NCBI GenBank assembly: GCA_040755995.1
Contig: JBFMAF010000023.1
Coordinates: 64,001-128,000 of the forward strand
DNA: 64,000 bases
Source of the DNA: Acidobacteriota bacterium
GTDB lineage: Bacteria > Acidobacteriota > CAIWXX01
Direction: 5' to 3'
The position numbers and the translations under genes were made by a program. Numbering within the stretch: position 1 is the first letter of the stretch; each line of letters begins with the position of its first letter. Of this stretch, positions 1 through 64,000 are shown in pieces. The notes beneath the pieces are model-generated. The model saw only the letters and a list, made by a program, of their open reading frames with translations. It was not told where the DNA came from and did not search any database.

Positions 1-1
1 C

Positions 2-991
2 CTGGATCTTACCAAGTACGCCGGCAGGAGAGTCCTCGTTACCGGAGGACTGGGCTTCATAGGCAGCAATCTTGCCCGGCAGCTGGTGGATCTTGGAGCG
101 CGCGTGCTGCTGGTCGACTCCATGATTCCCGACTACGGGGGCAACTTCTTCAACATCGCAGGCATCGAGGACCGGGTAAAAGTCAACATCTGTGACATGC
201 GAGATCACAACGGGATGAGGCACCTGGTCAGAAAGCAGGACTTCATCTTCAACCTGGCCGGGCAGGTAAGCCATATCGATTCAATGCAGGATCCCGAGAC
301 CGACCTCGACATCAATTGCAAGAGCCAGCTCAGCCTTCTCGAAACGCTGCGGTGCGACAACCCCGGCGCAAAGGTGGTTTACGCATCGACGCGGCAGATC
401 TACGGCAAGCCCCGGTACCTGCCCGTCGACGAGAACCATCCGCTCGTCCCCATAGACGTCAACGGCATAAACAAGATCTCGGGAGAGATGTATCATCTCC
501 TTTACCACCAGATCTACGGGATTCGAACCGTCTCCTTGCGGCTCACCAACACCTACGGGCCGAGGCAGCTCGTGAAGCACAACCGCCAGGGATTCGTCGG
601 ATGGTTCATCCGGCTGGCGGTCGAGGGCAAGGAGATCATGATATTCGGAGATGGGCTCCAGCGCCGCGACTTCAATTACGTCGACGACGCGGTCGACGCG
701 CTGCTGCGCGCCGGCCTCTCGGAGAGTGCTGAGGGCCAGGCGATCAATCTGGGGTCAACGCCACCTTACACGCTCCTCGAATTCACCCGCATGTTGATCG
801 AGTGCGCCGGCAGGGGGAGTTACAGACTCGCACCGTTCCCGTCGCTGCACAAGGTAATCGACATCGGCGACTACTTCGCAGCATATGACAGGGCCGCCGC
901 ACTGCTAGGCTGGTCTCCCGGGACTCCCCTGCCCGTGGGTCTGGCGAAGACGGTGGAATACTACAGGCGACACTTGCCGGAGTATATCTAG
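2..991 (+). CDS. NAD-dependent epimerase/dehydratase (5' end lies before the window)
   Basis: Frame is open from base 2 and reads VLVTGGLGFIGS (Rossmann motif); SDR-type LRLTNTYGP and RDFNYVDD motifs. Confidence 0.9.
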   Translation: MDLTKYAGRRVLVTGGLGFIGSNLARQLVDLGARVLLVDSMIPDYGGNFFNIAGIEDRVKVNICDMRDHNGMRHLVRKQDFIFNLAGQVSHIDSMQDPETDLDINCKSQLSLLETLRCDNPGAKVVYASTRQIYGKPRYLPVDENHPLVPIDVNGINKISGEMYHLLYHQIYGIRTVSLRLTNTYGPRQLVKHNRQGFVGWFIRLAVEGKEIMIFGDGLQRRDFNYVDDAVDALLRAGLSESAEGQAINLGSTPPYTLLEFTRMLIECAGRGSYRLAPFPSLHKVIDIGDYFAAYDRAAALLGWSPGTPLPVGLAKTVEYYRRHLPEYI

Positions 992-1121
992 TGTTGTGCA
1001 CTACCTACGCTCGAACAGCGAACGATTCTTCCCCTACCCGTTCCCGTACCCGGCCCCCCTCGACGGAGGTTCACTTTTCTCATCGCAACAGCCACCGGCT
1101 GCCTGCACCCTCGGAGCATTC

Positions 1122-2207
1122 GTGAAGGTCGAATTCAACGATCTGCAGCGCGAGACCCAGCGATTCCGCGAGGAGATCACGGCCGCGGTCGGTGGCGTAT
1201 TGGATCGCGGCTGGTACATTCTAGGACCCGAGGTGGAGGCGTTCGAAAAGGAGTTCGCGACATATTGTGGATCCAGCTACGCGGTCGGTGTGGCCAATGG
1301 AACGGAGGCCCTGCAGCTGGCTATCATCGGCGCGGGGATAGAGCCGGCGAGCGAGGTCATCACATCGCCCATCTCGGCGGCGTTCACGGCGCTGGGAATT
1401 CTCGCAGCCGGATGCATCCCGGTGTTCGCAGACGTCGACGACTCGACACTCCTGATCGATCCGCACAAGATCCACCCGACCAAGAAGACGCGCGCCATCG
1501 TGCCGGTCCACCTTTACGGCAACGCGTGCCGAATGGACGAGATCATGGACGTCGCCCGAGCCGAGGATCTCCTCGTCATAGAGGATGCGTGCCAGGCTCA
1601 CGGGAGCAGCCATGATGGACGGATGTTGGGCACGCTGGGGGCGGTCGGATGTTTCTCCTTTTACCCGACCAAGAACCTGGGAGCGCTCGGCGACGGCGGC
1701 ATGATCGTGACCGACGACGACGACGTCTACCACCTCGTGAGGATGCTGCGCAACGGAGGACAGGAAGGCCGGTACAAACATCGAGTCCGAGGGGTCAACA
1801 GCCGGCTGGACGAGATCCAGGCGGCGGTGCTGAGAGCGCGACTCGCGCACCTCGACGAGGAGAACGCCCGCCGGAACGAAATCGCGGACACCTACCTGGA
1901 TCGGCTGGCACACCTGCCGCTCAAGTTCGTCGAGCAGACCGAAGGAAGGAACTCACACCTCTTCCCAGTTCGCGTGGCAAACCGCGACAGGGTGCAGTCG
2001 AGGCTCACCGAGATGGGCGTGTCAACTCTGATCCACTACCCCATGCCCATCCACCACCAGGAGTTCATGGGGTCATTCCCCAGACCGGCCCTGCCGGTCG
2101 CGGAAATCGCTTCGACCGAGCTTCTCTCACTCCCTCTCTACCCGAGCCTCACCGAGGCCGAGATCGATCGCGTGGTTGCGTCTCTCGAGGCCGCGCTCGC
2201 GGATTGA
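1122..2207 (+). CDS. DegT/DnrJ/EryC1/StrS PLP-dependent sugar aminotransferase
   Basis: EDACQAHG, SFYPTKNLGALGDGG and NSRLDEIQAA motifs; GTG start at 1122 behind GGAG. Confidence 0.92.
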   Translation: MKVEFNDLQRETQRFREEITAAVGGVLDRGWYILGPEVEAFEKEFATYCGSSYAVGVANGTEALQLAIIGAGIEPASEVITSPISAAFTALGILAAGCIPVFADVDDSTLLIDPHKIHPTKKTRAIVPVHLYGNACRMDEIMDVARAEDLLVIEDACQAHGSSHDGRMLGTLGAVGCFSFYPTKNLGALGDGGMIVTDDDDVYHLVRMLRNGGQEGRYKHRVRGVNSRLDEIQAAVLRARLAHLDEENARRNEIADTYLDRLAHLPLKFVEQTEGRNSHLFPVRVANRDRVQSRLTEMGVSTLIHYPMPIHHQEFMGSFPRPALPVAEIASTELLSLPLYPSLTEAEIDRVVASLEAALAD

Positions 2208-2209
2208 TC

Positions 2210-2277
2210 GTCGGGGCGACGCATGCGTCGCCCCTACACGGCCTTCACGCGGCAGGGCGCGCGCCGCACGCCCCTAC
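2210..2277. repeat. Two GTAG-family REP-like palindromes
   Basis: gtcggggcgacgcatgcgtcgcccctac (2210-2237) and a degenerate copy ending cgcccctac (2251-2277), between convergent genes. Confidence 0.7.
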
Positions 2278-2280
2278 ACC

Positions 2281-2336
2281 CGTCTCCGCGTCCCCGCGTC
2301 TCCATGTCACCGCGTCCCCGTGTCTCCGCGTCTGTC
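2281..2336. repeat. Octamer tandem repeat, consensus CGTCTCCG, about 7 units
   Basis: cgtctccg cgtccccg cgtctcca tgtcaccg cgtccccg tgtctccg cgtctgtc. Confidence 0.85.
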
Positions 2337-2359
2337 GCGGGAGGCATTGGGGGTTCCAA

Positions 2360-2782
2360 TTACTTACGGCGGACAATGTTGTAAACCGCCCGGCCCATCG
2401 CCACGATCTCCTCACGTCCCTCCTGCCGGACCGAGATGTGCACGACGGCCATCCGGTTGCCGATTCGCTTCACTCTCGCGTCCGCTTCGAGCGTGCCCTT
2501 CTGCGCCGGCGCCAGGTAATCGACCAGCAGATCGACGGTGGCGAGGCGATCACCTTCCTCCGTCTCCGTGAACGCCGCCGCGCCTCCCGCCGTGTCGATG
2601 AGCGTGCTGATCACCCCGCCGTGCAGCGCCGGCCGCTGCGTGTCGCCCAGGAATTCGTCGCGATAAGGCAGCACCATCACAGCCCGGCCCCGGCTGATGG
2701 CCTGCACCCGCATCCCCAGGAAACGGTTGAACGGAATCCGTGACTCCATGATCTCCCTGACAAGCGATCCCTTCTTCCTCAT
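2360..2782 (-). CDS. PaaI-family hotdog-fold thioesterase
   Basis: PFNRFLG and LHGGVISTLIDTAGG motifs; ORF extends to 2821 but the ATG at 2782 has an SD. Confidence 0.88.
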   Translation of the reverse strand: MRKKGSLVREIMESRIPFNRFLGMRVQAISRGRAVMVLPYRDEFLGDTQRPALHGGVISTLIDTAGGAAAFTETEEGDRLATVDLLVDYLAPAQKGTLEADARVKRIGNRMAVVHISVRQEGREEIVAMGRAVYNIVRRK

Positions 2783-2950
2783 GAGCCGAGATTCTCCGCC
2801 AGAGTGCCACTGCTTGTCCACTGGCGCGGGCCGTACCGTACCCGTACCCGACAGTGGCCACGATCGCGTCCGCGTAGGTGAAGACAGGGCCGCTGCGATC
2901 TCGCCCGAGCCTGCTCTTCGGTGTGATCGTATCCGTGGCGCCGGGCCGGT

Positions 2951-4135
2951 CTATGTCCAGCCGGACAGGGCCTGCGTGCGCCTGTGCTCGTCGAGCACCG
3001 ATTCAAGTCTCTCACTCAGCGCCTGGCAGTGCCCGCGCCACGAGAACTGCCGGGCGCGCGATCGCGCAGCGGCACCGAGCTGGGCGCGAAGCGCGGTGTT
3101 GTGGCACATCTCCACGAGCGTTCCCGTGAGCGCCTCGCGATCCCCCTCTGCGTAGTACCGGCCTGCGTCCCCGACGATCTCTTCGAGCTCCGCCCGGCGA
3201 ATCGTGACGACCGGCAAGCCCATCGCCATGGCCTCGAAAACCTTCAACGGCGACCAGTAGAAACCCAGGGAGAGGTATGGGTGCGCTTTCGTGTCGAACG
3301 GTGCCACCGCGAAGTCCGCCGCTTCCATGACCTGCGGCATCTGTTCGTACGGGATGCGCCCGGCGAGGATGAAACGATCCGCACAGCCGCCGGCCGAGAT
3401 GGTCCGCTTGATCGACGGCAGGGCCGGCCCGTCTCCAACGAGCAGAACACGCAGCCGGATGCTGGGGTCCCACATCATCCCGCATGCCGTCTTGACCAAA
3501 ATCTCGGCGCCGTGCCACTTCCTGAAAGATCCTGCGAAGAGGGCGACCGGCGCATCCGAAGGTATGCCCAGCCTGCAGCGCGTTTCAGCCCGCGCGCCGC
3601 GCGTGCGGAATCGCTCGCAATTCACCCCCCACGGCAGCTTCTGGATCCTGGCCGGAGGCACCGATGGCGGGATGATCGACGGCAAGGGCGTGACGATCAG
3701 CGCGGCTTGGCGCGCCTGCCACAGCCTGTAGGATTCGAGCGGGTTGATGAGCAAGATGCTGTCGATCCATTGCTTCGGCGAGCCGGGGTACTCGATCATC
3801 GGCGCGTTCGCTTCGAGCACCAGCGGGACCTTTGTCCGTCGCGCGAGCCATGCGCCCTCGCCGCCGAACTGGTAGTACCGCTCGATGATGACGTCAGGTC
3901 GGAGCGTCCCGGAGCTCCGGCGAATCGCGAATGCGTTCAAGAGGCGGAGGCAGCGCGGGAGGTGCCGCGGCATCGGATGGTAGGCGGGGTTGCCCGGCGC
4001 GTGCCGGCGCCCTCGTGCAAATACCGTTACCTCGTGCCCGAGCGCGGCCAGGTTCTCCGCGACCTCCAAGACGTGCGTCGCGCCGCCGTGGCCACGGTCC
4101 AGGTCGATGTCGGAAGCGATGTAGAAGATCTTCAT
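2951..4135 (-). CDS. Glycosyltransferase family 4
   Basis: FAGSFRKWHG and SPLKVFEAMAMGLPVV motifs. Confidence 0.9.
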   Translation of the reverse strand: MKIFYIASDIDLDRGHGGATHVLEVAENLAALGHEVTVFARGRRHAPGNPAYHPMPRHLPRCLRLLNAFAIRRSSGTLRPDVIIERYYQFGGEGAWLARRTKVPLVLEANAPMIEYPGSPKQWIDSILLINPLESYRLWQARQAALIVTPLPSIIPPSVPPARIQKLPWGVNCERFRTRGARAETRCRLGIPSDAPVALFAGSFRKWHGAEILVKTACGMMWDPSIRLRVLLVGDGPALPSIKRTISAGGCADRFILAGRIPYEQMPQVMEAADFAVAPFDTKAHPYLSLGFYWSPLKVFEAMAMGLPVVTIRRAELEEIVGDAGRYYAEGDREALTGTLVEMCHNTALRAQLGAAARSRARQFSWRGHCQALSERLESVLDEHRRTQALSGWT

Positions 4136-4484
4136 CCCGGTGATGAATATCCTGAAATCGCTCCAAGATCAAACGGCAAGCTGCAATGATACCGGCGGGC
4201 GTCGGGCGACACGGTAATATCGGCAGCACCGGCTTGCGTGAAACGCCTCCAGTTGCCGCTCGATCGTGGCGATAGATCCGAGCGCGGCCCGCGATGCGCA
4301 TGTACCGGAGTGGGTCGCTGCGCGGTGGCTCGTCCGGTCGTCGCAGGCGACTTGACACTCCGCCTCGGGCCCGCCTATCATCGCGCCGGATGATTTGGAA
4401 CGCCACCCGGCCTGCAAGATCCTTTGTGATATCCCAGAGCGAGCAACTATTACCAGTCCCGCCTTCGGGCGAGGAGGATTGAGT

Positions 4485-5690
4485 ATGCCTGACGCTTATA
4501 TCTTCGATGCGGTCCGGACCCCGCGAGGGATCGGCAAGGACCGCGGCAGCTTGTACACAGTTCGACCCACCGACCTTCTGGTGACAGTGCTCCAGGCGCT
4601 CCGGGAGCGCAATGCGCTGGACACGAAGGAGGTCGAGGACGTTGTGATCGGGTGCGTGACGCAGACTGGCGAGCAGGGGACGTGCATTGCGCGCTTCGCG
4701 ACACTCGAGGCCGGGTACGACTACAGCGTGCCGGGGTGCACGATCAGCCGCTTCTGTTCCTCGGGACTGCAGGCCGTCAACCAGGTGGCGGCGATGATCA
4801 TCGCCGGATGGGGAGACCTCATGATCGCCGGCGGCGTAGAGAGCATGTCCCGCGTGAAGATGGGGTCGGATGTGGGAGCCATGTTCGAACCGTCGGCGCA
4901 GTGGAAGGTGGGCTCGGTGCCCCAGGGGATCTCGGCGGACCTCTTGGCCACACTTCGCGGTTTCTCGCGCGAGGACGTGGACCGGTTCGCCTGTGAGAGC
5001 CAGCGGCGTGCGGTGCATGCCCGGGATTCCGGCAAGTTCGACCGCAGCGTCGTGCCGGTGCGCGACCTCAACGGGCTGCCGATTCTGGAGAAGGACGAGC
5101 TCCCGCGCGCAGACTGCACGGTTTCGGGACTCGGCGAGCTGAAGGCGTCGTTCGAGATGATGGGCAAGCAGTTCGGGATGGATGCCCTGGCGCGAAAGGT
5201 ATATCCGCAGGTCGAGCGGATCAACCACGTTCACACGGCCGGCAACTCGTCGGGGATCGTCGATGGTGCCGCCGTGCTGCTGGTCGGAAGCAAGGAGAAG
5301 GGCCGGGCGCTCGGGCTCAAGCCGCGCGCGCGCGTCGTGGCTGCGGCGTCGACCGGCGACGAGCCGCTGCTGATGCTCACGGGGCCGCTGCCGGCCACGC
5401 GGCTCGTGCTCAAGAAGGCGCGGATGGATCTGAAGGACATCGACCTCTTCGAGGTGAACGAAGCGTTCGCCGCGGTCGCGCTGACGTACATGCAGGAGTT
5501 CGGTATCGACCACGATCGCGTGAACATGAACGGCGGCGCGATTGCGCTCGGGCACCCGCTCGGGGCGACCGGGGCCGTGATTCTCAACACGGCTCTGGAT
5601 CTGCTGGAGGAACGGAACTTGTCGACGGCGCTGACGACGTTGTGCATCGGCGGCGGCATGGGAACGGCAACGATCATCGAGCGCGTGTGA
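4485..5690 (+). CDS. Acetyl-CoA C-acyltransferase (thiolase)
   Basis: RFCSSG, NEAFA, GGAIALGHPLGATG and CIGGGMG motifs; GAGGAGG SD. Confidence 0.95.
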   Translation: MPDAYIFDAVRTPRGIGKDRGSLYTVRPTDLLVTVLQALRERNALDTKEVEDVVIGCVTQTGEQGTCIARFATLEAGYDYSVPGCTISRFCSSGLQAVNQVAAMIIAGWGDLMIAGGVESMSRVKMGSDVGAMFEPSAQWKVGSVPQGISADLLATLRGFSREDVDRFACESQRRAVHARDSGKFDRSVVPVRDLNGLPILEKDELPRADCTVSGLGELKASFEMMGKQFGMDALARKVYPQVERINHVHTAGNSSGIVDGAAVLLVGSKEKGRALGLKPRARVVAAASTGDEPLLMLTGPLPATRLVLKKARMDLKDIDLFEVNEAFAAVALTYMQEFGIDHDRVNMNGGAIALGHPLGATGAVILNTALDLLEERNLSTALTTLCIGGGMGTATIIERV

Positions 5691-5699
5691 GGTGCGATC

Positions 5700-7850
5700 A
5701 TGGAGCAGACGAAGAACGGTGCAATGAAGCTCGACTTTGACTCGAATACCGGCATCGCCACGCTGACCATTCAGATGGCCGGAAAGGCGAACAAGATCAA
5801 CGATGAGTTCGGAGAGGCGTTTGCGGAGGCCCTTGCGTGGGTGAAGGCACAGAAGGGGCTCAAGGGCGTCATTCTCGCTTCAGGTCACAAAGACTTCTGC
5901 GTCGGCGCGGACATCGATATGATCTACAAGCTCCGCGATCCGGCCGAGACGTACAAGAAGGTGCGCGCGTTGCAGGCGGGCTTCCGCGAGCTCGAGACGT
6001 GCGGCGTGCCGGTCGTCGCGGCGCTCACTGGATCGGCGCTCGGCGGCGGCTACGAGCTGGCGCTCGCGTGCCACCGGCGGATCGCCGTCGACGATCCGCG
6101 CGCTCAGTTCGGGCTGCCCGAAGTCACGCTCGGAGTGATGCCCGGAGCGGGCGGGACGCAGCGGCTGCCGCGGATGGTCGGCTTCCAGATCGCGGCGGAC
6201 CACATTCTACAGGGAAAGATGGTGCGGGCACGCGACGCGAAGGATGCCGGCCTCGTCGACGAGCTGCAGAAGGACGCCGGCGCGGTGCGCGAGGCCGCCG
6301 TCAAGTGGATCGCGGAGAATCCGCACGCGACTCAGCCGTGGGATCAGCGGGGATCCGCATTTCCGCCGCCGGTCGCCGGCACCACTGACGCGCGGGACAT
6401 GCTCGTCGTCATCTGCGCAATGGTCTACCAGAAGACCGCCGGCGCGTTCCTCGGGCCGCAGTACGCGGTGAGCGCGATGCAGGAGGGCTGTCTGCTGACG
6501 TTCGACCGCGGGATGGAGGTCGAGGCGCGCTACTTCACGAAGCTCGCCTGCGGCGACCAGGCGAAGGACATGATCCGTACGCTCTGGTATCACCGGACGG
6601 CCGCCGAGAAGCACGAGGGGCTGCCGTCGATCGAGCAGCTCGGCATCGAGCAGGGTATCGCAAAGGTCGGCATCCTGGGCGCAGGCATGATGGGCGGCGC
6701 GCTCGCATGGGTCTCGGCCAATTACGGCTACGATGTCGTGGTGAAGGACATCAGGCAGGAGGCCCTCGACAACGCCGTGAAGCACTGCGAGGGCCTGACC
6801 TCCAAGCGGGCCAAGCACCTCGACGACGCCGGCCGCAAGCAGCTCATGGGCAGGATCAAGCCGACGCTCGATCTCGCCGACCTGAAGGGCTGCGACCTTC
6901 TGATCGAGGCTGTGTTCGAGGATCTCGATCTCAAGCACAAGGTGACGAGAGAGACCGAGCCGTTGCTGTCGGCGAACGGCATCTGGGCGTCGAACACGTC
7001 GGCGCTGCCGATCACGGATCTGGCGAAGGCATCGCAGCATCCCGAGCGATTCATCGGCATGCATTTCTTCTCGCCGGTGGAGCAGATGCCGCTGCTCGAG
7101 ATCATCGTGGGGAAGCAGACGAGCGAGCAGACGGCGGCTCGGGTTCTCGCGTACTGCCGCCAGATCAAGAAGACTCCGATCGTCGTCAACGACGGCTACG
7201 GGTTCTACACCACGCGAGTCTTCTCGTCGTATCTGATGGAGGCGGTGCAGCTTGTGGCCGAGGGTCACGATCCGGCGCTGGTCGAATGGGCGGCGCGATC
7301 GGCCGGCATGGTGATCGGCCCGCTGCAGGTTTTCGACGAGGTCACGCTCGCTCTGGTGCGCAAGGCCGCGCCGCAGGGCGAGAAGTACACCGGGCGCAGA
7401 TTCGGCGAGGCCGGCTTCGAGCTCTTGAAGAAGCTCGTGGACGATCACAAGCGGTACGGCCGGTCCGCGGGGGCGGGCTTCTACGAGTATGTCGACGGAA
7501 AGCGACAGCGGATCTGGCCTGGGCTGAAGGATCTGGTGACTGCGAAGCCCGCGACAACCGGCGTCGATCTGATCGGGAAGCGCCTGCTGCTCATGCAGGC
7601 GGCCGAGGCGGCGCGCGCGCTGGAAGACGGCGTGCTGCAGCGCAACCGCGACGCCGAAGTCGGCGCCATTTTCGGCATAGGCTTCGCGCCGAATACCGGC
7701 GGCCCGTTCTCGTACATCGACCGCCGCGGAGCTGCCACCGTCGTCCGCGATCTGGAAGCCTTCACCCGCGAGTACGGCGACCGCTACTCCCCGCCGAAGA
7801 TCCTGGTGACGATGGCCGAGAAGAACGAGCGCTTCTTCGAGCCGGTGTAG
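5700..7850 (+). CDS. Enoyl-CoA hydratase / 3-hydroxyacyl-CoA dehydrogenase multifunctional enzyme (FadB/FadJ-like)
   Basis: GGGYELALAC, GLPEVTLG, GAGMMG, SNTSALPI and GMHFFSP motifs; follows the thiolase. Confidence 0.95.
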   Translation: MEQTKNGAMKLDFDSNTGIATLTIQMAGKANKINDEFGEAFAEALAWVKAQKGLKGVILASGHKDFCVGADIDMIYKLRDPAETYKKVRALQAGFRELETCGVPVVAALTGSALGGGYELALACHRRIAVDDPRAQFGLPEVTLGVMPGAGGTQRLPRMVGFQIAADHILQGKMVRARDAKDAGLVDELQKDAGAVREAAVKWIAENPHATQPWDQRGSAFPPPVAGTTDARDMLVVICAMVYQKTAGAFLGPQYAVSAMQEGCLLTFDRGMEVEARYFTKLACGDQAKDMIRTLWYHRTAAEKHEGLPSIEQLGIEQGIAKVGILGAGMMGGALAWVSANYGYDVVVKDIRQEALDNAVKHCEGLTSKRAKHLDDAGRKQLMGRIKPTLDLADLKGCDLLIEAVFEDLDLKHKVTRETEPLLSANGIWASNTSALPITDLAKASQHPERFIGMHFFSPVEQMPLLEIIVGKQTSEQTAARVLAYCRQIKKTPIVVNDGYGFYTTRVFSSYLMEAVQLVAEGHDPALVEWAARSAGMVIGPLQVFDEVTLALVRKAAPQGEKYTGRRFGEAGFELLKKLVDDHKRYGRSAGAGFYEYVDGKRQRIWPGLKDLVTAKPATTGVDLIGKRLLLMQAAEAARALEDGVLQRNRDAEVGAIFGIGFAPNTGGPFSYIDRRGAATVVRDLEAFTREYGDRYSPPKILVTMAEKNERFFEPV

Positions 7851-7875
7851 GCGGGCCCCCCAATGGGGGATCGGG

Positions 7876-8144
7876 ATGCCTGAGACGCGGTTCAGTATCT
7901 CCCGCCACGCAGTGGAGGAGGCACAGCGCCGAGGTATTCCCGGTAGCCTCGTTGACCTGGTTCTCCAGTCACCCAGCAGATCGCGGACGAGCGCGGCGGC
8001 AAGAAAGCGTACCAATCCCAGTTGGACTTCGGCGGTGGGAGGATATACTTGTTGAGGGTGATCGTGGCGCATGACGTAGATCCGCCCATGGTGGTGACCG
8101 TCTATCGCACAACCAAGATCGGCAAGTATTGGAGGTCGAAATGA
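7876..8144 (+). pseudogene. DUF4258-like toxin, frameshifted
   Basis: MPETRFSISRHAVEEAQRRGI... then a frame change near 7972 into QQIADERGGKKAYQ...LLRVIV...VVTVYRTTKIGKYW; ATGA overlap with the next gene. Confidence 0.7.
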
Positions 8145-8338
8145 AGGTGACGTACGATCCGGAAGTGGATGTGCTTCGCATCGTCCTGAGCAACAGGCCG
8201 ATCGAGGAGAGCGATGAGGAGAAACCCGGGATCATCCTCGACTACGACAAGGACGGGAATGCCGTTGGGTTGGAAGTGCTGGACGCTTAAAAGCGTATGG
8301 AGAATCCCCGATCGGTAGAGTACGCTGTGACCGCCTGA
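8141..8338 (+). pseudogene. DUF2283-like antitoxin with premature stop
   Basis: MKVTYDPEVDVLRI...GIILDYDKDGNAVGLEVLDA*KRMENP; TAA at 8288-8290. Confidence 0.75.
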
Positions 8339-8680
8339 GCCAGTTCCAGAGAACCTCGATCGGGCAAGGGGTGAAGGGGAGCTTCGGGGAAGAACGAATC
8401 CTCGCCGAGGCGGTGTAGAGCGTTTGGTTCGCTGGCCTCTGATTCCGATCGAAGTTTCAGAGCCTCGGATAGATGCTTCACGCCGCGTTGGCGTGGCGAT
8501 CGTTGCCGGCGTGGAGGCATGCCAGCCGAGTTCTGGGCCCGGACCTCGACTCCCCCCGGGGCATAGACGGGCTGACGCCCTGTTTTGACAGTCAGGGCGT
8601 TCGGTCCGCATCCCTGACCAGCGATCTGAGCGGCCGGCACCCGGCGGCTTCTCCACCCGCCCGCCGGGTCGCCAGGACCG

Positions 8681-9046
8681 TCAGGCATGACTGTACAGGT
8701 CGCAGATGTCGACGTATATCAGGTATTCCCTGATTTCCTCGCCGCTCAGCTTGAAGATGGTTGCGAACGGCACGGTAAGCGTGGTCGCATCGTGTCGAGT
8801 GTAGGTCACAGTGCCATGGCAGGTCACCGCGCTCGGTTGCATCCACACCTCGACAAGATCGTGGTGCAGAGCTTTGATACTTCCAAGAAAGCCTCGCACC
8901 GCGTTGCCAACTTCCGTCCGGCCCTGGACAGGGGGTGCATTGCCGAATCGGAAGAGGACGTCCTGAGAAAGGAAGGTCAGGAAGTCATCTACCTGGCCTT
9001 GATCTACGCTCTGAAACAGCAGCCTTATTCGATCTTCCATCTCCAT
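8681..9046 (-). CDS. SnoaL/NTF2-like fold protein
   Basis: DVLFRFGNAPPVQGR and IREYLIYVD patterns, about 120 aa. Confidence 0.75.
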   Translation of the reverse strand: MEMEDRIRLLFQSVDQGQVDDFLTFLSQDVLFRFGNAPPVQGRTEVGNAVRGFLGSIKALHHDLVEVWMQPSAVTCHGTVTYTRHDATTLTVPFATIFKLSGEEIREYLIYVDICDLYSHA

Positions 9047-9236
9047 TGTGATAATCCCTTTCTTCCCGTGCCCGGCCAATAATGTCCATCGGGTCTCCAG
9101 GCAAACTCGCTTTGTTGTCCCTGCGTCCGGGTGATGCCCGGCGTGGGACGCCGGCGTGATTGGCGCCTGGCGCTTGCGCAGCTCCGGAGCTCCTCCGGCG
9201 AAACAGGCGGTTTTCGCACAGGCCGCTCGGATCTGG

Positions 9237-10847
9237 CTACTTCGGCCCGGACTTCACTAGTTCTACTCCGGTTCCCGCGGGCGACAGGTTGCGGCTGTAC
9301 TTCTTGTCGACGGCGTTGTTCCAGTGTTCGTGTACGCCGAGGCTCGCCAGGCGGACTCCGTCGTTCGATGGCGCGTAGACGATGCCGGAAGGTGGGTTAT
9401 CGGCCAGGGCCATCTCGTGCAGATAGTCGTCGCCGTGCAGGAATGCCTGTGTGACGCTGTACTGTTGATAGCAGAAGTCGAGCGCAACGGAATCGATCGC
9501 AACGGGATCGAACGAGGCGAAGAGGCTCTTGGGCCAGTCATTGGCAATGCCGCAGGTGTTCCACTTCTCGGGTCTGCCGTCCCAGCCCGCCGGCAGGTTC
9601 CCTCCCCAGAGTCCATCGATCAGGTACAAGACCGTCTTCCCGCCCAGATCGCGGTGCCCGGCCAGATCGACCAGTGAGCGATACTGGCCCGGCTGATCGC
9701 CGCTCACGGCGCCGTTGTTCATGTACTGATGGAGATCCAGGAAGTTGTGACCGGGCGAGTTGGCGGCTCCAAACGAGCGGCAGAACGAGCCGCCGAAGTT
9801 CTTCGCGCACAGGCTCACGGCGTTGCTCGCGTGCGACTTCAAGACGGCGAAGTTGATGTGATACGTCGAGTTGGCCGGCACGGTTGCGATGTGATCTGTC
9901 TCGAAGGCTGTGGCTCCTGGCACACTCCAGCTGATCACGTGGCTCGAGACGCCGGCCTTGAGCCTGCCGTGCGCCCCAACGGTGTCGTAGAACCTGACCC
10001 TCTTGAACGCCGCATTAGAGCGAATCTTGTTGTAGATATAGTCCGGGACAAGTTGATCGCCCAGGCCCGGCGACAGCAGCGACGTAGCCGTGTAAATGGA
10101 GATCTTGGCGGCAGGCACTCCGGCCTTGTTGACCAGTTGGTCGACGAGGGCGTAGAGAAGGTGCGCATCGTTGTCGACCGACTTCGAAGTGTATCCGCTG
10201 TTGTCGTACTCAAAGCAGGTGACCAGATTTGGTTTTATCGCAACGGTCTCGCCCTTACGGTACCCCACACTCCCACGGCCGTGAGTGCTGTTGTAGTACT
10301 TGAAGATCGCGACCCACGCGTCTTCGTCTGCGTTCTTGCCGGTCAGCCAGCGGATGCCCTTCGACAACATGCCGCTGATGTTCTTCTGGTTGCCGCGCGA
10401 ATCGTCGTACCAGTTCCCGGTCTTCCCGTCCCACTTCACCGCCGCTGCCGTACGGACCCATACCACTCGTCCTGGGTGTATGCCCTTCGCCACGCCCATG
10501 GGGTTGTTGGGTCCTTCACCCGGGACCCAGGCCGACACGCCCGCACTCGGGCTCGACAGGAATGCGGCAACGATGGCGGCGAGTCCCACGCAGACCAGCG
10601 CCGTCCCTGACGCAAGTCGAGCGACTTCGAAGCGGCGCCAGGCCTGCCGCAGTGCGGCTGCCGAGCTCACCAGCGCGGTCAACCAGACGATGAAACCGGC
10701 GGCCAGAGGCGCAGCGGCTCGTTGGCAGGGATAGCTGGCCCGCGCGGGCTTTGGGACGACACGCAGCAGGAACCAGGCCAATGAGGCCAATCCGACTATC
10801 TGCCACGGCCAGCTGCGGGAAAGCAGTCGGGGACGACTCTTCATCAT
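9237..10847 (-). CDS. DUF362-domain exported/membrane-anchored protein
   Basis: Hydrophobic N-terminus with PKPxRAxYPCQRAA; GIHPGRVVW, IKPN, LKSH, LCAKN and DPVAIDSV motifs; start uncertain. Confidence 0.7.
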   Translation of the reverse strand: MMKSRPRLLSRSWPWQIVGLASLAWFLLRVVPKPARASYPCQRAAAPLAAGFIVWLTALVSSAAALRQAWRRFEVARLASGTALVCVGLAAIVAAFLSSPSAGVSAWVPGEGPNNPMGVAKGIHPGRVVWVRTAAAVKWDGKTGNWYDDSRGNQKNISGMLSKGIRWLTGKNADEDAWVAIFKYYNSTHGRGSVGYRKGETVAIKPNLVTCFEYDNSGYTSKSVDNDAHLLYALVDQLVNKAGVPAAKISIYTATSLLSPGLGDQLVPDYIYNKIRSNAAFKRVRFYDTVGAHGRLKAGVSSHVISWSVPGATAFETDHIATVPANSTYHINFAVLKSHASNAVSLCAKNFGGSFCRSFGAANSPGHNFLDLHQYMNNGAVSGDQPGQYRSLVDLAGHRDLGGKTVLYLIDGLWGGNLPAGWDGRPEKWNTCGIANDWPKSLFASFDPVAIDSVALDFCYQQYSVTQAFLHGDDYLHEMALADNPPSGIVYAPSNDGVRLASLGVHEHWNNAVDKKYSRNLSPAGTGVELVKSGPK

Positions 10848-11128
10848 GTGCGTCTGGTGCCGGCCCGACGCCGGCTCTGGATCATCGGCCGACCTGGATT
10901 CCATCTCGAACCTCCGGAGGCTATCGAAGCGCACGGACTCGCTATCTTCTCTAGTATATCGCGTGCCCAGCTGCTGGCAAGCTGCCATCTGGTCTGGCGA
11001 CGTACCTTGCTGCAGTGCTCCGGCTGAGCCGGCTCTACGCGCGTAGGCCACAGCGAGACCAGGCGCCGGACGCCGGTCACCTGCCCCGTTGCCTCATTCG
11101 CCGCGGGCAAGAGGCTGGCGCACGCGGT

Positions 11129-11998
11129 CTAAGGGCCGAGTCGCTGCGGGCGCGCGGTCGTGTCGATCTTCGTGTAGTCGAGCTCGCTGCCCAGGACGCT
11201 GTGCGGGATCACGAACACCGCCAACGTCAGGACGGCCGCGGCAAGAGAGAGCCAGCGCCCGGTCTTGCTCACGTCCCTCCGACGTACGCCCAGTGCCAGA
11301 CACGCCGAGAGCCACAGCAGGAATGCGACGAGGGTCTTGTTGTCGGTGAGATCCCAGCCGTACGGCACGCCGGTCCACCAGGCGCCGAAGGCCTGGTACT
11401 GGACGAGCGGGCCGAGGAGCATGCCGCCAAGAGAGATGAGTCCGAGCGTCCACCAGGCGAGCGGCCGGAGGCCCGGGCGGTTCAGGAGGGCAACGATTCC
11501 GGCGTGGGTCGAGCATAGCATCGCGAGGAATATGAAGACGACATGTGGAACCAGCGCCCACCGGCTCACATGCCCTTTGAACCGGATCACCACGTAGCGG
11601 TCCTCCGGGACATTCACCGTCTCGCCCCCGGAGGTCAGCCTGACGTGGTACTCGAGCTTGCCGGCGGGCGGCTGGTGAGGCAGTGCGGCCGAAAGGCGAT
11701 CTCCATCCAGACGCATCGCCACCGCTTTCATTGGCTCATCCACCTTGAACCGCTTGTAGCTCAGCGTACCGGAGACGACACCTCGCGGGATTGCGATACT
11801 GACGACGGCGTCGGAATCTCCGGCGTGCGTACGAGGCAGTTTGTAACTCGATGACTGCTGGGCAATGGTGACAGATCCGCGGACTGGGCGGGCTGGTCCG
11901 GTGATTCGCTGGAATGCGGCTGTTCCGAGCGTCACGATGAACACCGCGAGCCACCACGCGGCGTTGCCGGCGCCAGCTGGTAGTCGCTTCGATCTCAT
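11129..11998 (-). CDS. Conserved hypothetical membrane protein
   Basis: Several TM segments; QRITGP, LPHQPPAGKLEY and WTGVPYGWDLTDNKTL motifs. Confidence 0.7.
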   Translation of the reverse strand: MRSKRLPAGAGNAAWWLAVFIVTLGTAAFQRITGPARPVRGSVTIAQQSSSYKLPRTHAGDSDAVVSIAIPRGVVSGTLSYKRFKVDEPMKAVAMRLDGDRLSAALPHQPPAGKLEYHVRLTSGGETVNVPEDRYVVIRFKGHVSRWALVPHVVFIFLAMLCSTHAGIVALLNRPGLRPLAWWTLGLISLGGMLLGPLVQYQAFGAWWTGVPYGWDLTDNKTLVAFLLWLSACLALGVRRRDVSKTGRWLSLAAAVLTLAVFVIPHSVLGSELDYTKIDTTARPQRLGP

Positions 11999-12070
11999 AG
12001 GCTGCGCATTCCGTCCCGATGCACAAGGCGTGAATCTTACCGACCAGACGTGCGGATGGCAAGCGGGGAT

Positions 12071-12206
12071 GTGAAGAGGTGAGACGTTAGAGGATAGACG
12101 GAAGACGTGCGCTGCTGCCACGTCGGACGTCAGACGGGAGACGTTAGACGGAAGAAGTGCGTTGTTGCCACCTTTGGCACCTGCTCTTTCGTGTTCCGTC
12201 TAACGT
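12071..12206 (+). repeat. Heptamer-arm hairpin element R1 (compound)
   Basis: gtgaagaggtgagacgttag...agacggaagacgtgcgctgctgccac...ttccgtctaacg. Confidence 0.85.
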
Positions 12207-12297
12207 AGGACGAGCTGGATTGACAGGCGGTCTTCGAGTCAAGGTGGCAGGCTATAGAGAGGGTGCAACCACCTGATTCGCGGCCACGGGCCGCCAT

Positions 12298-12642
12298 TCA
12301 GGCGGACTTCCCCAGAGTACGAAGCCGGGCCACGAGATCGCGAACATCTTCAACCGCCTGCTGGAGTGTATATCCCGACGGAATCGCAGCCCCGTCAATC
12401 AGATCCATCATCTCCCAAAGAGAGACCCCGGCGATTTTGGCCGCGCGCGACTTGCTGGCCCTGCCTTCATGATAGAGGCGCAATGCCAGTGCCTTCTTCT
12501 TCCGATCAATCCCATCCTGCAGAATCTGCCGCGCTACATCTACACGCGAAGCGTGTTCCTCTCCAGCAAGAATATCCAGGTCCGAAGCAGCCTCGTTCGG
12601 AAGACGGATGTTGAGTTGAACGGGCTTCGAGCTACTCATCAT
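12298..12642 (-). CDS. UPF0175-like antitoxin (RHH plus HTH)
   Basis: ALRLYHEGRASKSRAAKIAGVSLWEMMDL motif; next to a PIN gene. Confidence 0.75.
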   Translation of the reverse strand: MMSSSKPVQLNIRLPNEAASDLDILAGEEHASRVDVARQILQDGIDRKKKALALRLYHEGRASKSRAAKIAGVSLWEMMDLIDGAAIPSGYTLQQAVEDVRDLVARLRTLGKSA

Positions 12643-12651
12643 GAACCTCCT

Positions 12652-13185
12652 CTACTGAGCCCGGAGGCGTCGAATCTCACCTGCCGCAGCTCGTAAGACT
12701 GTGATCACAGCTTCGTCCGTATGCATCGCCCTTCCGATCCGAAGAAGCATGTCATCACACTCCTCAAAACTCACCTGCCCGCCGATCAACCCGTGCAGGG
12801 GCAGCACCTGCAGGATCATGTATTCGACACCGTGAGCAAGTGCGATGTTCCTGCCACGCTGCTCTTCCATCACCAGGACGATGCGGCGCTCCTTGGCGCA
12901 GGCAATGGTCTGGCAGTCCGTGGCACTAAGTGCGGGGGCGCTGCGCCTGATCGACACTGCCATGTGTTTCTCGGCATCGGTCAAAGTGATGACGACGAGA
13001 TCCTTGTCCCGAATGGCATCTTCGATTCGCAAGGCATCGCGATAGCCACGGGCCTTGCCCTGGACCACTGTCTCCGCCTCCACCCCGGGAATCAACGCCA
13101 TCGCGCCGAACAGGCGCTTCAGCAACCAGAGCGCGTCGATTCGTGAAAGCACGATCAGGCTGGAGGCGTCGGCTATGGCTTTCAT
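12652..13185 (-). CDS. PIN-domain toxin (DUF3368-like)
   Basis: IADASSLIVL N-terminus, VEAE, LVMEEQRGR. Confidence 0.75.
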   Translation of the reverse strand: MKAIADASSLIVLSRIDALWLLKRLFGAMALIPGVEAETVVQGKARGYRDALRIEDAIRDKDLVVITLTDAEKHMAVSIRRSAPALSATDCQTIACAKERRIVLVMEEQRGRNIALAHGVEYMILQVLPLHGLIGGQVSFEECDDMLLRIGRAMHTDEAVITVLRAAAGEIRRLRAQ

Positions 13186-13200
13186 GATCTCCTGCTACAA

Positions 13201-13228
13201 ATTGTATCACCTGGCAGGGTTTCGTCAA
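13201..13228 (-). promoter_or_regulatory. Sigma70-like promoter of the PIN/UPF0175 pair
   Basis: TTGACG-16 nt-TACAAT on the minus strand, followed by SD AGGAG. Confidence 0.6.
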
Positions 13229-13254
13229 TACGGGAGGTGTGCATGTCACACGCG

Positions 13255-13385
13255 CCGGCCGCCTGGAAATGATGAAGCTTATGGCGCGGTTCCAGGACTT
13301 CTTCCGTAGAATGCGGAGGCGTGGCTGGAGAGGTTCGACTACAAGGAGGCGGGGCCGCAGCTGTTGCTGCAGGCTTTCTTGCGTC
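13255..13385 (+). pseudogene. Internal fragment of the AAA-ATPase/nuclease gene
   Basis: GRLEMMKLMARFQDFFR...AWLERFDYKEAGPQLLLQAFL matches 23821-23950. Confidence 0.85.
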
Positions 13386-13450
13386 CTCCTCCAGCCGGGT
13401 CCTTCAGGACCACGGATGCCGCCGGGGCCGTTGGATCGTAGTTGACCCCG

Positions 13451-13666
13451 TCACAGGCGTGCATCGGATGAATCCTCGATGATCTCCATGCGGAAGTCGC
13501 AGGCTTCCTCGGGGTGAGCCAAGCGCGGGCTCGGAACGTGAGCGATCTGTTCCACGTGAACTTCAGGGACGACCACAAAGACCCTGGTGTGCTCGGGCAA
13601 CAGCACGTTGCCGTCGACCCTGACCCTTCCTTCCTCAACGACGCCTTCGTATGTCGCCACTCTCAT
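13451..13666 (-). CDS. Small antitoxin-like hypothetical protein
   Basis: MRVATYEGVVEEGRVRVDGNVLLPEHTRVFVVVPE; SD GGAGG; the downstream partner appears truncated. Confidence 0.55.
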   Translation of the reverse strand: MRVATYEGVVEEGRVRVDGNVLLPEHTRVFVVVPEVHVEQIAHVPSPRLAHPEEACDFRMEIIEDSSDARL

Positions 13667-13833
13667 ATACGAACCTCCCCGCCTCTCAAGATCATAGACC
13701 AGGAGCAGGCGGCAGACAAGATCGGCTGGGAAGACGGGCGTCTATGGTGCAGAGACAGCCATGCGAGTCGCTCATCCCGACCTTGTCCTGCAAGGAGCAG
13801 GGTGGTGAACGACACCGGGCGGATCGGGCGGGA

Positions 13834-13921
13834 GAGACATGTTAGACGAGAGACGTTAGGCGGAAGACGTGCGCTGCTGCCACCTCGGGCGCCCGGCTCT
13901 TTCGTCTTTCGTCTCCCGTCT
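13834..13921 (+). repeat. Heptamer-arm hairpin element R2
   Basis: gttagacgagagacgttaggcggaagacgtgcgctgctgccacctcgggcgccc...ttcgtctttcgtctcccgtct; abuts the mazF stop; preceded by AAA fragment RVVN..GRIGRE. Confidence 0.88.
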
Positions 13922-14274
13922 TACAGCGGCAACAAGCCGACGGCAATTCTGATCCCGTCTTCCAGCTGCCTGAGCAGGTCTTGGTTCAAGGTGCCGAGGC
14001 ATTGCGAGAGCTTCGCCCGGTCGAGTGTCGTGGTCTGGTGGCATAGCGCCACGCTCTCCTGGCGGAGCCCACCGGCAGCCTTTGGCAGACCGACCACTGT
14101 GGGGCCCCGCTGTCCCTGTGCGGGGGAGGTAGAGACAGGCACGACGATGATCGATCTCCATCCGGGCGTCGTGTTGAATCCGTCGTGGGACACAACGATG
14201 ACCGGTCGCGTGCCTCTCTGCTCCGAGCCCGAGCGCGGTTTCAGGTGGGCGACCCAGACCTCGCCGCGCTTCAT
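13921..14274 (-). CDS. mazF: PemK/MazF-family endoribonuclease toxin
   Basis: MKRGEVW, GSEQRGTRPVIVVS and SVALCHQTTTLD motifs. Confidence 0.9.
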   Translation of the reverse strand: MKRGEVWVAHLKPRSGSEQRGTRPVIVVSHDGFNTTPGWRSIIVVPVSTSPAQGQRGPTVVGLPKAAGGLRQESVALCHQTTTLDRAKLSQCLGTLNQDLLRQLEDGIRIAVGLLPL

Positions 14275-14525
14275 CTGGCCTTATCCTCCGAGAGGAGGTG
14301 CTCGACGGAGGACGCCTCCAAGCTCGCATCCAGGTCCGTGTCGGTACCCGCGAACTTCCTGGCGTAGGCCGTGATGGAATCGTGAATGGCCGCCTTCTTC
14401 CTCTCGGCCAGCCATCTCTCGATTGCCCGCCTGACGAGCACGGTTATCGGTTCGCCCTCGCGTTTGGACTCCACGCTGAGTTGGAAGTAGACGTCGTCGG
14501 GAACGGGAACGTGACAGTTGCGCAT
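14271..14525 (-). CDS. RHH-type antitoxin
   Basis: Small ORF with ATGA overlap onto mazF; VPVPDDVYFQL..LVRRAIERWL. Confidence 0.7.
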   Translation of the reverse strand: MRNCHVPVPDDVYFQLSVESKREGEPITVLVRRAIERWLAERKKAAIHDSITAYARKFAGTDTDLDASLEASSVEHLLSEDKAR

Positions 14526-14601
14526 GATAGCCCCCTGTGCCATAGGTCCATGGCAGATATTGTGCCACATCATAAGCCATCATTCAAGGCTGATCGGCTC
14601 A

Positions 14602-15411
14602 TCAGGATGCCAAGCCGCCGAGCGTGGTGGCCCCGGAATGGCCATGGCTGCGGCGATGGAGGCCACGCGATGGCGACCTGTTGCGTTTCTGGACGGAGAC
14701 GGCGTTTGGCTCCCAGGCAAGTTGTGGCTCCAGCTCGACTCGATTCTGGTGATAGTAGGGCTGCTCGCCCTTCAGCCCGTCGTACGATTTAATGCCCACA
14801 GCCAGCTCGCCAGGGAGCGCCGCGTCTTCCTCAAGGTCCAGACAGAGCACAACCCCCGGCTCGACTTCCCTGTAGCGAAATCCGCTCTCCGGGCAAACCA
14901 TGATCCCGTCCTCGCCAGGCCTGCTTAGCCGATGGCCGTGACGGCTCTTCCAGCCTTGCTGGCGCGCCGGCACTCCGACCATGAGCGCGTAGTCCGGCAC
15001 GTCCTTCGCGACGACAGCTCCGGCTCCGACGAAGGCATAGCGGCCGATCGTGATCCCGCAGACGACGGTGGCATTGGCTCCAATGGAACAGCCGCGCCTG
15101 AGCAGGGTTCGCTCGTACAGGCTGTGGCGGACCACCTGTGACCGCGGGTTGGTGACGTTGGTCAGGACGCAGGAGGGGCCGAGGAACGCGTCGTCCTCGA
15201 TGATCGAGCCCGTGTAGATCGAGACATTGTTCTGCACCTTCACATTGTTCCCGATGACCACATCACTGCCCACATAGCAGTTCTGCCCGAAGATGCAGTT
15301 CCTGCCGATCTTCACGCTCTTCATGATGTGGCAGAAATGCCAGATATTCGTCCCCTCGCCGATCTCGCACGGCTCGTCCACGTATGCGGATTCGTGTTTG
15401 AAATACGGCAT
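14602..15411 (-). CDS. wbpD: WbpD-like hexapeptide N-acetyltransferase, copy 2 (C-terminus probably extended by fusion)
   Basis: IWHFCH, NNVKVQNNVSIY and FLGPSCVLTNVTNPRS motifs; paralog of 61583-62281. Confidence 0.85.
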   Translation of the reverse strand: MPYFKHESAYVDEPCEIGEGTNIWHFCHIMKSVKIGRNCIFGQNCYVGSDVVIGNNVKVQNNVSIYTGSIIEDDAFLGPSCVLTNVTNPRSQVVRHSLYERTLLRRGCSIGANATVVCGITIGRYAFVGAGAVVAKDVPDYALMVGVPARQQGWKSRHGHRLSRPGEDGIMVCPESGFRYREVEPGVVLCLDLEEDAALPGELAVGIKSYDGLKGEQPYYHQNRVELEPQLAWEPNAVSVQKRNRSPSRGLHRRSHGHSGATTLGGLAS

Positions 15412-15425
15412 GATGCGGGCTCCTC

Positions 15426-16092
15426 TCACTCCCGGCCAGTCACCCATGGCCTATCGATGAATGGGTGCGGGCAGTCGGGCGCCTCGATGACTCGCGCAGT
15501 GCGTATCTGGTGCACCAGTTCAATCGACGGCCGGGCATCCTTGATCCCAAAGCCGTCGCCGGCCAGGGTTCTCTCGTAGACGCGTGTGTGCAGGTCGGTG
15601 AATCCCTCGGTGAACTCGACCTCCTGCCCGTCCACCGTGATCGACCGGTACGTACTGCGCTGCCCCGGCTGCACTGAGAATGGCAGGTCACCGGTCTCGA
15701 GTGAAAGAAACCATCGGACGTTGGCTCGGGCGAGCTCGATGAACCCGGCCATGCGCCGGCGTTCGGTCAGGTGTACCTCAGAGCGTTGCATCGAGCCGAA
15801 AAGCCACATCAGCAGATCGAAGAAATGGATGCCTATGTTCGTGGCGATGCCGCCTGATCGGTCTTCCTGGCCCTTCCACGACACGTCGTACCACCGGCCT
15901 CGGCTAGTGACGTACGTCAGGACTACCTCGCGTCGCGCCGTCCCGGTCTCGCTGTCGAATCGACGTTTCAGCTCCACGAGAGCCGGGTGCAACCGCAGCT
16001 GCAGCAGGGTGTAGACGCGCCGGCCCGACTCGGTCTCGATCTGCTCGAGCGCGTCGAGGTTCCACGGGTTGATCACCAGCGGCTTCTCGCAG
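15426..16092 (-). pseudogene. wbpB: WbpB (Gfo/Idh/MocA oxidase) C-terminal half
   Basis: CEKPLVINPWNLD, GGIATNIGIHFFD and EFTEGFTDLHT motifs; the NAD-binding N-terminus is missing. Confidence 0.85.
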
Positions 16093-16340
16093 TGCACGCC
16101 CTCCTGGTCTGGCCTGAGAAGGAGCACCCCTGCGTGGCTGCCGGGCGGGTGAGCGCGCGCATCGGCCAACCCCTTGTCTGCAGTCACAAGGAATCGCCGC
16201 TCCGACTGGACCCCTTCCCATAGCTGAGCATCCTTCCATCCGCCCATCTTCTCATCAACGACGCGCTCAGCCTGGTGGCCGCGGTCGCAGATCAACTGGG
16301 CCACCGCCCTCGGCAGGTCCTCGTCCACCTTGATGCGCAC
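16093..16340 (-). pseudogene. DUF5615 PIN-like toxin, truncated and fused in frame to the wbpB fragment
   Basis: MRIKVDEDLP, LVTADKG and HAGVLLLR motifs; downstream of DUF433. Confidence 0.8.
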
Positions 16341-16350
16341 GCTTCCGCAG

Positions 16351-16590
16351 TCAGGATGGGAGGGGCATCAGAACTTCCTGATGCACCACTTCCGCGGCAT
16401 ATGCCAGTGCAGCCTGGATGTCCTCGACGGAGAGCTGAGGATATGCAACGAGAATAGCCCCCGCGTTCATTCCATCCGCCAAGCTACCGAGGATGATGGA
16501 CACGGGAATCCTCGTTCCCTTGATGCACGGATCGCCGTGGTGCAATTCCGGATCAATCACCACCCTGCCAGTCCAGCGGGTTCGGTTCAT
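16351..16590 (-). CDS. DUF433 antitoxin
   Basis: DPELHHGDPCIKGTRIPV and YPQLSVEDIQAALAYAA motifs. Confidence 0.9.
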   Translation of the reverse strand: MNRTRWTGRVVIDPELHHGDPCIKGTRIPVSIILGSLADGMNAGAILVAYPQLSVEDIQAALAYAAEVVHQEVLMPLPS

Positions 16591-16679
16591 GCGTGTCTCC
16601 GTATATACCTCCGGGGTCCCGACCTACGTCCAGATTATACCCCCTTGCAGACCAGTAGCAACAGCCAGCTCGCCGAGAG

Positions 16680-16890
16680 GCCGAGAAGCCCCGAGAGGAT
16701 GTGCATGAGGGTATCAGGGCGGTGCTCAACGAGTGCGGGTCTCGCGCCAGGGCTTACCTGGGCGACGACGGTCTCGAGCGAGGGTCACCTCGTCATCTTC
16801 GACCGCGATCCGAAGAAGAGCTGGGATGCGAAGGTGTTCCAGCGGACGGGGACGTTCGAGGGGAAGACGATTCGGGTGTGGGGAATGTGA
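16680..16890 (+). pseudogene. Internally deleted AAA-ATPase/nuclease remnant
   Basis: REDVHEGIRAVLNECGSRAR (N-terminal part) joined to GHLVIFDRDPKKSWDAKVFQ...VWGM* (C-terminus). Confidence 0.85.
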
Positions 16891-16980
16891 AGAGGTGAGA
16901 CTTTAGACGGAAGACGTGAGCTGCTACTCGTTCGCGCGCCTTCCTCCTCCGTCTTCGGTCTCCCGTCTTCCGTGTTCTGT
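16891..16980 (+). repeat. Heptamer-arm hairpin element R3
   Basis: agaggtgagactttagacggaagacgtgagctgctactcgttcgcgcgcc...ccgtcttcggtctcccgtcttcc. Confidence 0.88.
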
Positions 16981-16989
16981 CCGACCCCT

Positions 16990-17530
<541 letters not shown>

Positions 17531-17697
17531 TCACATCTTCTGACTCTCCTGTGAACACAGTATACCATCCGGCAGCCGTCTCCGTATCCACACGCGGTGC
17601 TCGACATTCGGCCGCTGGGTGCGGTTTCTTGGTCACGACGCACATGAAGATGCTCAGAGCCATGCGGCGCCAAGCCCTGGGGTTGAAGGTAAAGGGG

Positions 17698-17826
17698 GGG
17701 CCGCGAGAACGGTCTCGGGCGTGGCCGCGCCGACCTGCTGGTGATCTGGCGGCATCCGGGCGGCGTGCAGAAGACGGTAGTCGAGCTCAAGAGACGTCAG
17801 ACGGAAGAAGTGCGTGAGCTGCTGCT
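17698..17826 (+). pseudogene. AAA-ATPase/nuclease fragment ending in half element R4
   Basis: GLGRGRADLLVIWRHPGGVQKTVVELK runs directly into agacgtcagacggaagaagtgcgtgagctgctgc (17791-17826). Confidence 0.85.
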
Positions 17827-18321
17827 GACTCTGTACTTTCCATCACATTGGGATCTGGAACGCATCCACGATCGGGGGGCGGATGGAAATCCGGGAGTTG
17901 GTTCTCGAAATGAAGCAATTCGAGCGCAGACTGACCAAGACGGCGTCCTGCCGTTTTCACGCCGCCTGCAACATCAGCTCCCGGAGCCCTGGGATGCCCC
18001 AAAGAGCGTTCGGATCTCCGCCCGAAGACCGTCCACCAGCGGCTCGTTCCAGCCGCTCCGGGCGTCGGCGACCACGTGGCGATCGAGTTCCGAAAGGTCC
18101 CGCAGCGAGCCGAACTTCGACGAACTTGTCAGCCATCACGGCGGGGCCCCAGGTCGAACTTGACACGGCGCCGCCGCTCATCACCCTTCTCCACGAGCGC
18201 GTCGTGGGGCACGTTCTGGATGACGTTCCAGGGCCTACAGAGCCGCCCGCTGGTACGCCACCTGCGACGAGGTCCGAGCAGGACCTTGCTGTCGGGCCGC
18301 ACAAGCCGCTCGAGTCTGCTC

Positions 18322-18428
18322 CTGGGACGCGAAGGTGTTCCAGCGGACGGAGACGTAGGAGGACAAGACGATCCAGGCGTGGGGGATGCGAGACGAGAGA
18401 CGTGAGCTGCTGCCGGCTCGCGTGCCGT
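18322..18428 (+). pseudogene. AAA-ATPase/nuclease 3' end plus half element R5
   Basis: WDAKVFQRTET*EDKTIQAWGM followed by agacgagagacgtgagctgctgccggctcgcgtgcc. Confidence 0.8.
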
Positions 18429-18432
18429 CGGA

Positions 18433-18855
18433 TCACGGAACCACAGGGAATCCCAGGGCCGCCGCGTTGGTCCTCACGCGTGCGTCCAGGCTCAGCACCG
18501 ACAGACCCGGCACGGCGGCGCGAGCCACCAGGGCCGAGACCAGATGGAGCGCGTCCAGAGTCCGAACGGGCTCTTCCGGGAAGGGCTTGCGAGCGCGGTC
18601 CAGGATCGCACTGTCCAGGCCGATGATGGTCCAGCCGGGCACGACGGACGCCAATACCGACCGGCAGTCTGCCGCATCGACTTCCGACATGATCCTCGTC
18701 GCGACAAGTCGCACGAAAACGCGCTCCGCCTCCACTACAGTCAGCGCAGATGTAGTCACCAGGTCGGCATGGGCCAGGACGTTTCGGACGCGCGCGCCGG
18801 CGGGCTCGCCGAGAACCCATGCCAGGAGCGCCGATGTCTCCAGATAAAGAGTCAC
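18433..18855 (-). CDS. vapC: VapC-like PIN toxin
   Basis: LYLETSALL, TVVE, VRTLDALHLVSA and SLDARV motifs; GTGA overlap with the antitoxin. Confidence 0.85.
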   Translation of the reverse strand: MTLYLETSALLAWVLGEPAGARVRNVLAHADLVTTSALTVVEAERVFVRLVATRIMSEVDAADCRSVLASVVPGWTIIGLDSAILDRARKPFPEEPVRTLDALHLVSALVARAAVPGLSVLSLDARVRTNAAALGFPVVP

Positions 18856-19145
18856 CGTTCCCCTCGGCTGTCGTCCAGCGCCGCTATCGCGGTGCCGGGA
18901 GGGACCCGCGGCCGCCGGGGCCGGTACTTGGAAGGGTCGTGGTCGGCCCCGAGCACCACAGCCCCCTGCCTTGCCAGCAGCACCAATCCAGGATATGACG
19001 CCGCCTTCGTCGCCGGGAGTCCCGGCCTCCTCAACTCCGCAACGACCTCCCCACGATCCGTTACCAAGATCTCCTCGCCACCCTTGACCAGGCGGAGGTA
19101 CTCGCTGAAACGGCTCTTGATCTCCCGGATGCCCACGGCCTTCAT
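18852..19145 (-). CDS. Phd/YefM-family antitoxin
   Basis: VGIREIKSRFSEYLRLVKGGEEILVTDRGEVVAEL. Confidence 0.9.
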   Translation of the reverse strand: MKAVGIREIKSRFSEYLRLVKGGEEILVTDRGEVVAELRRPGLPATKAASYPGLVLLARQGAVVLGADHDPSKYRPRRPRVPPGTAIAALDDSRGER

Positions 19146-19166
19146 GGTCGGTCCTCCTGCGTGAAT

Positions 19167-19195
19167 AATGTAGTCTCAACAGACCATATTGTCAA
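19167..19195 (-). promoter_or_regulatory. Sigma70-like promoter of the Phd/VapC pair
   Basis: TTGACA-17 nt-TACATT, then SD AGGAGG. Confidence 0.65.
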
Positions 19196-19202
19196 ATCGC
19201 GA

Positions 19203-19300
19203 GTGAAGAGGTCAGATGTTAGACGATAGACGGAAGGCGTGAGCTGCCGCGAGCTCCCGCGTCTCCCGTCTTTCGTCTTCCGTCTCCCGTCTTCCGTGCA
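19203..19300 (+). repeat. Heptamer-arm hairpin element R6
   Basis: gtgaagaggtcagatgttagacgatagacggaaggcgtgagctgcc...cgtctcccgtctttcgtcttccgtctcccgtcttcc. Confidence 0.9.
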
Positions 19301-19322
19301 TCGTCTGCCTGAGCGTCCGTCG

Positions 19323-19350
19323 GTGCATCACGAGCTCGGCGTGCTATAAT
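19323..19350 (+). promoter_or_regulatory. Extended -10 promoter, probable leaderless transcript
   Basis: GTGCAT-16 nt-TATAAT with TGn extension, ATG 6 nt downstream; the same motif recurs at 22641-22668. Confidence 0.65.
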
Positions 19351-19356
19351 CGAGAG

Positions 19357-20949
19357 ATGGTGCGATTCTTCAACACTGAGGGGCCAGTGGACAGCCGAAA
19401 GCACTACTGCCTGCCTCCTCTGTCCCGCTTGGATCTTCCCGACGTGCTCTCGCTGATCGAACGCGAGAAGTACTTCGTCCTTCACGCCCCGCGGCAGACG
19501 GGCAAGACGACGTGCCTGCTCGCCTTGATGGAGTACCTCAACCGCGAAGGGCGCTACCGGTGTCTTTATGTCAACTTCGAGGTCGGCCAGTCCGCACGGG
19601 AGGACGTGCGGCGGGGCATCCGTGCGATCATCGGTGAGATCGGCTCACGAGCGAAGCACCAGTTAGAAGATCCCATCCCTCTGGGGATGATCGGCCCGGT
19701 CCTGGATGAATACGGCGAGGACGGCGCGCTCAACGCGCTGCTGACGCAGTGGGCCGAAGCGAGCCCCCGTCCGCTGGTGCTTCTCGTGGATGAGATCGAC
19801 TCGCTGGTCGGTGACACGCTCATAGCGGTCCTCCGGCAGCTTCGTGCCGGCTATGACAAACGCCCGCGGCTGTTCCCGCAGAGTGTCGTGCTGTGCGGTG
19901 TGCGCGACGTGAAGGACTACCCGATTCACTCTGACCGCGAGAAGACGGTGATCACCGGTGGGAGCGCCTTCAACATCAAGGCGGAGTCGCTCCGGCTGGG
20001 CGATTTCAGCCGAGAGGACGTGACGGTGTTGTACCGGCAGCACACCGAGGAGGCCGGACAGATCTTCGAGGACTCGGCAGTGGAGATGGTGTGGGAGCTG
20101 ACTTGCGGTCAGCCATGGCTGGTCAACGCGCTCGGGTACCAGGCATGCTTCAGAGCGGTGGAGGGGCGCACCCGTTCAAAGCCGGTGGATGCGGAGATGA
20201 TCGCCGATGCCAAGGAGAGCCTGATCCTGCGGCGCGTGACACACCTTCACCAGCTCGCCGACAAGCTCAGAGAGGATCGGGTGAGGCGTGTGGTCGAGCC
20301 GATGTTGCGGGGGGGCGACTTCGACCGGCCGCCCACGGCCGATGACCTCGAGTACGTGATCGATCTCGGGTTGGTCCGCCGGGGTCCGGCCGGCCCGGTG
20401 ATCAGCAACCCGATCTACCGCGAGGTGATCCCGCGCGAGCTCACGCAGATCGTACAGTCTAACATCGAGAGCATAGTCACGCCTCTCTGGTACGTCAGCC
20501 CCGACGGCCGCCTGGACATGATGAAGCTCATGGCGGGGTTCCAGGAGTTTTTCCGCGAGAACTCGGAGGCGTGGCTGGAGAGGTTCGACTACAAGGAGGC
20601 GGTGCCGCAGCTACTGCTGCAGGCTTACTTGCAGAGAGTGGTGAACAGTGCTGGGCGGATCGGGCGAGAGTACGGTCTGGGGCGTGGCCGCGCGGATCTG
20701 CTGGTGATGTGGCGGCATCCGGGCGGGGTGCAGAAGGCGGTAGTCGAGCTCAAGATCCTGCGCAAGTCGCTGGAGCGCACGATAGTCGAAGGACTTCGGC
20801 AGACGGCCGAGTACATGGACCGCTGCGGCGTCTCGATCGACGGTCACCTCGTAATCTTCGACCGCGACCCTGCGAAGAGCTGGGACGCGAAGGTGTTCCA
20901 GCGGGCGGAGACGTTCGGGGGGGAGACGATTCAGGTGTGGGGTATGTGA
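19357..20949 (+). CDS. AAA-family ATPase with C-terminal PD-(D/E)XK-like nuclease domain, copy 1
   Basis: Walker A APRQTGKT, Walker B LLVDEID, C-terminal REY..GRGRADL...VVELK. Confidence 0.85.
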   Translation: MVRFFNTEGPVDSRKHYCLPPLSRLDLPDVLSLIEREKYFVLHAPRQTGKTTCLLALMEYLNREGRYRCLYVNFEVGQSAREDVRRGIRAIIGEIGSRAKHQLEDPIPLGMIGPVLDEYGEDGALNALLTQWAEASPRPLVLLVDEIDSLVGDTLIAVLRQLRAGYDKRPRLFPQSVVLCGVRDVKDYPIHSDREKTVITGGSAFNIKAESLRLGDFSREDVTVLYRQHTEEAGQIFEDSAVEMVWELTCGQPWLVNALGYQACFRAVEGRTRSKPVDAEMIADAKESLILRRVTHLHQLADKLREDRVRRVVEPMLRGGDFDRPPTADDLEYVIDLGLVRRGPAGPVISNPIYREVIPRELTQIVQSNIESIVTPLWYVSPDGRLDMMKLMAGFQEFFRENSEAWLERFDYKEAVPQLLLQAYLQRVVNSAGRIGREYGLGRGRADLLVMWRHPGGVQKAVVELKILRKSLERTIVEGLRQTAEYMDRCGVSIDGHLVIFDRDPAKSWDAKVFQRAETFGGETIQVWGM

Positions 20950-21040
20950 AGAGGTGAGACGTTAGACGATAGACGGAAGACGTGCGCTGCTCCCACCTCG
21001 GGCGTCTCTTCTTTCGTCTGCCGTCTCACGTCTTTCGTCT
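20950..21040 (+). repeat. Heptamer-arm hairpin element R7
   Basis: agaggtgagacgttagacgatagacggaagacgtgcgctgctcccacctcgggcg...ttcgtctgccgtctcacgtctttcgtct. Confidence 0.9.
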
Positions 21041-21044
21041 ACCG

Positions 21045-21585
21045 GCACTCGCCAGGGCTGCAGCGCTCAGTGCCGCCCCGGGGAAGATACGTTGCGTTTC
21101 TCGACGGAGACGACGTGTGACTCCCGGAGAAAACCAAGCTTCAGCTCCAATTCATGGCCGATCGCACCGCGCCCTTCTGCGCGACGAGCTACCGCCGCAT
21201 GACAGAGGGAGGCGAGAAGGCAGGCCGATTGATCCGAGTGCCAGAGAGGATCCGATATGGAGATCTCCTTAAGAACACCTCGATCGCGGCATCGACGGTC
21301 ATGATCGACAGAGCGGTCACCGGGCCCATCCAGACGATCAGCACGTTCCACGACGATTTCGTCCTCTGGCTGAGTCTGCTCAAAAGGGGCCTCGACGGTC
21401 ATGGCCTGAACGAGGACCTCATGCGCCATCGTGTGGTCGCCGGGTCGTACTCGCGCAACAAGCCCATGATGGCCTATCACGTCTGGCGAACGTACAGGGG
21501 GGCGGAACGCCTGGGGTTCGCGTACTCCTGCTGGTAATTCTTGAACTACGCATGGAACGGCTTAAGGAAGTACCGGGCGTTCTGA
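21045..21585 (+). pseudogene. TuaG-like GT2 glycosyltransferase, 5'-truncated, two stops
   Basis: GRYVAFLDGDDV*LPEK (TGA at 21118), STVMID, HDDFVLWL, SRNK, CW*FLNYA (TAA at 21535); begins at the R7 right arm. Confidence 0.8.
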
Positions 21586-21849
21586 CAGTTCACGGGGTTG
21601 GAGCCGCTCTATCGGATCTCGGCTTTCTGGTGATGCCGCGGAGGAGGTCCAGCAGGCGGAGTCCGCGGTAGGCGATGGCGGCAGGGAGCCAATCTCTCAC
21701 CCGATCGAGCAGCGGAAGCGCGAGTCTCCACTGCACCTGAATCCTGTTGTGTCCCTGGTGCCGGTAGGGTGGGAAGCGAAGGAGATCCAGGTGGCGCTCC
21801 AACCACCGCCTTCTGAGGCGACTGGGTGCGATTGTCTCCAGGACTGACT

Positions 21850-22002
21850 GTGAAGATGTGAGACGTTAGACGATAGACGGAAGACGTGAACTGCTGCCGC
21901 CCGGGGCGCCCACCCTTTTCGTCTTCCGTCTCACGTCTTTCGTCTACCGTTGGACGTGAGCTGCTACTGGCTCGCGCGCCCTCCTCTTCCGTCTCCCGTC
22001 TA
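21850..22002 (+). repeat. Heptamer-arm hairpin element R8 (double core)
   Basis: gtgaagatgtgagacgttagacgatagacggaagacgtgaactgctgcc...cgtct...gacgtgagctgctactggctcgcgcgcc...ccgtctcccgtct. Confidence 0.9.
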
Positions 22003-22006
22003 CGCG

Positions 22007-22560
22007 TCAGCTCGGGTGTGCGGGTCTGGTGGGCGAGCTGCATTGACGGGCGATCATCGGCGATGCCGAAGCCACCCCCGGCCAGGGTTGGTTCGTACAC
22101 GCGTGTGTGCAGGTCAGCCCGGTGAGCCCTTTGAGCCCTTTCCGTGGTATCACGTAGAAGGTGCCCCTTCCCGTTCTACCTACCTTCAGCAGCACCCGCT
22201 TGGAAACGAGTTCGTCGAGGTCGCGCGTCGCAGTCGGTTTGGAGACACCGAACGCCTCTTGATAGGCCTTGTTGTCAAGGCGCCGTCTCTGCTTCAGCAG
22301 CGCCACCGCCCTCCGCTGGCGATCGTTCAACCCGAGTCTCTCCACTACCGCCTCAGTCAGCCAATCGCGCCACAACGTTACTACGAGCCCTCCGCCGCGC
22401 TGGTCGAAGTCCGGCTCCGGCAGTCCGCGCTCAGTGCACTGCCGGATCATCATCAGGGTTCCAGTGCCGAACTTCTCGATGTAGCGCGCCAGAAAGAGCG
22501 CTTCGCATATCCTCGCATTGCGCGCGACCGAGGCATGCGGCTCGCGCAGGCGGGCGGGCG
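22007..22560 (-). pseudogene. C-terminal fragment of an AlbA/RecG-C-like ATP-binding regulator (wHTH)
   Basis: PHASVARNARICEALFLARYIEKFGTG...LPEPDF...LNDRQ...TATRDLDELV; 5' end cut at R9. Confidence 0.75.
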
Positions 22561-22577
22561 TACCGCAGCCACCTGGG

Positions 22578-22621
22578 GCGTCTCCCGTCTCTCATGTTTT
22601 CCGTCTCCCGTCTCCCGTCTC
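22578..22621 (+). repeat. Right arm of heptamer element, R9
   Basis: cgtctcccgtctctcatgttttccgtctcccgtctcccgtctc. Confidence 0.8.
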
Positions 22622-22674
22622 GCCTCTAAACCTCTAAACGGTGCATCACGAGTCCGGCGTGCTATAATCTCGAA

Positions 22675-24267
22675 ATGGCGCGATTCTTCAACACTGAAGG
22701 GCCCGTAGATGCACGGAAGCACTACTGCCTGCCTGCTCTGTCCCGCCTCGATCTTCCCGACGTGCTCTCGCTGATCGAACGCGAGAAGTACTTCGTCCTT
22801 CACGCCCCGCGGCAGACGGGCAAGACGACATGCATGCTCGCCTTGATGGAGTACCTCAACCGCGAAGGGCGCTATCGTTGCCTCTACGCGAACTTCGAGG
22901 TGGCACAGTCTGCGCGCGAGGACGTGCGCCGGGGCATCCGTGCCATCCTCGGTGAGATTGGCTCGCGAGCGAGGCACACCTTAGGCGATCCCATCCCTCT
23001 GGACGCGATGGGCCCCCTTCTAGACCAATACGGCGAAGATGCTGCGCTCAACGCGTTGTTGACGCAGTGGGCCGAAACCGGCCCCCGCCCGCTGGTGCTT
23101 CTGGTGGACGAGATCGACTCCCTGGTCGGCGACACCCTGATCGCGGTCCTCCGGCAGCTTCGTGCCGGCTACGACAAACGTCCGCGGCTGTTTCCGCAGA
23201 GCGTCGTCCTGTGCGGTGTTCGCGACGTCAAGGAGTACCGCATTCACTCGGACCGCGAAAAGGCAGTCATCACAGGGGGGAGCGCTTTCAACATCAAGGC
23301 CAAGTCGCTGCGCCTTGGGGACTTCAGCCAGGAAGAGATGACAGCGCTCTATCGGCAGCACGCCGAGGAGACGGGGCAGGTGTTCGAGGGTGAGGCAATC
23401 GAGGTTGCCTGGGAACTGACCCGCGGCCAGCCGTGGCTGGTGAACGCCCTCGCTTACGAGGCCTGCTTCGAGATGCCGGGAACTCAAGACCGGTCGAGCC
23501 CCATCACCGGGGCGACGATAGAGGAGGCGAAAGAGCGACTGATCTTGTACCGGGTGACTCACCTCGACCAGCTCGCGGACAAGCTGAGGGAGGATCGCGT
23601 GAGGCGTGTGGTCGAGCCGATGTTGCGGGGGGGCGACTTCGACCGGCCGCCTACCGCTGATGACCTGGAGTATGCGATCGACCTGGGATTGGTACGCCGG
23701 GGTCCGGCCGGCCCGGAGATCAGCAACCCGATTTACCGCGAGGTGATCCCGCGCGAGCTGACGCAGATCGTACAGTCCAACATCGAGAGCATAGTCACGC
23801 CTCTCTGGTACGTCACCGCGGACGGCCGCCTGGACATGATGAAGCTCATGGCGGGGTTCCAGGATTTTTTCCGGGAAAACTCGGAGGCGTGGCTGGAGAG
23901 GTTCGACTACAAGGAGGCGGGGCCGCAGCTACTGCTGCAGGCGTTCTTGCAGAGAGTGGTGAACAGTTCTGGGCGGATCGGGCGAGAGTACGGTCTGGGG
24001 CGTGGCCGCGCGGATCTGCTGGTGATGTGGCGGCATCCGGGCGGGGTGCAGAAGGCGGTAGTCGAGCTCAAGATCCTGCGCAAGTCGCTGAAGCGCACGA
24101 TAGCCGAAGGAGTTCGGCAGACGGCCGAGTACATGGACCGCTGCGGCGTCTCGATCGACGGTCACCTCGTAATCTTCGACCGCGACCCTGCGAAGAGCTG
24201 GGACGCGAAGGTGTTCCAGCGGACGGAGACGTTCGAGGGCAAGACGATTCAGGTGTGGGGAATGTAG
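22675..24267 (+). CDS. AAA-family ATPase with PD-(D/E)XK-like domain, copy 2
   Basis: Same length (530 aa) and motifs as 19357-20949; same promoter. Confidence 0.85.
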   Translation: MARFFNTEGPVDARKHYCLPALSRLDLPDVLSLIEREKYFVLHAPRQTGKTTCMLALMEYLNREGRYRCLYANFEVAQSAREDVRRGIRAILGEIGSRARHTLGDPIPLDAMGPLLDQYGEDAALNALLTQWAETGPRPLVLLVDEIDSLVGDTLIAVLRQLRAGYDKRPRLFPQSVVLCGVRDVKEYRIHSDREKAVITGGSAFNIKAKSLRLGDFSQEEMTALYRQHAEETGQVFEGEAIEVAWELTRGQPWLVNALAYEACFEMPGTQDRSSPITGATIEEAKERLILYRVTHLDQLADKLREDRVRRVVEPMLRGGDFDRPPTADDLEYAIDLGLVRRGPAGPEISNPIYREVIPRELTQIVQSNIESIVTPLWYVTADGRLDMMKLMAGFQDFFRENSEAWLERFDYKEAGPQLLLQAFLQRVVNSSGRIGREYGLGRGRADLLVMWRHPGGVQKAVVELKILRKSLKRTIAEGVRQTAEYMDRCGVSIDGHLVIFDRDPAKSWDAKVFQRTETFEGKTIQVWGM

Positions 24268-24348
24268 GACGGAAGACGATAGACGTTAGACGTGCGCTGC
24301 TACTACCTCGCGCGCCCTCGTCTTCCGTCTCCCGTCTATCGTCTTACG
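24268..24348 (+). repeat. Heptamer-arm hairpin element R10 (clearest example)
   Basis: gacggaagacgatagacgttagacg-tgcgctgctactacctcgcgcgccct-cgtcttccgtctcccgtctatcgtcttacg, between two convergent stops. Confidence 0.92.
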
Positions 24349-26099
24349 TGTTCCGCGTGGCACTCCTCGCGGTGCACCAGCTCCCACCCGTGGAAGACGG
24401 CAAGCAGTTTGCGGAGCTTCGTCGCACCGGGTGTAGCCTGCACGAACGGGTCCTGCGCATATTTCGAGAGCTGCTCGGTCGCCTCTCCGATCTTCGCCTC
24501 GAGCAGCTGCCCGTTGAGCTCGCCGCGCCTGAGGTACTTCAGCTCCAACAAGTACGAGTGCCCGATTTCCGGGTATTTGGCTAGGAACGGCTGGAAGTAG
24601 ATGTCGGCGAAGCCCTTGTTCATTTCCACCTCGGAGCGCGTGATGTATATGTCGGTGATGTTGAGCTAGGCGAGGAGGAATGTGCGCAATGCGGTCTCGC
24701 CCTGGATGTAGTCGCGGATGGAAGTCTGTTCGCTCAACGCATTGGCGAGGTAGTCGAGCACGGGTTCCCACTCGCCGGCGAAGGCCATCCGGGAGATCAG
24801 CCTTCCGTACTCGCCGACATCCATCCTGAAGATGTCGACGTCCTCGTAGCCTTCGCGGAGGTACTCGTAGAATAGCGAGCGCACGGTGAGATTGGGAATC
24901 CTCAGGACGGTCTGTCCCCTTTCTCTCCGGCCGATTGTGAGGAGGCCCAGGTAGTATAGCAGCGAGAGGAAGACGTCCGGGTTCAGGAGGCGCTCTGCGG
25001 GGAAGGCCTGCTGGAGTGTGGTGGCGATTTCCTCGCCCTCTGCGATCTCTTTCAGCCGTGAGAAGCTCCCGTTGAGGCGACGGTCGATCATCACCAGGTG
25101 CCGGAGCTTCTCGTAGTCAGTCTTGACGTTGGGATCCACGAGATCCAGAGGCAGCGACCCCGTTCTTACGGCTGTGCCCACGGCATACAGTACCATGTCG
25201 CTGTTGTACACCGTCTGTGCGCCCACAGGGGAGAAGCGGTAGTTCCCGTACCACTCATGCAGCAGTGGCGGGCGATCACCCGTGTCCTCCTTCAGCAACC
25301 CTGCCATGCCATAGTACTCCAGCAGGGTGTCGGTCTCACCCTCTGTGAAGCCGAGCATGCCCGAGAGATCGCCGTCAAGGGTGACGTTCGTGCCGATGTT
25401 GAATCCGCTGGTCACATCATCCATCGTCACCGGCGAGACGCCGGTGATGAAAAGCCTTGCAACGCTAGCGCCTGAGCCTGTCGTTCCCGCCTTCAGGACG
25501 TTGAAGAAGTGCCGGAAGAACCCATGTCCGTGCGTCAGATCGCGGTAGGAGTTCTCACCATAGCTCGAGAGGATCGTGTTGGCGAAGTTGTCGTACTCGT
25601 CGATCAGGACATACAGTCTCTGTCCCGCCTCCTTCACCCTCCTGATGACGTGGGATACCCTTTCGGAGGACCGGCCGGCCGTCTGCAGCTCGTCGAGGGA
25701 GCCCTCCGGCAGAACTGTCGTGTATCTGTTTCGGAAGTACTCGGTCTGTTCCCTGACATGGAACTCGAAGGATTCCTCGACATGGCGGACATCGGGGTTG
25801 ACGCCCGAGAAGTTGAAGCTCAGGATCAGGTAGGTGTTGTGCTCATCGGTCGGATGGTCGTGAATTGAGGTGCCTGAGAAGATCGAGTCGAAATCGTCCG
25901 TGCGTGCCAGGTCGTACTAGCAGTCGAGCACCGACAGCCAGAGCGACTTGCCGAAGCGGCGCGGGCGAAGGAAGAGAAGGTACTTCCCGGCCTGCTCCAG
26001 CAACGGGATGTACCGAGTCTTGTCGACGTAGTAGTAGTTTTCCCGCCGCATGGCGAGGAAGTCCGATATCCCGTACGGTATACGTTTCGGGCTGTTCAT
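24336..26099 (-). pseudogene. AAA-ATPase-like plus PD-(D/E)XK (DUF1703-type) protein with two in-frame TAG codons
   Basis: IPYGISDF, YYVDKT, RPRRFGKSL, LIDEYD, FITGVSP and GFADI..LLELKY all in one frame; TAG at 25917-25919 and 24666-24668. Confidence 0.85.
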
Positions 26100-26140
26100 G
26101 CCTCTATTCTACACGCAGCCGATGCAACAAGGAATGCCAC

Positions 26141-26246
26141 GTGACGCATCTCGACCAGCTCGCCGACAAGCTCAAGGAGGACCGCGAAGGTGTTCCAGCG
26201 GGCGGAGACATTCGAGGGCAAGACGATTCAGGTGTGGGGAATGTAA
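26141..26246 (+). pseudogene. Internally deleted AAA-ATPase remnant
   Basis: VTHLDQLADKLKEDR joined to KVFQRAETFEGKTIQVWGM*. Confidence 0.85.
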
Positions 26247-26331
26247 GACGTCAGACAAGAGACGTTTGACGTAAGACGTGAGCTGCTACTACCTCGCGCG
26301 CCTTCGTCTCCCGTCTTCCGTCTCCCGTCTT
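26246..26331 (+). repeat. Heptamer-arm hairpin element R11
   Basis: agacgtcagacaagagacgtttgacgtaagacgtgagctgctactacctcgcgcgccttcgtctcccgtcttccgtctcccgtct. Confidence 0.9.
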
Positions 26332-26845
26332 TGATCTCCTGCGCGTCGGCGGTGATCGAGCGGTGCGTGCTACGCTCGCCGGGCCGCGCTGTGTAAGGCA
26401 GATCGCTGGTCTCGAGCGACAAGAGCCATCGGACCTCCGCGCCGGCGAGCTCCACGAACCCGCCCATGCGCCGCCGCTCGCGCAGGTGCACCTCGGAACG
26501 CTGCATCGGACCGAAGAGCCAGATAAGCAGATCGAAGAAGTGGATACCGATGTTGGTGGCTATGCCGCCCGAGCGTTCCTCGATCCCCTTCCACGACATG
26601 TCGTACCATCGCCCGCGGCTTGTGACATATGTGAGCACGACCTGGCGTCGGGTGCTGCGCGTCTCGGCGTCGAGTTTCTGCTTGAGCTCGATGAGCGCGG
26701 GATGGACGCGGAGTTGCAGCACCGTGTAGACGCGCCGGCCCGACTCGGGTTCGATCTGCTCGATCGCATCCAGGTTCCACGGGTTGATGACGAGTGGCTT
26801 CTCGCAGAGCGCGTGTGCGCCGTTGCGCAGCGCCATGCGCCCTAT
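26332..26845 (-). pseudogene. wbpB: WbpB central fragment, second copy
   Basis: RMALRNGAHALCEKPLVINPWNLD...GGIATNIGIHFFD...RSITADAQEI, cut by R11. Confidence 0.85.
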
Positions 26846-27008
26846 CGATTTGCATGTCGCAGGGGCAGTTCGACCGGGCGTGGGGGTGAGGGAGGCGTGA
26901 GGGATCGACTTGGCTACAGGGGGGCTGAGGGCAGGTAGGATCTTCGGCGTGGGCGTGAAGCGGGATGCGGGGGATAGTGGAGGGGTTTGAGGTGGAAGTC
27001 CGAACGGC

Positions 27009-28181
27009 TCAGGTTCGCAGACGATCGAGCCGGCGGCAGGCCTCCTCGAGGTCGGCGTCCTCTTTGGCGTAGCAGAAGCGGAGCAGGTTCTCGCCGGCAC
27101 CGTCGTGGTAGAAGGCCTCCCCAGGGACGCTGGCGACGCCCGTCTCTTCCAACAGGAACATGGCCTTCTGCTTGCTGGTGCGCCCTGGGAGATACGATGC
27201 ATCAGCGAGGATGTAATACGCCCCTTGCGGAAGCGGGAACTGAAATCCCGCGTGATGCAACGCATCGCTGATACGCATTCGCTTCCGGTCGAAGGCCCGC
27301 TGGAGCTCAGCATAATAATCGGGAGAGACCCCCGCTATGCCCGCTGCCACACCCGCCTGCAGGGGGGCGGGTGCACAGATATAGATCAGATCGTTGACGT
27401 GCCCGATCCGCTCGGCCCAGCGCGCGGAGCAGACGCAGTAGCCGACGCGCCAACCCGTGATGCTGTAGGTCTTCGAGTAGCCCGAGATCGTGATCGTGCG
27501 TTCAGCGATCTCGGGAAGCGCGCCTGGGCTGATGTGGCTTCGCCCATCGTACACGAAGTACTCGTATATCTCGTCTGTGAGCACGAACAGGTCATGCTTT
27601 AGGGCGGTATCGGCAATCCCGCGCAGTTCTTCCTGCGTGTACACCTTGCCCGTGGGATTGCCGGGCGTATTGAGGAGGATCGCCTTCGTGCGCGGCCCGA
27701 CGGCTCGCTCCAGGTCTTCGAGTGAGTAGTCCCAGTCAGGTGGTCGCATTGAGACGAATCTTGGCACTGCATCCACGGCGAGCAGAGTGCTGAGGTGATA
27801 TCCGTAGTATGGCTCGAACAGGATAACCTCATCGCCCGGGTCGAGAAGGGCCATACACGCGCAGTAGAGCGCCCCAGTGGACCCGGCGCTCACGACGACT
27901 TCAGTTTCGGGATCTGCTGTGATGCCGTTGTATTCGAGCATCTTCCGTGCGATGGCCTCTCGAAGTACCGCCAGCCCGTCGTGTCTCGTGTAGGAGTTGA
28001 CTCCCTGCTTCATCGCTTGCCACGCCCCGTCAATAACCGGTTCAGGCACGGCCATGTCGCAGACGCCTTGGGCGAGATTGACGCCTCCAACCTTCGCGCA
28101 CTCGACCGTCATCGTCCGGATCTCCGCCTTCGCGATGCATTCCGATCGGCCGCTGAGCGAGAGTTTCGGTGCCGACATCAA
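27009..28181 (-). CDS. Class I/II PLP-dependent aminotransferase
   Basis: NLAQG, NTPGNPTG, DEIYE and SKTYSITGWRVG motifs. Confidence 0.92.
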   Translation of the reverse strand: MMSAPKLSLSGRSECIAKAEIRTMTVECAKVGGVNLAQGVCDMAVPEPVIDGAWQAMKQGVNSYTRHDGLAVLREAIARKMLEYNGITADPETEVVVSAGSTGALYCACMALLDPGDEVILFEPYYGYHLSTLLAVDAVPRFVSMRPPDWDYSLEDLERAVGPRTKAILLNTPGNPTGKVYTQEELRGIADTALKHDLFVLTDEIYEYFVYDGRSHISPGALPEIAERTITISGYSKTYSITGWRVGYCVCSARWAERIGHVNDLIYICAPAPLQAGVAAGIAGVSPDYYAELQRAFDRKRMRISDALHHAGFQFPLPQGAYYILADASYLPGRTSKQKAMFLLEETGVASVPGEAFYHDGAGENLLRFCYAKEDADLEEACRRLDRLRT

Positions 28182-29173
28182 GACTCACGCGCAGGACATG
28201 CGATAAGCGCTTCGACTGCGTTCACAATATCTCCGGATCCGGGATAGTACGCGGCTTCCAGGGTCCGACTTGCGGGAGCCGGCAGGTCGGGCAGCGCAAG
28301 GCGTCTCACTGGTGCCTTCAGCTGAACCCAGCATGTCTCCGCAACATGGGCGGCGACCTCGGCGCCGAAGCCTCCTGTCCGCCAGCCGACGTCGCAGACC
28401 AGGGCCCTGCCAGTTCTCTCCACGGACGCAGCAACGCATGGAGCATCCCATGGCTTGAGCGACCGGAGATCGATCACTTCGCACGAAATGCCGTTCTCTT
28501 GCAAACAAGATGCGGCTTCGAGGGCCTTGGGTGCGAGGTATGAGAATGCCACGATCGTGGCGTCCTTCCCGCTACGGCGGACCACTGCCTCACCGATCGT
28601 CACCTCGTATGTTGCTTCCGGGACGTCCTCCTCCAGACCATAGAGCCATCTGTCGTCGACGAAGAGCACAGGGTCCTCATCGCGTATCGCTGCCACCATC
28701 AGCCCCTTGGCGTCGCACGGGGTGGAAGGCGCGACGACCTTTAGCCCGGGAACGTGTGCGAAGAGTGAGTGCAGTGCCTGCGAATGCTGGGCCGCCTGCT
28801 CGCCGCCTCTGTTGATGATTCCCCAGAAAACGACGGGGACCCTAGCGGACCCTCCACTCATGTATCGCCAGTTTGCTGCCTGGTTGATGATCGGGTCCAT
28901 CGCGTACAACATGAAGTCCATTCGTGGATGGACCACAACAGGCCTGAGGGCGGCCATGGCGGCTCCAACGCCCAGCCCTGTTACCGCGTTCTCAGAGACC
29001 GGGGTGTCGAATACGCGCCTGTCCCCAAACTCCTCAAGCAGCCCCTTGCAGGTGTTCCCCACATACCACGGGCTCTTCACGCCCTGGCCGATCACCACCA
29101 CGGAAGGGTCTTCCATCATAGCCTGCCGGAGGGCTTCGTTGATGGCCAAGCTGAATGTGAGTTTACGGCTCAT
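28178..29173 (-). CDS. TPP-dependent dehydrogenase E1 beta-like subunit
   Basis: DTPVSE, AQHSQ, PGLKVVAP and EVIDLRSLKPWD motifs. Confidence 0.92.
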   Translation of the reverse strand: MSRKLTFSLAINEALRQAMMEDPSVVVIGQGVKSPWYVGNTCKGLLEEFGDRRVFDTPVSENAVTGLGVGAAMAALRPVVVHPRMDFMLYAMDPIINQAANWRYMSGGSARVPVVFWGIINRGGEQAAQHSQALHSLFAHVPGLKVVAPSTPCDAKGLMVAAIRDEDPVLFVDDRWLYGLEEDVPEATYEVTIGEAVVRRSGKDATIVAFSYLAPKALEAASCLQENGISCEVIDLRSLKPWDAPCVAASVERTGRALVCDVGWRTGGFGAEVAAHVAETCWVQLKAPVRRLALPDLPAPASRTLEAAYYPGSGDIVNAVEALIACPARES

Positions 29174-30188
29174 GGGTCAAATTCGCGTGGAGGCAGCCAG
29201 GGGCTGGAAAGCAAGATTCTCTCGCGAATGCCACGGCCTCCTCAATCTCCTCCTGCACCAATCCCCTCACCCTTTCCAGATCGCCGTTATCCACCAAGCC
29301 CTGTGACAATAGCACCCGCTCGAGGCGCAGGATGGGGTCTCGCTCCTTCCAGGCCGCCAGCTCCGAGGCAGGGCGTATGTCTGTCCGGTTACCCTGTACA
29401 TTGTCGTCTGGGCCGACGTGACCGCGCAAGCGGTAGGTCAAGCACTCAAGGAACGATGGGCCGGCGCCGGAACGGCACCTCGACACCGCCTCCCTGGCTG
29501 CCTCGTGAACCGCCAGAACGTCGTTTCCATCAACCCTGGAGGCCCGTACGCCAAGGGGTTCGGCGCTCTTGTATATTTCCTCGGACACCCGGCATTCGCG
29601 GATGGGCAGGTGGGTGGAGTATAGGTTGTTCTCGCACACGAATAGGACCGGCAGGCGACGGAGCGCGGCGATGTTCATGGACTCGTACAGGACGCCCTCG
29701 CCGGCGGCCCCGTCGCCGAAGAATGCCACGGCAATTCTTTCCTCGCTCCGCACCCAGGAGGCATAGGCAGCGCCGACTGCAAGAGCGATAGTGCCGGCCA
29801 CGATCGGAGCGGCCCCGAGCATCCCGGCTTCGGGTGCGATCACATGCATTGACCCTCCGCGCCCCCGTGCACAGCCAGTTTCTCGGCAGTAGATCTCTGC
29901 CACCAATCGCCGCAGGTCTCCTCCCTTGGCAATGTAGTGCCCATGGGACCTGTGAGTACCGAACACGTAGTCGCGAGGCGAGAGGTTGGCGCAGACACCG
30001 GTGGCCACAGCCTCCTGTCCCGAACAGAGATGGACGGGGCACCTGATCTCACCGGCTGCTATCGGCGCGACGAAGCCTTCCTCGCAGAGCCGAATCCGGA
30101 GCATCGTGGTGTAGAAGCCGAGCAGGGTCTGTTTGTCACGGTGGCGTATGGGCCTGGACACCTTCGGTTCCTGCTCGTGAGCTCTCAT
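29163..30188 (-). CDS. TPP-dependent dehydrogenase E1 alpha-like subunit
   Basis: HLCSGQEA, GRGGSMH, GDGA...ENN TPP motif, YRLRGH. Confidence 0.92.
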   Translation of the reverse strand: MRAHEQEPKVSRPIRHRDKQTLLGFYTTMLRIRLCEEGFVAPIAAGEIRCPVHLCSGQEAVATGVCANLSPRDYVFGTHRSHGHYIAKGGDLRRLVAEIYCRETGCARGRGGSMHVIAPEAGMLGAAPIVAGTIALAVGAAYASWVRSEERIAVAFFGDGAAGEGVLYESMNIAALRRLPVLFVCENNLYSTHLPIRECRVSEEIYKSAEPLGVRASRVDGNDVLAVHEAAREAVSRCRSGAGPSFLECLTYRLRGHVGPDDNVQGNRTDIRPASELAAWKERDPILRLERVLLSQGLVDNGDLERVRGLVQEEIEEAVAFARESCFPAPGCLHANLTHEP

Positions 30189-31294
30189 CTGAGCCCGTAG
30201 AAGGAGCGAACGATCTGGATGACGTAGTCGACCTCTTCGTCCTCCAGCTCAGGGTACATTGGCAACGAGCATACCTCTCGGCTAAGGGCCTCTGTCTCGG
30301 GGAAGCCTTTGTCCTCGAGCCGAAGCGCCTCGTGCTTGTAGTACGGTTTCCTGAACTGGGTCAGCACCTCCACGCCGTGCGCCTTGAGGTAGTCCGAGAA
30401 CTCGTCACCCTGCCTGGCGCGCACGGTGTAGTTCTGGTACACGTGGTCGAACCCGGGCCGGTCGTAGTGGGGCAGCAGAAGGTCGGGGATGTCAGAGAGG
30501 GCCGCTCTGTAGCACTCCGCGATCTGCTTCCGGCGTTGAATCCATGCGGGGAGATGGCGAAGCTTCACGTCGAGGAACGCGGCCTGCAGATTATCGAGGA
30601 GGCACGTGAACCCGTGCCCGTGGTACTCGCCCGTGTCGCGATCCTCGCCGTTGTATCGCATCCTTCTAGCAAACAGGGCAACGTCTGGGTCGTCCGTAGT
30701 GATCGCGCCTCCATCTCCGTAGCCGCCAAGGATCTTGAACGGGTAGAAGCTCCAGCATCCGGTGAGGCCCCAGGCACCAGCCTTCCTGCCGTCGATGGTT
30801 GATCCAAGGCTCTGGCAGGCATCCTCGACGACCACCAGATTGTGCTTCTCGGCGATCTTCATGACGCGCGGCATGTCAGCCATGAGACCACTAAGGTGCA
30901 CCGGGATGATCCCGCGTGTGCGCGCAGAGATCGCCCCGTCGACGAGGTCGCAATCGATGTTGAAGTCCTTCCCCACGTCGACCAAGACAGGAGTGGCGCC
31001 AGCGTTGACCACGGCCGAGCACGTCGCCACAAAGGTGTGTGCGGGCACGACGACCTCGTCCCCCGGGCCTATGCCCGCGGCACGAAGGGACATGTGCAGC
31101 GCGTCATATCCGCTGTTTAGGCCGACCGCATACCTCGTGCCGACGAACTTGGCGAGGTTCTCCTCGAACTGCCGCAGGTGTCTGCGGTCGATGAGCTCGC
31201 CGTTAGACATGACGTCGATATAGGCGGCATCAATCTCGGGTTTGATTCTCTGATAAGCCCGGGGCGGGTGTATGAAGCGTACGCGATATGCCAT
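30185..31294 (-). CDS. DegT/DnrJ/EryC1/StrS aminotransferase
   Basis: EDACQ and SFYPFKILGGYGDGG motifs. Confidence 0.92.
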   Translation of the reverse strand: MAYRVRFIHPPRAYQRIKPEIDAAYIDVMSNGELIDRRHLRQFEENLAKFVGTRYAVGLNSGYDALHMSLRAAGIGPGDEVVVPAHTFVATCSAVVNAGATPVLVDVGKDFNIDCDLVDGAISARTRGIIPVHLSGLMADMPRVMKIAEKHNLVVVEDACQSLGSTIDGRKAGAWGLTGCWSFYPFKILGGYGDGGAITTDDPDVALFARRMRYNGEDRDTGEYHGHGFTCLLDNLQAAFLDVKLRHLPAWIQRRKQIAECYRAALSDIPDLLLPHYDRPGFDHVYQNYTVRARQGDEFSDYLKAHGVEVLTQFRKPYYKHEALRLEDKGFPETEALSREVCSLPMYPELEDEEVDYVIQIVRSFYGLR

Positions 31295-31347
31295 CTTCGG
31301 GACCCTCTGCCGAGTAACCGACTACCGGTGCTTCTTCTCTCGCTTCG

Positions 31348-31980
31348 TTAAGGACGGCCGAATGGCTCGAGGTCCATTGGCATCCAGTCCTTGCGCAGGA
31401 GTCTGAGGAAGGTGTAGCAGATGATCCTCAAGTCTGTCCGTAAGGAGTGCTCCTCGAGATACTTCAACTGGAGCCGTAGCTTGGTCGGCTGGATACGCGC
31501 CTTGTAGACTTGGTGAGCATCTGCGGCACAGGCAAGGACGGCACCTTCATCCGAGTTCCAAATGGATGCCCAATCGGTGATTCCTGGCCGGAGGTCCAGT
31601 ATTCTTCGCTGCTCTTCAGTATACAGGTCCACCTCGGAAAGAACCTCAGGCCGAGGTCCGACGAGGCTCATCTGGCCGAGGAGGACGTTGAAGAGCTGGG
31701 GCAGCTCGTCGAGCTTGTACCGGCGCATGAACGCGCCGACCCGGGTGACTCTGGGGTCGTCCCCCGCTGTAGAAGGCCCTCCGACCCTTTCGGCGCCCAC
31801 AACCATCGACCTGAACTTCATGACAAGGAAGGGCCGCCCCCATCTCCCCGCCCGCAGTCCTCGGTAGATGATTGGACCACGCGAGCTGAACCGGACCCAA
31901 AGGGCAAGGCCGGCGATCAGAGGCAGGAGCGCGATGAGCCCAAACAAGGAGACGGTGATATCGAAGGTGCGCTTCACCAC
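31348..31980 (-). CDS. Small bacterial sugar transferase (initiating phosphoglycosyl transferase)
   Basis: [38 protein letters not shown] and PGIT motifs. Confidence 0.92.
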
Positions 31981-32094
31981 CAGGCGATGCCTCCTCGTGG
32001 GGGCCCCGAAGAGCCGCGCTTCGCCGCCTGGCTGCCCGACGCGATCCGGCAGGGTCGCCTTTCCACCTTCCCCACAGTGTCAGCGCGTTCAGCG

Positions 32095-32937
32095 TCACCC
32101 AATCGGCTTCCGCATTTCGAAAGTGAACATCCAGCTCATCATCTTGATTCCTGGTACCCGCAGGATGGCCGCGTCTACGGCATCCAGCAGGCCCATTGCC
32201 GATGGGAAGAACGCCCCTGCGATGCTGAAGAGGTGCCAGTGGCGGATATCGTTGACCTCGAAGAACCTCCTGGCGAATGCAACATCCTTCATGCTGAGGA
32301 TATGCTTCCGTTCCCATTCGGTCCGCATCTCGGGAGTCAGAGCTCTGTACAGCCTGATGAATGGGTTGTACGCCAGGGCTTCGACCGCAAGTACGACCCC
32401 GCCCGGTGACAGAATTCTTCTGAGCTCGGGAAGGGCGTAGCTCAGATCGAGATGGTGGAGCATGCCAGAACAGATGCAAACGTCGATGCATCCATCGGGC
32501 AGACCCGTGCTCTCGCAATCGCCCTGGAGGAAGAAAGTGCCCTGCTCGAGCCCTTGACTCCTGGCTAGCTCACGAGCGTTGTGGATCGACACATCGCTAA
32601 GGTCGAGGCCGATTGACAGCTCCGCTCCAGCACGCGCCGCCTTCAGCGCGTTGTGCGCATTGCCACACGCGTAGTCCAGGAGGACCCTGCCTGGTGAGTT
32701 CCTGGCGATCCAATCGTCAACGAAGGCGTTCGACTTTCGGACGGTCCGGTAGTAGCGACTGTTGCCGTGGAGTTCCTGTAGCTTGCGATCGGATAGGTCC
32801 TTCCTGGCTGCCTCATCACGGATCCTATTGTGGAACTCCAACTCGTCACGCTTTCTCTGTTCGAGCGCTACCGCGCCGTCTGCAGTCGAGGCCTGTGCCA
32901 GCCGTCGGAGGTGCTCCAGCAGGTTTCTCTTATCCAT
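32095..32937 (-). CDS. Class I SAM-dependent methyltransferase
   Basis: LLDYACGN, LHHLD and ELRRILSPGG motifs. Confidence 0.85.
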   Translation of the reverse strand: MDKRNLLEHLRRLAQASTADGAVALEQRKRDELEFHNRIRDEAARKDLSDRKLQELHGNSRYYRTVRKSNAFVDDWIARNSPGRVLLDYACGNAHNALKAARAGAELSIGLDLSDVSIHNARELARSQGLEQGTFFLQGDCESTGLPDGCIDVCICSGMLHHLDLSYALPELRRILSPGGVVLAVEALAYNPFIRLYRALTPEMRTEWERKHILSMKDVAFARRFFEVNDIRHWHLFSIAGAFFPSAMGLLDAVDAAILRVPGIKMMSWMFTFEMRKPIG

Positions 32938-33075
32938 ACGTATCCCCGCCCGGTCGTCTGTCACACGCACGTGGATTCCGCCTCACCGCCAAGGGAAGCG
33001 GTGTAGGCTCGGCGTCCCCCGGCCCTACGCGGCACACCGGCGTAGCCCCCCCTGAACACGGCACCCTGTCCTGCG

Positions 33076-33849
33076 TCATGGAGCAATCACGGCCGTGGCG
33101 CGCCGTCTCAGAACCAGCGCTGCGAGAAAGCAATTGTCTGCGGTTCTGGCTCGCATGCGCTCCTCCAATCCGGCACACAATCGGTACAGGGGCGGCAAAG
33201 GAGCGAAGAACTGACTCCAGCCCCCGAAGTACCACTCACCGGCCGTCTCGAAACACTCGTCGTACAGCGACCGAACCGCTCCCGTGAACAGCCTGCCATC
33301 CGCGTAGGATCTGCGTCTGAGCCTTCGGTAAGCGCGCGTGAGTCGGCCCGAACGCCCCGTCTCGAAGTTCACGAGGAATCCGCCTTGCCTGATGTTCCTC
33401 GCGATCCAGCGGAGCCACCTTGCGTACTGGCCATCATCCTCGGCGCAGTAAAGCACTGTTTTCACAAAGGCTCCATCGTAGCGGCCCTCCTCGGGTTCAC
33501 GCAGGAATGGGTTGCCAATGTTCAAAACCACCTTGTCACCGAGATGCAACCCCTCCGCATGGTGCCGGGCAGTGGCCGCAGCCCCGGCCGAGATGTCGTG
33601 TCCCGTGACCTGCCATCCGAGCTCAGTCGCCAGGTAGCAGGTCAGGATGCCGTCGCCGTATCCGACTTCCAGGATCTCACTACCGGGTGGGAGCACGCCC
33701 CTCACAGATGGCAGGACCGCTGCAAGAGCCCTCTCCCAAAAAGGCACTGCTCCACCGGCCCGAAGGCCTGCTCGGAGGCTAGGCGATGCCGGGAGCATCC
33801 CCGTAGTCACCCCCTTGAACCGCCTCCAGAGGCGAGACTGCCTCGACAT
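33076..33849 (-). CDS. Class I SAM-dependent methyltransferase
   Basis: ILEVGYGDG and GHDIS motifs; start uncertain. Confidence 0.75.
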   Translation of the reverse strand: MSRQSRLWRRFKGVTTGMLPASPSLRAGLRAGGAVPFWERALAAVLPSVRGVLPPGSEILEVGYGDGILTCYLATELGWQVTGHDISAGAAATARHHAEGLHLGDKVVLNIGNPFLREPEEGRYDGAFVKTVLYCAEDDGQYARWLRWIARNIRQGGFLVNFETGRSGRLTRAYRRLRRRSYADGRLFTGAVRSLYDECFETAGEWYFGGWSQFFAPLPPLYRLCAGLEERMRARTADNCFLAALVLRRRATAVIAP

Positions 33850-33856
33850 GGGGACA

Positions 33857-35218
33857 CTATTCGTCCCTCCCAGCAGTTCGTACTGGACCTGCACGCTCAA
33901 CGAGGGCGCGGCCCGACATGGCCACATCACGGCAGCTTCCTCCTGGCTCTTCATGATGCGAGAGGTGGCCGAGCACGAAGAGCGCGTACCTCTCGGAGAT
34001 CTGATCCCGGTCGAACATCTGAGCGAACGTCCGTCCGGAATTCGCGATAGTATCTTGAAGCAGGCCGGGATTGGCAATCAGCTGTTCGATGAGGTCGGCC
34101 AGCCGCTCGGGTCTCCTTGGCGGCACATTCCATCCGATCCTGTGCCGGAAGATGAGGTCCGAGCACTCGCCTGACACGTTGTTGATGAGAGCGAGATCGG
34201 CCGAGAGGTACTCGAAGAACTTGTTGCCGAGCCAGTAGCGAGCCAATCCCTCCTGCAACAGAATCAGCCCGACATGGGACTTCACCAGCCACTCGCGGTT
34301 GTTGATCCATCCTGGGAACAGAACCGTGCCAAGCCCCGAAGCCAGCTTCATCCATCGCGAACGCATTTCTCCGTTGCCAGTGATGACGAATCGAGCACGA
34401 CGTTCCCCCCTCATCTCGAGAATGCGGGCGGCCTGAATCAGGCTGATGCCATCGTAGCTCCTCCCGCAGGTGGTCGCAAATAGACATACAAGAGGCTGGG
34501 CTTCGGAGAAGTGGCTGGGCAGAGAGAAAGCGCGTGCCGCAACCGGCTTCGGATATCCAATGTGGAAGACAGAATCGAAATCGTTGGGCGCACGGCCGGC
34601 GTAACCCAGCCCCCATCGCAGCATCGCGTCGGAAACCGATACGATTCCGCGAGATGCGCGAGTGACAAACCGTATCTTCTTCCGGTAGTACCAGAGCAGC
34701 GGCCAGAGCGCCCAACGCATCGCGCGGGGGAAGTAGTCCGGAAATAAGTCCGGCCATGTGTCCCTGATGTCCACGACGAAAGGCACCCGGTGCCTGAGGG
34801 CAGTAAGGAGGCCGGCTTCGCACAACTCCGGAGAAGGGTAGGACCCCAGGATCAGGCTTGGAGGGGGAACTGACTCAGTCATCCGTGAGTATGCCGCGGC
34901 GAGAGATCGATAGTGACGGATCCGGGCCAGGGATAGGTTCTTTGCGTACGGCGGACCATTGAGGAGGAAGATAGAGTAGCCGCGATCAAGCTGGACCGGG
35001 TTCTCACGGACCTGATGGTACTGCTTGAGCCGATGGTCGAATGCAGAGGCCCACCATTTGACGGAGACGCCCAACTCACGGAGTTTGCTCGCAAGGTGAG
35101 CGGTCCGCATAACGGGGGCGCCGCCATCGAATGGCAACGGCTCACCGTCTTGTAGGAGCCAGATCTCGGGGTTCTTGGTCTCCAGGCCCGGCCCCCTCCT
35201 GATAGCGTCCCGTGCCAC
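33857..35218 (-). CDS. Glycosyltransferase family 4
   Basis: EPLP..R, VDIRDTWPD and NKFFEYL motifs. Confidence 0.8.
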   Translation of the reverse strand: MARDAIRRGPGLETKNPEIWLLQDGEPLPFDGGAPVMRTAHLASKLRELGVSVKWWASAFDHRLKQYHQVRENPVQLDRGYSIFLLNGPPYAKNLSLARIRHYRSLAAAYSRMTESVPPPSLILGSYPSPELCEAGLLTALRHRVPFVVDIRDTWPDLFPDYFPRAMRWALWPLLWYYRKKIRFVTRASRGIVSVSDAMLRWGLGYAGRAPNDFDSVFHIGYPKPVAARAFSLPSHFSEAQPLVCLFATTCGRSYDGISLIQAARILEMRGERRARFVITGNGEMRSRWMKLASGLGTVLFPGWINNREWLVKSHVGLILLQEGLARYWLGNKFFEYLSADLALINNVSGECSDLIFRHRIGWNVPPRRPERLADLIEQLIANPGLLQDTIANSGRTFAQMFDRDQISERYALFVLGHLSHHEEPGGSCRDVAMSGRALVERAGPVRTAGRDE

Positions 35219-35346
35219 TGGCCTACCCTAGCGAGGCCATGCCTTCGCGGACCCCCACGGCTGACAGGGCCGTGGCAGCCCCATAACGCGCCGTTTGTAA
35301 CACACGCCAATTGAACCACGGTAGCCCAGGGCTCTCACGTGGGTTC

Positions 35347-36762
35347 TCAACCGTTCCACTCCCTAGCCACGAACCTGAACTTCCCAGCCTTGGTTCGTTG
35401 GATAGCCTGCACCAACTCGACCCGCACTGCCATCTCGTGTCCGAGGATACGTTGTAGATCGTCTACTATGCCAGCTTCGTCCTTCGCATCGAATGCCGAC
35501 TCCGGGACCACCCGCACTACTACCTGCTCGGGACCAGTCTGCGCAACTTGGCTCTCACGGATGTTGAGTACGGCCGCCTTGTCAAAGAGCAGCGTCAGGG
35601 CGGTCGGCGGGATCTGGCGTCCAGAGGGAGTCACTATGATGTCGAGCACCCGGCCCTCAAGCGAGCGGACCACGCGGCTGCCACGCCCACACTCGCAGAA
35701 GACGTCGGATGCCACCGCGAGGTCACTTGTCGCGTATCTTATGAGGGGCATGCCAAGACAATGGAAGCTGGTTCCGACGATCTGCCCTTGCTCCCCCTCC
35801 CCTGCGGGCGTCCCGTTATCCTTGATGATCTCGAAGTACCCGAACTCCTCACTCACGTGCAGACTTCCATCTGGGCATTCACCGGCCCAGCAGACCCCCT
35901 CTGACAGGCCGTATTGGCAATGTACCGGGCAACGGAACGCATTTCTGATGGTCTCCTTCTGATAGGGGAAGAGGGTCTCGGAGTATGTCGCGATGGAGCG
36001 AGGGGAGTGAACTGACGCCCCGGAATCGTGGATGAATCGCGTCAACGTGTACAATGAGGATACGTACCCATCGATGTGCACCGGGCGATATGCGTTGATC
36101 CTGTCGATGTAACTCTGCGCGGTCCTTCGCGAGACATGGAATGATGACATGAGTAGCTGGCGCTCCGCCGCGTTGTATCTCCAGAACGGCGGTGTTGTCC
36201 GATCGGGGTGGACGAAGATGCGGCCGTTGAATGTCACACGAGGTTCGCCGACCGCGAAGCCACACCATTTCCGAAATCGAGTCCACTGCGCCCAGTCGGC
36301 AACGATGTGCTCTGACTGCAGGTAGATCTTGAGCGGCGAGCTTGTTGTGCCACTCGTGAAGCACGGGAGCAGCTTGCGTTGCGGAACGCTTCTCGCGACC
36401 ATGCGCGCTCCGTTCTTGCGTATGTCATCTCTAGACATAAGCGGAACGGAGCGGAACTCCTGGGGGCCCCAATCGGAGTAAGGCCTGAACCCGACACGAT
36501 CGAACAACTCGTGATAGTACTCCGTCTGCTCATATGCCCAAAGAACAACGCGGCGCAGTCGCTCGAGGGATAGACGTTGGAGCTCCGCCCGTGTGAGCCA
36601 CTGGGACTCCTCGAGCTCAGCGCAAAGCCGAGAGTAGAGAGGCTCCCGGTACCTGAGCCGATGGAGTTGCGCGCCCTTGAGCGAGACGAGCGCGTTCTGG
36701 AGAGAAACCGGGCAGGCGAGATATAGCCGCCGTGCGACAGTAGTCTCAGCCACGTCGATCAC
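35347..36762 (-). CDS. Phenylacetate-CoA ligase / CapK-like adenylate-forming protein
   Basis: TSGTTS, YGLSE, MPLIRYATSD, CECGR and AGKFRF motifs. Confidence 0.85.
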   Translation of the reverse strand: MIDVAETTVARRLYLACPVSLQNALVSLKGAQLHRLRYREPLYSRLCAELEESQWLTRAELQRLSLERLRRVVLWAYEQTEYYHELFDRVGFRPYSDWGPQEFRSVPLMSRDDIRKNGARMVARSVPQRKLLPCFTSGTTSSPLKIYLQSEHIVADWAQWTRFRKWCGFAVGEPRVTFNGRIFVHPDRTTPPFWRYNAAERQLLMSSFHVSRRTAQSYIDRINAYRPVHIDGYVSSLYTLTRFIHDSGASVHSPRSIATYSETLFPYQKETIRNAFRCPVHCQYGLSEGVCWAGECPDGSLHVSEEFGYFEIIKDNGTPAGEGEQGQIVGTSFHCLGMPLIRYATSDLAVASDVFCECGRGSRVVRSLEGRVLDIIVTPSGRQIPPTALTLLFDKAAVLNIRESQVAQTGPEQVVVRVVPESAFDAKDEAGIVDDLQRILGHEMAVRVELVQAIQRTKAGKFRFVAREWNG

Positions 36763-36822
36763 TTCGATCCCCCGCCGCCCACGGAAGCACGCGGCTGCAA
36801 TGGCTCCATCGCCCCGTCCCGC

Positions 36823-37920
36823 TCAACTTTGCAGATGCTGGCATCCACTTCCAGAGTCGATCTCTTCGATCAGCCGCTTCCATGCGTCTGCCAGGACTCC
36901 AATATCAAAGCTGTCCGCTTTGAGCCTCGCGTTAGTAGAAAGGCGTCTAGCAGCCTCAGGTTGTCTGAGTATCTCTCGGCACGCATTCGCCATGGCCTCC
37001 GGATTGCCCGGTGGAACAAGCAACCCGTGCACCCTGTGCTCAACCAGAGCAGGTACTCCCCCGACGTCAGTACTCACGACACACATCCCCATCGCCAGGG
37101 CTTCGATCACGCTGACAGGTGTGTTGTCGCAATCCGTCGTATTCAAGAATATGTCATATGCGAGGCCGAGTTCCTTGATCCTTTCCTTGGTAACCTTGCC
37201 CGGTATCTCGATCGCCTCAGCCACGCCCAGGCTCCTCGCAAGTGACTGTGTGGCCTGCAAGCTGCCATCGCCATTGTCGGGGCCGCACATGACCAGCCTG
37301 ACGGCCGGAAACTCCGTCCTCAGGATGTGAATCACGCGAACTGCCAGCTGGGGGTTGTAGCACACATCGAAGGCGCGCACCCAGAGAAGCGATTCTCGAG
37401 CCTGCTCTCTCAACCGGTATGGATACGACGAGATCGGAAGCTCATAGGGCATGAGCCCGATGGCGAACCGCCCGGCAAGACGCCCTTTGAGGTAATTCGA
37501 CGGTGCGAGTATGCGAATCGCTCTCCGGAAGGTGAACTCAAGCAGGCGCGGATGCCTGCGAGAGTAAGCCGGTAGGTCACCACCATGCAACCATAGTATG
37601 AGAGGCTTGCCCAAGACCCGGGCAACGAAGGCTGAAGAGAGAGCCCACAGGAATGCGTTGCCACTGTACACGTGAATGATGACCACCCGGAAGCGGCGCC
37701 TTTGCCTGCAAAGGGTCCAGATCATGTCCAGGGGGCGAAGAATCCTAGATGTGTGGTGAGAAGCGCAGACTGATTCTATGCCCAACGTCGCAAGAGTCCC
37801 CTTCAGAGTGTCGGCATTGGTGGGGGTGCGGGAGGTCTTCGCGTGGAACGCTCCGATCTGGCAGACAGTGACGCTTCGATGTTGCTGGTCAAACACGGGT
37901 ATTGTGTCGGGCGCTATCAT
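36823..37920 (-). CDS. Glycosyltransferase family 4
   Basis: LHGG and DNTPVSVIEALAMG..VSTDVGG motifs. Confidence 0.88.
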   Translation of the reverse strand: MIAPDTIPVFDQQHRSVTVCQIGAFHAKTSRTPTNADTLKGTLATLGIESVCASHHTSRILRPLDMIWTLCRQRRRFRVVIIHVYSGNAFLWALSSAFVARVLGKPLILWLHGGDLPAYSRRHPRLLEFTFRRAIRILAPSNYLKGRLAGRFAIGLMPYELPISSYPYRLREQARESLLWVRAFDVCYNPQLAVRVIHILRTEFPAVRLVMCGPDNGDGSLQATQSLARSLGVAEAIEIPGKVTKERIKELGLAYDIFLNTTDCDNTPVSVIEALAMGMCVVSTDVGGVPALVEHRVHGLLVPPGNPEAMANACREILRQPEAARRLSTNARLKADSFDIGVLADAWKRLIEEIDSGSGCQHLQS

Positions 37921-39280
37921 TTTCGGGCAGGCGGCGTCTCGGCGATCTCGGATCGCTGGTCCAGATCAGGCCATAGGTGAAACTTGGCGCAAGCGTCCGT
38001 GTTGCGGACTGCATCCAGTATCCACATGTGTAGGCCATCGCAGCAACCACCCATGTTCGCCATCCCTCAGCGTCTGCCAGACGGTAATTCCGGATGAACC
38101 CTCCGAAGAAGAGCAAGATGGCGGCAACCCCGAAAATGCCGTGTTCGGCGAGAAGACGACTGAACTCGACGTGTGCCATAAGGCTATGACCCAGATAGGC
38201 TGCCACTTCCTCTCTCGCGACGCCGGGTCCCACGCCCATCAGCGGGTGCTCCATCCAGACAAGTATCTCGCTCTTGGCCAATTCCCAACGGTCAGTTCTC
38301 AGATTGGAGTAACGCCTCTGCACCGCGCCCGACGCGACCCGATCTGCCGTTGGCCATGCCACCCTCAACAGAACCACCGCCATCAAGATGAACATAGCCA
38401 GGAATTGGAGTCTTTGACCCTGAGCTCTGAGCTTCACAAGACTGACTGCCGCCACGGCCAAGCAGAACGTGTAGAACCCGCCCCTGGACAGAGTCAGCAG
38501 CATCACGATGATCTGAACGAGGAGAAGGCCGAAGAGAAAAACTCGTTCCATGAACGCGAGTTTCCTCCCCAACAGCAGCATCCAACACAGAAGTGCGCCA
38601 AGTGCAAGCGTGTTCGCGACCTGGTTCGGCCCACCTCCTCCAGAGGCCTCTCGGTTCGACGTCGCCCCGAACTGGATATCCTCGCCGAGTATCACCAGGT
38701 TGCGCACACAAAGCGTAACGGTACCGGCGATCGGTCCTATCACCGAATACGCCACCCGTCGAAGCGCGCGTGGATCAAGCGTGTAGGCGGAGAAAAGGAG
38801 CGCGGACAAGGCCATGCTGATGGGGCCAGCCAGGGTGGCTATGGCACGCGATCTGACCATGTGGAAGTCGAGCTCCCCACCCAACAGTGCCGCCAGTGAG
38901 GGCAGAAGTAGAACGGCGTACCACAGTGGGATCATCGGCATCGTGCCGCGTTGGCCACGGTGCGTGAGTACCCGGATGAGAGAAATCACGATCACGCCGG
39001 ACTTGCAGAACTCCCAGCCAAGGACTTCGGTTGTCCCCACCGTACGCCACATCCGCTCCGAGCCGGTCATGTACGCGACGGCAAGCAGTGGAACGAGGCT
39101 CGCGCCACTCGCTCGCAGGCTGGCGAGTGAACCAATGGCCAAGATGCACAGGGCCATGACAGCGCCGACTGAGGGCGTCGAGCTGACCCAGAGCGCAAGA
39201 GGCACATGGCCCAGTGTGAAAAGGGGGCCCATCCACCAGCGATCCGCGAGACGGTCGAGCCTACCATTGTGTTGCCCCAT
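37889..39280 (-). CDS. O-antigen ligase/polymerase-family membrane protein
   Basis: Many TM helices; GPNQ, LTLSRGG, HPLMGVGPG and AHVEFSRLLAEHG motifs; start uncertain. Confidence 0.8.
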   Translation of the reverse strand: MGQHNGRLDRLADRWWMGPLFTLGHVPLALWVSSTPSVGAVMALCILAIGSLASLRASGASLVPLLAVAYMTGSERMWRTVGTTEVLGWEFCKSGVIVISLIRVLTHRGQRGTMPMIPLWYAVLLLPSLAALLGGELDFHMVRSRAIATLAGPISMALSALLFSAYTLDPRALRRVAYSVIGPIAGTVTLCVRNLVILGEDIQFGATSNREASGGGGPNQVANTLALGALLCWMLLLGRKLAFMERVFLFGLLLVQIIVMLLTLSRGGFYTFCLAVAAVSLVKLRAQGQRLQFLAMFILMAVVLLRVAWPTADRVASGAVQRRYSNLRTDRWELAKSEILVWMEHPLMGVGPGVAREEVAAYLGHSLMAHVEFSRLLAEHGIFGVAAILLFFGGFIRNYRLADAEGWRTWVVAAMAYTCGYWMQSATRTLAPSFTYGLIWTSDPRSPRRRLPENDSARHNTRV

Positions 39281-39371
39281 AGCGTGGATGTCCCCTCGAC
39301 GCGACCCCCAGCGGTCCGCACCTTGGTCCGATCGCGCAGGGACCCCTTCGCTCGCGAGAGGTATGGATTCT

Positions 39372-40418
39372 CTACTCAATGGTGTCGTTATCGCTGTCTG
39401 CCAGGGACCAGTGGCACTCTGCATTGCCGACCAGCTTCATCAGCTCGGGCTCGTTCGTCCACCACCGCAGTCGCGTGGAGGTCCGCGCAATGTACCCGAG
39501 ACGCAGGAAGGCGGCGCGAAGGGCGGGGCTAGCCACCAGGACGGTGACGCACGCTGCACCAACGTGGACGGAGTAAGCACCAATTGCCCGTGCCAGGCGC
39601 ATCACACCCTGCTGATCCGCGAGATCGCCAAAAATATCGAGCACGCGTACCACGAGTGTCCGGGCACGCGAGAACACGCGCAGAATCGCTGTTGGAGCCT
39701 GACAGCGCGAACTCGTCGCCTGGATGCAGGCACATTCATTTCGCCAGGGGGACTGGAGGTACCGCCAATCAAAGTGCGCCGCTGATCGATGGACGGTCAG
39801 GAGCCGCTTTGGGAGGACTGCCGCCCTTTCAGCCATGTCAACCGGTTCTACTGGAGTCCGAACTGACGGAGGCCCCCACAGACTCAATCCTGTGCGCGCC
39901 AGGAATGCCACTGGTTCGCACATGGCCGCCCCCAGGTGGAGTGGGGCCCGCGCCCACCCAGTGACGCTCGCAAGGGCCGGAATGCGGCGAGGTCTCAGCG
40001 GCAGCATCATCACTTCCAAATCCTCTCGTACACCCCACCCATGCCTGCGATGGATAGCCGCGGCGACCTGGTTGGGAAAACCGAGGTGAAGTCCCGGGAG
40101 GGAACGCGCGAAGTCGTCGGTGAGTCTCTGGATCCCTAGACCGCGCAGTTCTGGTGGTACGAACAGATCCATCCACCATCGTGCGCGAACCACTTCACCT
40201 GCCACGATGACGCTCGTCGGTATCGAGGCGAAGTAGGCGACAATTCTTCCATTCGCTACCACAGCGAAGCGGTTCTGATTGCCGCGGTGCCTCCACCCGC
40301 CGTGCTGGCGCAGGAATTCTCGTTTCCGACGGTCAAAACACCGGCCGATAAAGGCATCCAGTTCATCTTCCTCAATCTCCGAGACGGGGAGGACATCGCC
40401 AGAGCATGTGCAACTCAT
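39372..40418 (-). CDS. Hypothetical protein, probable GNAT-like acyltransferase
   Basis: WMDLFVPPELRGLG, GFPN and WRY..SP motifs. Confidence 0.55.
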   Translation of the reverse strand: MSCTCSGDVLPVSEIEEDELDAFIGRCFDRRKREFLRQHGGWRHRGNQNRFAVVANGRIVAYFASIPTSVIVAGEVVRARWWMDLFVPPELRGLGIQRLTDDFARSLPGLHLGFPNQVAAAIHRRHGWGVREDLEVMMLPLRPRRIPALASVTGWARAPLHLGAAMCEPVAFLARTGLSLWGPPSVRTPVEPVDMAERAAVLPKRLLTVHRSAAHFDWRYLQSPWRNECACIQATSSRCQAPTAILRVFSRARTLVVRVLDIFGDLADQQGVMRLARAIGAYSVHVGAACVTVLVASPALRAAFLRLGYIARTSTRLRWWTNEPELMKLVGNAECHWSLADSDNDTIE

Positions 40419-41596
40419 ATGGGGCCCTCGAGACTCTCTGCATACACGGCCTCAATCTCGCGAGCCATTCGCTCGCAGCCAAACCTGCGTGCGACCGTCT
40501 GCCTTCCGCGCTCGCCGATCGAGCGTGCAAGGGCGGCATCGTCCAGCAGGCGCAGGATCGCACTGGCGAGCCCGTTCACGTCACCGCGCTCCACGAGGAA
40601 GCCATTCTCACCGTTCACGATGACGGTGTCGAGGTCGCCGACGCGCATTGCCACGACAGGGACTCGAGCTGCCATGGCCTCAAGCACCACGTTCGGCATG
40701 CCCTCGGTGATCGAGGTATGCACGAGCACGGAGAAAGCAGGCATCAGCCGCGACGCGTGAGATATCCCTTCGAGCAGCTGGACACGTCCGCTCAGCCCCA
40801 ACTCCCCAACGCGCCGTTGGATGCCGTCACGGATAGACTCGTCGCCCGGGAGTGCCCGACCGATCATGACACCACGTGCCGTGGGCACTGCGCCAATCAC
40901 CATCCCCATGACATCCACGAACAGTAGATGGTTCTTCCATGGTCGCAGGTTTCCAACGTTGGCGACGACCGGGTCGTCGCCAACGATCCCGTACGCCGCC
41001 AACGCATCCCGTGCGACACTCCGGCCCGATTCCGGCAGCAGTTCGACCCCGTTGGCCACATGACGTAAGCGGCTCTCCGGCACCCCGAACGAACGAAGTC
41101 GGGCAGCGGCAACGCTGCTGTTAACCACGATAGTGTCCACCAGCCGCCAAGATACCCACCCCATGGACAAAGCACGACGGGGCGCGGTCATGGAGCCCGG
41201 TTCGTTGCGCATGGACCCCAATCGTACCGGCACGCGCGAAATCCTGCCCGCGAGGCCGGCATAGGGGTTCGAGTAGGAGCTCCAGGAATGGATTACCTGC
41301 GCCTGCAGGCGGCGGGTGAGTCGTACCAAGGAGTACACTCGCCGGAGGGCACTTGAGCTCGTCGCGTGAACAACGGTTGCCCCTGCGTCCAGGAGCAGGT
41401 CGTCGATAGTGTCACCGTCGCGCGGATTGAGCACCGCGACCGCGTACTCGAACCTCTCTCGATCCCTGTACTTCACCAAGTGGACGAGCTGCCGCTCGGC
41501 GCCGCCCACCCCATTCTGCCCGATTATGACGAGCACGCGGATCCGATCGCTTATCACGGAATTCACCCTCAGCTTGGCTGCCCACCGTTTGCCCAC
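40415..41596 (-). CDS. Glycosyltransferase family 4
   Basis: GGAERQL and EGMPNVVLEAMA motifs. Confidence 0.9.
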   Translation of the reverse strand: MGKRWAAKLRVNSVISDRIRVLVIIGQNGVGGAERQLVHLVKYRDRERFEYAVAVLNPRDGDTIDDLLLDAGATVVHATSSSALRRVYSLVRLTRRLQAQVIHSWSSYSNPYAGLAGRISRVPVRLGSMRNEPGSMTAPRRALSMGWVSWRLVDTIVVNSSVAAARLRSFGVPESRLRHVANGVELLPESGRSVARDALAAYGIVGDDPVVANVGNLRPWKNHLLFVDVMGMVIGAVPTARGVMIGRALPGDESIRDGIQRRVGELGLSGRVQLLEGISHASRLMPAFSVLVHTSITEGMPNVVLEAMAARVPVVAMRVGDLDTVIVNGENGFLVERGDVNGLASAILRLLDDAALARSIGERGRQTVARRFGCERMAREIEAVYAESLEGPI

Positions 41597-42438
41597 TCCC
41601 TGCCGCTAAGGGGGCGATGAAGTAGGCCGCTGAGTTTCAGGTGCAAGTAGCTAGCGTGCCAATCGTAGATCCCCAGCCTCGGTATTTCGAATTTCGGTCG
41701 GCCGACTCCCAGCCTCTTGACCGCGAAGGCGTGGGTGTAACCGGCCGCTTCGACGGCGCCTATGACACGCGCATCGTATTCGCCGCTCGGGTAGGCGAAC
41801 AGGTCGACCTTGGTCGCACACGTTTCCTCGAGCTCGCGCCGGCTCGTCTTCAGCTGGATATCTAGGTCTCGATCGCTGCAAGCAGTCAGGAGCGCGTGCG
41901 AGACCGAATGCCCTCCGATCGTGACCAGGGGGTGGCGGGCCAACGCCACGAGCTGATCCCTTGACAGGCCATCGAAGAGGTCCCGAGCCACCTCTCGGGG
42001 CACGTCACGCGGCTCGGCCCACTGGGCACGCGCCTTCAGCCTGGAGAACGGGAGCCAGTCGCCGGGGTCACGTACGTGTTGCGTAGCGACAAAGAAGAGC
42101 GCCGGTGCCTGTATCTCCTCTAACACTGGCAGGGCGTTGGTGAAGTTGTTCGCGAGCCCGTCGTCGAAAGTGAGTAGGACACCGGGTTCGTCGGTGGCGA
42201 AGAATTCCGGGGGCGAGAGAAATCGAAACCTGCTTCCCACCCAAAGTAGCACCGAGCGCAGCCCATCCCTCGGAATGCCCGCCTGGCTGAGCGGTGCAAT
42301 CCCACGGTAGCGGCGCGTTGGGATTCCATGGAAGAGCAGCACAAACCTCGCGTTCCTTGGCAGGAGTCTCCTGCCCAGACCCCCTATTCCCAAGATCGCC
42401 GCGCCCACGGCAGCCAGGCGCTTCAAGGCCCTCCCCAT
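41569..42438 (-). CDS. Polysaccharide deacetylase
   Basis: LTFDDG, GGHSVSH and FAYPSG motifs. Confidence 0.88.
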   Translation of the reverse strand: MGRALKRLAAVGAAILGIGGLGRRLLPRNARFVLLFHGIPTRRYRGIAPLSQAGIPRDGLRSVLLWVGSRFRFLSPPEFFATDEPGVLLTFDDGLANNFTNALPVLEEIQAPALFFVATQHVRDPGDWLPFSRLKARAQWAEPRDVPREVARDLFDGLSRDQLVALARHPLVTIGGHSVSHALLTACSDRDLDIQLKTSRRELEETCATKVDLFAYPSGEYDARVIGAVEAAGYTHAFAVKRLGVGRPKFEIPRLGIYDWHASYLHLKLSGLLHRPLSGREWANGGQPS

Positions 42439-42445
42439 GCTGGTC

Positions 42446-43636
42446 TCACAGGACCGAGGCATCGTGTGCGAACCCCGGCCAACCCACACGCAGGTGAGAT
42501 CTGATCTCCTCGCGCCATCTCTCAAGCGAGTAGTGCCGTGCGCCCTCGCGTGCACTGGCACCAAGCCTCGCCATGCGTTCGTGGTCGCGAGCAAGATCAA
42601 GTAGGGTTGTGGCGATGGTCTCCGGCTCGCTGTCCTGCAGAATGACACCGTTCACTTGACCCATCAGGCTGCTGAGGACCGACACGCCAGTGACTACTAC
42701 CGGGAGCCCACAAGCCATCGCCTCATGGACCGCCTTCGGGAAACCCTCCGATTCACTTGGGAGGCAGAAAAGATGACCGTCGGTCAGTACCCTGAGGACG
42801 CTGGCGTGATCGAGTCGGCCGTGAAAGCGCACGTGATCCGCAATGCCTAGACGATCAGCAAGCCCCCGCAGAGCCGTGAGCTGCGAGCCGTCACCGACAA
42901 CATCAAGCTCGACGGGCAGACGGCCGCGCACGGCTGACACGGCCTGAATGAGCCGGTCCGTATTCTTGCCAGGTTCCTGCCTCGCGACAGTGACTACTCG
43001 CAGCGTCTGACCGGGCCGCCACAACGGGGCCTGCGGCAGGTGCCCCATCTCGCTCTCGGTCAGGGAGGTGGCGAAGATCCAACGGATCTCACGGTTGCGG
43101 GCTGAGGGCTCCGTCGGCCCCCCACCCGTGGCAAGCACCACGTTTCGCCCGCCTGCAATCCTCTCAAGCAGCTGGAACGCCAGCCTATGAGAGAACCGGG
43201 ACGGATGACCCCAGATGCCGCAGTAGCGCACGAACAGCGGCTTCCTCTGCGCCAGTGCGACCAGGATCCCGAGCATCCCGACGTCTCCGGGGATCAGTGC
43301 GTGGACGCCATCGGCGTACAAGCATGCGTTCCAAATCCCGGGGAGGTTGCGAACGGCCCATGGTGCAAGTGTCCAGCGCCGCCATTTCCCCCTGCCCAGT
43401 GGCATCGTCAACGGGATCACTCGCAGGCGTCTGCCGAAGAGAGGAGTCAGTCCTGACGGCGGCCCTCCCCGGGCGCTGGGCACTACTAGGTTTGTCGTCT
43501 CGAAGAGCTCAGAAATCGCCCCAATTTGGAAAGGGAATCCGCCGTCAGTCGCCCAACCGTTCTGATAGCTCGGATCGCGCCAACACGGCTTGTGCGAGAC
43601 TACCGTGAGGCTGACGACTCCTGCGGCCCTAGCCAT
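42446..43636 (-). CDS. Glycosyltransferase family 4
   Basis: VVGDG and PSESEGFPKAVHEAMACGLPVV motifs. Confidence 0.88.
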   Translation of the reverse strand: MARAAGVVSLTVVSHKPCWRDPSYQNGWATDGGFPFQIGAISELFETTNLVVPSARGGPPSGLTPLFGRRLRVIPLTMPLGRGKWRRWTLAPWAVRNLPGIWNACLYADGVHALIPGDVGMLGILVALAQRKPLFVRYCGIWGHPSRFSHRLAFQLLERIAGGRNVVLATGGGPTEPSARNREIRWIFATSLTESEMGHLPQAPLWRPGQTLRVVTVARQEPGKNTDRLIQAVSAVRGRLPVELDVVGDGSQLTALRGLADRLGIADHVRFHGRLDHASVLRVLTDGHLFCLPSESEGFPKAVHEAMACGLPVVVTGVSVLSSLMGQVNGVILQDSEPETIATTLLDLARDHERMARLGASAREGARHYSLERWREEIRSHLRVGWPGFAHDASVL

Positions 43637-43638
43637 CT

Positions 43639-44916
43639 TCAATCGCAGCCAGAAACACCAGCCGTCCTGGCATCGGCCCCGGCGCGCCTCCCACCCCGCC
43701 CGGCCCTGTCGACCAGGAATCGAGCAAGCGCGCCGTACGTGGCCTCGAAGCTCCAACATCGCTCCACATGCGCTCTCGCATTGCGGCTCATCGAAACCGC
43801 CAGCTGTGCATCCGCGAGCAGCTTGATCGCCTGGTCCGCGAGCTCGCCGTCCGTGCGCCCGACCATAATGCATCTCCCATCTTGCAGTCCCATTCCGTGG
43901 ACCGCGTCCGGCGACGCCACGACGGGGAGTCCCAGTGCCATCGCCTCGACTATACGTGTCCGGAAGCCATAGGTGCCATTCCAAGGGCATAGGAGAACAC
44001 GCGCCTCGGTTAGCACTGGTGCTAGCTCTGACACGAACCCTGTCACGCGGATGCGGCGATCGGTCTCCAATTCGCGCACTTCCCTGGGAGGGTCGGCGCC
44101 AACGATCCAGAGTTCGGCGGCCGGCATCCTGTCCCAAACGCGTGGCATGATGTAGCGCGCACAGCGCAGTGCGCAGGCGCGGTTAATAGCACTTGCGAAC
44201 CCTCCGAAAAACGCCAGTCGTGGGGTGGGCATCGGCTCCCAGGCATGGACTACCCTCTTGGTATCAATACCCATGGGCGTCACGAACACCTCCGGATGAA
44301 CGACCCTGCCGCGGACGTATTCACCCTCTCCCTCGCTGATGGGGATGAGCCCATCGAATAGCTCCCAGGCTTTCTCCTCGCGGGCCCGATACCGCTGGAC
44401 TCGCCACACCCGCACGCGCTCAGGCACCCCACGCCTGCGTAGCTGCGAGTCGTATGACTGCCAGAGCAGATCATGCATATCAAGGGCGCAGTAGCAACCG
44501 TCGTGCCGAATGGCAGCAACCGCTCTGCTTGCATGCCAGTATTCGAAGAGTGCCACATCGAAGCGCTTGTCGCCGCAAGCGCATCGAACCCGTGCCGGTG
44601 TGAGTTCCAGCCGTCCGATCGTGAAGTTCGAGCGTTTGAGGCCGGTCAGACCGGCGTACGCCTGCGCGATCCCCTTCAGCGCCAGGCGCAAGGGCCACGG
44701 CCGGTCGAGCCGCGAGGGGAGGACCACAGGGGTGTGGACGAAGGCCTCCAGCGCTTGACGTACGCTGCTCGCCTCTCCTCTCCTGGAGAAAGTGACGAAT
44801 GTCACCTCGAAATAGTCTCGAACGGCGCGTAGCATGTCTCTCACGCGCACCTGCTGGCCGGCGGTGCCCGGGATCGGCTTGACCGATGAGACCATGACCA
44901 GTGTTCGCTTGTTCAC
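43639..44916 (-). CDS. Glycosyltransferase family 4
   Basis: IVGADPP, VTGFV and GFRTRIVEAMALGLPVV motifs. Confidence 0.85.
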   Translation of the reverse strand: MNKRTLVMVSSVKPIPGTAGQQVRVRDMLRAVRDYFEVTFVTFSRRGEASSVRQALEAFVHTPVVLPSRLDRPWPLRLALKGIAQAYAGLTGLKRSNFTIGRLELTPARVRCACGDKRFDVALFEYWHASRAVAAIRHDGCYCALDMHDLLWQSYDSQLRRRGVPERVRVWRVQRYRAREEKAWELFDGLIPISEGEGEYVRGRVVHPEVFVTPMGIDTKRVVHAWEPMPTPRLAFFGGFASAINRACALRCARYIMPRVWDRMPAAELWIVGADPPREVRELETDRRIRVTGFVSELAPVLTEARVLLCPWNGTYGFRTRIVEAMALGLPVVASPDAVHGMGLQDGRCIMVGRTDGELADQAIKLLADAQLAVSMSRNARAHVERCWSFEATYGALARFLVDRAGRGGRRAGADARTAGVSGCD

Positions 44917-44935
44917 AAAGCTCTCGCCATACCGA

Positions 44936-46384
44936 TCAAGTCGGCGGCGTAACGCCCGTGTCCTCGATGCCGTTGGGACGCTCTGATCGTCGCTTGCCCG
45001 CGCATTCGATCAGACAGCGGGCGACTCTCTCCCCCGCCTTTCCGTCGAGGTAAGGACCGAAGAACGCCCGTACGAACTCGCGGCGTTCCCATGCAAACCG
45101 TTCTGGGCTCCTCAGGGCATGGCGTATGAGACTGATGCATTCATCCTCGTCGCGAGCGAGCTGAACTGCGCCGCTTGCAACGACCGGGCGGTAGTGGTCG
45201 AAATCGTAGTATTCCGCGTAGTCCACCGGAGAGATATCTACTCGCGGCGGGTTGTAGGCGATGTTGATGACTGGGCGACCAAGCATGGCGAGCTCGAGCG
45301 AAACCGTCGAAGCGACGTTGATGCCCACCGCGGCATGGCGGAGGGTGTTCGTCAGGAGAGGCAGGTCGTCCACATGGGGGGTCAGCCACTGTCGTTCCCA
45401 GGGTACGTCAGGAAAGAGCACATCGTCCAGTTCCCGTTTGAGCGGCTCGAAGCGCCCAGTCGGGTCCTTCGGGTAGACGCGCACGAGCAATTGGGGCGGG
45501 CCGAGGTCTGGCATTCCTCGCAGCGCTCGGGCAATCCCTGCGACGATTCGGGGCTCCTCGGGCATGTAGTGCACCATGCCGGTCGTGTAGACGATGATCG
45601 GCCGCCTGGGATCTGCCCCCACCCGAGCACAGAACTCCTCCCGCGGCCAGAAGTACCGGGAGTCGAAGTGATAGTCGAACTGGGGCGTGCCCGTGACCGT
45701 CGTCTGCGCCCGGCTGATGCCGGGGTAGAGGCCGAGGAGCTGCTCTCGCATCGAGTCGTTCCAGACGATGAAGTGGTCGTACGGGATCAGGATACGGCCA
45801 CGACTGGTGAGGTTGTCCCAGGAGAAGATGAAAGCAGCGGTCGGGATACCAAGGTCGCAGCCAGCGAGCATCGGCAGGAGAGCCGCAGGGCCGTGGATAT
45901 GGGAGCCGTTGAAGACAAGATCTGGCCGGAGTTCACGCCACAGGTCCCGATACTTCTCTATGCGCGGCTCAGCCAGGCTCAGCCGCCGCTCCAATGCTCC
46001 GAGGAATGCTAGGCCGGCCGGCCGCGCCGAGGCCCTCGCGAGAGTCCTCTTTATCAGCCACTTTGTCCGGTCGACCGCCCGGTGCTGGCGCACGTCCCGC
46101 TTGCGCCAGTGTGTCTTCGCGGCGCTGCTCCACATCGCTCGCTCATGAGCGTACTCCAGAAGCTGACGGACGATCCTCACGCTGCGCCTTTCCTCCTCCG
46201 GGCTGAGCGGCAGGATGCGCTCGCAATGCTCCCGGAAGGTATCCGTGAAGCGGGCGTCGTGGATGACCGATAGCACCGTGACCCTCGCGTCTCGCGCAAG
46301 GAGTGGCAAGGTCCGCGAGTACAGGAAGTTGCGAACGACCTCGCCGCGCGGCACCACTATGACGACATGGGGTCGGTCAGCCAT
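44936..46384 (-). CDS. GT-B-like protein (CDP-glycerol glycerophosphotransferase-like; possible nonulosonic acid transferase)
   Basis: SWDNLTS, VWN, TGTPQFD and STVSLE motifs; in the same operon as neuABC, one gene downstream. Confidence 0.6.
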   Translation of the reverse strand: MADRPHVVIVVPRGEVVRNFLYSRTLPLLARDARVTVLSVIHDARFTDTFREHCERILPLSPEEERRSVRIVRQLLEYAHERAMWSSAAKTHWRKRDVRQHRAVDRTKWLIKRTLARASARPAGLAFLGALERRLSLAEPRIEKYRDLWRELRPDLVFNGSHIHGPAALLPMLAGCDLGIPTAAFIFSWDNLTSRGRILIPYDHFIVWNDSMREQLLGLYPGISRAQTTVTGTPQFDYHFDSRYFWPREEFCARVGADPRRPIIVYTTGMVHYMPEEPRIVAGIARALRGMPDLGPPQLLVRVYPKDPTGRFEPLKRELDDVLFPDVPWERQWLTPHVDDLPLLTNTLRHAAVGINVASTVSLELAMLGRPVINIAYNPPRVDISPVDYAEYYDFDHYRPVVASGAVQLARDEDECISLIRHALRSPERFAWERREFVRAFFGPYLDGKAGERVARCLIECAGKRRSERPNGIEDTGVTPPT

Positions 46385-48125
46385 CGAGCCCCCTCGACCC
46401 CGATGAGAGCAGACCCAGATTGATCCATTGCCACACGGTGAAGCTGCTGTCCGCCCCGTGCCTGAGGAAGTCGGTCCATGTCGAGCGGACCGAGGAGGCA
46501 TCCAGCCACGAGGCGCCCCAGCCTTGGATGGCGCCCTCGATCTGGTCACATGCCCAGGCCCGGAGAGGACCGCGCAGCCACTCCCGCTGAGGAGTCTGCA
46601 GAGCGCGCTTGGGCGCCTCGCGTACGGGTCCGGGCAGCAGCGCGCGGGCCAGGGTGCGCGGCAGCCACTTGCCGACACCATCCCTCACCTTTCTCGACCG
46701 GCGCTGCCGCAGGCCCAGTTCGACCAGCCGATGGTCCAGGAAGGGCTCGCGAAGCTCGCGCGAGAACTGCATCGAGACACGGTCGGCGAAGCGCATCGCG
46801 CGCGGGATCTTCGCCACGCACAGGTCGTGCAACTGGATACTCCGTAGACGGTCCCCCGAAGACCATTCGCCCGGCACCTGGGAGGCGAGCTCTGCGAACT
46901 CAGGCGCGAGCCACCGCGGCGTACTGCGGCTGACGGCTCCCTGCACAGGCCCGGTTCCGATATCCACGCCTTCAGGGCGCGTGTAGTAGTCGTACCCGCA
47001 CCAAGCCTCGTCCATGCCGTTGCCGTCCAGGAGCACCGTGACGCCCTCATCGCGAGCGCGCGCGTGCACACGGGCCATGCCCAGGGTCGGGATTCCCCCA
47101 AAGGGCTCATCCTGGAAAGCCTGGACCTCAGCCATGAGAGCGGGCACCTCCGACGGCGACAGGGGGCAGAAGCAGCCCACATGCCGGGTGTGCCGCAGCA
47201 TTGCCCTGACCCACGGCGTCTCGTCGTAGGCGGGGTCCCCGGTGGTGAAGGTGAAGGTCTTCAGGCTGCACTCTTCGCCCTGGGATTTCCGCACGAGGGC
47301 CAATACCAGCGACGAATCAAGGCCGCCTGAGAGGCAGAGACCGACCGGTACGTCGGAGCGGAAACGCAGCCTGACGCTCTCCTCAAGGAGCCCCAGGAGC
47401 TCCTCCTCGACCAGGCTCTCGCAGCGATCGTCCTCACCCACCCTTTCGAACGCCGCGCGCAAGTCGTACCACCGCTCCACCCTGGTTCCGTCACGAACCG
47501 AGTAGCGGAGCAGGCTGCCCGGCTGCAGCCTGTACACGCCGCGCCAGAAGGTCCTCTCGTCGTGGTCGTAAAGGCCTCGGGCGAGATAGGCGGCCCATGT
47601 CCTCTGCTCAGGTTCGCGTGGCACCCCTGCGGCGTGTAGTGCCTTGATCTCGCTGGCGAAGAGCAGCCCGCCACTAGGGGTGACATGATAGAAGAAGGGT
47701 TTGACACCGAAGCGGTCGCGGGCAGCGAATAGCTCTTGCCTCTTCTCGTCCCAGACGCAGAACGCGAACATCCCGATGAGTCGCTCCAGGCAGGCGGCCC
47801 CCCAGCGCACGAAGGCTGCCAGCACTACCTCGGTATCGGTTTGGCTTCGGAAAGGCCAGTCACTGAGGGCATTCTTGAGCTCCAGGTAGTTGTAGACCTC
47901 GCCGTTGTATACAATCCAGAAGCGCCCCGTTGGATCCGCCATCGGCTGCTGTCCGGCAGGTGACAAGTCGATCACCTTCAGCCGGGTGTGACCCAGCGCG
48001 GCAGGCCCTCCCGGCGAGTGGTATTCCCCCTCCCCGTCGGGGCCGCGGTGGCGCAAGCGATCTAGCATCGCACGCATCGCGCCGCTCGGCATATTCGGCC
48101 CCAGCAGGCCGGCGATACCGCACAT
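46377..48125 (-). CDS. asnB: Asparagine synthase-like glutamine amidotransferase
   Basis: MCGIAG, HRGPD, NGEVYN, RDRFGVKP and LSGGLDSS motifs. Confidence 0.9.
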   Translation of the reverse strand: MCGIAGLLGPNMPSGAMRAMLDRLRHRGPDGEGEYHSPGGPAALGHTRLKVIDLSPAGQQPMADPTGRFWIVYNGEVYNYLELKNALSDWPFRSQTDTEVVLAAFVRWGAACLERLIGMFAFCVWDEKRQELFAARDRFGVKPFFYHVTPSGGLLFASEIKALHAAGVPREPEQRTWAAYLARGLYDHDERTFWRGVYRLQPGSLLRYSVRDGTRVERWYDLRAAFERVGEDDRCESLVEEELLGLLEESVRLRFRSDVPVGLCLSGGLDSSLVLALVRKSQGEECSLKTFTFTTGDPAYDETPWVRAMLRHTRHVGCFCPLSPSEVPALMAEVQAFQDEPFGGIPTLGMARVHARARDEGVTVLLDGNGMDEAWCGYDYYTRPEGVDIGTGPVQGAVSRSTPRWLAPEFAELASQVPGEWSSGDRLRSIQLHDLCVAKIPRAMRFADRVSMQFSRELREPFLDHRLVELGLRQRRSRKVRDGVGKWLPRTLARALLPGPVREAPKRALQTPQREWLRGPLRAWACDQIEGAIQGWGASWLDASSVRSTWTDFLRHGADSSFTVWQWINLGLLSSGSRGLDG

Positions 48126-48126
48126 C

Positions 48127-48873
48127 TCAGTCCCCCTCTCGCTGCGACGCACTCACGCATGCAGCTTTTTGAGGCACCGCGCACTTCGTCAGCAACGCCT
48201 CCGCAAGCAGAAGGTCGCGCCAGGTATCGATGTTTACCGCACGTTCTTCAGGCGTGATCCAGGCCCTGGTGTCGGCACCGAGGAGCAGCCCGTGGAGCAT
48301 CAGGAGATCCCGGCGCACCAGGTAAATCGAGCCGTCCGGGAGCAAGAACTCCGGGAGCTCCTGACGGGGGACATGGCTCATGCCTCGAGCATAGGGGGGG
48401 TCCTCAACGCGTCCGTCCGCCCTGATCACTTTGAGTTTGTAAGGGTGCCAGCCACCCAATCTGGCAAGAGAGATCACCGAGTCGGCCCCTGTCTCCTCCA
48501 GCAGCTCAACCGACCCGTCGATGTCGGATGCGAGCCGCAGGGGAGATGTCGGCTGCAGAACCATCACCGCGTCGAAGTGGTCTCCGCAGTCCTCCAGGAT
48601 TCCGACCGCATGTTGAACGACGGGCACATGACCGACGCGGTCACCCGCGAGTTCTGGCGGCCGGAGGAAGGGCACCTCCAGCCCCACAGCACGGCCAACC
48701 GTGGCGATCTCCTCGTCGTCGGTGCTGAGCACGACGCGCTGGAGGCGGCGCGCTGCGAGGGCAGGGCAGGCGGTGTAGGCCAGAAGAGGCCGCCCGCAAA
48801 GGGGAACGATGTTTTTCCGCGGGATCCCCTTCGACCCTCCCCGCGCGGTGACGAGACCCAGGACTCGCATCAC
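48127..48873 (-). CDS. neuA: Acylneuraminate cytidylyltransferase
   Basis: ARGGSKGIPRKN, STDD, LQPTSPLR and NIDT motifs. Confidence 0.92.
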   Translation of the reverse strand: MMRVLGLVTARGGSKGIPRKNIVPLCGRPLLAYTACPALAARRLQRVVLSTDDEEIATVGRAVGLEVPFLRPPELAGDRVGHVPVVQHAVGILEDCGDHFDAVMVLQPTSPLRLASDIDGSVELLEETGADSVISLARLGGWHPYKLKVIRADGRVEDPPYARGMSHVPRQELPEFLLPDGSIYLVRRDLLMLHGLLLGADTRAWITPEERAVNIDTWRDLLLAEALLTKCAVPQKAACVSASQREGD

Positions 48874-48916
48874 TGTTCTGTCGCTACGAAGGGTTCTCGG
48901 GGCTCGAACACCTTAT

Positions 48917-50089
48917 TCAGCCGTTTCTGAAGACGTAATTCAGCCTCTTCTGGAGATAGGGAACGAGGCCCGCAACCCCGTCCGCGATCCGCTCAGCCGT
49001 GTTCCCGTCCCCGTACAGCGTGCTTGGTCGGTATCGCCCGTGAGCCAGCTGCTGATCGACCGCCCGCACGATTGCTTCACATTCTATCGAGACACGTAGC
49101 ACATGTTCAGCCGTCTCGCGGCCATCCTGCCGATTGCCAACAAGCACAACCGGGGTGCCGAGGAAGCTCGCATCCCGAACGAAGCTACTGGAGTTCCCGA
49201 CCGCGCATGCCGCACTGGCGAGAACTCTCAGGTAGTCCTCGGGACTCAGGTTGATCAATGTCCTCAGCCACCCGATTCCGGGCCGCTCGCGAAAGACACG
49301 GATCGCCTTGCTAATGTGGTCGGAGCCAGCGTCTATGTTCGGCCACAACAGGACGGTCTGCTTCGCGAGGCGCCCGAGAGCATCAAGGAGAGTGTCCATC
49401 TGGGCTCGCTCACTGCCGAACTCGGTCGTTGTCGGATGGAACGCCACCAAGAGGTACGGGCGACCGACATCTATCGCTGCGCCTCGCCCGCGCTCATTGA
49501 TGACAGTCGGGTCGAGCACGAGGTCGGCATTCTTCACGATGTCGCCGCTGGGGCATCCGACCGCCAGGATCGTCTCCGGTCGTTCGCCCATGCGAACCAA
49601 GTACTCAGCAGCACGGTGGGTCGAAGGTACGTGGTAATGGGCGAATTTGGTGATAGCATGCCGGGCGCTCTCATCTATCGACCCGCTCACTTCACCACCT
49701 TGAAGGTGCACGATGCACAGGTTCATATAAGCGGCGGCCACGGCGGCAGCGAGCGCCTCGTACCGGTCACCGATGAGCAGCATCAGGTCCGGCTTGAGGC
49801 GCTGAAACTCGCTTGCGAACTCGATGGTGGCGAACCCCACCGACTTGGCCATTGTCGCCGGGATCGAACCCTCGAGTTCGATGTAGACCTCGCCGCTCAC
49901 TGGGAATCCGTCTTGGCGGACAATCGAAACCGGGTAGTCGAAACGATCGAGCACCATCGTCCCCGTGGCGATAACCTGCAGCTCCAGTTCAGGACGCCGC
50001 TGGATCGCTCGCATGACGGGCTTGAATCGGCCGTAGTTCGCGCGGTCGACAAGAACCACGCACACCTTTCGCTTCGCGCTCTCAGACAA
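48917..50089 (-). CDS. neuC: Hydrolysing UDP-GlcNAc 2-epimerase
   Basis: RANYG, GDRYE, HLQGGE..GSIDE..RHAITK, GNSSS, RQDGRE and YGDG motifs. Confidence 0.92.
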   Translation of the reverse strand: MSESAKRKVCVVLVDRANYGRFKPVMRAIQRRPELELQVIATGTMVLDRFDYPVSIVRQDGFPVSGEVYIELEGSIPATMAKSVGFATIEFASEFQRLKPDLMLLIGDRYEALAAAVAAAYMNLCIVHLQGGEVSGSIDESARHAITKFAHYHVPSTHRAAEYLVRMGERPETILAVGCPSGDIVKNADLVLDPTVINERGRGAAIDVGRPYLLVAFHPTTTEFGSERAQMDTLLDALGRLAKQTVLLWPNIDAGSDHISKAIRVFRERPGIGWLRTLINLSPEDYLRVLASAACAVGNSSSFVRDASFLGTPVVLVGNRQDGRETAEHVLRVSIECEAIVRAVDQQLAHGRYRPSTLYGDGNTAERIADGVAGLVPYLQKRLNYVFRNG

Positions 50090-51098
50090 GATCGCCCTCC
50101 AGAATCATTTGGTCCTTGCCCACGCCTCGTCGCAGCATCCGCCCGACCGCACTGGCGAGTTCTGACGGCGGCAAGCCGCCGCCCGGTTTCTTGAGGACAA
50201 GGTCCTCCTCCTGGAGAACGGTGCCGGCTGGCAGATCGCGGCGAGCCACGACGCTCTTGCCAAAAGCGACGCGCAACGCCACGGTCTTCTCCGCCAGCAA
50301 GTTCTTGTCCACTGGGCAGGAGAGTGCCCTTTCGATGAAGCGGATGCCTCTGACCAGCTCCCGGAGTTCCTCGATCGTCACTGAAGCGCAAACGTCTGGG
50401 CCAAAGGCGTGCCGAGAAAGCGTAACATGAACTTCGACGACTCTGGCGCCGAGAGCGACTGCAGCGAGAGAGGGGAAGATCGTTCCCGAATGATCCGAAA
50501 GACCAACCGGACACGCGTATCGTCGGCGGAGTTCAGTCAGCACGTTGAGTCCCACCAGCTCCGGTGTGGTCGGGTAGGCTGAGGTGCATTGCAGGACAGC
50601 GAGGCGGGCGCCGTGACTGCGCAGCACGTCGACAGCAGCGTCGAGGTCGGCCCAAGAACTCATGCCACTTGAGAGGAGAACGGGTCTGCCGGTTTGCGCC
50701 AAACGCTCGATCATCGACAGGTTAGACACCTCTCCTGAGGCGACTTTCCAAGCCGCCACCCCCACTCTCATGAGCAGTTCCACCGCCTCGGCAGAGAACG
50801 GCGAACTGAGGAACTGCAGTCCACTTTCGACGGCGTGCTGCTTGAGGCCATGCCACTGCTCTTCGGTGAACTCCATGCGCTTCCAGTAGTCGTAGCGTGT
50901 GAGATCCTGCTGACTGAATTTGACCCGCCAAGGTTCGCCGGGGGTGCTTTCCGCCGATGCAATGTGTGTCTGGAATTTGGCTGCATCGGCTCCCGCTTTC
51001 GCAATGGCGTCGATGAGGGCATGCGCGGTCCCCAGGCTTCCGTCGTGCGCTTGGGCGACCTCGGCGACGACAAGGCACGCGCTGGATTCGAGGATCAT
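50082..51098 (-). CDS. neuB: N-acetylneuraminate synthase family with SAF domain
   Basis: AEVAQAHDG, KFQT, KVASGE, CTSAYP and GLSDHS motifs. Confidence 0.92.
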   Translation of the reverse strand: MILESSACLVVAEVAQAHDGSLGTAHALIDAIAKAGADAAKFQTHIASAESTPGEPWRVKFSQQDLTRYDYWKRMEFTEEQWHGLKQHAVESGLQFLSSPFSAEAVELLMRVGVAAWKVASGEVSNLSMIERLAQTGRPVLLSSGMSSWADLDAAVDVLRSHGARLAVLQCTSAYPTTPELVGLNVLTELRRRYACPVGLSDHSGTIFPSLAAVALGARVVEVHVTLSRHAFGPDVCASVTIEELRELVRGIRFIERALSCPVDKNLLAEKTVALRVAFGKSVVARRDLPAGTVLQEEDLVLKKPGGGLPPSELASAVGRMLRRGVGKDQMILEGDLV

Positions 51099-52087
51099 GC
51101 GCCGTACTCCGCGAGGTAGTCTTGGATGACACCTGCGAGCTCCCCCGCCTCCGGGCGATGCGTGGCGTTCTTGTACGCCTCGACCCACCTCCAGCTCAAC
51201 AGCTCCTCCCGTGGCAGCGGGTACGCACGCTTCGTGTAGTGAAGGACGCGGGCCGGCCCTTCCGCGGGTGGAGTCTTAAGGTACTGGTTGTATCGGTAGT
51301 CGAGGACTGACATCGCCACCCGATGCTTCAGCAGCGCCATTGCCAGCCCGAGCATCTCGCTGTAGATCCTCTGGTAATGCATCCCGAGCGTGAAAGGAGT
51401 TCTCGGAATGAGCCTGACCAACCTGCGATTTAGCTCGAAGACCACCCGTCCCCCGAGGCCGAACCGACCGTACAGCGACAGCTCGTGGCAGTTCCTCACG
51501 ACGTCCTCTCGAATCCTCTCGACAGTGCTCCTGGTCATCACGTACACACCACCGCAGAAGTACGGAAAGGGAGCTCGCCTGAACCCGCCCTCCAGCTGGG
51601 GGTAGTTGGGGCGGAAATGATGCAGGATGTCGCCGTACAGCGCCCTCACCTCCCACGGAGTCATGCGAGCGTATTTCCTCAGCATTGCGGCCGAGTTCCA
51701 AACGAGATAGTTGGTGGCTGGCGTCCCGGCAAAGCCCAGTTGCCCCGCGTCGAGGCCCTCGAAAAGCCCCTCTATCGTTCGGAGCACAACGATGTCGCAA
51801 TCGAAATTGACAAGGAAATCGTAGTCCTCCGAGACTGCGTAGAGGTAGTTGAATCGGTTGGCCGTGGGGCAATGGAACGATATGCGAGGCATTACCCGAA
51901 CGCATGCGCCGAATCTTCCACCGAGCTCTTGCTCTACCGCCGCGCCGGGGCCGGAGCCGTTGAAGATGACTGTGAACGGCGCACTTCCCACGAACCCCGA
52001 TCTCCTCCTGAAGCTATGTAGAAGCAGCCTAATCTGGTTGACGTACGCCGGGGAAGCTTCGCCCACGGTGGTCACGTGGATCCGCAT
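51095..52087 (-). CDS. Hypothetical protein, probable GT-A fold glycosyltransferase
   Basis: FDCDIVV (DxD), YFCGGV, YN and LHY motifs. Confidence 0.55.
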   Translation of the reverse strand: MRIHVTTVGEASPAYVNQIRLLLHSFRRRSGFVGSAPFTVIFNGSGPGAAVEQELGGRFGACVRVMPRISFHCPTANRFNYLYAVSEDYDFLVNFDCDIVVLRTIEGLFEGLDAGQLGFAGTPATNYLVWNSAAMLRKYARMTPWEVRALYGDILHHFRPNYPQLEGGFRRAPFPYFCGGVYVMTRSTVERIREDVVRNCHELSLYGRFGLGGRVVFELNRRLVRLIPRTPFTLGMHYQRIYSEMLGLAMALLKHRVAMSVLDYRYNQYLKTPPAEGPARVLHYTKRAYPLPREELLSWRWVEAYKNATHRPEAGELAGVIQDYLAEYGA

Positions 52088-52133
52088 CTTGAGGAGTCCC
52101 CTGTCACCTTAGGAAGTCGCTTCCCCGTGGCGT

Positions 52134-52808
52134 TCACGGGATTCGCCGGAAGACGATCCAGTCGTGCACATGAGACGGTGCCCGCGAAACCATGAACTGG
52201 GTATACTCGGGCACAACAGTCGCCGTGAGGCCGCACTGCGCCGCAACGGCTTCCACTGTCGCACGGCGGAAGTAGGTGACGCAGGGGTACTGCCACGACG
52301 TGCAGTTCGAATCCCCACCGTCTGGGCTACCGCGGCTTCCGAAGGGATTCCCTTCGCTCAGCCTGATCGAGGCGAGAATCCGGCCCTCCGGGCTGAGGGC
52401 TTTCTCGGCGTTCACGAGAAACTGCGGCAGTTGGTGACCTGCACAGTGTGACAGTACCGAGTGCGAATAGATCAGGTCGAAAAGAACGCCGATCGTCGTG
52501 GCGTCAAAATCATGGCAGCTGAGAAAGACCGGTCGCTTGTTCTTGACCAGTCGCCGGATCTTGGGGATCTCCAGCGCCGCTTTGATGAGCCACTCGCCGG
52601 GCTCGATCCCCACGTAGTTCCCGGCGTCGAGGTAGTGCATAATCCACCGCCCGGCATTGAGGCAGCCGCACCCAACCTCGAGGACACGCGACCTGGGGGT
52701 GCAGCCTTCGCGTTTGAGGAGCTCGAGATGAAGCCTCCCTTGGCCCGGCCTAGAGCTCACGTACCTCCTGGCCGCCTCGAATTCCCGGCTGAGGATGCCG
52801 AGGCGCAT
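52134..52808 (-). CDS. Class I SAM-dependent methyltransferase
   Basis: VLEVGCGCL and FDLIYSHSVLSH motifs. Confidence 0.85.
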   Translation of the reverse strand: MRLGILSREFEAARRYVSSRPGQGRLHLELLKREGCTPRSRVLEVGCGCLNAGRWIMHYLDAGNYVGIEPGEWLIKAALEIPKIRRLVKNKRPVFLSCHDFDATTIGVLFDLIYSHSVLSHCAGHQLPQFLVNAEKALSPEGRILASIRLSEGNPFGSRGSPDGGDSNCTSWQYPCVTYFRRATVEAVAAQCGLTATVVPEYTQFMVSRAPSHVHDWIVFRRIP

Positions 52809-53040
52809 CGCTGCCTCGGTGAGAGCGGCGCGCGCCGCCAGGGCGAAAGGCCGAAGGCCAGCCTTCTCGATGCCCCCCGACAGAGTGCGATGGAGCTTTC
52901 TGATCGTCAGGTTCAGTCGCTCACCTCTCGGCCTGCGAGTGATGGCGGGTGGGCCACATCATCGCGCGCACGGCGATGTTGCTTCAATGTCAAGGGCGCT
53001 CTCCACTCGAGGACACGGTTCCGCCCACACGCAAGCACGC

Positions 53041-54675
53041 TCACGCGGCCCCGTGCGGGCGATTGCGCTGCCAGGGACGGTACCGCCAGAGGTCCCGCCC
53101 CAGCCATGCAGTGCCTAGGACTGCACCGCCCCCTGCAATCGCTGCGCCCCCAAGGACGAGGTCTGCCCATGATTCCGGTCGGGGAATTCCGAGCCGCGAG
53201 AGACCCCAGGCAGCGGAGAGCATCAGGCAGGGGACCGACACAAGCGAGAAAGCCGTACTCAGCATTCCGTTGCCCGGGGATAGCCAAGCAAGGCTTGGCG
53301 CTGCAGCAAAGGGCAAAGCAACTAACAGCTCCCCGGCGATCGCCGCAGCGAGCACTCCCTGGATGCCCCACGTAGGCGCGAGAAGAACGCTTAGAATCAC
53401 CGTGACCAGGCCCGCGGCGAGGAGGATCGCGCCCCTTCGCTGGAACTGGAATCGTACTTCCAAGAGGACTGTGAACCCGAAGAGCCAGATGGCCCCTGCC
53501 GTCAAGGTCGCGACAAGCAGGTTGGCCTTCTCTCCGGCGTAATATTCCGCACCCACCCAGCGCGTGACGAAAGGACCGTTCAGGTACCACGTGCCGACGA
53601 AAGCCACCGCCGAGGTCATTCCCATGACCCGAAGGAGGAGTCTCGCCACGGCCTTGGAGCGCTCGTCTGCGCCGCGGTGGACGAGTTGCGTCAGCCCAGG
53701 TCGAAGCTGTACCGCAATCTGGCTTGCCTGCCCGCGCAGCAGGGTAGGGACTGCCACGAGCAACGAGAACTGATTGACCGCCGACATCCCCATTCCCGGA
53801 ATCATTCCCAGGATCACCCGCGAGCTTTGGAAACTCAACAGTGCGCCAACCGTCGCCATTGCCATCCAGCCGCTGAGGGATATCACCTCACCCATCGCCT
53901 GCCACTCGACCGGACCCCTGAGGAGGTCAAGGGTGATTCCGGCTCGCAGAGCCCGCCAGCGGAGCTGCAGGAAGAGGAAGGCCCCTGAGAAGATGGCCGC
54001 AGCAGCCAGCCCGTACAGCGACCACCCGAGTGCCACGAGCGAGACCCCGACGGCGGCGGAGAGAAACGCCGAGGCGGAGGCGTAAAGCGTGTTCTGACCG
54101 ATGAGTTGCCTACCCACAAGCAGACCGGAGAACACCCCGGACGACAGGTACAAGGCGAGCTCAACGCCGAAGGCCACAGTGCATACCTTCGCCATGAAGA
54201 GGGCATCACGAGGCAGGCCCTGGGCGAGGCGTTCGACAAACAGGGAAAGGCCGACTGAGAGGAGAAGCGCTAGGAGCGCGAGGACCTGCTGAGCCTGCCC
54301 CCCAGCGCGGGCCTTCCTCCGAACGGCCTGTCTCTGCTCCTCGGATGCCCCGGGCTGTAGCTCCTTCGCGACGATCGCCGCGACACTCGGGCCCAGGCCA
54401 AGCTGCATCAGCTGCAGGTAGTTCAGCGTTTCGCGAACGAACGAGTTGAAGCCCAGCAATTCGCGCCCCAATCGAGCCAAGTAGAACGGCGTGGCGAGCA
54501 GGCGAATAGCAGCATTGACCGCGAACTTTATGCAGTTCGCCCCAAGTCCCTCCACGACCCGGCGACTGCGACTCGCCGTCCTGCCTTCGGTTCCCCCGGC
54601 TCGCCCTGACATCCAGCCCTTTGACGGCTCGGCGGCTGTGGCTGCGAAGCCGGCGGCGGGGGTTGCTCTTCTCAT
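53041..54675 (-). CDS. Wzx-like polysaccharide flippase
   Basis: About a dozen TM segments; TPFYLARLG and FVTRWVG..YAG patterns; start uncertain. Confidence 0.7.
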   Translation of the reverse strand: MRRATPAAGFAATAAEPSKGWMSGRAGGTEGRTASRSRRVVEGLGANCIKFAVNAAIRLLATPFYLARLGRELLGFNSFVRETLNYLQLMQLGLGPSVAAIVAKELQPGASEEQRQAVRRKARAGGQAQQVLALLALLLSVGLSLFVERLAQGLPRDALFMAKVCTVAFGVELALYLSSGVFSGLLVGRQLIGQNTLYASASAFLSAAVGVSLVALGWSLYGLAAAAIFSGAFLFLQLRWRALRAGITLDLLRGPVEWQAMGEVISLSGWMAMATVGALLSFQSSRVILGMIPGMGMSAVNQFSLLVAVPTLLRGQASQIAVQLRPGLTQLVHRGADERSKAVARLLLRVMGMTSAVAFVGTWYLNGPFVTRWVGAEYYAGEKANLLVATLTAGAIWLFGFTVLLEVRFQFQRRGAILLAAGLVTVILSVLLAPTWGIQGVLAAAIAGELLVALPFAAAPSLAWLSPGNGMLSTAFSLVSVPCLMLSAAWGLSRLGIPRPESWADLVLGGAAIAGGGAVLGTAWLGRDLWRYRPWQRNRPHGAA

Positions 54676-54767
54676 CGTCGCACGCCCGTTCTTGAATTGC
54701 TACCCGACGCAGGACGCCGCACACCGCTGGCACGATCTCCCGTCGCCGCTGCTTGAGAAAGCGACTG

Positions 54768-55772
54768 TCACCCTTTCTGAGCGCACTTCTGTCGTCCAAG
54801 CTCATGGTCGACGACCGTGCGGATGATCTCATCAAGCCCCAGAGTCGGCTTCCACCCCAACAGGGTGCCGATCCGTGAGATATCTGGCACCCGACGGGTC
54901 ATGTCCTCGAAACCGGGAGAATAGGCACGGTCATACGGGACAAACACTATTGGCGACTGGCTTCGCGCAATCCGTTTCACACGCTCAGCCAGCTCCGATA
55001 TGGTCACTTCCTCGGTGCTTCCGATATTGAACACCTGGGTTGGAATTGCTGGATGTTGTGCCAGGCCAGTGATCGCCTTCACGACGTCGTGAACGTGGCA
55101 GAAGCAGCGCGTCTGAGTTCCGTCGCCGTACACCGTGATCGGTTCGCCACGCAGGGCCTGTCGGACGAAGGTGGGCAGCACCATGCCGTACATCCCTGTC
55201 TGCCGGGGGCCCACCGTGTTGAACAGCCGGAAAGGGACGACTTCCAGTCCATGTTCGTTCCTGTAGGCCAGCCCCAGGAACTCGTCCACCATCTTGCTGG
55301 CCGCATACGACCAGCGGCTCCTGGATGTTGGACCGAGGAGGACATCGTCCTCCTCGCTGAAGGGAATGCTGCTTCCTTTCCCATATACCTCCGAACTGCT
55401 CGCAACAAGCACCCTGCAACCGTACCGAAGCGCTGTCTTGAGCACCGCCTCGGTCCCCATTATGTTGGTCTCGATCGTATGCACAGGCCGCTCTACTATC
55501 AGCCTTACCCCGACTGCAGCAGCGAGGTGGACAACGACATCCGCCCTGGACGCTAGGCGGTCCATCACGACGGCGTCCAGTATGTCGGCCCGGGCGAAAT
55601 GGAACTTGGGGTTGGGGCGAAGGTGAGCTATGTTCTCGAGTCGGCCCGTCGATAGGTCGTCGATTACCAACACCTCGTGCCCCTGCGCTAGCAGCGCCTC
55701 GGCGAGATGAGAGCCGATGAATCCGGCCCCGCCGGTGACCAAATATGTCCGGGAGCCTCCTGATTTCAGCAC
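54768..55772 (-). CDS. NAD-dependent epimerase/dehydratase
   Basis: GGAGFIGSH, SSSEVYGK, YAASK and RLFNTVGPRQ motifs. Confidence 0.92.
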   Translation of the reverse strand: MLKSGGSRTYLVTGGAGFIGSHLAEALLAQGHEVLVIDDLSTGRLENIAHLRPNPKFHFARADILDAVVMDRLASRADVVVHLAAAVGVRLIVERPVHTIETNIMGTEAVLKTALRYGCRVLVASSSEVYGKGSSIPFSEEDDVLLGPTSRSRWSYAASKMVDEFLGLAYRNEHGLEVVPFRLFNTVGPRQTGMYGMVLPTFVRQALRGEPITVYGDGTQTRCFCHVHDVVKAITGLAQHPAIPTQVFNIGSTEEVTISELAERVKRIARSQSPIVFVPYDRAYSPGFEDMTRRVPDISRIGTLLGWKPTLGLDEIIRTVVDHELGRQKCAQKG

Positions 55773-55867
55773 GTATACCGTCCGATCATGATTCCTCAGA
55801 CGAGGGTCCGGTTGCGGCCCGTCTTCCGCTGAGTTCCTTCGGGCGCATAGGAGATCAAGCGATGGCT

Positions 55868-56188
55868 CACAAGGGGCTTCTCGCAGATCGCATCGGTCCC
55901 GTTCCGTAGCGCCAGGCGGATGTGCGCGTCATGCAGGTAGTTGGGAGAACAGACCGAAACCCAATGCACACGCTTCTCCTCCGGCCCGCGCCGCAGCTTG
56001 TCCAGGTGACGGTCGAATCGCTCGATCTCCGGAAAGAATCGCACGTCGAACGAGAAGCGGTCCAGCACACCCACGGCGTCATGCGGATCGGCGGCCGCCA
56101 CGAGGCGGTTGCCGGTGTCAGCGATCGCCTTCATGTGGCGTGAAGCCACGTAGCCGGCTGCGCCGATCAGTGCGAAATTCAGTGCCAA
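55868..56188 (-). pseudogene. wbpB: WbpB N-terminal (NAD-binding) half
   Basis: NFALIGAAGYVASRH...SVCSPNYLHDAHIRLALRNGTDAICEKPLV, after which the similarity ends. Confidence 0.88.
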
Positions 56189-56194
56189 TGCGGA

Positions 56195-56239
56195 GCCCTC
56201 GGCGATGTTGCTGGGAATGGAGACCGCCGCACGCCGCAT
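56195..56239 (-). pseudogene. Four-helix-bundle protein fragment
   Basis: MRRAAVSIPSNIAEG, the family signature, in frame with the wbpB N-half. Confidence 0.8.
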
Positions 56240-56240
56240 C

Positions 56241-56350
56241 GGACCGAAGACGAAAGACGGTAGACGGAAGACGACAGAGGGAAGACGGAAGACGGACGGG
56301 GCAGCTCGCAGAGCAAGCTGTCAGACTGCCCACTCTTCTGTCGTCTCACG
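56241..56350. repeat. Heptamer-arm element R12
   Basis: gaagacgaaagacggtagacggaagacgacagagggaagacggaagacgg...cgtctca; ends at the Rpn stop. Confidence 0.85.
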
Positions 56351-57365
56351 CACGGTAGATCCGCTGCAGCTCTTCGAGCGAGCCCACTGTCTTCAGGCTT
56401 GCCTGGATGGCCCTCAGTACATGCACATCCGAGATCTTGCAGATCTCGGGAAAGAGCCTCAGACCCTCTGCGCCGAACCGCAGCTGTAACCCGATCTCGA
56501 TGCCCGCAAGCAGCCCCTCGCGTAGGCCCTGCTCCACGCCCTGCTGGAGACCCTGCTGCATCCCCTGCTGCATGCCCTGCTGGAGGCCCTCCGCTCGGCC
56601 CTCCTCGATCCATTCCTCTGCGATCGTTTTCGACATCTCCGCTCCCTCCGGCCACGACGCGGCCTCGACCACGCTCCTCAGATCCTCTCGAGTGATCTTG
56701 TCGGTGGCCTGTGACAAGTATCGCAGGATCGTTGCCAGTTTTTCAAGTCCGGTCCTCTCCTTCGAAAGCTGGCGTGCAAGGGACATGATGTCCGGCAGCT
56801 TGTCTCTCAGGTCATCTCGGTGCATATACTTCAGTACCAGCAACGCCAGAGCCAGCGTCGCTTGACGCTTGAGCAGCCCATCGTCGATGCCGGACAGGTC
56901 GCAGAGGCAGTACTGGTACTCGGGAACGAACCTCTTGAGCTCCTCCTGTGGCCGAATCAGGCCGTGCAGATTCGTCGCGACCTTCCACCTCGCCTCGCCG
57001 TGATAGAGGACTACAGGTACTATCGGCCAAACCCCCGTTCCCTGCTTGACCGAGTGTTCCCATATTTTCAACATGTACCGTAGCAACTGCAGGGCAACCA
57101 GCGGCTCGGGGTAGCTCTTGTGCTCGAAGAGAAGGTAGACAAAGACCCCCGAACCGTCCCTGAGGCTTGCCTTGTACAAAACGTCCGAGAAATGCTCGCG
57201 AAGCCCCTCGTCCACGAACGAATCCTTCTCCATCTCGAGCGACGATTCATCGATGATGTCAACGACATCGGCCGGCAAGTAGCCCGTGACGAAATCCCGA
57301 GCGTTCTCGGGACGGGAAAGAATCTCCTTGAAGAACCGATCGTGAGGGTTCGCTATTTCAGACAT
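56346..57365 (-). CDS. Rpn/YhgA-family recombination-promoting nuclease
   Basis: NPHDRFFK, SFVD..L..HFSDVLY, FEHKS, QLLRYM and PVVLYHG motifs; (Q/E)(Q/E)G(L/M) repeat linker. Confidence 0.92.
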   Translation of the reverse strand: MSEIANPHDRFFKEILSRPENARDFVTGYLPADVVDIIDESSLEMEKDSFVDEGLREHFSDVLYKASLRDGSGVFVYLLFEHKSYPEPLVALQLLRYMLKIWEHSVKQGTGVWPIVPVVLYHGEARWKVATNLHGLIRPQEELKRFVPEYQYCLCDLSGIDDGLLKRQATLALALLVLKYMHRDDLRDKLPDIMSLARQLSKERTGLEKLATILRYLSQATDKITREDLRSVVEAASWPEGAEMSKTIAEEWIEEGRAEGLQQGMQQGMQQGLQQGVEQGLREGLLAGIEIGLQLRFGAEGLRLFPEICKISDVHVLRAIQASLKTVGSLEELQRIYRA

Positions 57366-57385
57366 CGTTCCCGCATCCGTTCACA

Positions 57386-57450
57386 GGGACGGGAGACGTT
57401 AGACGAAACACGGGGACGGCGTCGGCGTCTCACGTCTACCCTCTCACGTC
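57386..57450. repeat. Heptamer-arm element R13
   Basis: gggacgggagacgttagacgaaacacggggacg...cgtctcacgtctaccctctcacgtc. Confidence 0.8.
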
Positions 57451-57775
57451 CTGCGTCGTTGAATCGATGCAATGAGCCCTGAAAGCAGGGCGAAGACTCC
57501 TTCGAGATCCGTGCTCAGGGACCCGAGAGTATCATCGGGGAAATAGGAAAGCTCGCGGGCGATTCTCGCCTGCGTCTCGAGCTCCATCACCGAACCGCGG
57601 GCGAGAGACGGAAAACGAGAGACGTAGGACGGAAGACGGAGACGGCCGCACGCCGCATCTGGCTTGCCATGCCATAGAGCTCCTCCTTGGTGAAACGTGC
57701 GGTCACTGTGTAGACCTGTCTCACCAGCGCCATCGCCCTTTGCCAGACCTCCAAGTCATAGTGCCTACCGCGCAC
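57444..57775 (-). pseudogene. Four-helix-bundle (23S rRNA IVP-like) protein whose centre is replaced by repeat arm R14 (57603-57645)
   Basis: HYDLEVWQRAMALV..Y..T..F.KEELYGMASQMRRAAVS / repeat arm / ARGSVMELETQ..IARELSY...LLSGLI*. Confidence 0.88.
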
Positions 57776-58098
57776 CTCTCTGACCTGTCTCCTCAGCGCC
57801 AGTTTTCAAGTCTCAGTGTATACCCCAGGGCTTGCAAGCGCTGATAGTGGTCCGTGTTGCCTGTAACCAGGGTCAGCCCGTTCGCAACGCCGTAGAGGCG
57901 CGGTCTCGCGACTCAGCATCGCCTCCTGTTCGACACCATCGATCAGATCCGGCTCCTCAGCGAAGAGTCCGAGCGGCGACTGCGGCCCAGTCCGCTGCTC
58001 GAGGAACACCTCTACCGCCTCAGCGACCATCTCGGCCTCGGAGCGGTGTTCCTGTCGCGCGGCTTGACAAAGCTTCTGATAGGGACGATCAGCAGCAT

Positions 58099-58281
58099 TC
58101 AGCGGTATAGCCGTTGCAGCTCATCGAGCGAGCTGACCGTCTTCAGGGCTTCTCGAATGACCTTCAGGACCTCCACATCCGAAATCCTGCTAATCTCTGG
58201 TACAAGCCTCAGCGCGTCCAAGCCAAACCGCAGCTGCAATCCAAGCTCGATAGCTGAGATGCGCCCCTGGTGAAGGCCTTC
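58099..58281 (-). pseudogene. Orphan Rpn C-terminal module A
   Basis: EGLHQGRISAIELGLQLRFG..ALRLVPEISRISDVEVLKVI..LDELQRLYR*. Confidence 0.8.
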
Positions 58282-58285
58282 GGCA

Positions 58286-58365
58286 CGGAAGACGCAAGAC
58301 CTAAGATGGGAAACGACGGCGCGTCTGACGTCTCTCGTCCAACGTCTTCCGTCTCTCGTTCTCAC
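58286..58365. repeat. Heptamer-arm element R15
   Basis: cggaagacgcaagacctaagatggg...cgtctgacgtctctcgtccaacgtcttccgtctctcg. Confidence 0.85.
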
Positions 58366-58375
58366 GCAAGGCGCA

Positions 58376-58840
58376 TCACGCCGGAATGGAGACCGGCACG
58401 AGCGCGAGTCGCAGGCCCAGCGCCTCGGCAACCTCGCGCAACTTGGCCACGGAGAAATCCTTCTTCCCGGCCAGCACCTGCGACAAAAATGCCTCGCGAA
58501 TCCCGGTCGTCTTGCAGAAGTTGCATCGCGACCCGAATTTTTCCTCGATCCGGTCAACGATGTAGTCTCGATAGTCCGGCGGGGCAACCAAGCCCTGGGA
58601 TATGCCCAACCTCATCTCCAAATCCTGAGCAATCCGATAGAGAGGGTGTCTCATCCTCTCCTTCGGGGACGGGGACAGCATGGCATCCGCCAATTCCTTC
58701 TGCCACAGAACAGAGAATCGCCCCCACTCAACCCCCGACTCGAAGTACTGCATCAGGCGCCGCAGCGCCTGCCGCTGCGCACTTGTGAGCTGCATCAGAT
58801 CGAATTGCCTCCCCGTCAGTGTCTCATAACGGCGAATCAT
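58376..58840 (-). CDS. XRE-family HTH protein
   Basis: C-terminal GIREAFLSQVLAGKKDFSVAKLREVAEALG. Confidence 0.7.
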   Translation of the reverse strand: MIRRYETLTGRQFDLMQLTSAQRQALRRLMQYFESGVEWGRFSVLWQKELADAMLSPSPKERMRHPLYRIAQDLEMRLGISQGLVAPPDYRDYIVDRIEEKFGSRCNFCKTTGIREAFLSQVLAGKKDFSVAKLREVAEALGLRLALVPVSIPA

Positions 58841-58914
58841 ACGGGCCTCCCTCAAAGTACTCGGCCTCCCCGCGTATCACCACGCGAATACATTGCTGAA
58901 TAAATGTTAGGCAT

Positions 58915-59074
58915 ACTCGTCGGAGAATCAAGCGCAGCTCGTCCACATCCGAGATCTTGTATATCTCAGGCAGCAGCCTCACCCCGTCCGCACCAAAGCG
59001 CAGTTCCAATCGCAGCTCGATAGCTGAGAGCAGGCCCTGATGAAGGCCCTCAGCCCGGCCCTCGGCTCGGCCCG
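58915..59074 (-). pseudogene. Orphan Rpn C-terminal module B
   Basis: GRAEGRAEGLHQGLLSAIELRLELRFGADGVRLLPEIYKISDVDELR. Confidence 0.8.
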
Positions 59075-59215
59075 GGATGGGAGATGAAAGACGGGAGACG
59101 AAAGACCAGAAGGCCGGGGCAAGCAGCAGCCCACCTCTCACGTCTCTCGTCTAACATCTCACGTCTAACGTCTTCCGTCTCCCGTCCTGGGGACACTCCG
59201 TCCTCGTCACGTTCC
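59075..59215 (-). repeat. Heptamer-arm hairpin element R16 plus 27-bp flanking motif
   Basis: aaagacgggagacgaaagac...gcaagcagcagcccac...cgtctctcgtctaacatctcacgtctaacgtcttccgtctcccgtc + ggggacactccgtcctcgtcacgttcc. Confidence 0.88.
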
Positions 59216-59290
59216 GAAAACCCGGAGCCGCGTCGCCGGTGGGGTCGGCCACAGAAGTACATGGTACGAGCATGTGAACCGAACGTCAAT

Positions 59291-59385
59291 AACGGAAGAC
59301 GAGCGACGGGAGACGGGAAATGGCAGACGGAAGATGGGGAAGGGGGACGCGTCTTACGTCTAACGTCTCTCTTCTCTCGTATCAC
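59291..59385. repeat. Heptamer-arm element R17
   Basis: cggaagacgagcgacgggagacggga..agacggaaga...cgtcttacgtctaacgtctct. Confidence 0.85.
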
Positions 59386-59505
59386 GTGCGGTAGATACGG
59401 CGCAGCTCGTCGAGCGGTCGGGCCGTCTTGACGCCTTCGTGGATCGCCTTGAGGACATCCACGCCGGAGATCTTCCCGATCTCGGGCATAATGCGCTGCA
59501 GCTCT
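59382..59505 (-). pseudogene. Orphan Rpn C-terminal module C
   Basis: LQRIMPEIGKISGVDVLKAIHEGVKTARPLDELRRIYRT*. Confidence 0.75.
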
Positions 59506-59518
59506 CGGCCTTGCCGCG

Positions 59519-59737
59519 CTAGGCGGTGGCAATCAGCACGCGTTCTACCTCTTCGGGGAGCTCGATGAAAACGAAATGGTTCACCTGGTACAGATAGTCT
59601 TCGCCGTCCTCGTCGACTATGCGGACCAGATCATCCGGCTCCGCCCGTTCGTCGGGAATGACCTCGTATATCTTTCTTGGAATCAAGGAGGCTTTGTAGC
59701 CTCTGTTGTGAACGCAGATCGCGTATCGAGTTCTCAT
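59519..59737 (-). CDS. Small conserved hypothetical protein
   Basis: AICVHN.GY.ASL..RKIY...D..LVRIVDEDGEDYLY; preceded by the cut 3' end (DMKIKLYLE*) of a partner ORF. Confidence 0.65.
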   Translation of the reverse strand: MRTRYAICVHNRGYKASLIPRKIYEVIPDERAEPDDLVRIVDEDGEDYLYQVNHFVFIELPEEVERVLIATA

Positions 59738-59789
59738 CTCAGCCCTCTATTCGAGATACAGTTTGATCTTCATGTCCCTTCGCCCGTCA

Positions 59790-59902
59790 CGGAAGACAAA
59801 AGACGGGAGACGAAAGACGAAAGACGAGGGAGTAGCAGCGCGCGTCTTACGTCTACCATCTCACGTCTCTCGTCCCGGGCACACTCCGTCCCCGTCACGT
59901 TC
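59790..59902 (-). repeat. Heptamer-arm hairpin element R18 plus 27-bp motif
   Basis: ggaagacaaaagacgggagacgaaagacgaaagacg-agggagtagcagcgcg-cgtcttacgtctaccatctcacgtctctcgtc + gggcacactccgtccccgtcacgttc. Confidence 0.9.
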
Positions 59903-59979
59903 ATCCAATGTACCACACGTACGGGTCCTGTGCCGTCCGCCCGGCTTGATATACACATCACAATATGCATAATCGGCGT

Positions 59980-60249
59980 GTGAGATTCCATTGGCACGAG
60001 GACAAGCGAATGAGGATTCTTCAGCGGCATGGGCTCGACTTCGCCCAGGCCGAGCAGGTCTTCCAGGGCCCCACGTTCACCTTCGAGGATATCCGCAGGG
60101 ATTACGGAGAGCGCAGATGGGTGACGCTTGGACTTCTCGCTGCAGACGTCGTCGTGATCGTGCACACGGAATCCGAAGACGAAATCCGCATCATTTCGAT
60201 GCGAAAGGGTGAAAGACATGAAGAAAAGCTCTACTTCGAGAATCTCTGA
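59980..60249 (+). CDS. brnT: BrnT-family toxin
   Basis: FHWHEDKR...HGLDF, DYGERRW and IRIISMRK motifs; TTGATA-16-CATAAT promoter 6 nt before the GTG. Confidence 0.9.
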   Translation: MRFHWHEDKRMRILQRHGLDFAQAEQVFQGPTFTFEDIRRDYGERRWVTLGLLAADVVVIVHTESEDEIRIISMRKGERHEEKLYFENL

Positions 60250-60523
60250 TCTGCGCGACGAGTACCCGGTGGTCACCCCGGCGGACATGGATCGCGCCAA
60301 GTTTCGCATCGGACTCAGCCCGGTGCCGCGCAAGCAGCGGATCAACATGATGCTCGATAGCGGTATCATCGCCTACTTCAAGGCAAGAGCCGGCGGGCGC
60401 GGCTACCAGACGTTTATTAACGAGGCACTCAAGCGAACCATCGAGTCCGAATCCCTGGAGACCCTGTTGCGGCGCGTCATCAAAGAAGAGCTCGACCGCC
60501 AGGCCGCTCGCAAGGCCTCGTGA
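60218..60523 (+). CDS. brnA: BrnA-family antitoxin
   Basis: KQRINMMLD..IIAYFK..G.GYQTFINEALK. Confidence 0.9.
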   Translation: MKKSSTSRISDLRDEYPVVTPADMDRAKFRIGLSPVPRKQRINMMLDSGIIAYFKARAGGRGYQTFINEALKRTIESESLETLLRRVIKEELDRQAARKAS

Positions 60524-60615
60524 TCGGTCCCCCCGCCCGCGCCGGTCTCTTTGGCGGCAACATGTAGTGCTCACCCGGAACGCACGGGCCCGAGGTGTTA
60601 AAGTAGGGAATCATG

Positions 60616-60705
60616 GGACGTTAGACGGAAGACGAAAGACGGGAGACGAGAAGGCCGGGGCAAGCAGCAGCCCACGTCTCACCGCTAACGTCTTCCGTCT
60701 CTCAT
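60616..60705 (-). repeat. Heptamer-arm hairpin element R19
   Basis: gacgttagacggaagacgaaagacgggagacg-agaaggccggggcaagcagcagccca-cgtctcaccgctaacgtcttccgtctc; core identical to R16. Confidence 0.9.
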
Positions 60706-60765
60706 TCTCAGCCTGTCCAGACCGCACCGCAGCTCCAATCCGGGCTCGTCGCGCACAACCGCAGG

Positions 60766-61551
60766 CTATCGTTCAAGATCGAAGCTATGCACAACCACCC
60801 AACCGCGGCGTCCCGCCTCCTCCTCCGTCCCGGGCATGGCCATGTGGGTGACCAGCACGACCACGGCATCCGCCGTCCCCCAGTGCGATCGCGTCCGCGC
60901 CACCAACCGCTCAACCCCACTGAAATGCTTGCTCGCCGAGAGCTGCGTCTTTGCCTCCCCCAAGAGCCGCACCTTGCCGCCGTCCGCTCTCTCCGCAAGG
61001 CCCCAGAGGTTCACCTGCAGCGGTCGAGGGCCATTGCCCAGCCACACCCGCCGCAACGGCTCGACCACCTTGAGGCCAAGCCGCTGGGCAAGGAAAGCGG
61101 GCAAGGTGCGGTAGGCCAGGTTCTCGAGTCCGTATCCCACGGAATGGGACAGACCACCAAGCTCCTCCCGCATCTCCTTCATCTCCCCAACAAGCCCACG
61201 CATCGCCTCAGCAAGTTCCTCGACTCGCTTCTCTGTCCGTGCCTGCGCCTCAGCAAGCTCCTCAACTCGCCTCTCAGTCCGTGCCTGCGCCTCAGCAAGC
61301 TCCTCAACTCGCCTCTCAGTCCGTGCCTGCGCCTCGGCAAGCTCCGCTACAATGGCGCGCAACTGCACCTGACCCTCGGCAAGGTCAGCCACGACCGCTT
61401 TGAGCTCTCTGAACTCCGCCTTGGTCACCTGGTCAGCGAGCTCATCGTGCAGCTCCGCAAACGCCCTCATGAGCAGCCCCCTCGCCTTTGCGTCAAGCTG
61501 CGCCTCGGGAAGCTCCGCCAGCTCAGTCAATGTTCGCGCAAGGCTTGGCAT
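60766..61551 (-). CDS. Coiled-coil repeat protein with probable C-terminal PD-(D/E)XK-like domain
   Basis: (AEAQARTERRVEEL)x3 from a 42-bp tandem repeat at 61205-61345; GYGLE and QVNLWG..LLGEAK motifs. Confidence 0.65.
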   Translation of the reverse strand: MPSLARTLTELAELPEAQLDAKARGLLMRAFAELHDELADQVTKAEFRELKAVVADLAEGQVQLRAIVAELAEAQARTERRVEELAEAQARTERRVEELAEAQARTEKRVEELAEAMRGLVGEMKEMREELGGLSHSVGYGLENLAYRTLPAFLAQRLGLKVVEPLRRVWLGNGPRPLQVNLWGLAERADGGKVRLLGEAKTQLSASKHFSGVERLVARTRSHWGTADAVVVLVTHMAMPGTEEEAGRRGWVVVHSFDLER

Positions 61552-61582
61552 AGACTCCTCTCATCACGAATGATAGCATCTG

Positions 61583-62281
61583 TCAGCGCCTATCGCTACA
61601 TCCCGGAGCGATTCGCGTCGAGATCCGTCCGGCGTCTTCCATTATCTCGTCGTGATAGCGCGTGCCCACCCTGAGGTTCTCGGGCAGCGGGGCCTCCTCG
61701 TCCAGGTCGAGGCAGCTGAGGCAGCCCGGCGACCGCTCCTTATATCGGAGGCCGGTCTCGGGACAGGTGTAGACGCCCTCGCCGTCCGGGTCGCGCAACG
61801 GCAGGCCGTGGCGGCTGACCCATCCCGACTGGCGGGCAGGCACCCCGACCAGGAGAGCGTAGTCAGGTGCGTCCTTCACCACCACTGCGCCTGCGCCGAT
61901 CAGGGCGTACCGCCCGATCGTGATTCCGCAGACGATCGTGGCGTTGGCCCCGATCGAACAGCCGCGGCGCAGCTGCGTCTTCTCGTAGAGGCTGTGCCGG
62001 TTCACTTGCGAGCGGGGATTGGTGACGTTGGTCAGGACGCACGACGGCCCGAGGAAAACGTCGTCCTCGATCACAGTACCCGTGTAGATCGAGACGTTGT
62101 TCTGCACCTTCACGTTGTTGCCTATGATCACGTCATTGGCTACGTTGCAGTTCTGACCGAAGATGCAGTTGCGGCCGATCCGGGCGCCCTTCTGGATGTG
62201 ACAGAAGTGCCAGATCTTGGTGCCGTCCCCGATCTCGCACGGCTCGTCCACATAAGCCGACTCGTGCTTGAAGTAGCTCAT
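61583..62281 (-). CDS. wbpD: WbpD-like N-acetyltransferase, copy 1
   Basis: Hexapeptide repeats; IWHFCH and TNVTNPRS motifs; downstream of wbpA. Confidence 0.88.
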   Translation of the reverse strand: MSYFKHESAYVDEPCEIGDGTKIWHFCHIQKGARIGRNCIFGQNCNVANDVIIGNNVKVQNNVSIYTGTVIEDDVFLGPSCVLTNVTNPRSQVNRHSLYEKTQLRRGCSIGANATIVCGITIGRYALIGAGAVVVKDAPDYALLVGVPARQSGWVSRHGLPLRDPDGEGVYTCPETGLRYKERSPGCLSCLDLDEEAPLPENLRVGTRYHDEIMEDAGRISTRIAPGCSDRR

Positions 62282-62305
62282 TCAGCTCTCATTCTCGCAG
62301 GGAGC

Positions 62306-62377
62306 CCACGTCTTCCGTCTAACGTTTTCCGTCTTCCGTCCGACGTCCCCGGGCACACTCCGTCCCCGTCACGTTCC
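62306..62377 (-). repeat. Single arm R20 plus 27-bp motif
   Basis: cacgtcttccgtctaacgttttccgtcttccgtccgacgtc + gggcacactccgtccccgtcacgttcc. Confidence 0.85.
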
Positions 62378-62456
62378 AGGCAGCTGATGTGCCGCCGCCT
62401 GGAATTCTACTTTCGTCGTACTTATCTTAGGGGCACGCGGTCACAGGGTCAACACC

Positions 62457-62480
62457 CCGTCTTCCGTCTTCCGTCTCACG
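62457..62480 (-). repeat. Single arm R21 starting at the wbpA stop codon
   Basis: Minus strand reads TGAGACGGAAGACGGAAGACGG. Confidence 0.8.
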
Positions 62481-63798
62481 CCCTGACCACAACCGGGCCG
62501 CCTTCGCGCTTCGGCAGCAGGTTGCGTGTGTCGACGACGAGCGAGACATTGCGGTAGAGCTCCGCATCGCGGAACTTGCGGTGGGCGGTGGAAACGACGA
62601 CGGCGTCGTACCGGGCGAACTCCTCGGGGGTGCACGGGACCGATTGCGTGCCCAGGTCGTGGTGGCGCCCTTTGCGGGCGACCGGGATGTATGGGTCGCA
62701 GTAGCTGACGGCTGCGCCCTTCTCCTGCAGCAGCTCGATGATCTCGAACGACGGCGACTCGCGGTCGTCGTCGATGTCGGCTTTGTAAGAGAGACCGAGC
62801 ACCAACACCCTGGCTCCGCGGATGCTGGTACCCCGCGCGTTCAGCGCATCCACGGTCTTCTCCACTACGTACCTCGGCATCGACGTGTTGATCTCGCCGG
62901 CGAGCTCGATGAAGCGTGCCCACACCCCGTGCTCCGCAGCCTTCCACGCGAGATAGAACGGGTCGAGCGGAATGCAGTGCCCGCCAAGCCCCGGTCCCGG
63001 ATAAAACGGCATGAAGCCGAACGGCTTCGTCTTCGATGCCTCGATCACTTCCCAGATGTCAATCTTCATCCGGTCGAAAATCACCTTCAGCTCGTTGACA
63101 AGCGCGATGTTGACACCGCGGAATATGTTCTCCAGAAGCTTCGACGATTCGGCGACCTCAGGCGACGAGACCCGCACGACCCTGTCGACCGCTGCCGAGT
63201 ACAGAGAAACCGCCAGCTCGGTCGACGCCTCATCCATCCCGCCCACCACCTTCGGGATCGTCCTGGTCGTGAACCTTTCGTTCCCCGGGTCTTCGCGTTC
63301 CGGAGAGAAGGCAAGGAAAAAGTGCTGCCCGCACTTGAGGCCCGCGGCCTCGAACCGCGGCAGCAGCTCCTCACGCGTAGTCCCGGGGTAGGTTGTGGAC
63401 TCCAATACCACAAGCTGGCCCGGCCGCAGCCGGCGCGCGATTTCATCAGCCGTGCTGCGGATGTACGACAGATCGGGCTCGCGGTGCACGCCGAGCGGTG
63501 TCGGAACGCAGATCAGAATCGCATCGCATCCTGCCAGGCGATTGAAGTCGACCGTCGCCGAGAGCCGGCCGTTCCTCACGGCCGCCGCCACCCGAGCGCC
63601 GTCGATGTGCCTGATGTAGCACTCGCCGCGGGCCAGCTTCTCCACCTTGGCCGGATCCACGTCGAATCCCAGTACCGGGAAGCCGGCCCCTTCGAAAACC
63701 AGCCCGAGAGGCAGCCCCACGTAGCCCAACCCGACGATCCCCACGAGTGCCTCGCGATCCTGGATCTTTCGTAGAAGCTCGTCGCTGATCTCAGCCAT
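62476..63798 (-). CDS. wbpA: UDP-N-acetylhexosamine 6-dehydrogenase (WbpA/TviB family)
   Basis: GLGYVGLPL, CVPTPL, ESTTYPGTT, SPEREDPGN, GGHCIPLDP and YKADIDDDRESP motifs. Confidence 0.9.
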   Translation of the reverse strand: MAEISDELLRKIQDREALVGIVGLGYVGLPLGLVFEGAGFPVLGFDVDPAKVEKLARGECYIRHIDGARVAAAVRNGRLSATVDFNRLAGCDAILICVPTPLGVHREPDLSYIRSTADEIARRLRPGQLVVLESTTYPGTTREELLPRFEAAGLKCGQHFFLAFSPEREDPGNERFTTRTIPKVVGGMDEASTELAVSLYSAAVDRVVRVSSPEVAESSKLLENIFRGVNIALVNELKVIFDRMKIDIWEVIEASKTKPFGFMPFYPGPGLGGHCIPLDPFYLAWKAAEHGVWARFIELAGEINTSMPRYVVEKTVDALNARGTSIRGARVLVLGLSYKADIDDDRESPSFEIIELLQEKGAAVSYCDPYIPVARKGRHHDLGTQSVPCTPEEFARYDAVVVSTAHRKFRDAELYRNVSLVVDTRNLLPKREGGPVVVRA

Positions 63799-63813
63799 CG
63801 TGACTCCCCAGAA

Positions 63814-63932
63814 GTTAGACGTTAGACGGAAGACGTGAGACGCGCGCTGCACCGGACGGGAGACGTGAGCCGTTAGACCGAAGACGCACCCGGCTGCTTC
63901 CTGAAGCCCCTTCGTCTTCCGTCTTCCGTCTC
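63814..63932 (+). repeat. Heptamer-arm element R22 in the wbpA leader
   Basis: ttagacgttagacggaagacgtgagacgcgcgctgc...ttcgtcttccgtcttccgtctcc. Confidence 0.88.
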
Positions 63933-64000
63933 CCCTGTCGAGTATACTACAAATGTCGCTTGCACCGGGCTCCCCGTTCTGTTAACAGTATCATGCGGGA

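Follow-up and report, generated by a model that had tools for sequence, protein, structure and literature searches.

What are the palindromic repeats that crowd both sides of a polysaccharide gene cluster in the 64-kb stretch of DNA analysed here (the window), and how did they multiply there? The window represents 0.8% of the 7.74 Mb genome of its host, a soil bacterium of the Acidobacteriota, and holds 68 of the 165 genomic matches to AGACGNNAGACG, versus 0.34 expected (mean of 100 shuffles, none of which exceeded 3). An nhmmer profile made from 11 of 17 extracted element copies and searched genome-wide gave 48 matches, both strands counted, 40 of them on the contig of the window (C23) and every one of these inside it. 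Once collapsed, they amount to about 22 sites, and the addition of three arm-only runs (22579-22621, 57606-57663 and 62457-62476) brings the total to about 25, i.e., 14 full hairpins and 11 partial elements, with 13 sites in a left array (12.07-26.34 kb) and 12 in a right one (56.24-63.94 kb). Between 26.37 and 56.21 kb the pattern and profile searches had no match, and pentamers form no cluster. According to strand-specific profile scores, the left copies are all in + orientation and the right ones in -, except for those at 63809-63850 and 63854-63936 (+). An earlier note on this DNA had described such a family in two flanking arrays with none between, + on the left and mostly - on the right, and all of this holds. 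It had also named an even spread through intergenic DNA, with gene order conserved in relatives, as an observation that would speak against its reading of the elements as recombination sites; only four sites were found beyond the window (C24:75161-75311, C37:266309-266401, C37:253303-253376 and C2:6880-6956; two full and two partial). The elements are one family, strongly clustered and not evenly spread.

The anatomy of arms and core is also as previously claimed: across the aligned copies conservation reaches 90-100% at the AGACG and CGTCT pentamers, with variable 2-nt spacers between them, around a core of about 25 nt (consensus GTG(A/C/G)GCTGCT...GCGCC) in a hairpin of about 90 bases. Folding energies range from -41 to -50 kcal/mol and their z-scores from -3.1 to -6.4 (six copies; eight folds, three copies on both strands). 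The 2x2 internal loops ascribed to the spacers are real only in part, since each of the six spacer columns is paired in some of the 14 copies (2 to 10, depending on the column). The sense strand folds better than its complement in no more than 10 copies out of 14, and the two strands differ on average by -0.96 kcal/mol; for another hairpin family, on contig C32, the strand preference is mixed. The spacer order is not the same in the two copies of a 1.79-kb duplication, and the turnover of the arms is faster than that of their flanks. The lengths of the period-7 arrays of the genome do not follow a geometric distribution and peak near 4.5 units.

The left array begins with a partial element (12072-12124, left arm and core; E 1.9e-9, model positions 5-57) that adjoins a full hairpin (12122-12214, E 2e-20). 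Its cargo includes a PIN-domain gene (12652-13185, - strand; weak matches to Pfam PIN families; PADLOC PDC-S70, 4.4e-9) and a MazF/PemK toxin gene (13924-14280; PF02452, 8.5e-26) with a small gene upstream (13924-14579 together, - strand), and a full hairpin (13835-13926, E 1.5e-24) stands immediately 3' of the MazF stop codon. On the - strand follow a hexapeptide sugar acetyltransferase gene (14605-15411), by domain and sequence comparison a paralogue (75% aa) of that at 61586-62281; fragment C of a wbpB-like GFO/IDH/MocA oxidoreductase gene (15429-16106), of which only the C-terminal part from CEKPLV is present, behind a DUF5615 fragment to which it is fused; and a DUF433 antitoxin-type gene (16354-16623; PF04255, 1.6e-23) with its DUF5615 partner (about 16100-16340; PF18480). 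The next full hairpin (16881-16979, E 3.5e-22) is preceded by the 3' tail of an AAA_22 gene (16771-16890), and 16771-16977 matches 24148-24353 in self-BLAST. Two half elements are associated with further AAA_22 pieces: one (17790-17833, left arm and core start; E 4.3e-4) is fused to an internal fragment (17698-17792), and the other (18385-18428, left arm and core without right arm; E 7.2e-4) lies 3' of a tail fragment (18322-18388). The first gene for an AAA_22 ATPase with a C-terminal PD-(D/E)XK-like domain (19357-20949, +, 530 aa; Pfam, tblastn) has a full hairpin upstream (19202-19303, E 1e-23; -49.5 kcal/mol, z -5.7) and another that begins at its stop codon (20946-21044, E 6.4e-26; -45.6 kcal/mol, z -5.2). 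Beyond a 5'-truncated GT2 (TuaG-like) glycosyltransferase fragment (21121-21534, +; NF047683 positions 101-238 of 252), a full hairpin (21851-21950, E 1e-25) adjoins a partial element (21951-22003, core and short right arm; E 2.5e-8), itself next to the C-terminal tail of wbpB copy B, detached from the rest of the gene (22017-22115, -; blastn, and tblastn 76% to fragment C). A lone right arm (22579-22621, +; arm search and self-BLAST) marks where the second copy of the duplicated unit begins, which carries the second AAA_22/PD-(D/E)XK gene (22675-24267, +; 87% aa identity with the first) and a full hairpin 3' of it (24258-24355, E 2.3e-25; -49.2 kcal/mol, z -6.2). A broken AAA-ATPase_like/PDDEXK_9 gene (24336-26108, -; PF09820 and PF08011 across three ORFs, one internal TAG) precedes the last full hairpin (26241-26341, E 3.5e-25), whose right-arm end is, by junction sequence, the exact cut point of the middle part of wbpB copy B (26330-26860, -). 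On this left side, the cargo genes show no relation in orientation to the hairpins.

The polysaccharide cluster itself (27009-55772, -), free of elements, encodes according to Pfam glycosyltransferases, Wzy-like, DegT, sugar transferase, epimerase and asparagine synthase-like proteins, among others. It is followed by wbpB fragment A (55796-56239, -), the N-terminal Rossmann part, whose last residues are again CEKPLV. The start of the right array (56244-56349; E 4e-6), an arm array (56248-56294) with a weak remainder, is fused to a 17-residue fragment of PF05635, the 23S rRNA intervening-sequence (IVS) protein (profile positions 35-51), and to the start of fragment A. Next comes a gene for an Rpn/YhgA-family PD-(D/E)XK recombination-promoting nuclease/putative transposase (56346-57365, -; PF04754, 3e-58; TIGR01784, 78.7 bits vs a cut-off of 52.1), which the earlier note had missed along with the broken PF05635 genes. 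A short full hairpin (57388-57457, E 2.2e-6) lies close 3' of one of the latter (57480-57757, -; profile positions 2-42 and 59-105 in different frames), in which an arm-like heptamer run (57606-57663) replaces residues 43-58 from the GCCGTCTCC (AVS) codons. Full hairpins are then found at 58283-58364 (core shortened; E 1.5e-8), 59074-59189 (with additional arm units; E 1.6e-20 and 8.2e-3; -42.2 kcal/mol, z -4.7), 59293-59385 (degenerate; E 1.9e-11), 59790-59876 (E 1.6e-19) and 60612-60711 (E 1.8e-22; -49.2 kcal/mol, z -6.4), with a BrnT/BrnA toxin-antitoxin pair (59965-60523, +; PF04365, 3.9e-23; PF14384, 4.2e-9) before the last of them. A half element (62300-62345, arm and core start; E 1.7e-4) sits about 20 nt upstream of the start of the WbpD-like hexapeptide acetyltransferase gene (61586-62281, -), and a three-unit arm (62457-62476, from the arm search) abuts the stop codon of a WbpA/WecC-like nucleotide-sugar dehydrogenase gene (62476-63852, -; TIGR03026, 416.8 bits). 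The array ends with the two + copies, a half element (63809-63850, arm and core start; E 5.5e-6) and a full hairpin (63854-63936, E 2e-12). The addiction and nuclease genes among the elements are hence PIN, MazF, BrnTA, DUF433/DUF5615, AAA_22-PD-(D/E)XK, PDDEXK_9 and Rpn/YhgA.

Genes, gene fragments and further copies lie on either side of each element, with truncations at arms, as had been reported. The outer end of an arm is the exact point at which wbpB copy B is cut (26330; tblastn/blastn), with its tail 4.2 kb away and at most 24 nt lost; an AAA_22 fragment meets an arm at 17792; the duplication (1789 bp, 86% identity; self-BLAST 19259-21038 vs 22578-24349) starts inside a right arm and stops where the following hairpin ends; and the break in the PF05635 gene falls at CGTCTCC codons. 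The arms are sites of DNA joining, duplication and truncation. The proposal that they are recombination sites agrees with these truncations and duplication ends and with one end of the 4.2-kb insertion, but the far end of that insertion lacks an arm and no recombinase linked to the elements was found. The statement that the window contains no integrase or HUH transposase stands (PF00589 and PF01797 have no match inside it).

To which class do the elements belong? They had been likened, architecture apart, to integron attC sites, but they fail as members of that class, since attC core sites occur in 0 of the 14 full copies, and a dispersed REPIN population, canonical terminators and an Rfam family were likewise rejected. 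Period-7 arrays are found on both sides of PF05635 genes in 24 of the 30 best loci from 401 Acidobacteriota genomes (one side in 3, none in 3); in those 24 the arm pairs are mostly reverse-complementary (consensus units, by inspection), and the heptamer varies between loci. In the host genome, 4 of 6 PF05635 loci have such an array within 1 kb, versus a background of 0.11. Toxin-antitoxin genes show no enrichment near heptamer arrays genome-wide (PemK 3/21 and DUF433 4/18, vs the same background). Both broken PF05635 pieces of the window (57480-57757 and 56189-56239) are fused to arms. An intact PF05635 gene in another Acidobacteriota genome, G035, is flanked by AGACGGG x4 and a complementary array, and its protein is the closest to the N-terminal fragment of the broken PF05635 gene at 57480-57757 (58.5% over 41 aa, versus 47.7% for the second-ranked protein). 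A second PF05635 gene of G035, within a polysaccharide locus, has a CGTCTRT x18 array on one side and ATAGACG-type repeats on the other. The genes that come next in similarity to the AGACGGG-armed one (61% identity) have other heptamers, so the association of gene type with heptamer type is loose. Three more observations count against the best explanation given below. In the host, AGACG-type repeats accompany just one other PF05635 gene (C35:27626), and there on a single side; genome G018 has the same heptamer as single arrays without short hairpins, mostly between convergent genes in the loci inspected; and five AGACGCC-arm hairpins occur in a complete 70-kb virus that has no PF05635 gene. 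The C32 family of the host, with AATGCGG arms and an 85-nt core, fills a Che-like signalling operon (between CheR, CheB, kinase and GGDEF genes), so a polysaccharide locus is not required; it also adjoins PIN, MazF, Uma2, DUF433, PDDEXK_9 and PF05635 genes, and is a replicate of the AGACGNN pattern within one genome. There is, in sum, a widespread class of hairpins, barely studied, whose arms are inverted tandem arrays of a heptamer and which normally surround a PF05635 four-helix-bundle gene, and the chances are about even that the window elements are a mostly gene-less AGACGNN-arm family within it.

How, then, did the copies accumulate? With so few copies outside the island (two full and two partial), local duplication alone could account for most of them. 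The two full copies elsewhere have flanks not common with the window: C24:75161-75311 lies between histidine-kinase and response-regulator genes on the same strand, and C37:266309-266401 between convergent genes. These unrelated contexts imply that the hairpin is able to exist and arrive alone; it is an independent unit. The best explanation as a whole, which could as easily prove wrong as right, combines membership of the PF05635-linked class with local spread as selfish repeats through arm recombination. The family would have multiplied in the dispensable flanks of the polysaccharide cluster as non-autonomous palindromic repeats, spreading via recombination in their common arms, whether by slippage of units or by unequal or illegitimate exchange, probably with no dedicated site-specific recombinase, and the cassette-like look of the region would be largely a by-product. 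Nothing points directly to movement: no target-site duplication was seen. WbpD orthologues were not found in genomes G001, G002, G018 and G035. The conserved core is unaccounted for by this explanation and counts against it. The elements may be tolerated within operons because they form long stem-loops in the mRNA, which might be processed as RNase III does the stem of rRNA intervening sequences. According to PMC4990558, the ends of these sequences pair into a stem that RNase III cuts, and an S23p/PF05635 ORF can lie within them. The link to PF05635, which sets the elements in a wider class, had escaped the earlier note.

The repeated hairpins of the window form a real family, confined to this region and independent of the sequences that flank them. 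Where 0.34 matches to the motif AGACGNNAGACG would be expected, the window contains 68, a number that none of 100 shuffles reached, and there are 165 in the whole source genome (7.74 Mb in 56 contigs, 62.7% G+C), with 41% of these matches lying within the 0.8% of the genome that the window represents. From 17 candidate copies that were extracted and aligned, the 11 cleanest were used to build an nhmmer profile, and the search of the whole genome with it gave 48 matches (both strands counted), 40 of them on the contig of the window and all of these within the window, corresponding to about 22 of some 26 sites. Those outside the window are at C24:75161-75311, C37:266309-266401, C37:253303-253376 and C2:6880-6956. 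Including three arm-only runs, the window holds 25 sites, of which 14 are full hairpins and 11 are partial, distributed from 12072 to 26341 and from 56244 to 63936. Both the motif excess and the profile search thus bear out the large family in two arrays that the earlier note had read from the sequence, as well as the element-free stretch of about 30 kb between them (no site from 26.37 to 56.21 kb), and strand-specific nhmmer gives the orientation it had proposed: left copies on the + strand, right copies on the - strand save the last two. The anatomy is also the one described there, i.e., two to six AGACGNN units, a core of the form GTG(A/C/G)GCTGCT...GCGCC, and NNCGTCT units, the number of units per arm (2-6) differing between copies. 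The arm pentamers are 90-100% conserved and the spacers variable, while the cores of the 14 full hairpins measure 12-30 nt, with no gene inside any of them. Folding of six copies, with both strands taken for three (eight folds in all), gave -41 to -50 kcal/mol and z-scores of -3.1 to -6.4, as expected of the hairpin proposed; nevertheless, the spacers are not always unpaired as had been claimed, since six spacer columns pair in 2-10 of the 14 copies.

Between the two arrays lies a polysaccharide cluster (27.0-55.8 kb, - strand) with genes for group-1 glycosyltransferases, a Wzy-like protein, a sugar transferase, DegT aminotransferases, epimerases and others. Further genes of the same pathway, for a hexapeptide acetyltransferase (61586-62281) and a nucleotide-sugar dehydrogenase (62476-63852), stand on the right side, interleaved with a coiled-coil gene, BrnT/BrnA, an HTH gene, an Rpn/YhgA-family PD-(D/E)XK nuclease (56346-57365) and a broken PF05635 gene (57480-57757). 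The left side holds two PIN genes, a MazF gene and its partner, DUF433/DUF5615, a second acetyltransferase that is 75% identical to the right-side one, a 530-aa ATPase of the AAA_22 type whose PD-(D/E)XK tail is weak, present in two intact copies (19357-20949 and 22675-24267) and at least five fragments, a broken AAA-ATPase_like/PDDEXK_9 gene, and a 5'-truncated GT2 gene. According to the ORF calls, most of the left-side cargo genes are on the - strand, antisense to the + hairpins beside them. A WbpD-like protein found only matches of about 30% identity in the relatives G001, G002, G018 and G035, so that no orthologous locus was available for a comparison of gene order. For one protein of the source genome, the nearest public relatives are in Vicinamibacteria and Bryobacterales assemblies.

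The arms coincide with several junctions in these genes. A wbpB-like GFO/IDH/MocA oxidoreductase gene is present as three pieces (A, B and C), of which piece B (26330-26860) stops exactly where the right arm of the hairpin at 26241-26341 has its outer end. Its C-terminal tail reappears at 22017-22115 and at most 24 nt are missing, so the 4.2-kb block in between (22116-26330) was inserted almost precisely; the far end of this block has no arm. At 17792 an arm adjoins a fragment from the interior of AAA_22. The two copies of a 1789-bp duplication (19259-21038 and 22578-24349, 86% identity) begin within a right arm and finish at the end of the next hairpin. About 45 nt of arm-like sequence interrupt the broken PF05635 gene at its codons GCCGTCTCC, and a further arm, at 56.24 kb, is fused to a PF05635 fragment of 17 residues. 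In line with the claim that truncations fall at arms, the junctions of wbpB piece B, the AAA_22 fragment, the duplication and the PF05635 gene are all at arms; the far end of the 4.2-kb insertion and the breaks of wbpB pieces A and C are not. Piece A (55796-56239) stops at the codons for CEKPLV and piece C (15429-16106) starts at the same ones; they are 39.7 kb apart on one strand, and the 18-nt motif at both ends shows two synonymous differences. This arrangement looks as if the entire intervening segment had been inserted or recombined into one gene.

Several known classes of elements come to mind. Like attC sites and CALINs (clusters of attC sites lacking an integrase), the elements are imperfect hairpins of 60-140 nt in arrays spaced about 0.5-2 kb, accompanied by TA pairs and small ORFs and with no adjoining integrase. 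Unlike them, they have periodic 5+2 arms, their cargo is not co-oriented, and they also occur singly inside ordinary operons. The attC core-site pair, RYYYAAC (5', R'') and GTTRRRY (3', R') in the required order, is found in none of the 14 full elements; where GTTRRRY appears in them it is a by-product of AGACGTTAGACG and lies mostly in the 5' arm as defined by the orientation of the element, and the only two matches to the pair in the window are one palindromic site inside a gene (48504-48618). As the earlier note stated, the window holds no integrase or HUH transposase, neither PF00589 nor PF01797 having a match there, and the nearest PF00589 matches, 21 and 29 kb past its right end, score far below the IntI cut-off. 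An integron-integrase homologue is encoded elsewhere (C36:325985-326929; 468.7 bits against an NCBIfam cut-off of 265, with one in-frame TAA), together with a partial second one (C55:238444-238875). Contig C36 is free of AGACG elements, a simple R''/R' scan around its IntI-like gene gave no recognisable attC array, and the repeats near that gene look like coding paralogues. With REPIN and REP sequences (PMC3116915) the elements share the nature of short, palindromic, non-coding and non-autonomous hairpin repeats that form families within a genome. REPINs, however, are chromosome-wide, with tens to hundreds of copies and a cognate RAYT, whereas here the arms are tandem heptamers and about 22 of some 26 sites are in one 64-kb window instead of being dispersed. 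A pairing with RAYT was likewise rejected, PF01797 matching only at C36:277154 and C17:22272, with no full element on either contig and, on C17, a single AGACGNNAGACG match 17 kb from the Y1_Tnp match.

As for MITEs, the arms are inverted repeats, but around the C24 and C37 copies, whose flanks grade into degenerate arm units, no direct duplication is visible, and no transposase with matching ends was seen in the part of the IS families that was searched. A position inside helix 25 or 45 of 23S rRNA was discarded, given that the elements lie between protein genes and that Rfam, rRNA models included, has no match; the comparison with known Rfam classes that had been called for yielded no gathering-score match in the window with Rfam 15. 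Intrinsic terminators are not enriched among the elements (10 terminator-like sites against 7.5 ± 3.3 expected, and 6 against 5.2 ± 2.1), the terminator pattern being matched only by the inner cores of two copies (12166 and 20988). The core was also considered as a remnant of the ends of a PF05635 gene, but by eye it is unlike the leader or trailer of such a gene in G035, an Acidobacteriota genome of a different family.

PF05635 is nonetheless the family to which the hairpins are tied. The source genome has five intact PF05635 genes, one flanked by GGTTCMM arms, one with AATGCGG-arm hairpins on both sides, one with a CGTCTYC array on one side, and two with no period-7 array. In G035, an intact PF05635 gene lies between four AGACGGG units and the complementary array, and the N-terminal PF05635 fragment of the window is closest to this AGACGGG-armed protein (58.5% over 41 aa, the next being at 47.7%). 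A second PF05635 gene of G035 (3240-4150 of locus L046, G035:C25:64000-71000) is placed between two polysaccharide genes and is surrounded by nested heptamer layers, with GACCATR as the outer one and CGTCTRT (18 units) and ATAGACG-type units as the inner one. Searching with the AGACGGG-armed protein retrieved PF05635 in 171 of 401 Acidobacteriota genomes, the source genome counted (E <= 1e-10), and in the 30 best loci, period-7 arrays within 350 bp of the gene were found on both sides in 24, on one side in three and on neither in three. Most arm pairs of these loci are reverse complements, judging by the consensus units inspected, while the heptamer varies from locus to locus. These tallies include two unpublished genomes (G025 and G048), on neither of which any specific claim rests. 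Within the source genome, four of six PF05635 genes and two of four PDDEXK_9 genes are near period-7 arrays, above the background of 0.11, so the association of the arrays with four-helix-bundle genes that had been proposed for checking does exist for PF05635.

The elements of the window possess the two mutually complementary period-7 arrays around a loop that define the heptamer-arm PF05635 loci, and they resemble them also in their location inside operons. A PF05635 gene is in the loop of none of the 14 full hairpins, which would make them "empty" members, and the elements are accordingly taken to be gene-less members of this class. The window differs from typical loci of the class in being a dense island of about 25 sites, mostly gene-less and sharing one conserved core, with non-PF05635 cargo between the hairpins and with arms at rearrangement junctions. 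The intervening sequences (IVSs) of 23S rRNA offer a second comparison. In the account of PMC4990558, IVSs (Coxiella burnetii helix 45; Leptospira and others) have a long terminal stem, of 28 bp in Coxiella, that is cut by RNase III, their loop may carry a PF05635/S23p gene, and their sporadic distribution suggests horizontal spread, their origin and mode of movement being given as unknown. The likeness consists of complementary termini that form a long stem and of PF05635 itself, whose broken pieces are fused to window arms and whose intact genes are within arms in relatives. The differences are that the window arms are tandem heptamer arrays and not a unique inverted repeat, and that the elements stand between protein genes, are mostly gene-less (with a core of about 25 nt) and are multi-copy in one island. 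In the literature searched, which included few subscription journals, no paper was found that describes inverted heptamer arrays around PF05635 genes or as the arms of gene-less hairpins. PF05635 is named in one paper, a review of diversity-generating retroelements that notes its homology to Avd (PMC10053308).

Heptamer repeats extend well beyond these loci. In the source genome, Tandem Repeats Finder (TRF) reports 456 period-7 arrays that do not overlap and have 2.8 units or more, 20 of them in the window against 3.8 expected, and single AGACGRR arms are scattered over many contigs. Over the whole genome the lengths of period-7 arrays are non-geometric, with a mode of about 4.5 units (30-32 nt), in contrast to period-6 arrays, which peak at three units and then fall, and to period-8 and period-9 arrays, which fall from two units. 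Other heptamers form families of their own: CAGTTGN makes roughly a dozen hairpins dispersed in the source genome, and AATGCGG, with an 85-nt core, is concentrated at 363-393 kb of contig C32 (C32:363000-393200; L151 and L152). There, hairpins occupy nearly every spacer of a Che-like operon (giant kinase, PF05635, CheR, CheB, kinase-receiver and GGDEF genes) and also adjoin PIN, MazF, Uma2, DUF433 and PDDEXK_9 genes, which means that a mixed island of this kind recurs without any polysaccharide genes. Among 41 relatives, the source genome counted, three consecutive AGACGNN units occur in seven, mainly in G018 (126 matches) and G035 (21), and in neither of the two same-family genomes. G018 has single AGACG arrays only and no short hairpins, the inspected loci being mostly between convergent genes by ORF calls, and no PF05635 gene adjoins the arrays examined. 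Short AGACG hairpins were found in five of 400 other genomes of the phylum, where G282 has seven pattern matches per strand and the rest one or two, compared with 18 in the source genome. A metagenome scan with an arm plus the core start (AGACGNNAGACGTGNGCTGCT) returned seven loci, most of them chance matches in coding DNA, although two, L029 and L031, are hairpins in which the core starts similarly but the arm words differ. IMG/VR contains 57 stretches with four AGACGNN units, and one complete 70-kb virus (G401; L121, L129, L130 and L139), with direct terminal repeats and a CheckV completeness of 100%, carries five intergenic hairpins with arms of four AGACGCC units and a common conserved core of about 45 nt, in a record without a PF05635 gene. 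Mazel in 1990 and Elhai in 2008 reportedly described cyanobacterial STRR sequences and small dispersed repeats embedded in heptamer arrays. An excess of heptameric repeats in bacteria has been noted before (PMC4692102), and in the Beggiatoaceae, where TAACTGA forms direct repeats, one of the 170 sets tabulated in PMC4679880 is an inverted repeat. The arrays presented here are similar to those described in being intergenic, of period 7, many per genome, common to distant lineages and of unknown function; however, the latter are mostly direct repeats upstream of genes, whereas here two arrays in inverted orientation enclose a conserved core or a gene.

Altogether, the window is best explained, with moderate confidence, as the product of a local expansion of these hairpins, as recombination-prone sequence, in a dispensable region rich in selfish genes. 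The hairpins would be selfish and non-autonomous, would spread by exchange within the arms, and might be tolerated in operons as an RNA stem, by analogy with the RNase III excision of rRNA IVSs (PMC4990558). The conserved core, the preference for a 7-base unit and the preferred arm length remain unexplained by this proposal. Could the hairpins instead be sites of site-specific capture and shuffling, each gene plus hairpin being a cassette, as the earlier note suggested? Such a dedicated platform would depend on an enzyme for which the PF05635 protein, the Rpn/YhgA nuclease and the AAA_22-PD-(D/E)XK protein are candidates. It would account for the array-like spacing (0.05-3 kb), the cargo of TA pairs, small ORFs and fragments lacking a promoter, as is typical of arrays in chromosomal integrons, the nearly precise 4.2-kb insertion in wbpB piece B with an arm at one end, the five half-elements broken within or just past the core (12072, 17790, 18385, 62300 and 63809), the AAA_22 stop codon that abuts a hairpin in the two intact copies and three tail fragments, and the mostly opposite orientation of the two arrays around the central cluster. 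Nevertheless, it is an unlikely explanation, as none of the 14 full elements has the attC core sites in the required order, the window has no PF00589 or PF01797 match and the IntI homologue is on another, element-free contig, most cargo beside the + left hairpins is on the - strand, and the 4.2-kb insertion has no arm at its other end. Nor do the supposed cassette genes follow the hairpins elsewhere: the two AAA_22 paralogues outside the window have none, only one of three YhgA genes has arms nearby, and PemK (3/21) and DUF433 (4/18) are near period-7 arrays genome-wide at about the background of 0.11, so that the enrichment near TA genes that the earlier note had wanted tested is not borne out. 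AGACGNNAGACG is absent from all 20 public loci examined for relatives of the 530-aa AAA_22/PD-(D/E)XK protein, and among 16 such loci TRF finds a substantial period-7 array beside the gene only in L015, with a short one in L002; this gene family does not seem to be inherently tied to the hairpins. The presence of arms at several junctions partly supports the recombination sites that the earlier note had inferred.

The same hairpins might be non-mobile cis-acting stem-loops of polycistronic mRNAs that serve the host by separating cistrons, as sites of RNase III processing or of stabilisation, and that were copied along with the neighbouring DNA. RNA punctuation of this type has a parallel in the intergenic RNase III sites of phage T7, and it agrees with the position of every full copy in a spacer between genes or gene remnants, the co-orientation with the - strand operon of eight of the ten right-side elements whose orientation the profile assigns, the C24 copy that separates a kinase gene from a regulator gene in one operon, the AATGCGG hairpins between the genes of the intact Che-like operon, the five intergenic hairpins of the complete virus, and stems of 28-40 bp with strong z-scores; RNase III cutting of IVS stems (PMC4990558) adds an analogy. 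A function of the RNA on one strand should however leave a G-U versus A-C asymmetry, and the folding energies show no clear one: the core-sense strand folds better in only ten of 14 copies with a mean difference of -0.96 kcal/mol, and the C32 family is mixed. Considering moreover the lack of excess of U-tract terminators, the confinement of the family to one island (with none in two same-family genomes and short AGACG hairpins in five of 400), the many copies that are half elements or stand beside dead genes, and the left copies antisense to most neighbours, this possibility is also held to be improbable. Even more doubtful is a passive instability, according to which heptamers slip at palindromic spots and the copies resemble each other through recent local duplication, with no function or mobility. 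The abundance of period-7 arrays, the scattered single AGACGRR arms, the variation from two to six units among copies, the arm that a CGTCTCC seed has given rise to within the PF05635 gene and the clustering of most copies within one 52-kb span speak for it; against it are the pentamers conserved while spacers drift, the array lengths peaking near 4.5 units without decay, the arms complementary within each locus although the heptamers differ among loci, and the copies with the same core in the unrelated contexts of C24 and C37. Finally, misjoined repeats in a metagenome-assembled genome could be suspected in a draft of 56 contigs, one AAA_22/PD-(D/E)XK paralogue of which is cut by contig ends (C1:39535-41058 and C2:27012-27158), a split suggesting that C1 and C2 are adjacent. 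Yet the copies are 8-22% divergent and each is set in flanks of its own, genes read coherently through the junctions, and similar heptamer-arm hairpins, some around PF05635 genes, exist in independent genomes and a virus, all of which makes an artefact highly improbable.

A bolder reading, and a rather unlikely one, is that heptamer-arm hairpins are the cis sites of a widespread, transposase-free cassette system, in which a ring of PF05635 protein would bind about five arm cores, one per subunit, and direct excision, insertion or RNA processing between the arms, constituting a new integron-like platform. TRAP, which wraps spaced triplets, serves as a model for such binding. The idea fits the five chains deposited in each of the solved structures of the family (2GSC and 2RLD) and the modal arm of about 4.5 heptamers, i.e., roughly five cores. 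The window would then show the system with foreign cargo aboard (TA pairs, nucleases and pieces of sugar-pathway genes) and remodelling a surface-polysaccharide locus. Should the hairpins be mobile or recombinogenic, they would help to account for the excess of 7-base repeats long noted in bacteria, assign a function to PF05635, the very common and uncharacterised "rRNA IVS protein" family, and provide a genomic context for the origin of rRNA intervening sequences. The window is a useful case in this regard, since it displays the gene-less form at high density with its effects on neighbouring genes visible: a sugar-pathway gene split, an ATPase-nuclease gene duplicated, and selfish genes interleaved into a surface-polysaccharide operon. 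Phage and immune recognition depend on such loci, so repeats of a kind that speeds up their remodelling would have a wide interest; were the hairpins nothing more than RNA punctuation or slippage products, they would be a descriptive curiosity.

Two other repeats of the window deserve mention. At 61204-61383, within the coiled-coil gene (60766-61551), there is a 42-bp tandem repeat (3.4 copies, 95% matches) that would encode a 14-residue repeat. At 2277-2333, outside the range covered by the earlier note, a period-8/16 array (CGTCTCCG-like) separates the convergent DegT and thioesterase genes and has the look of a single arm that has degenerated.
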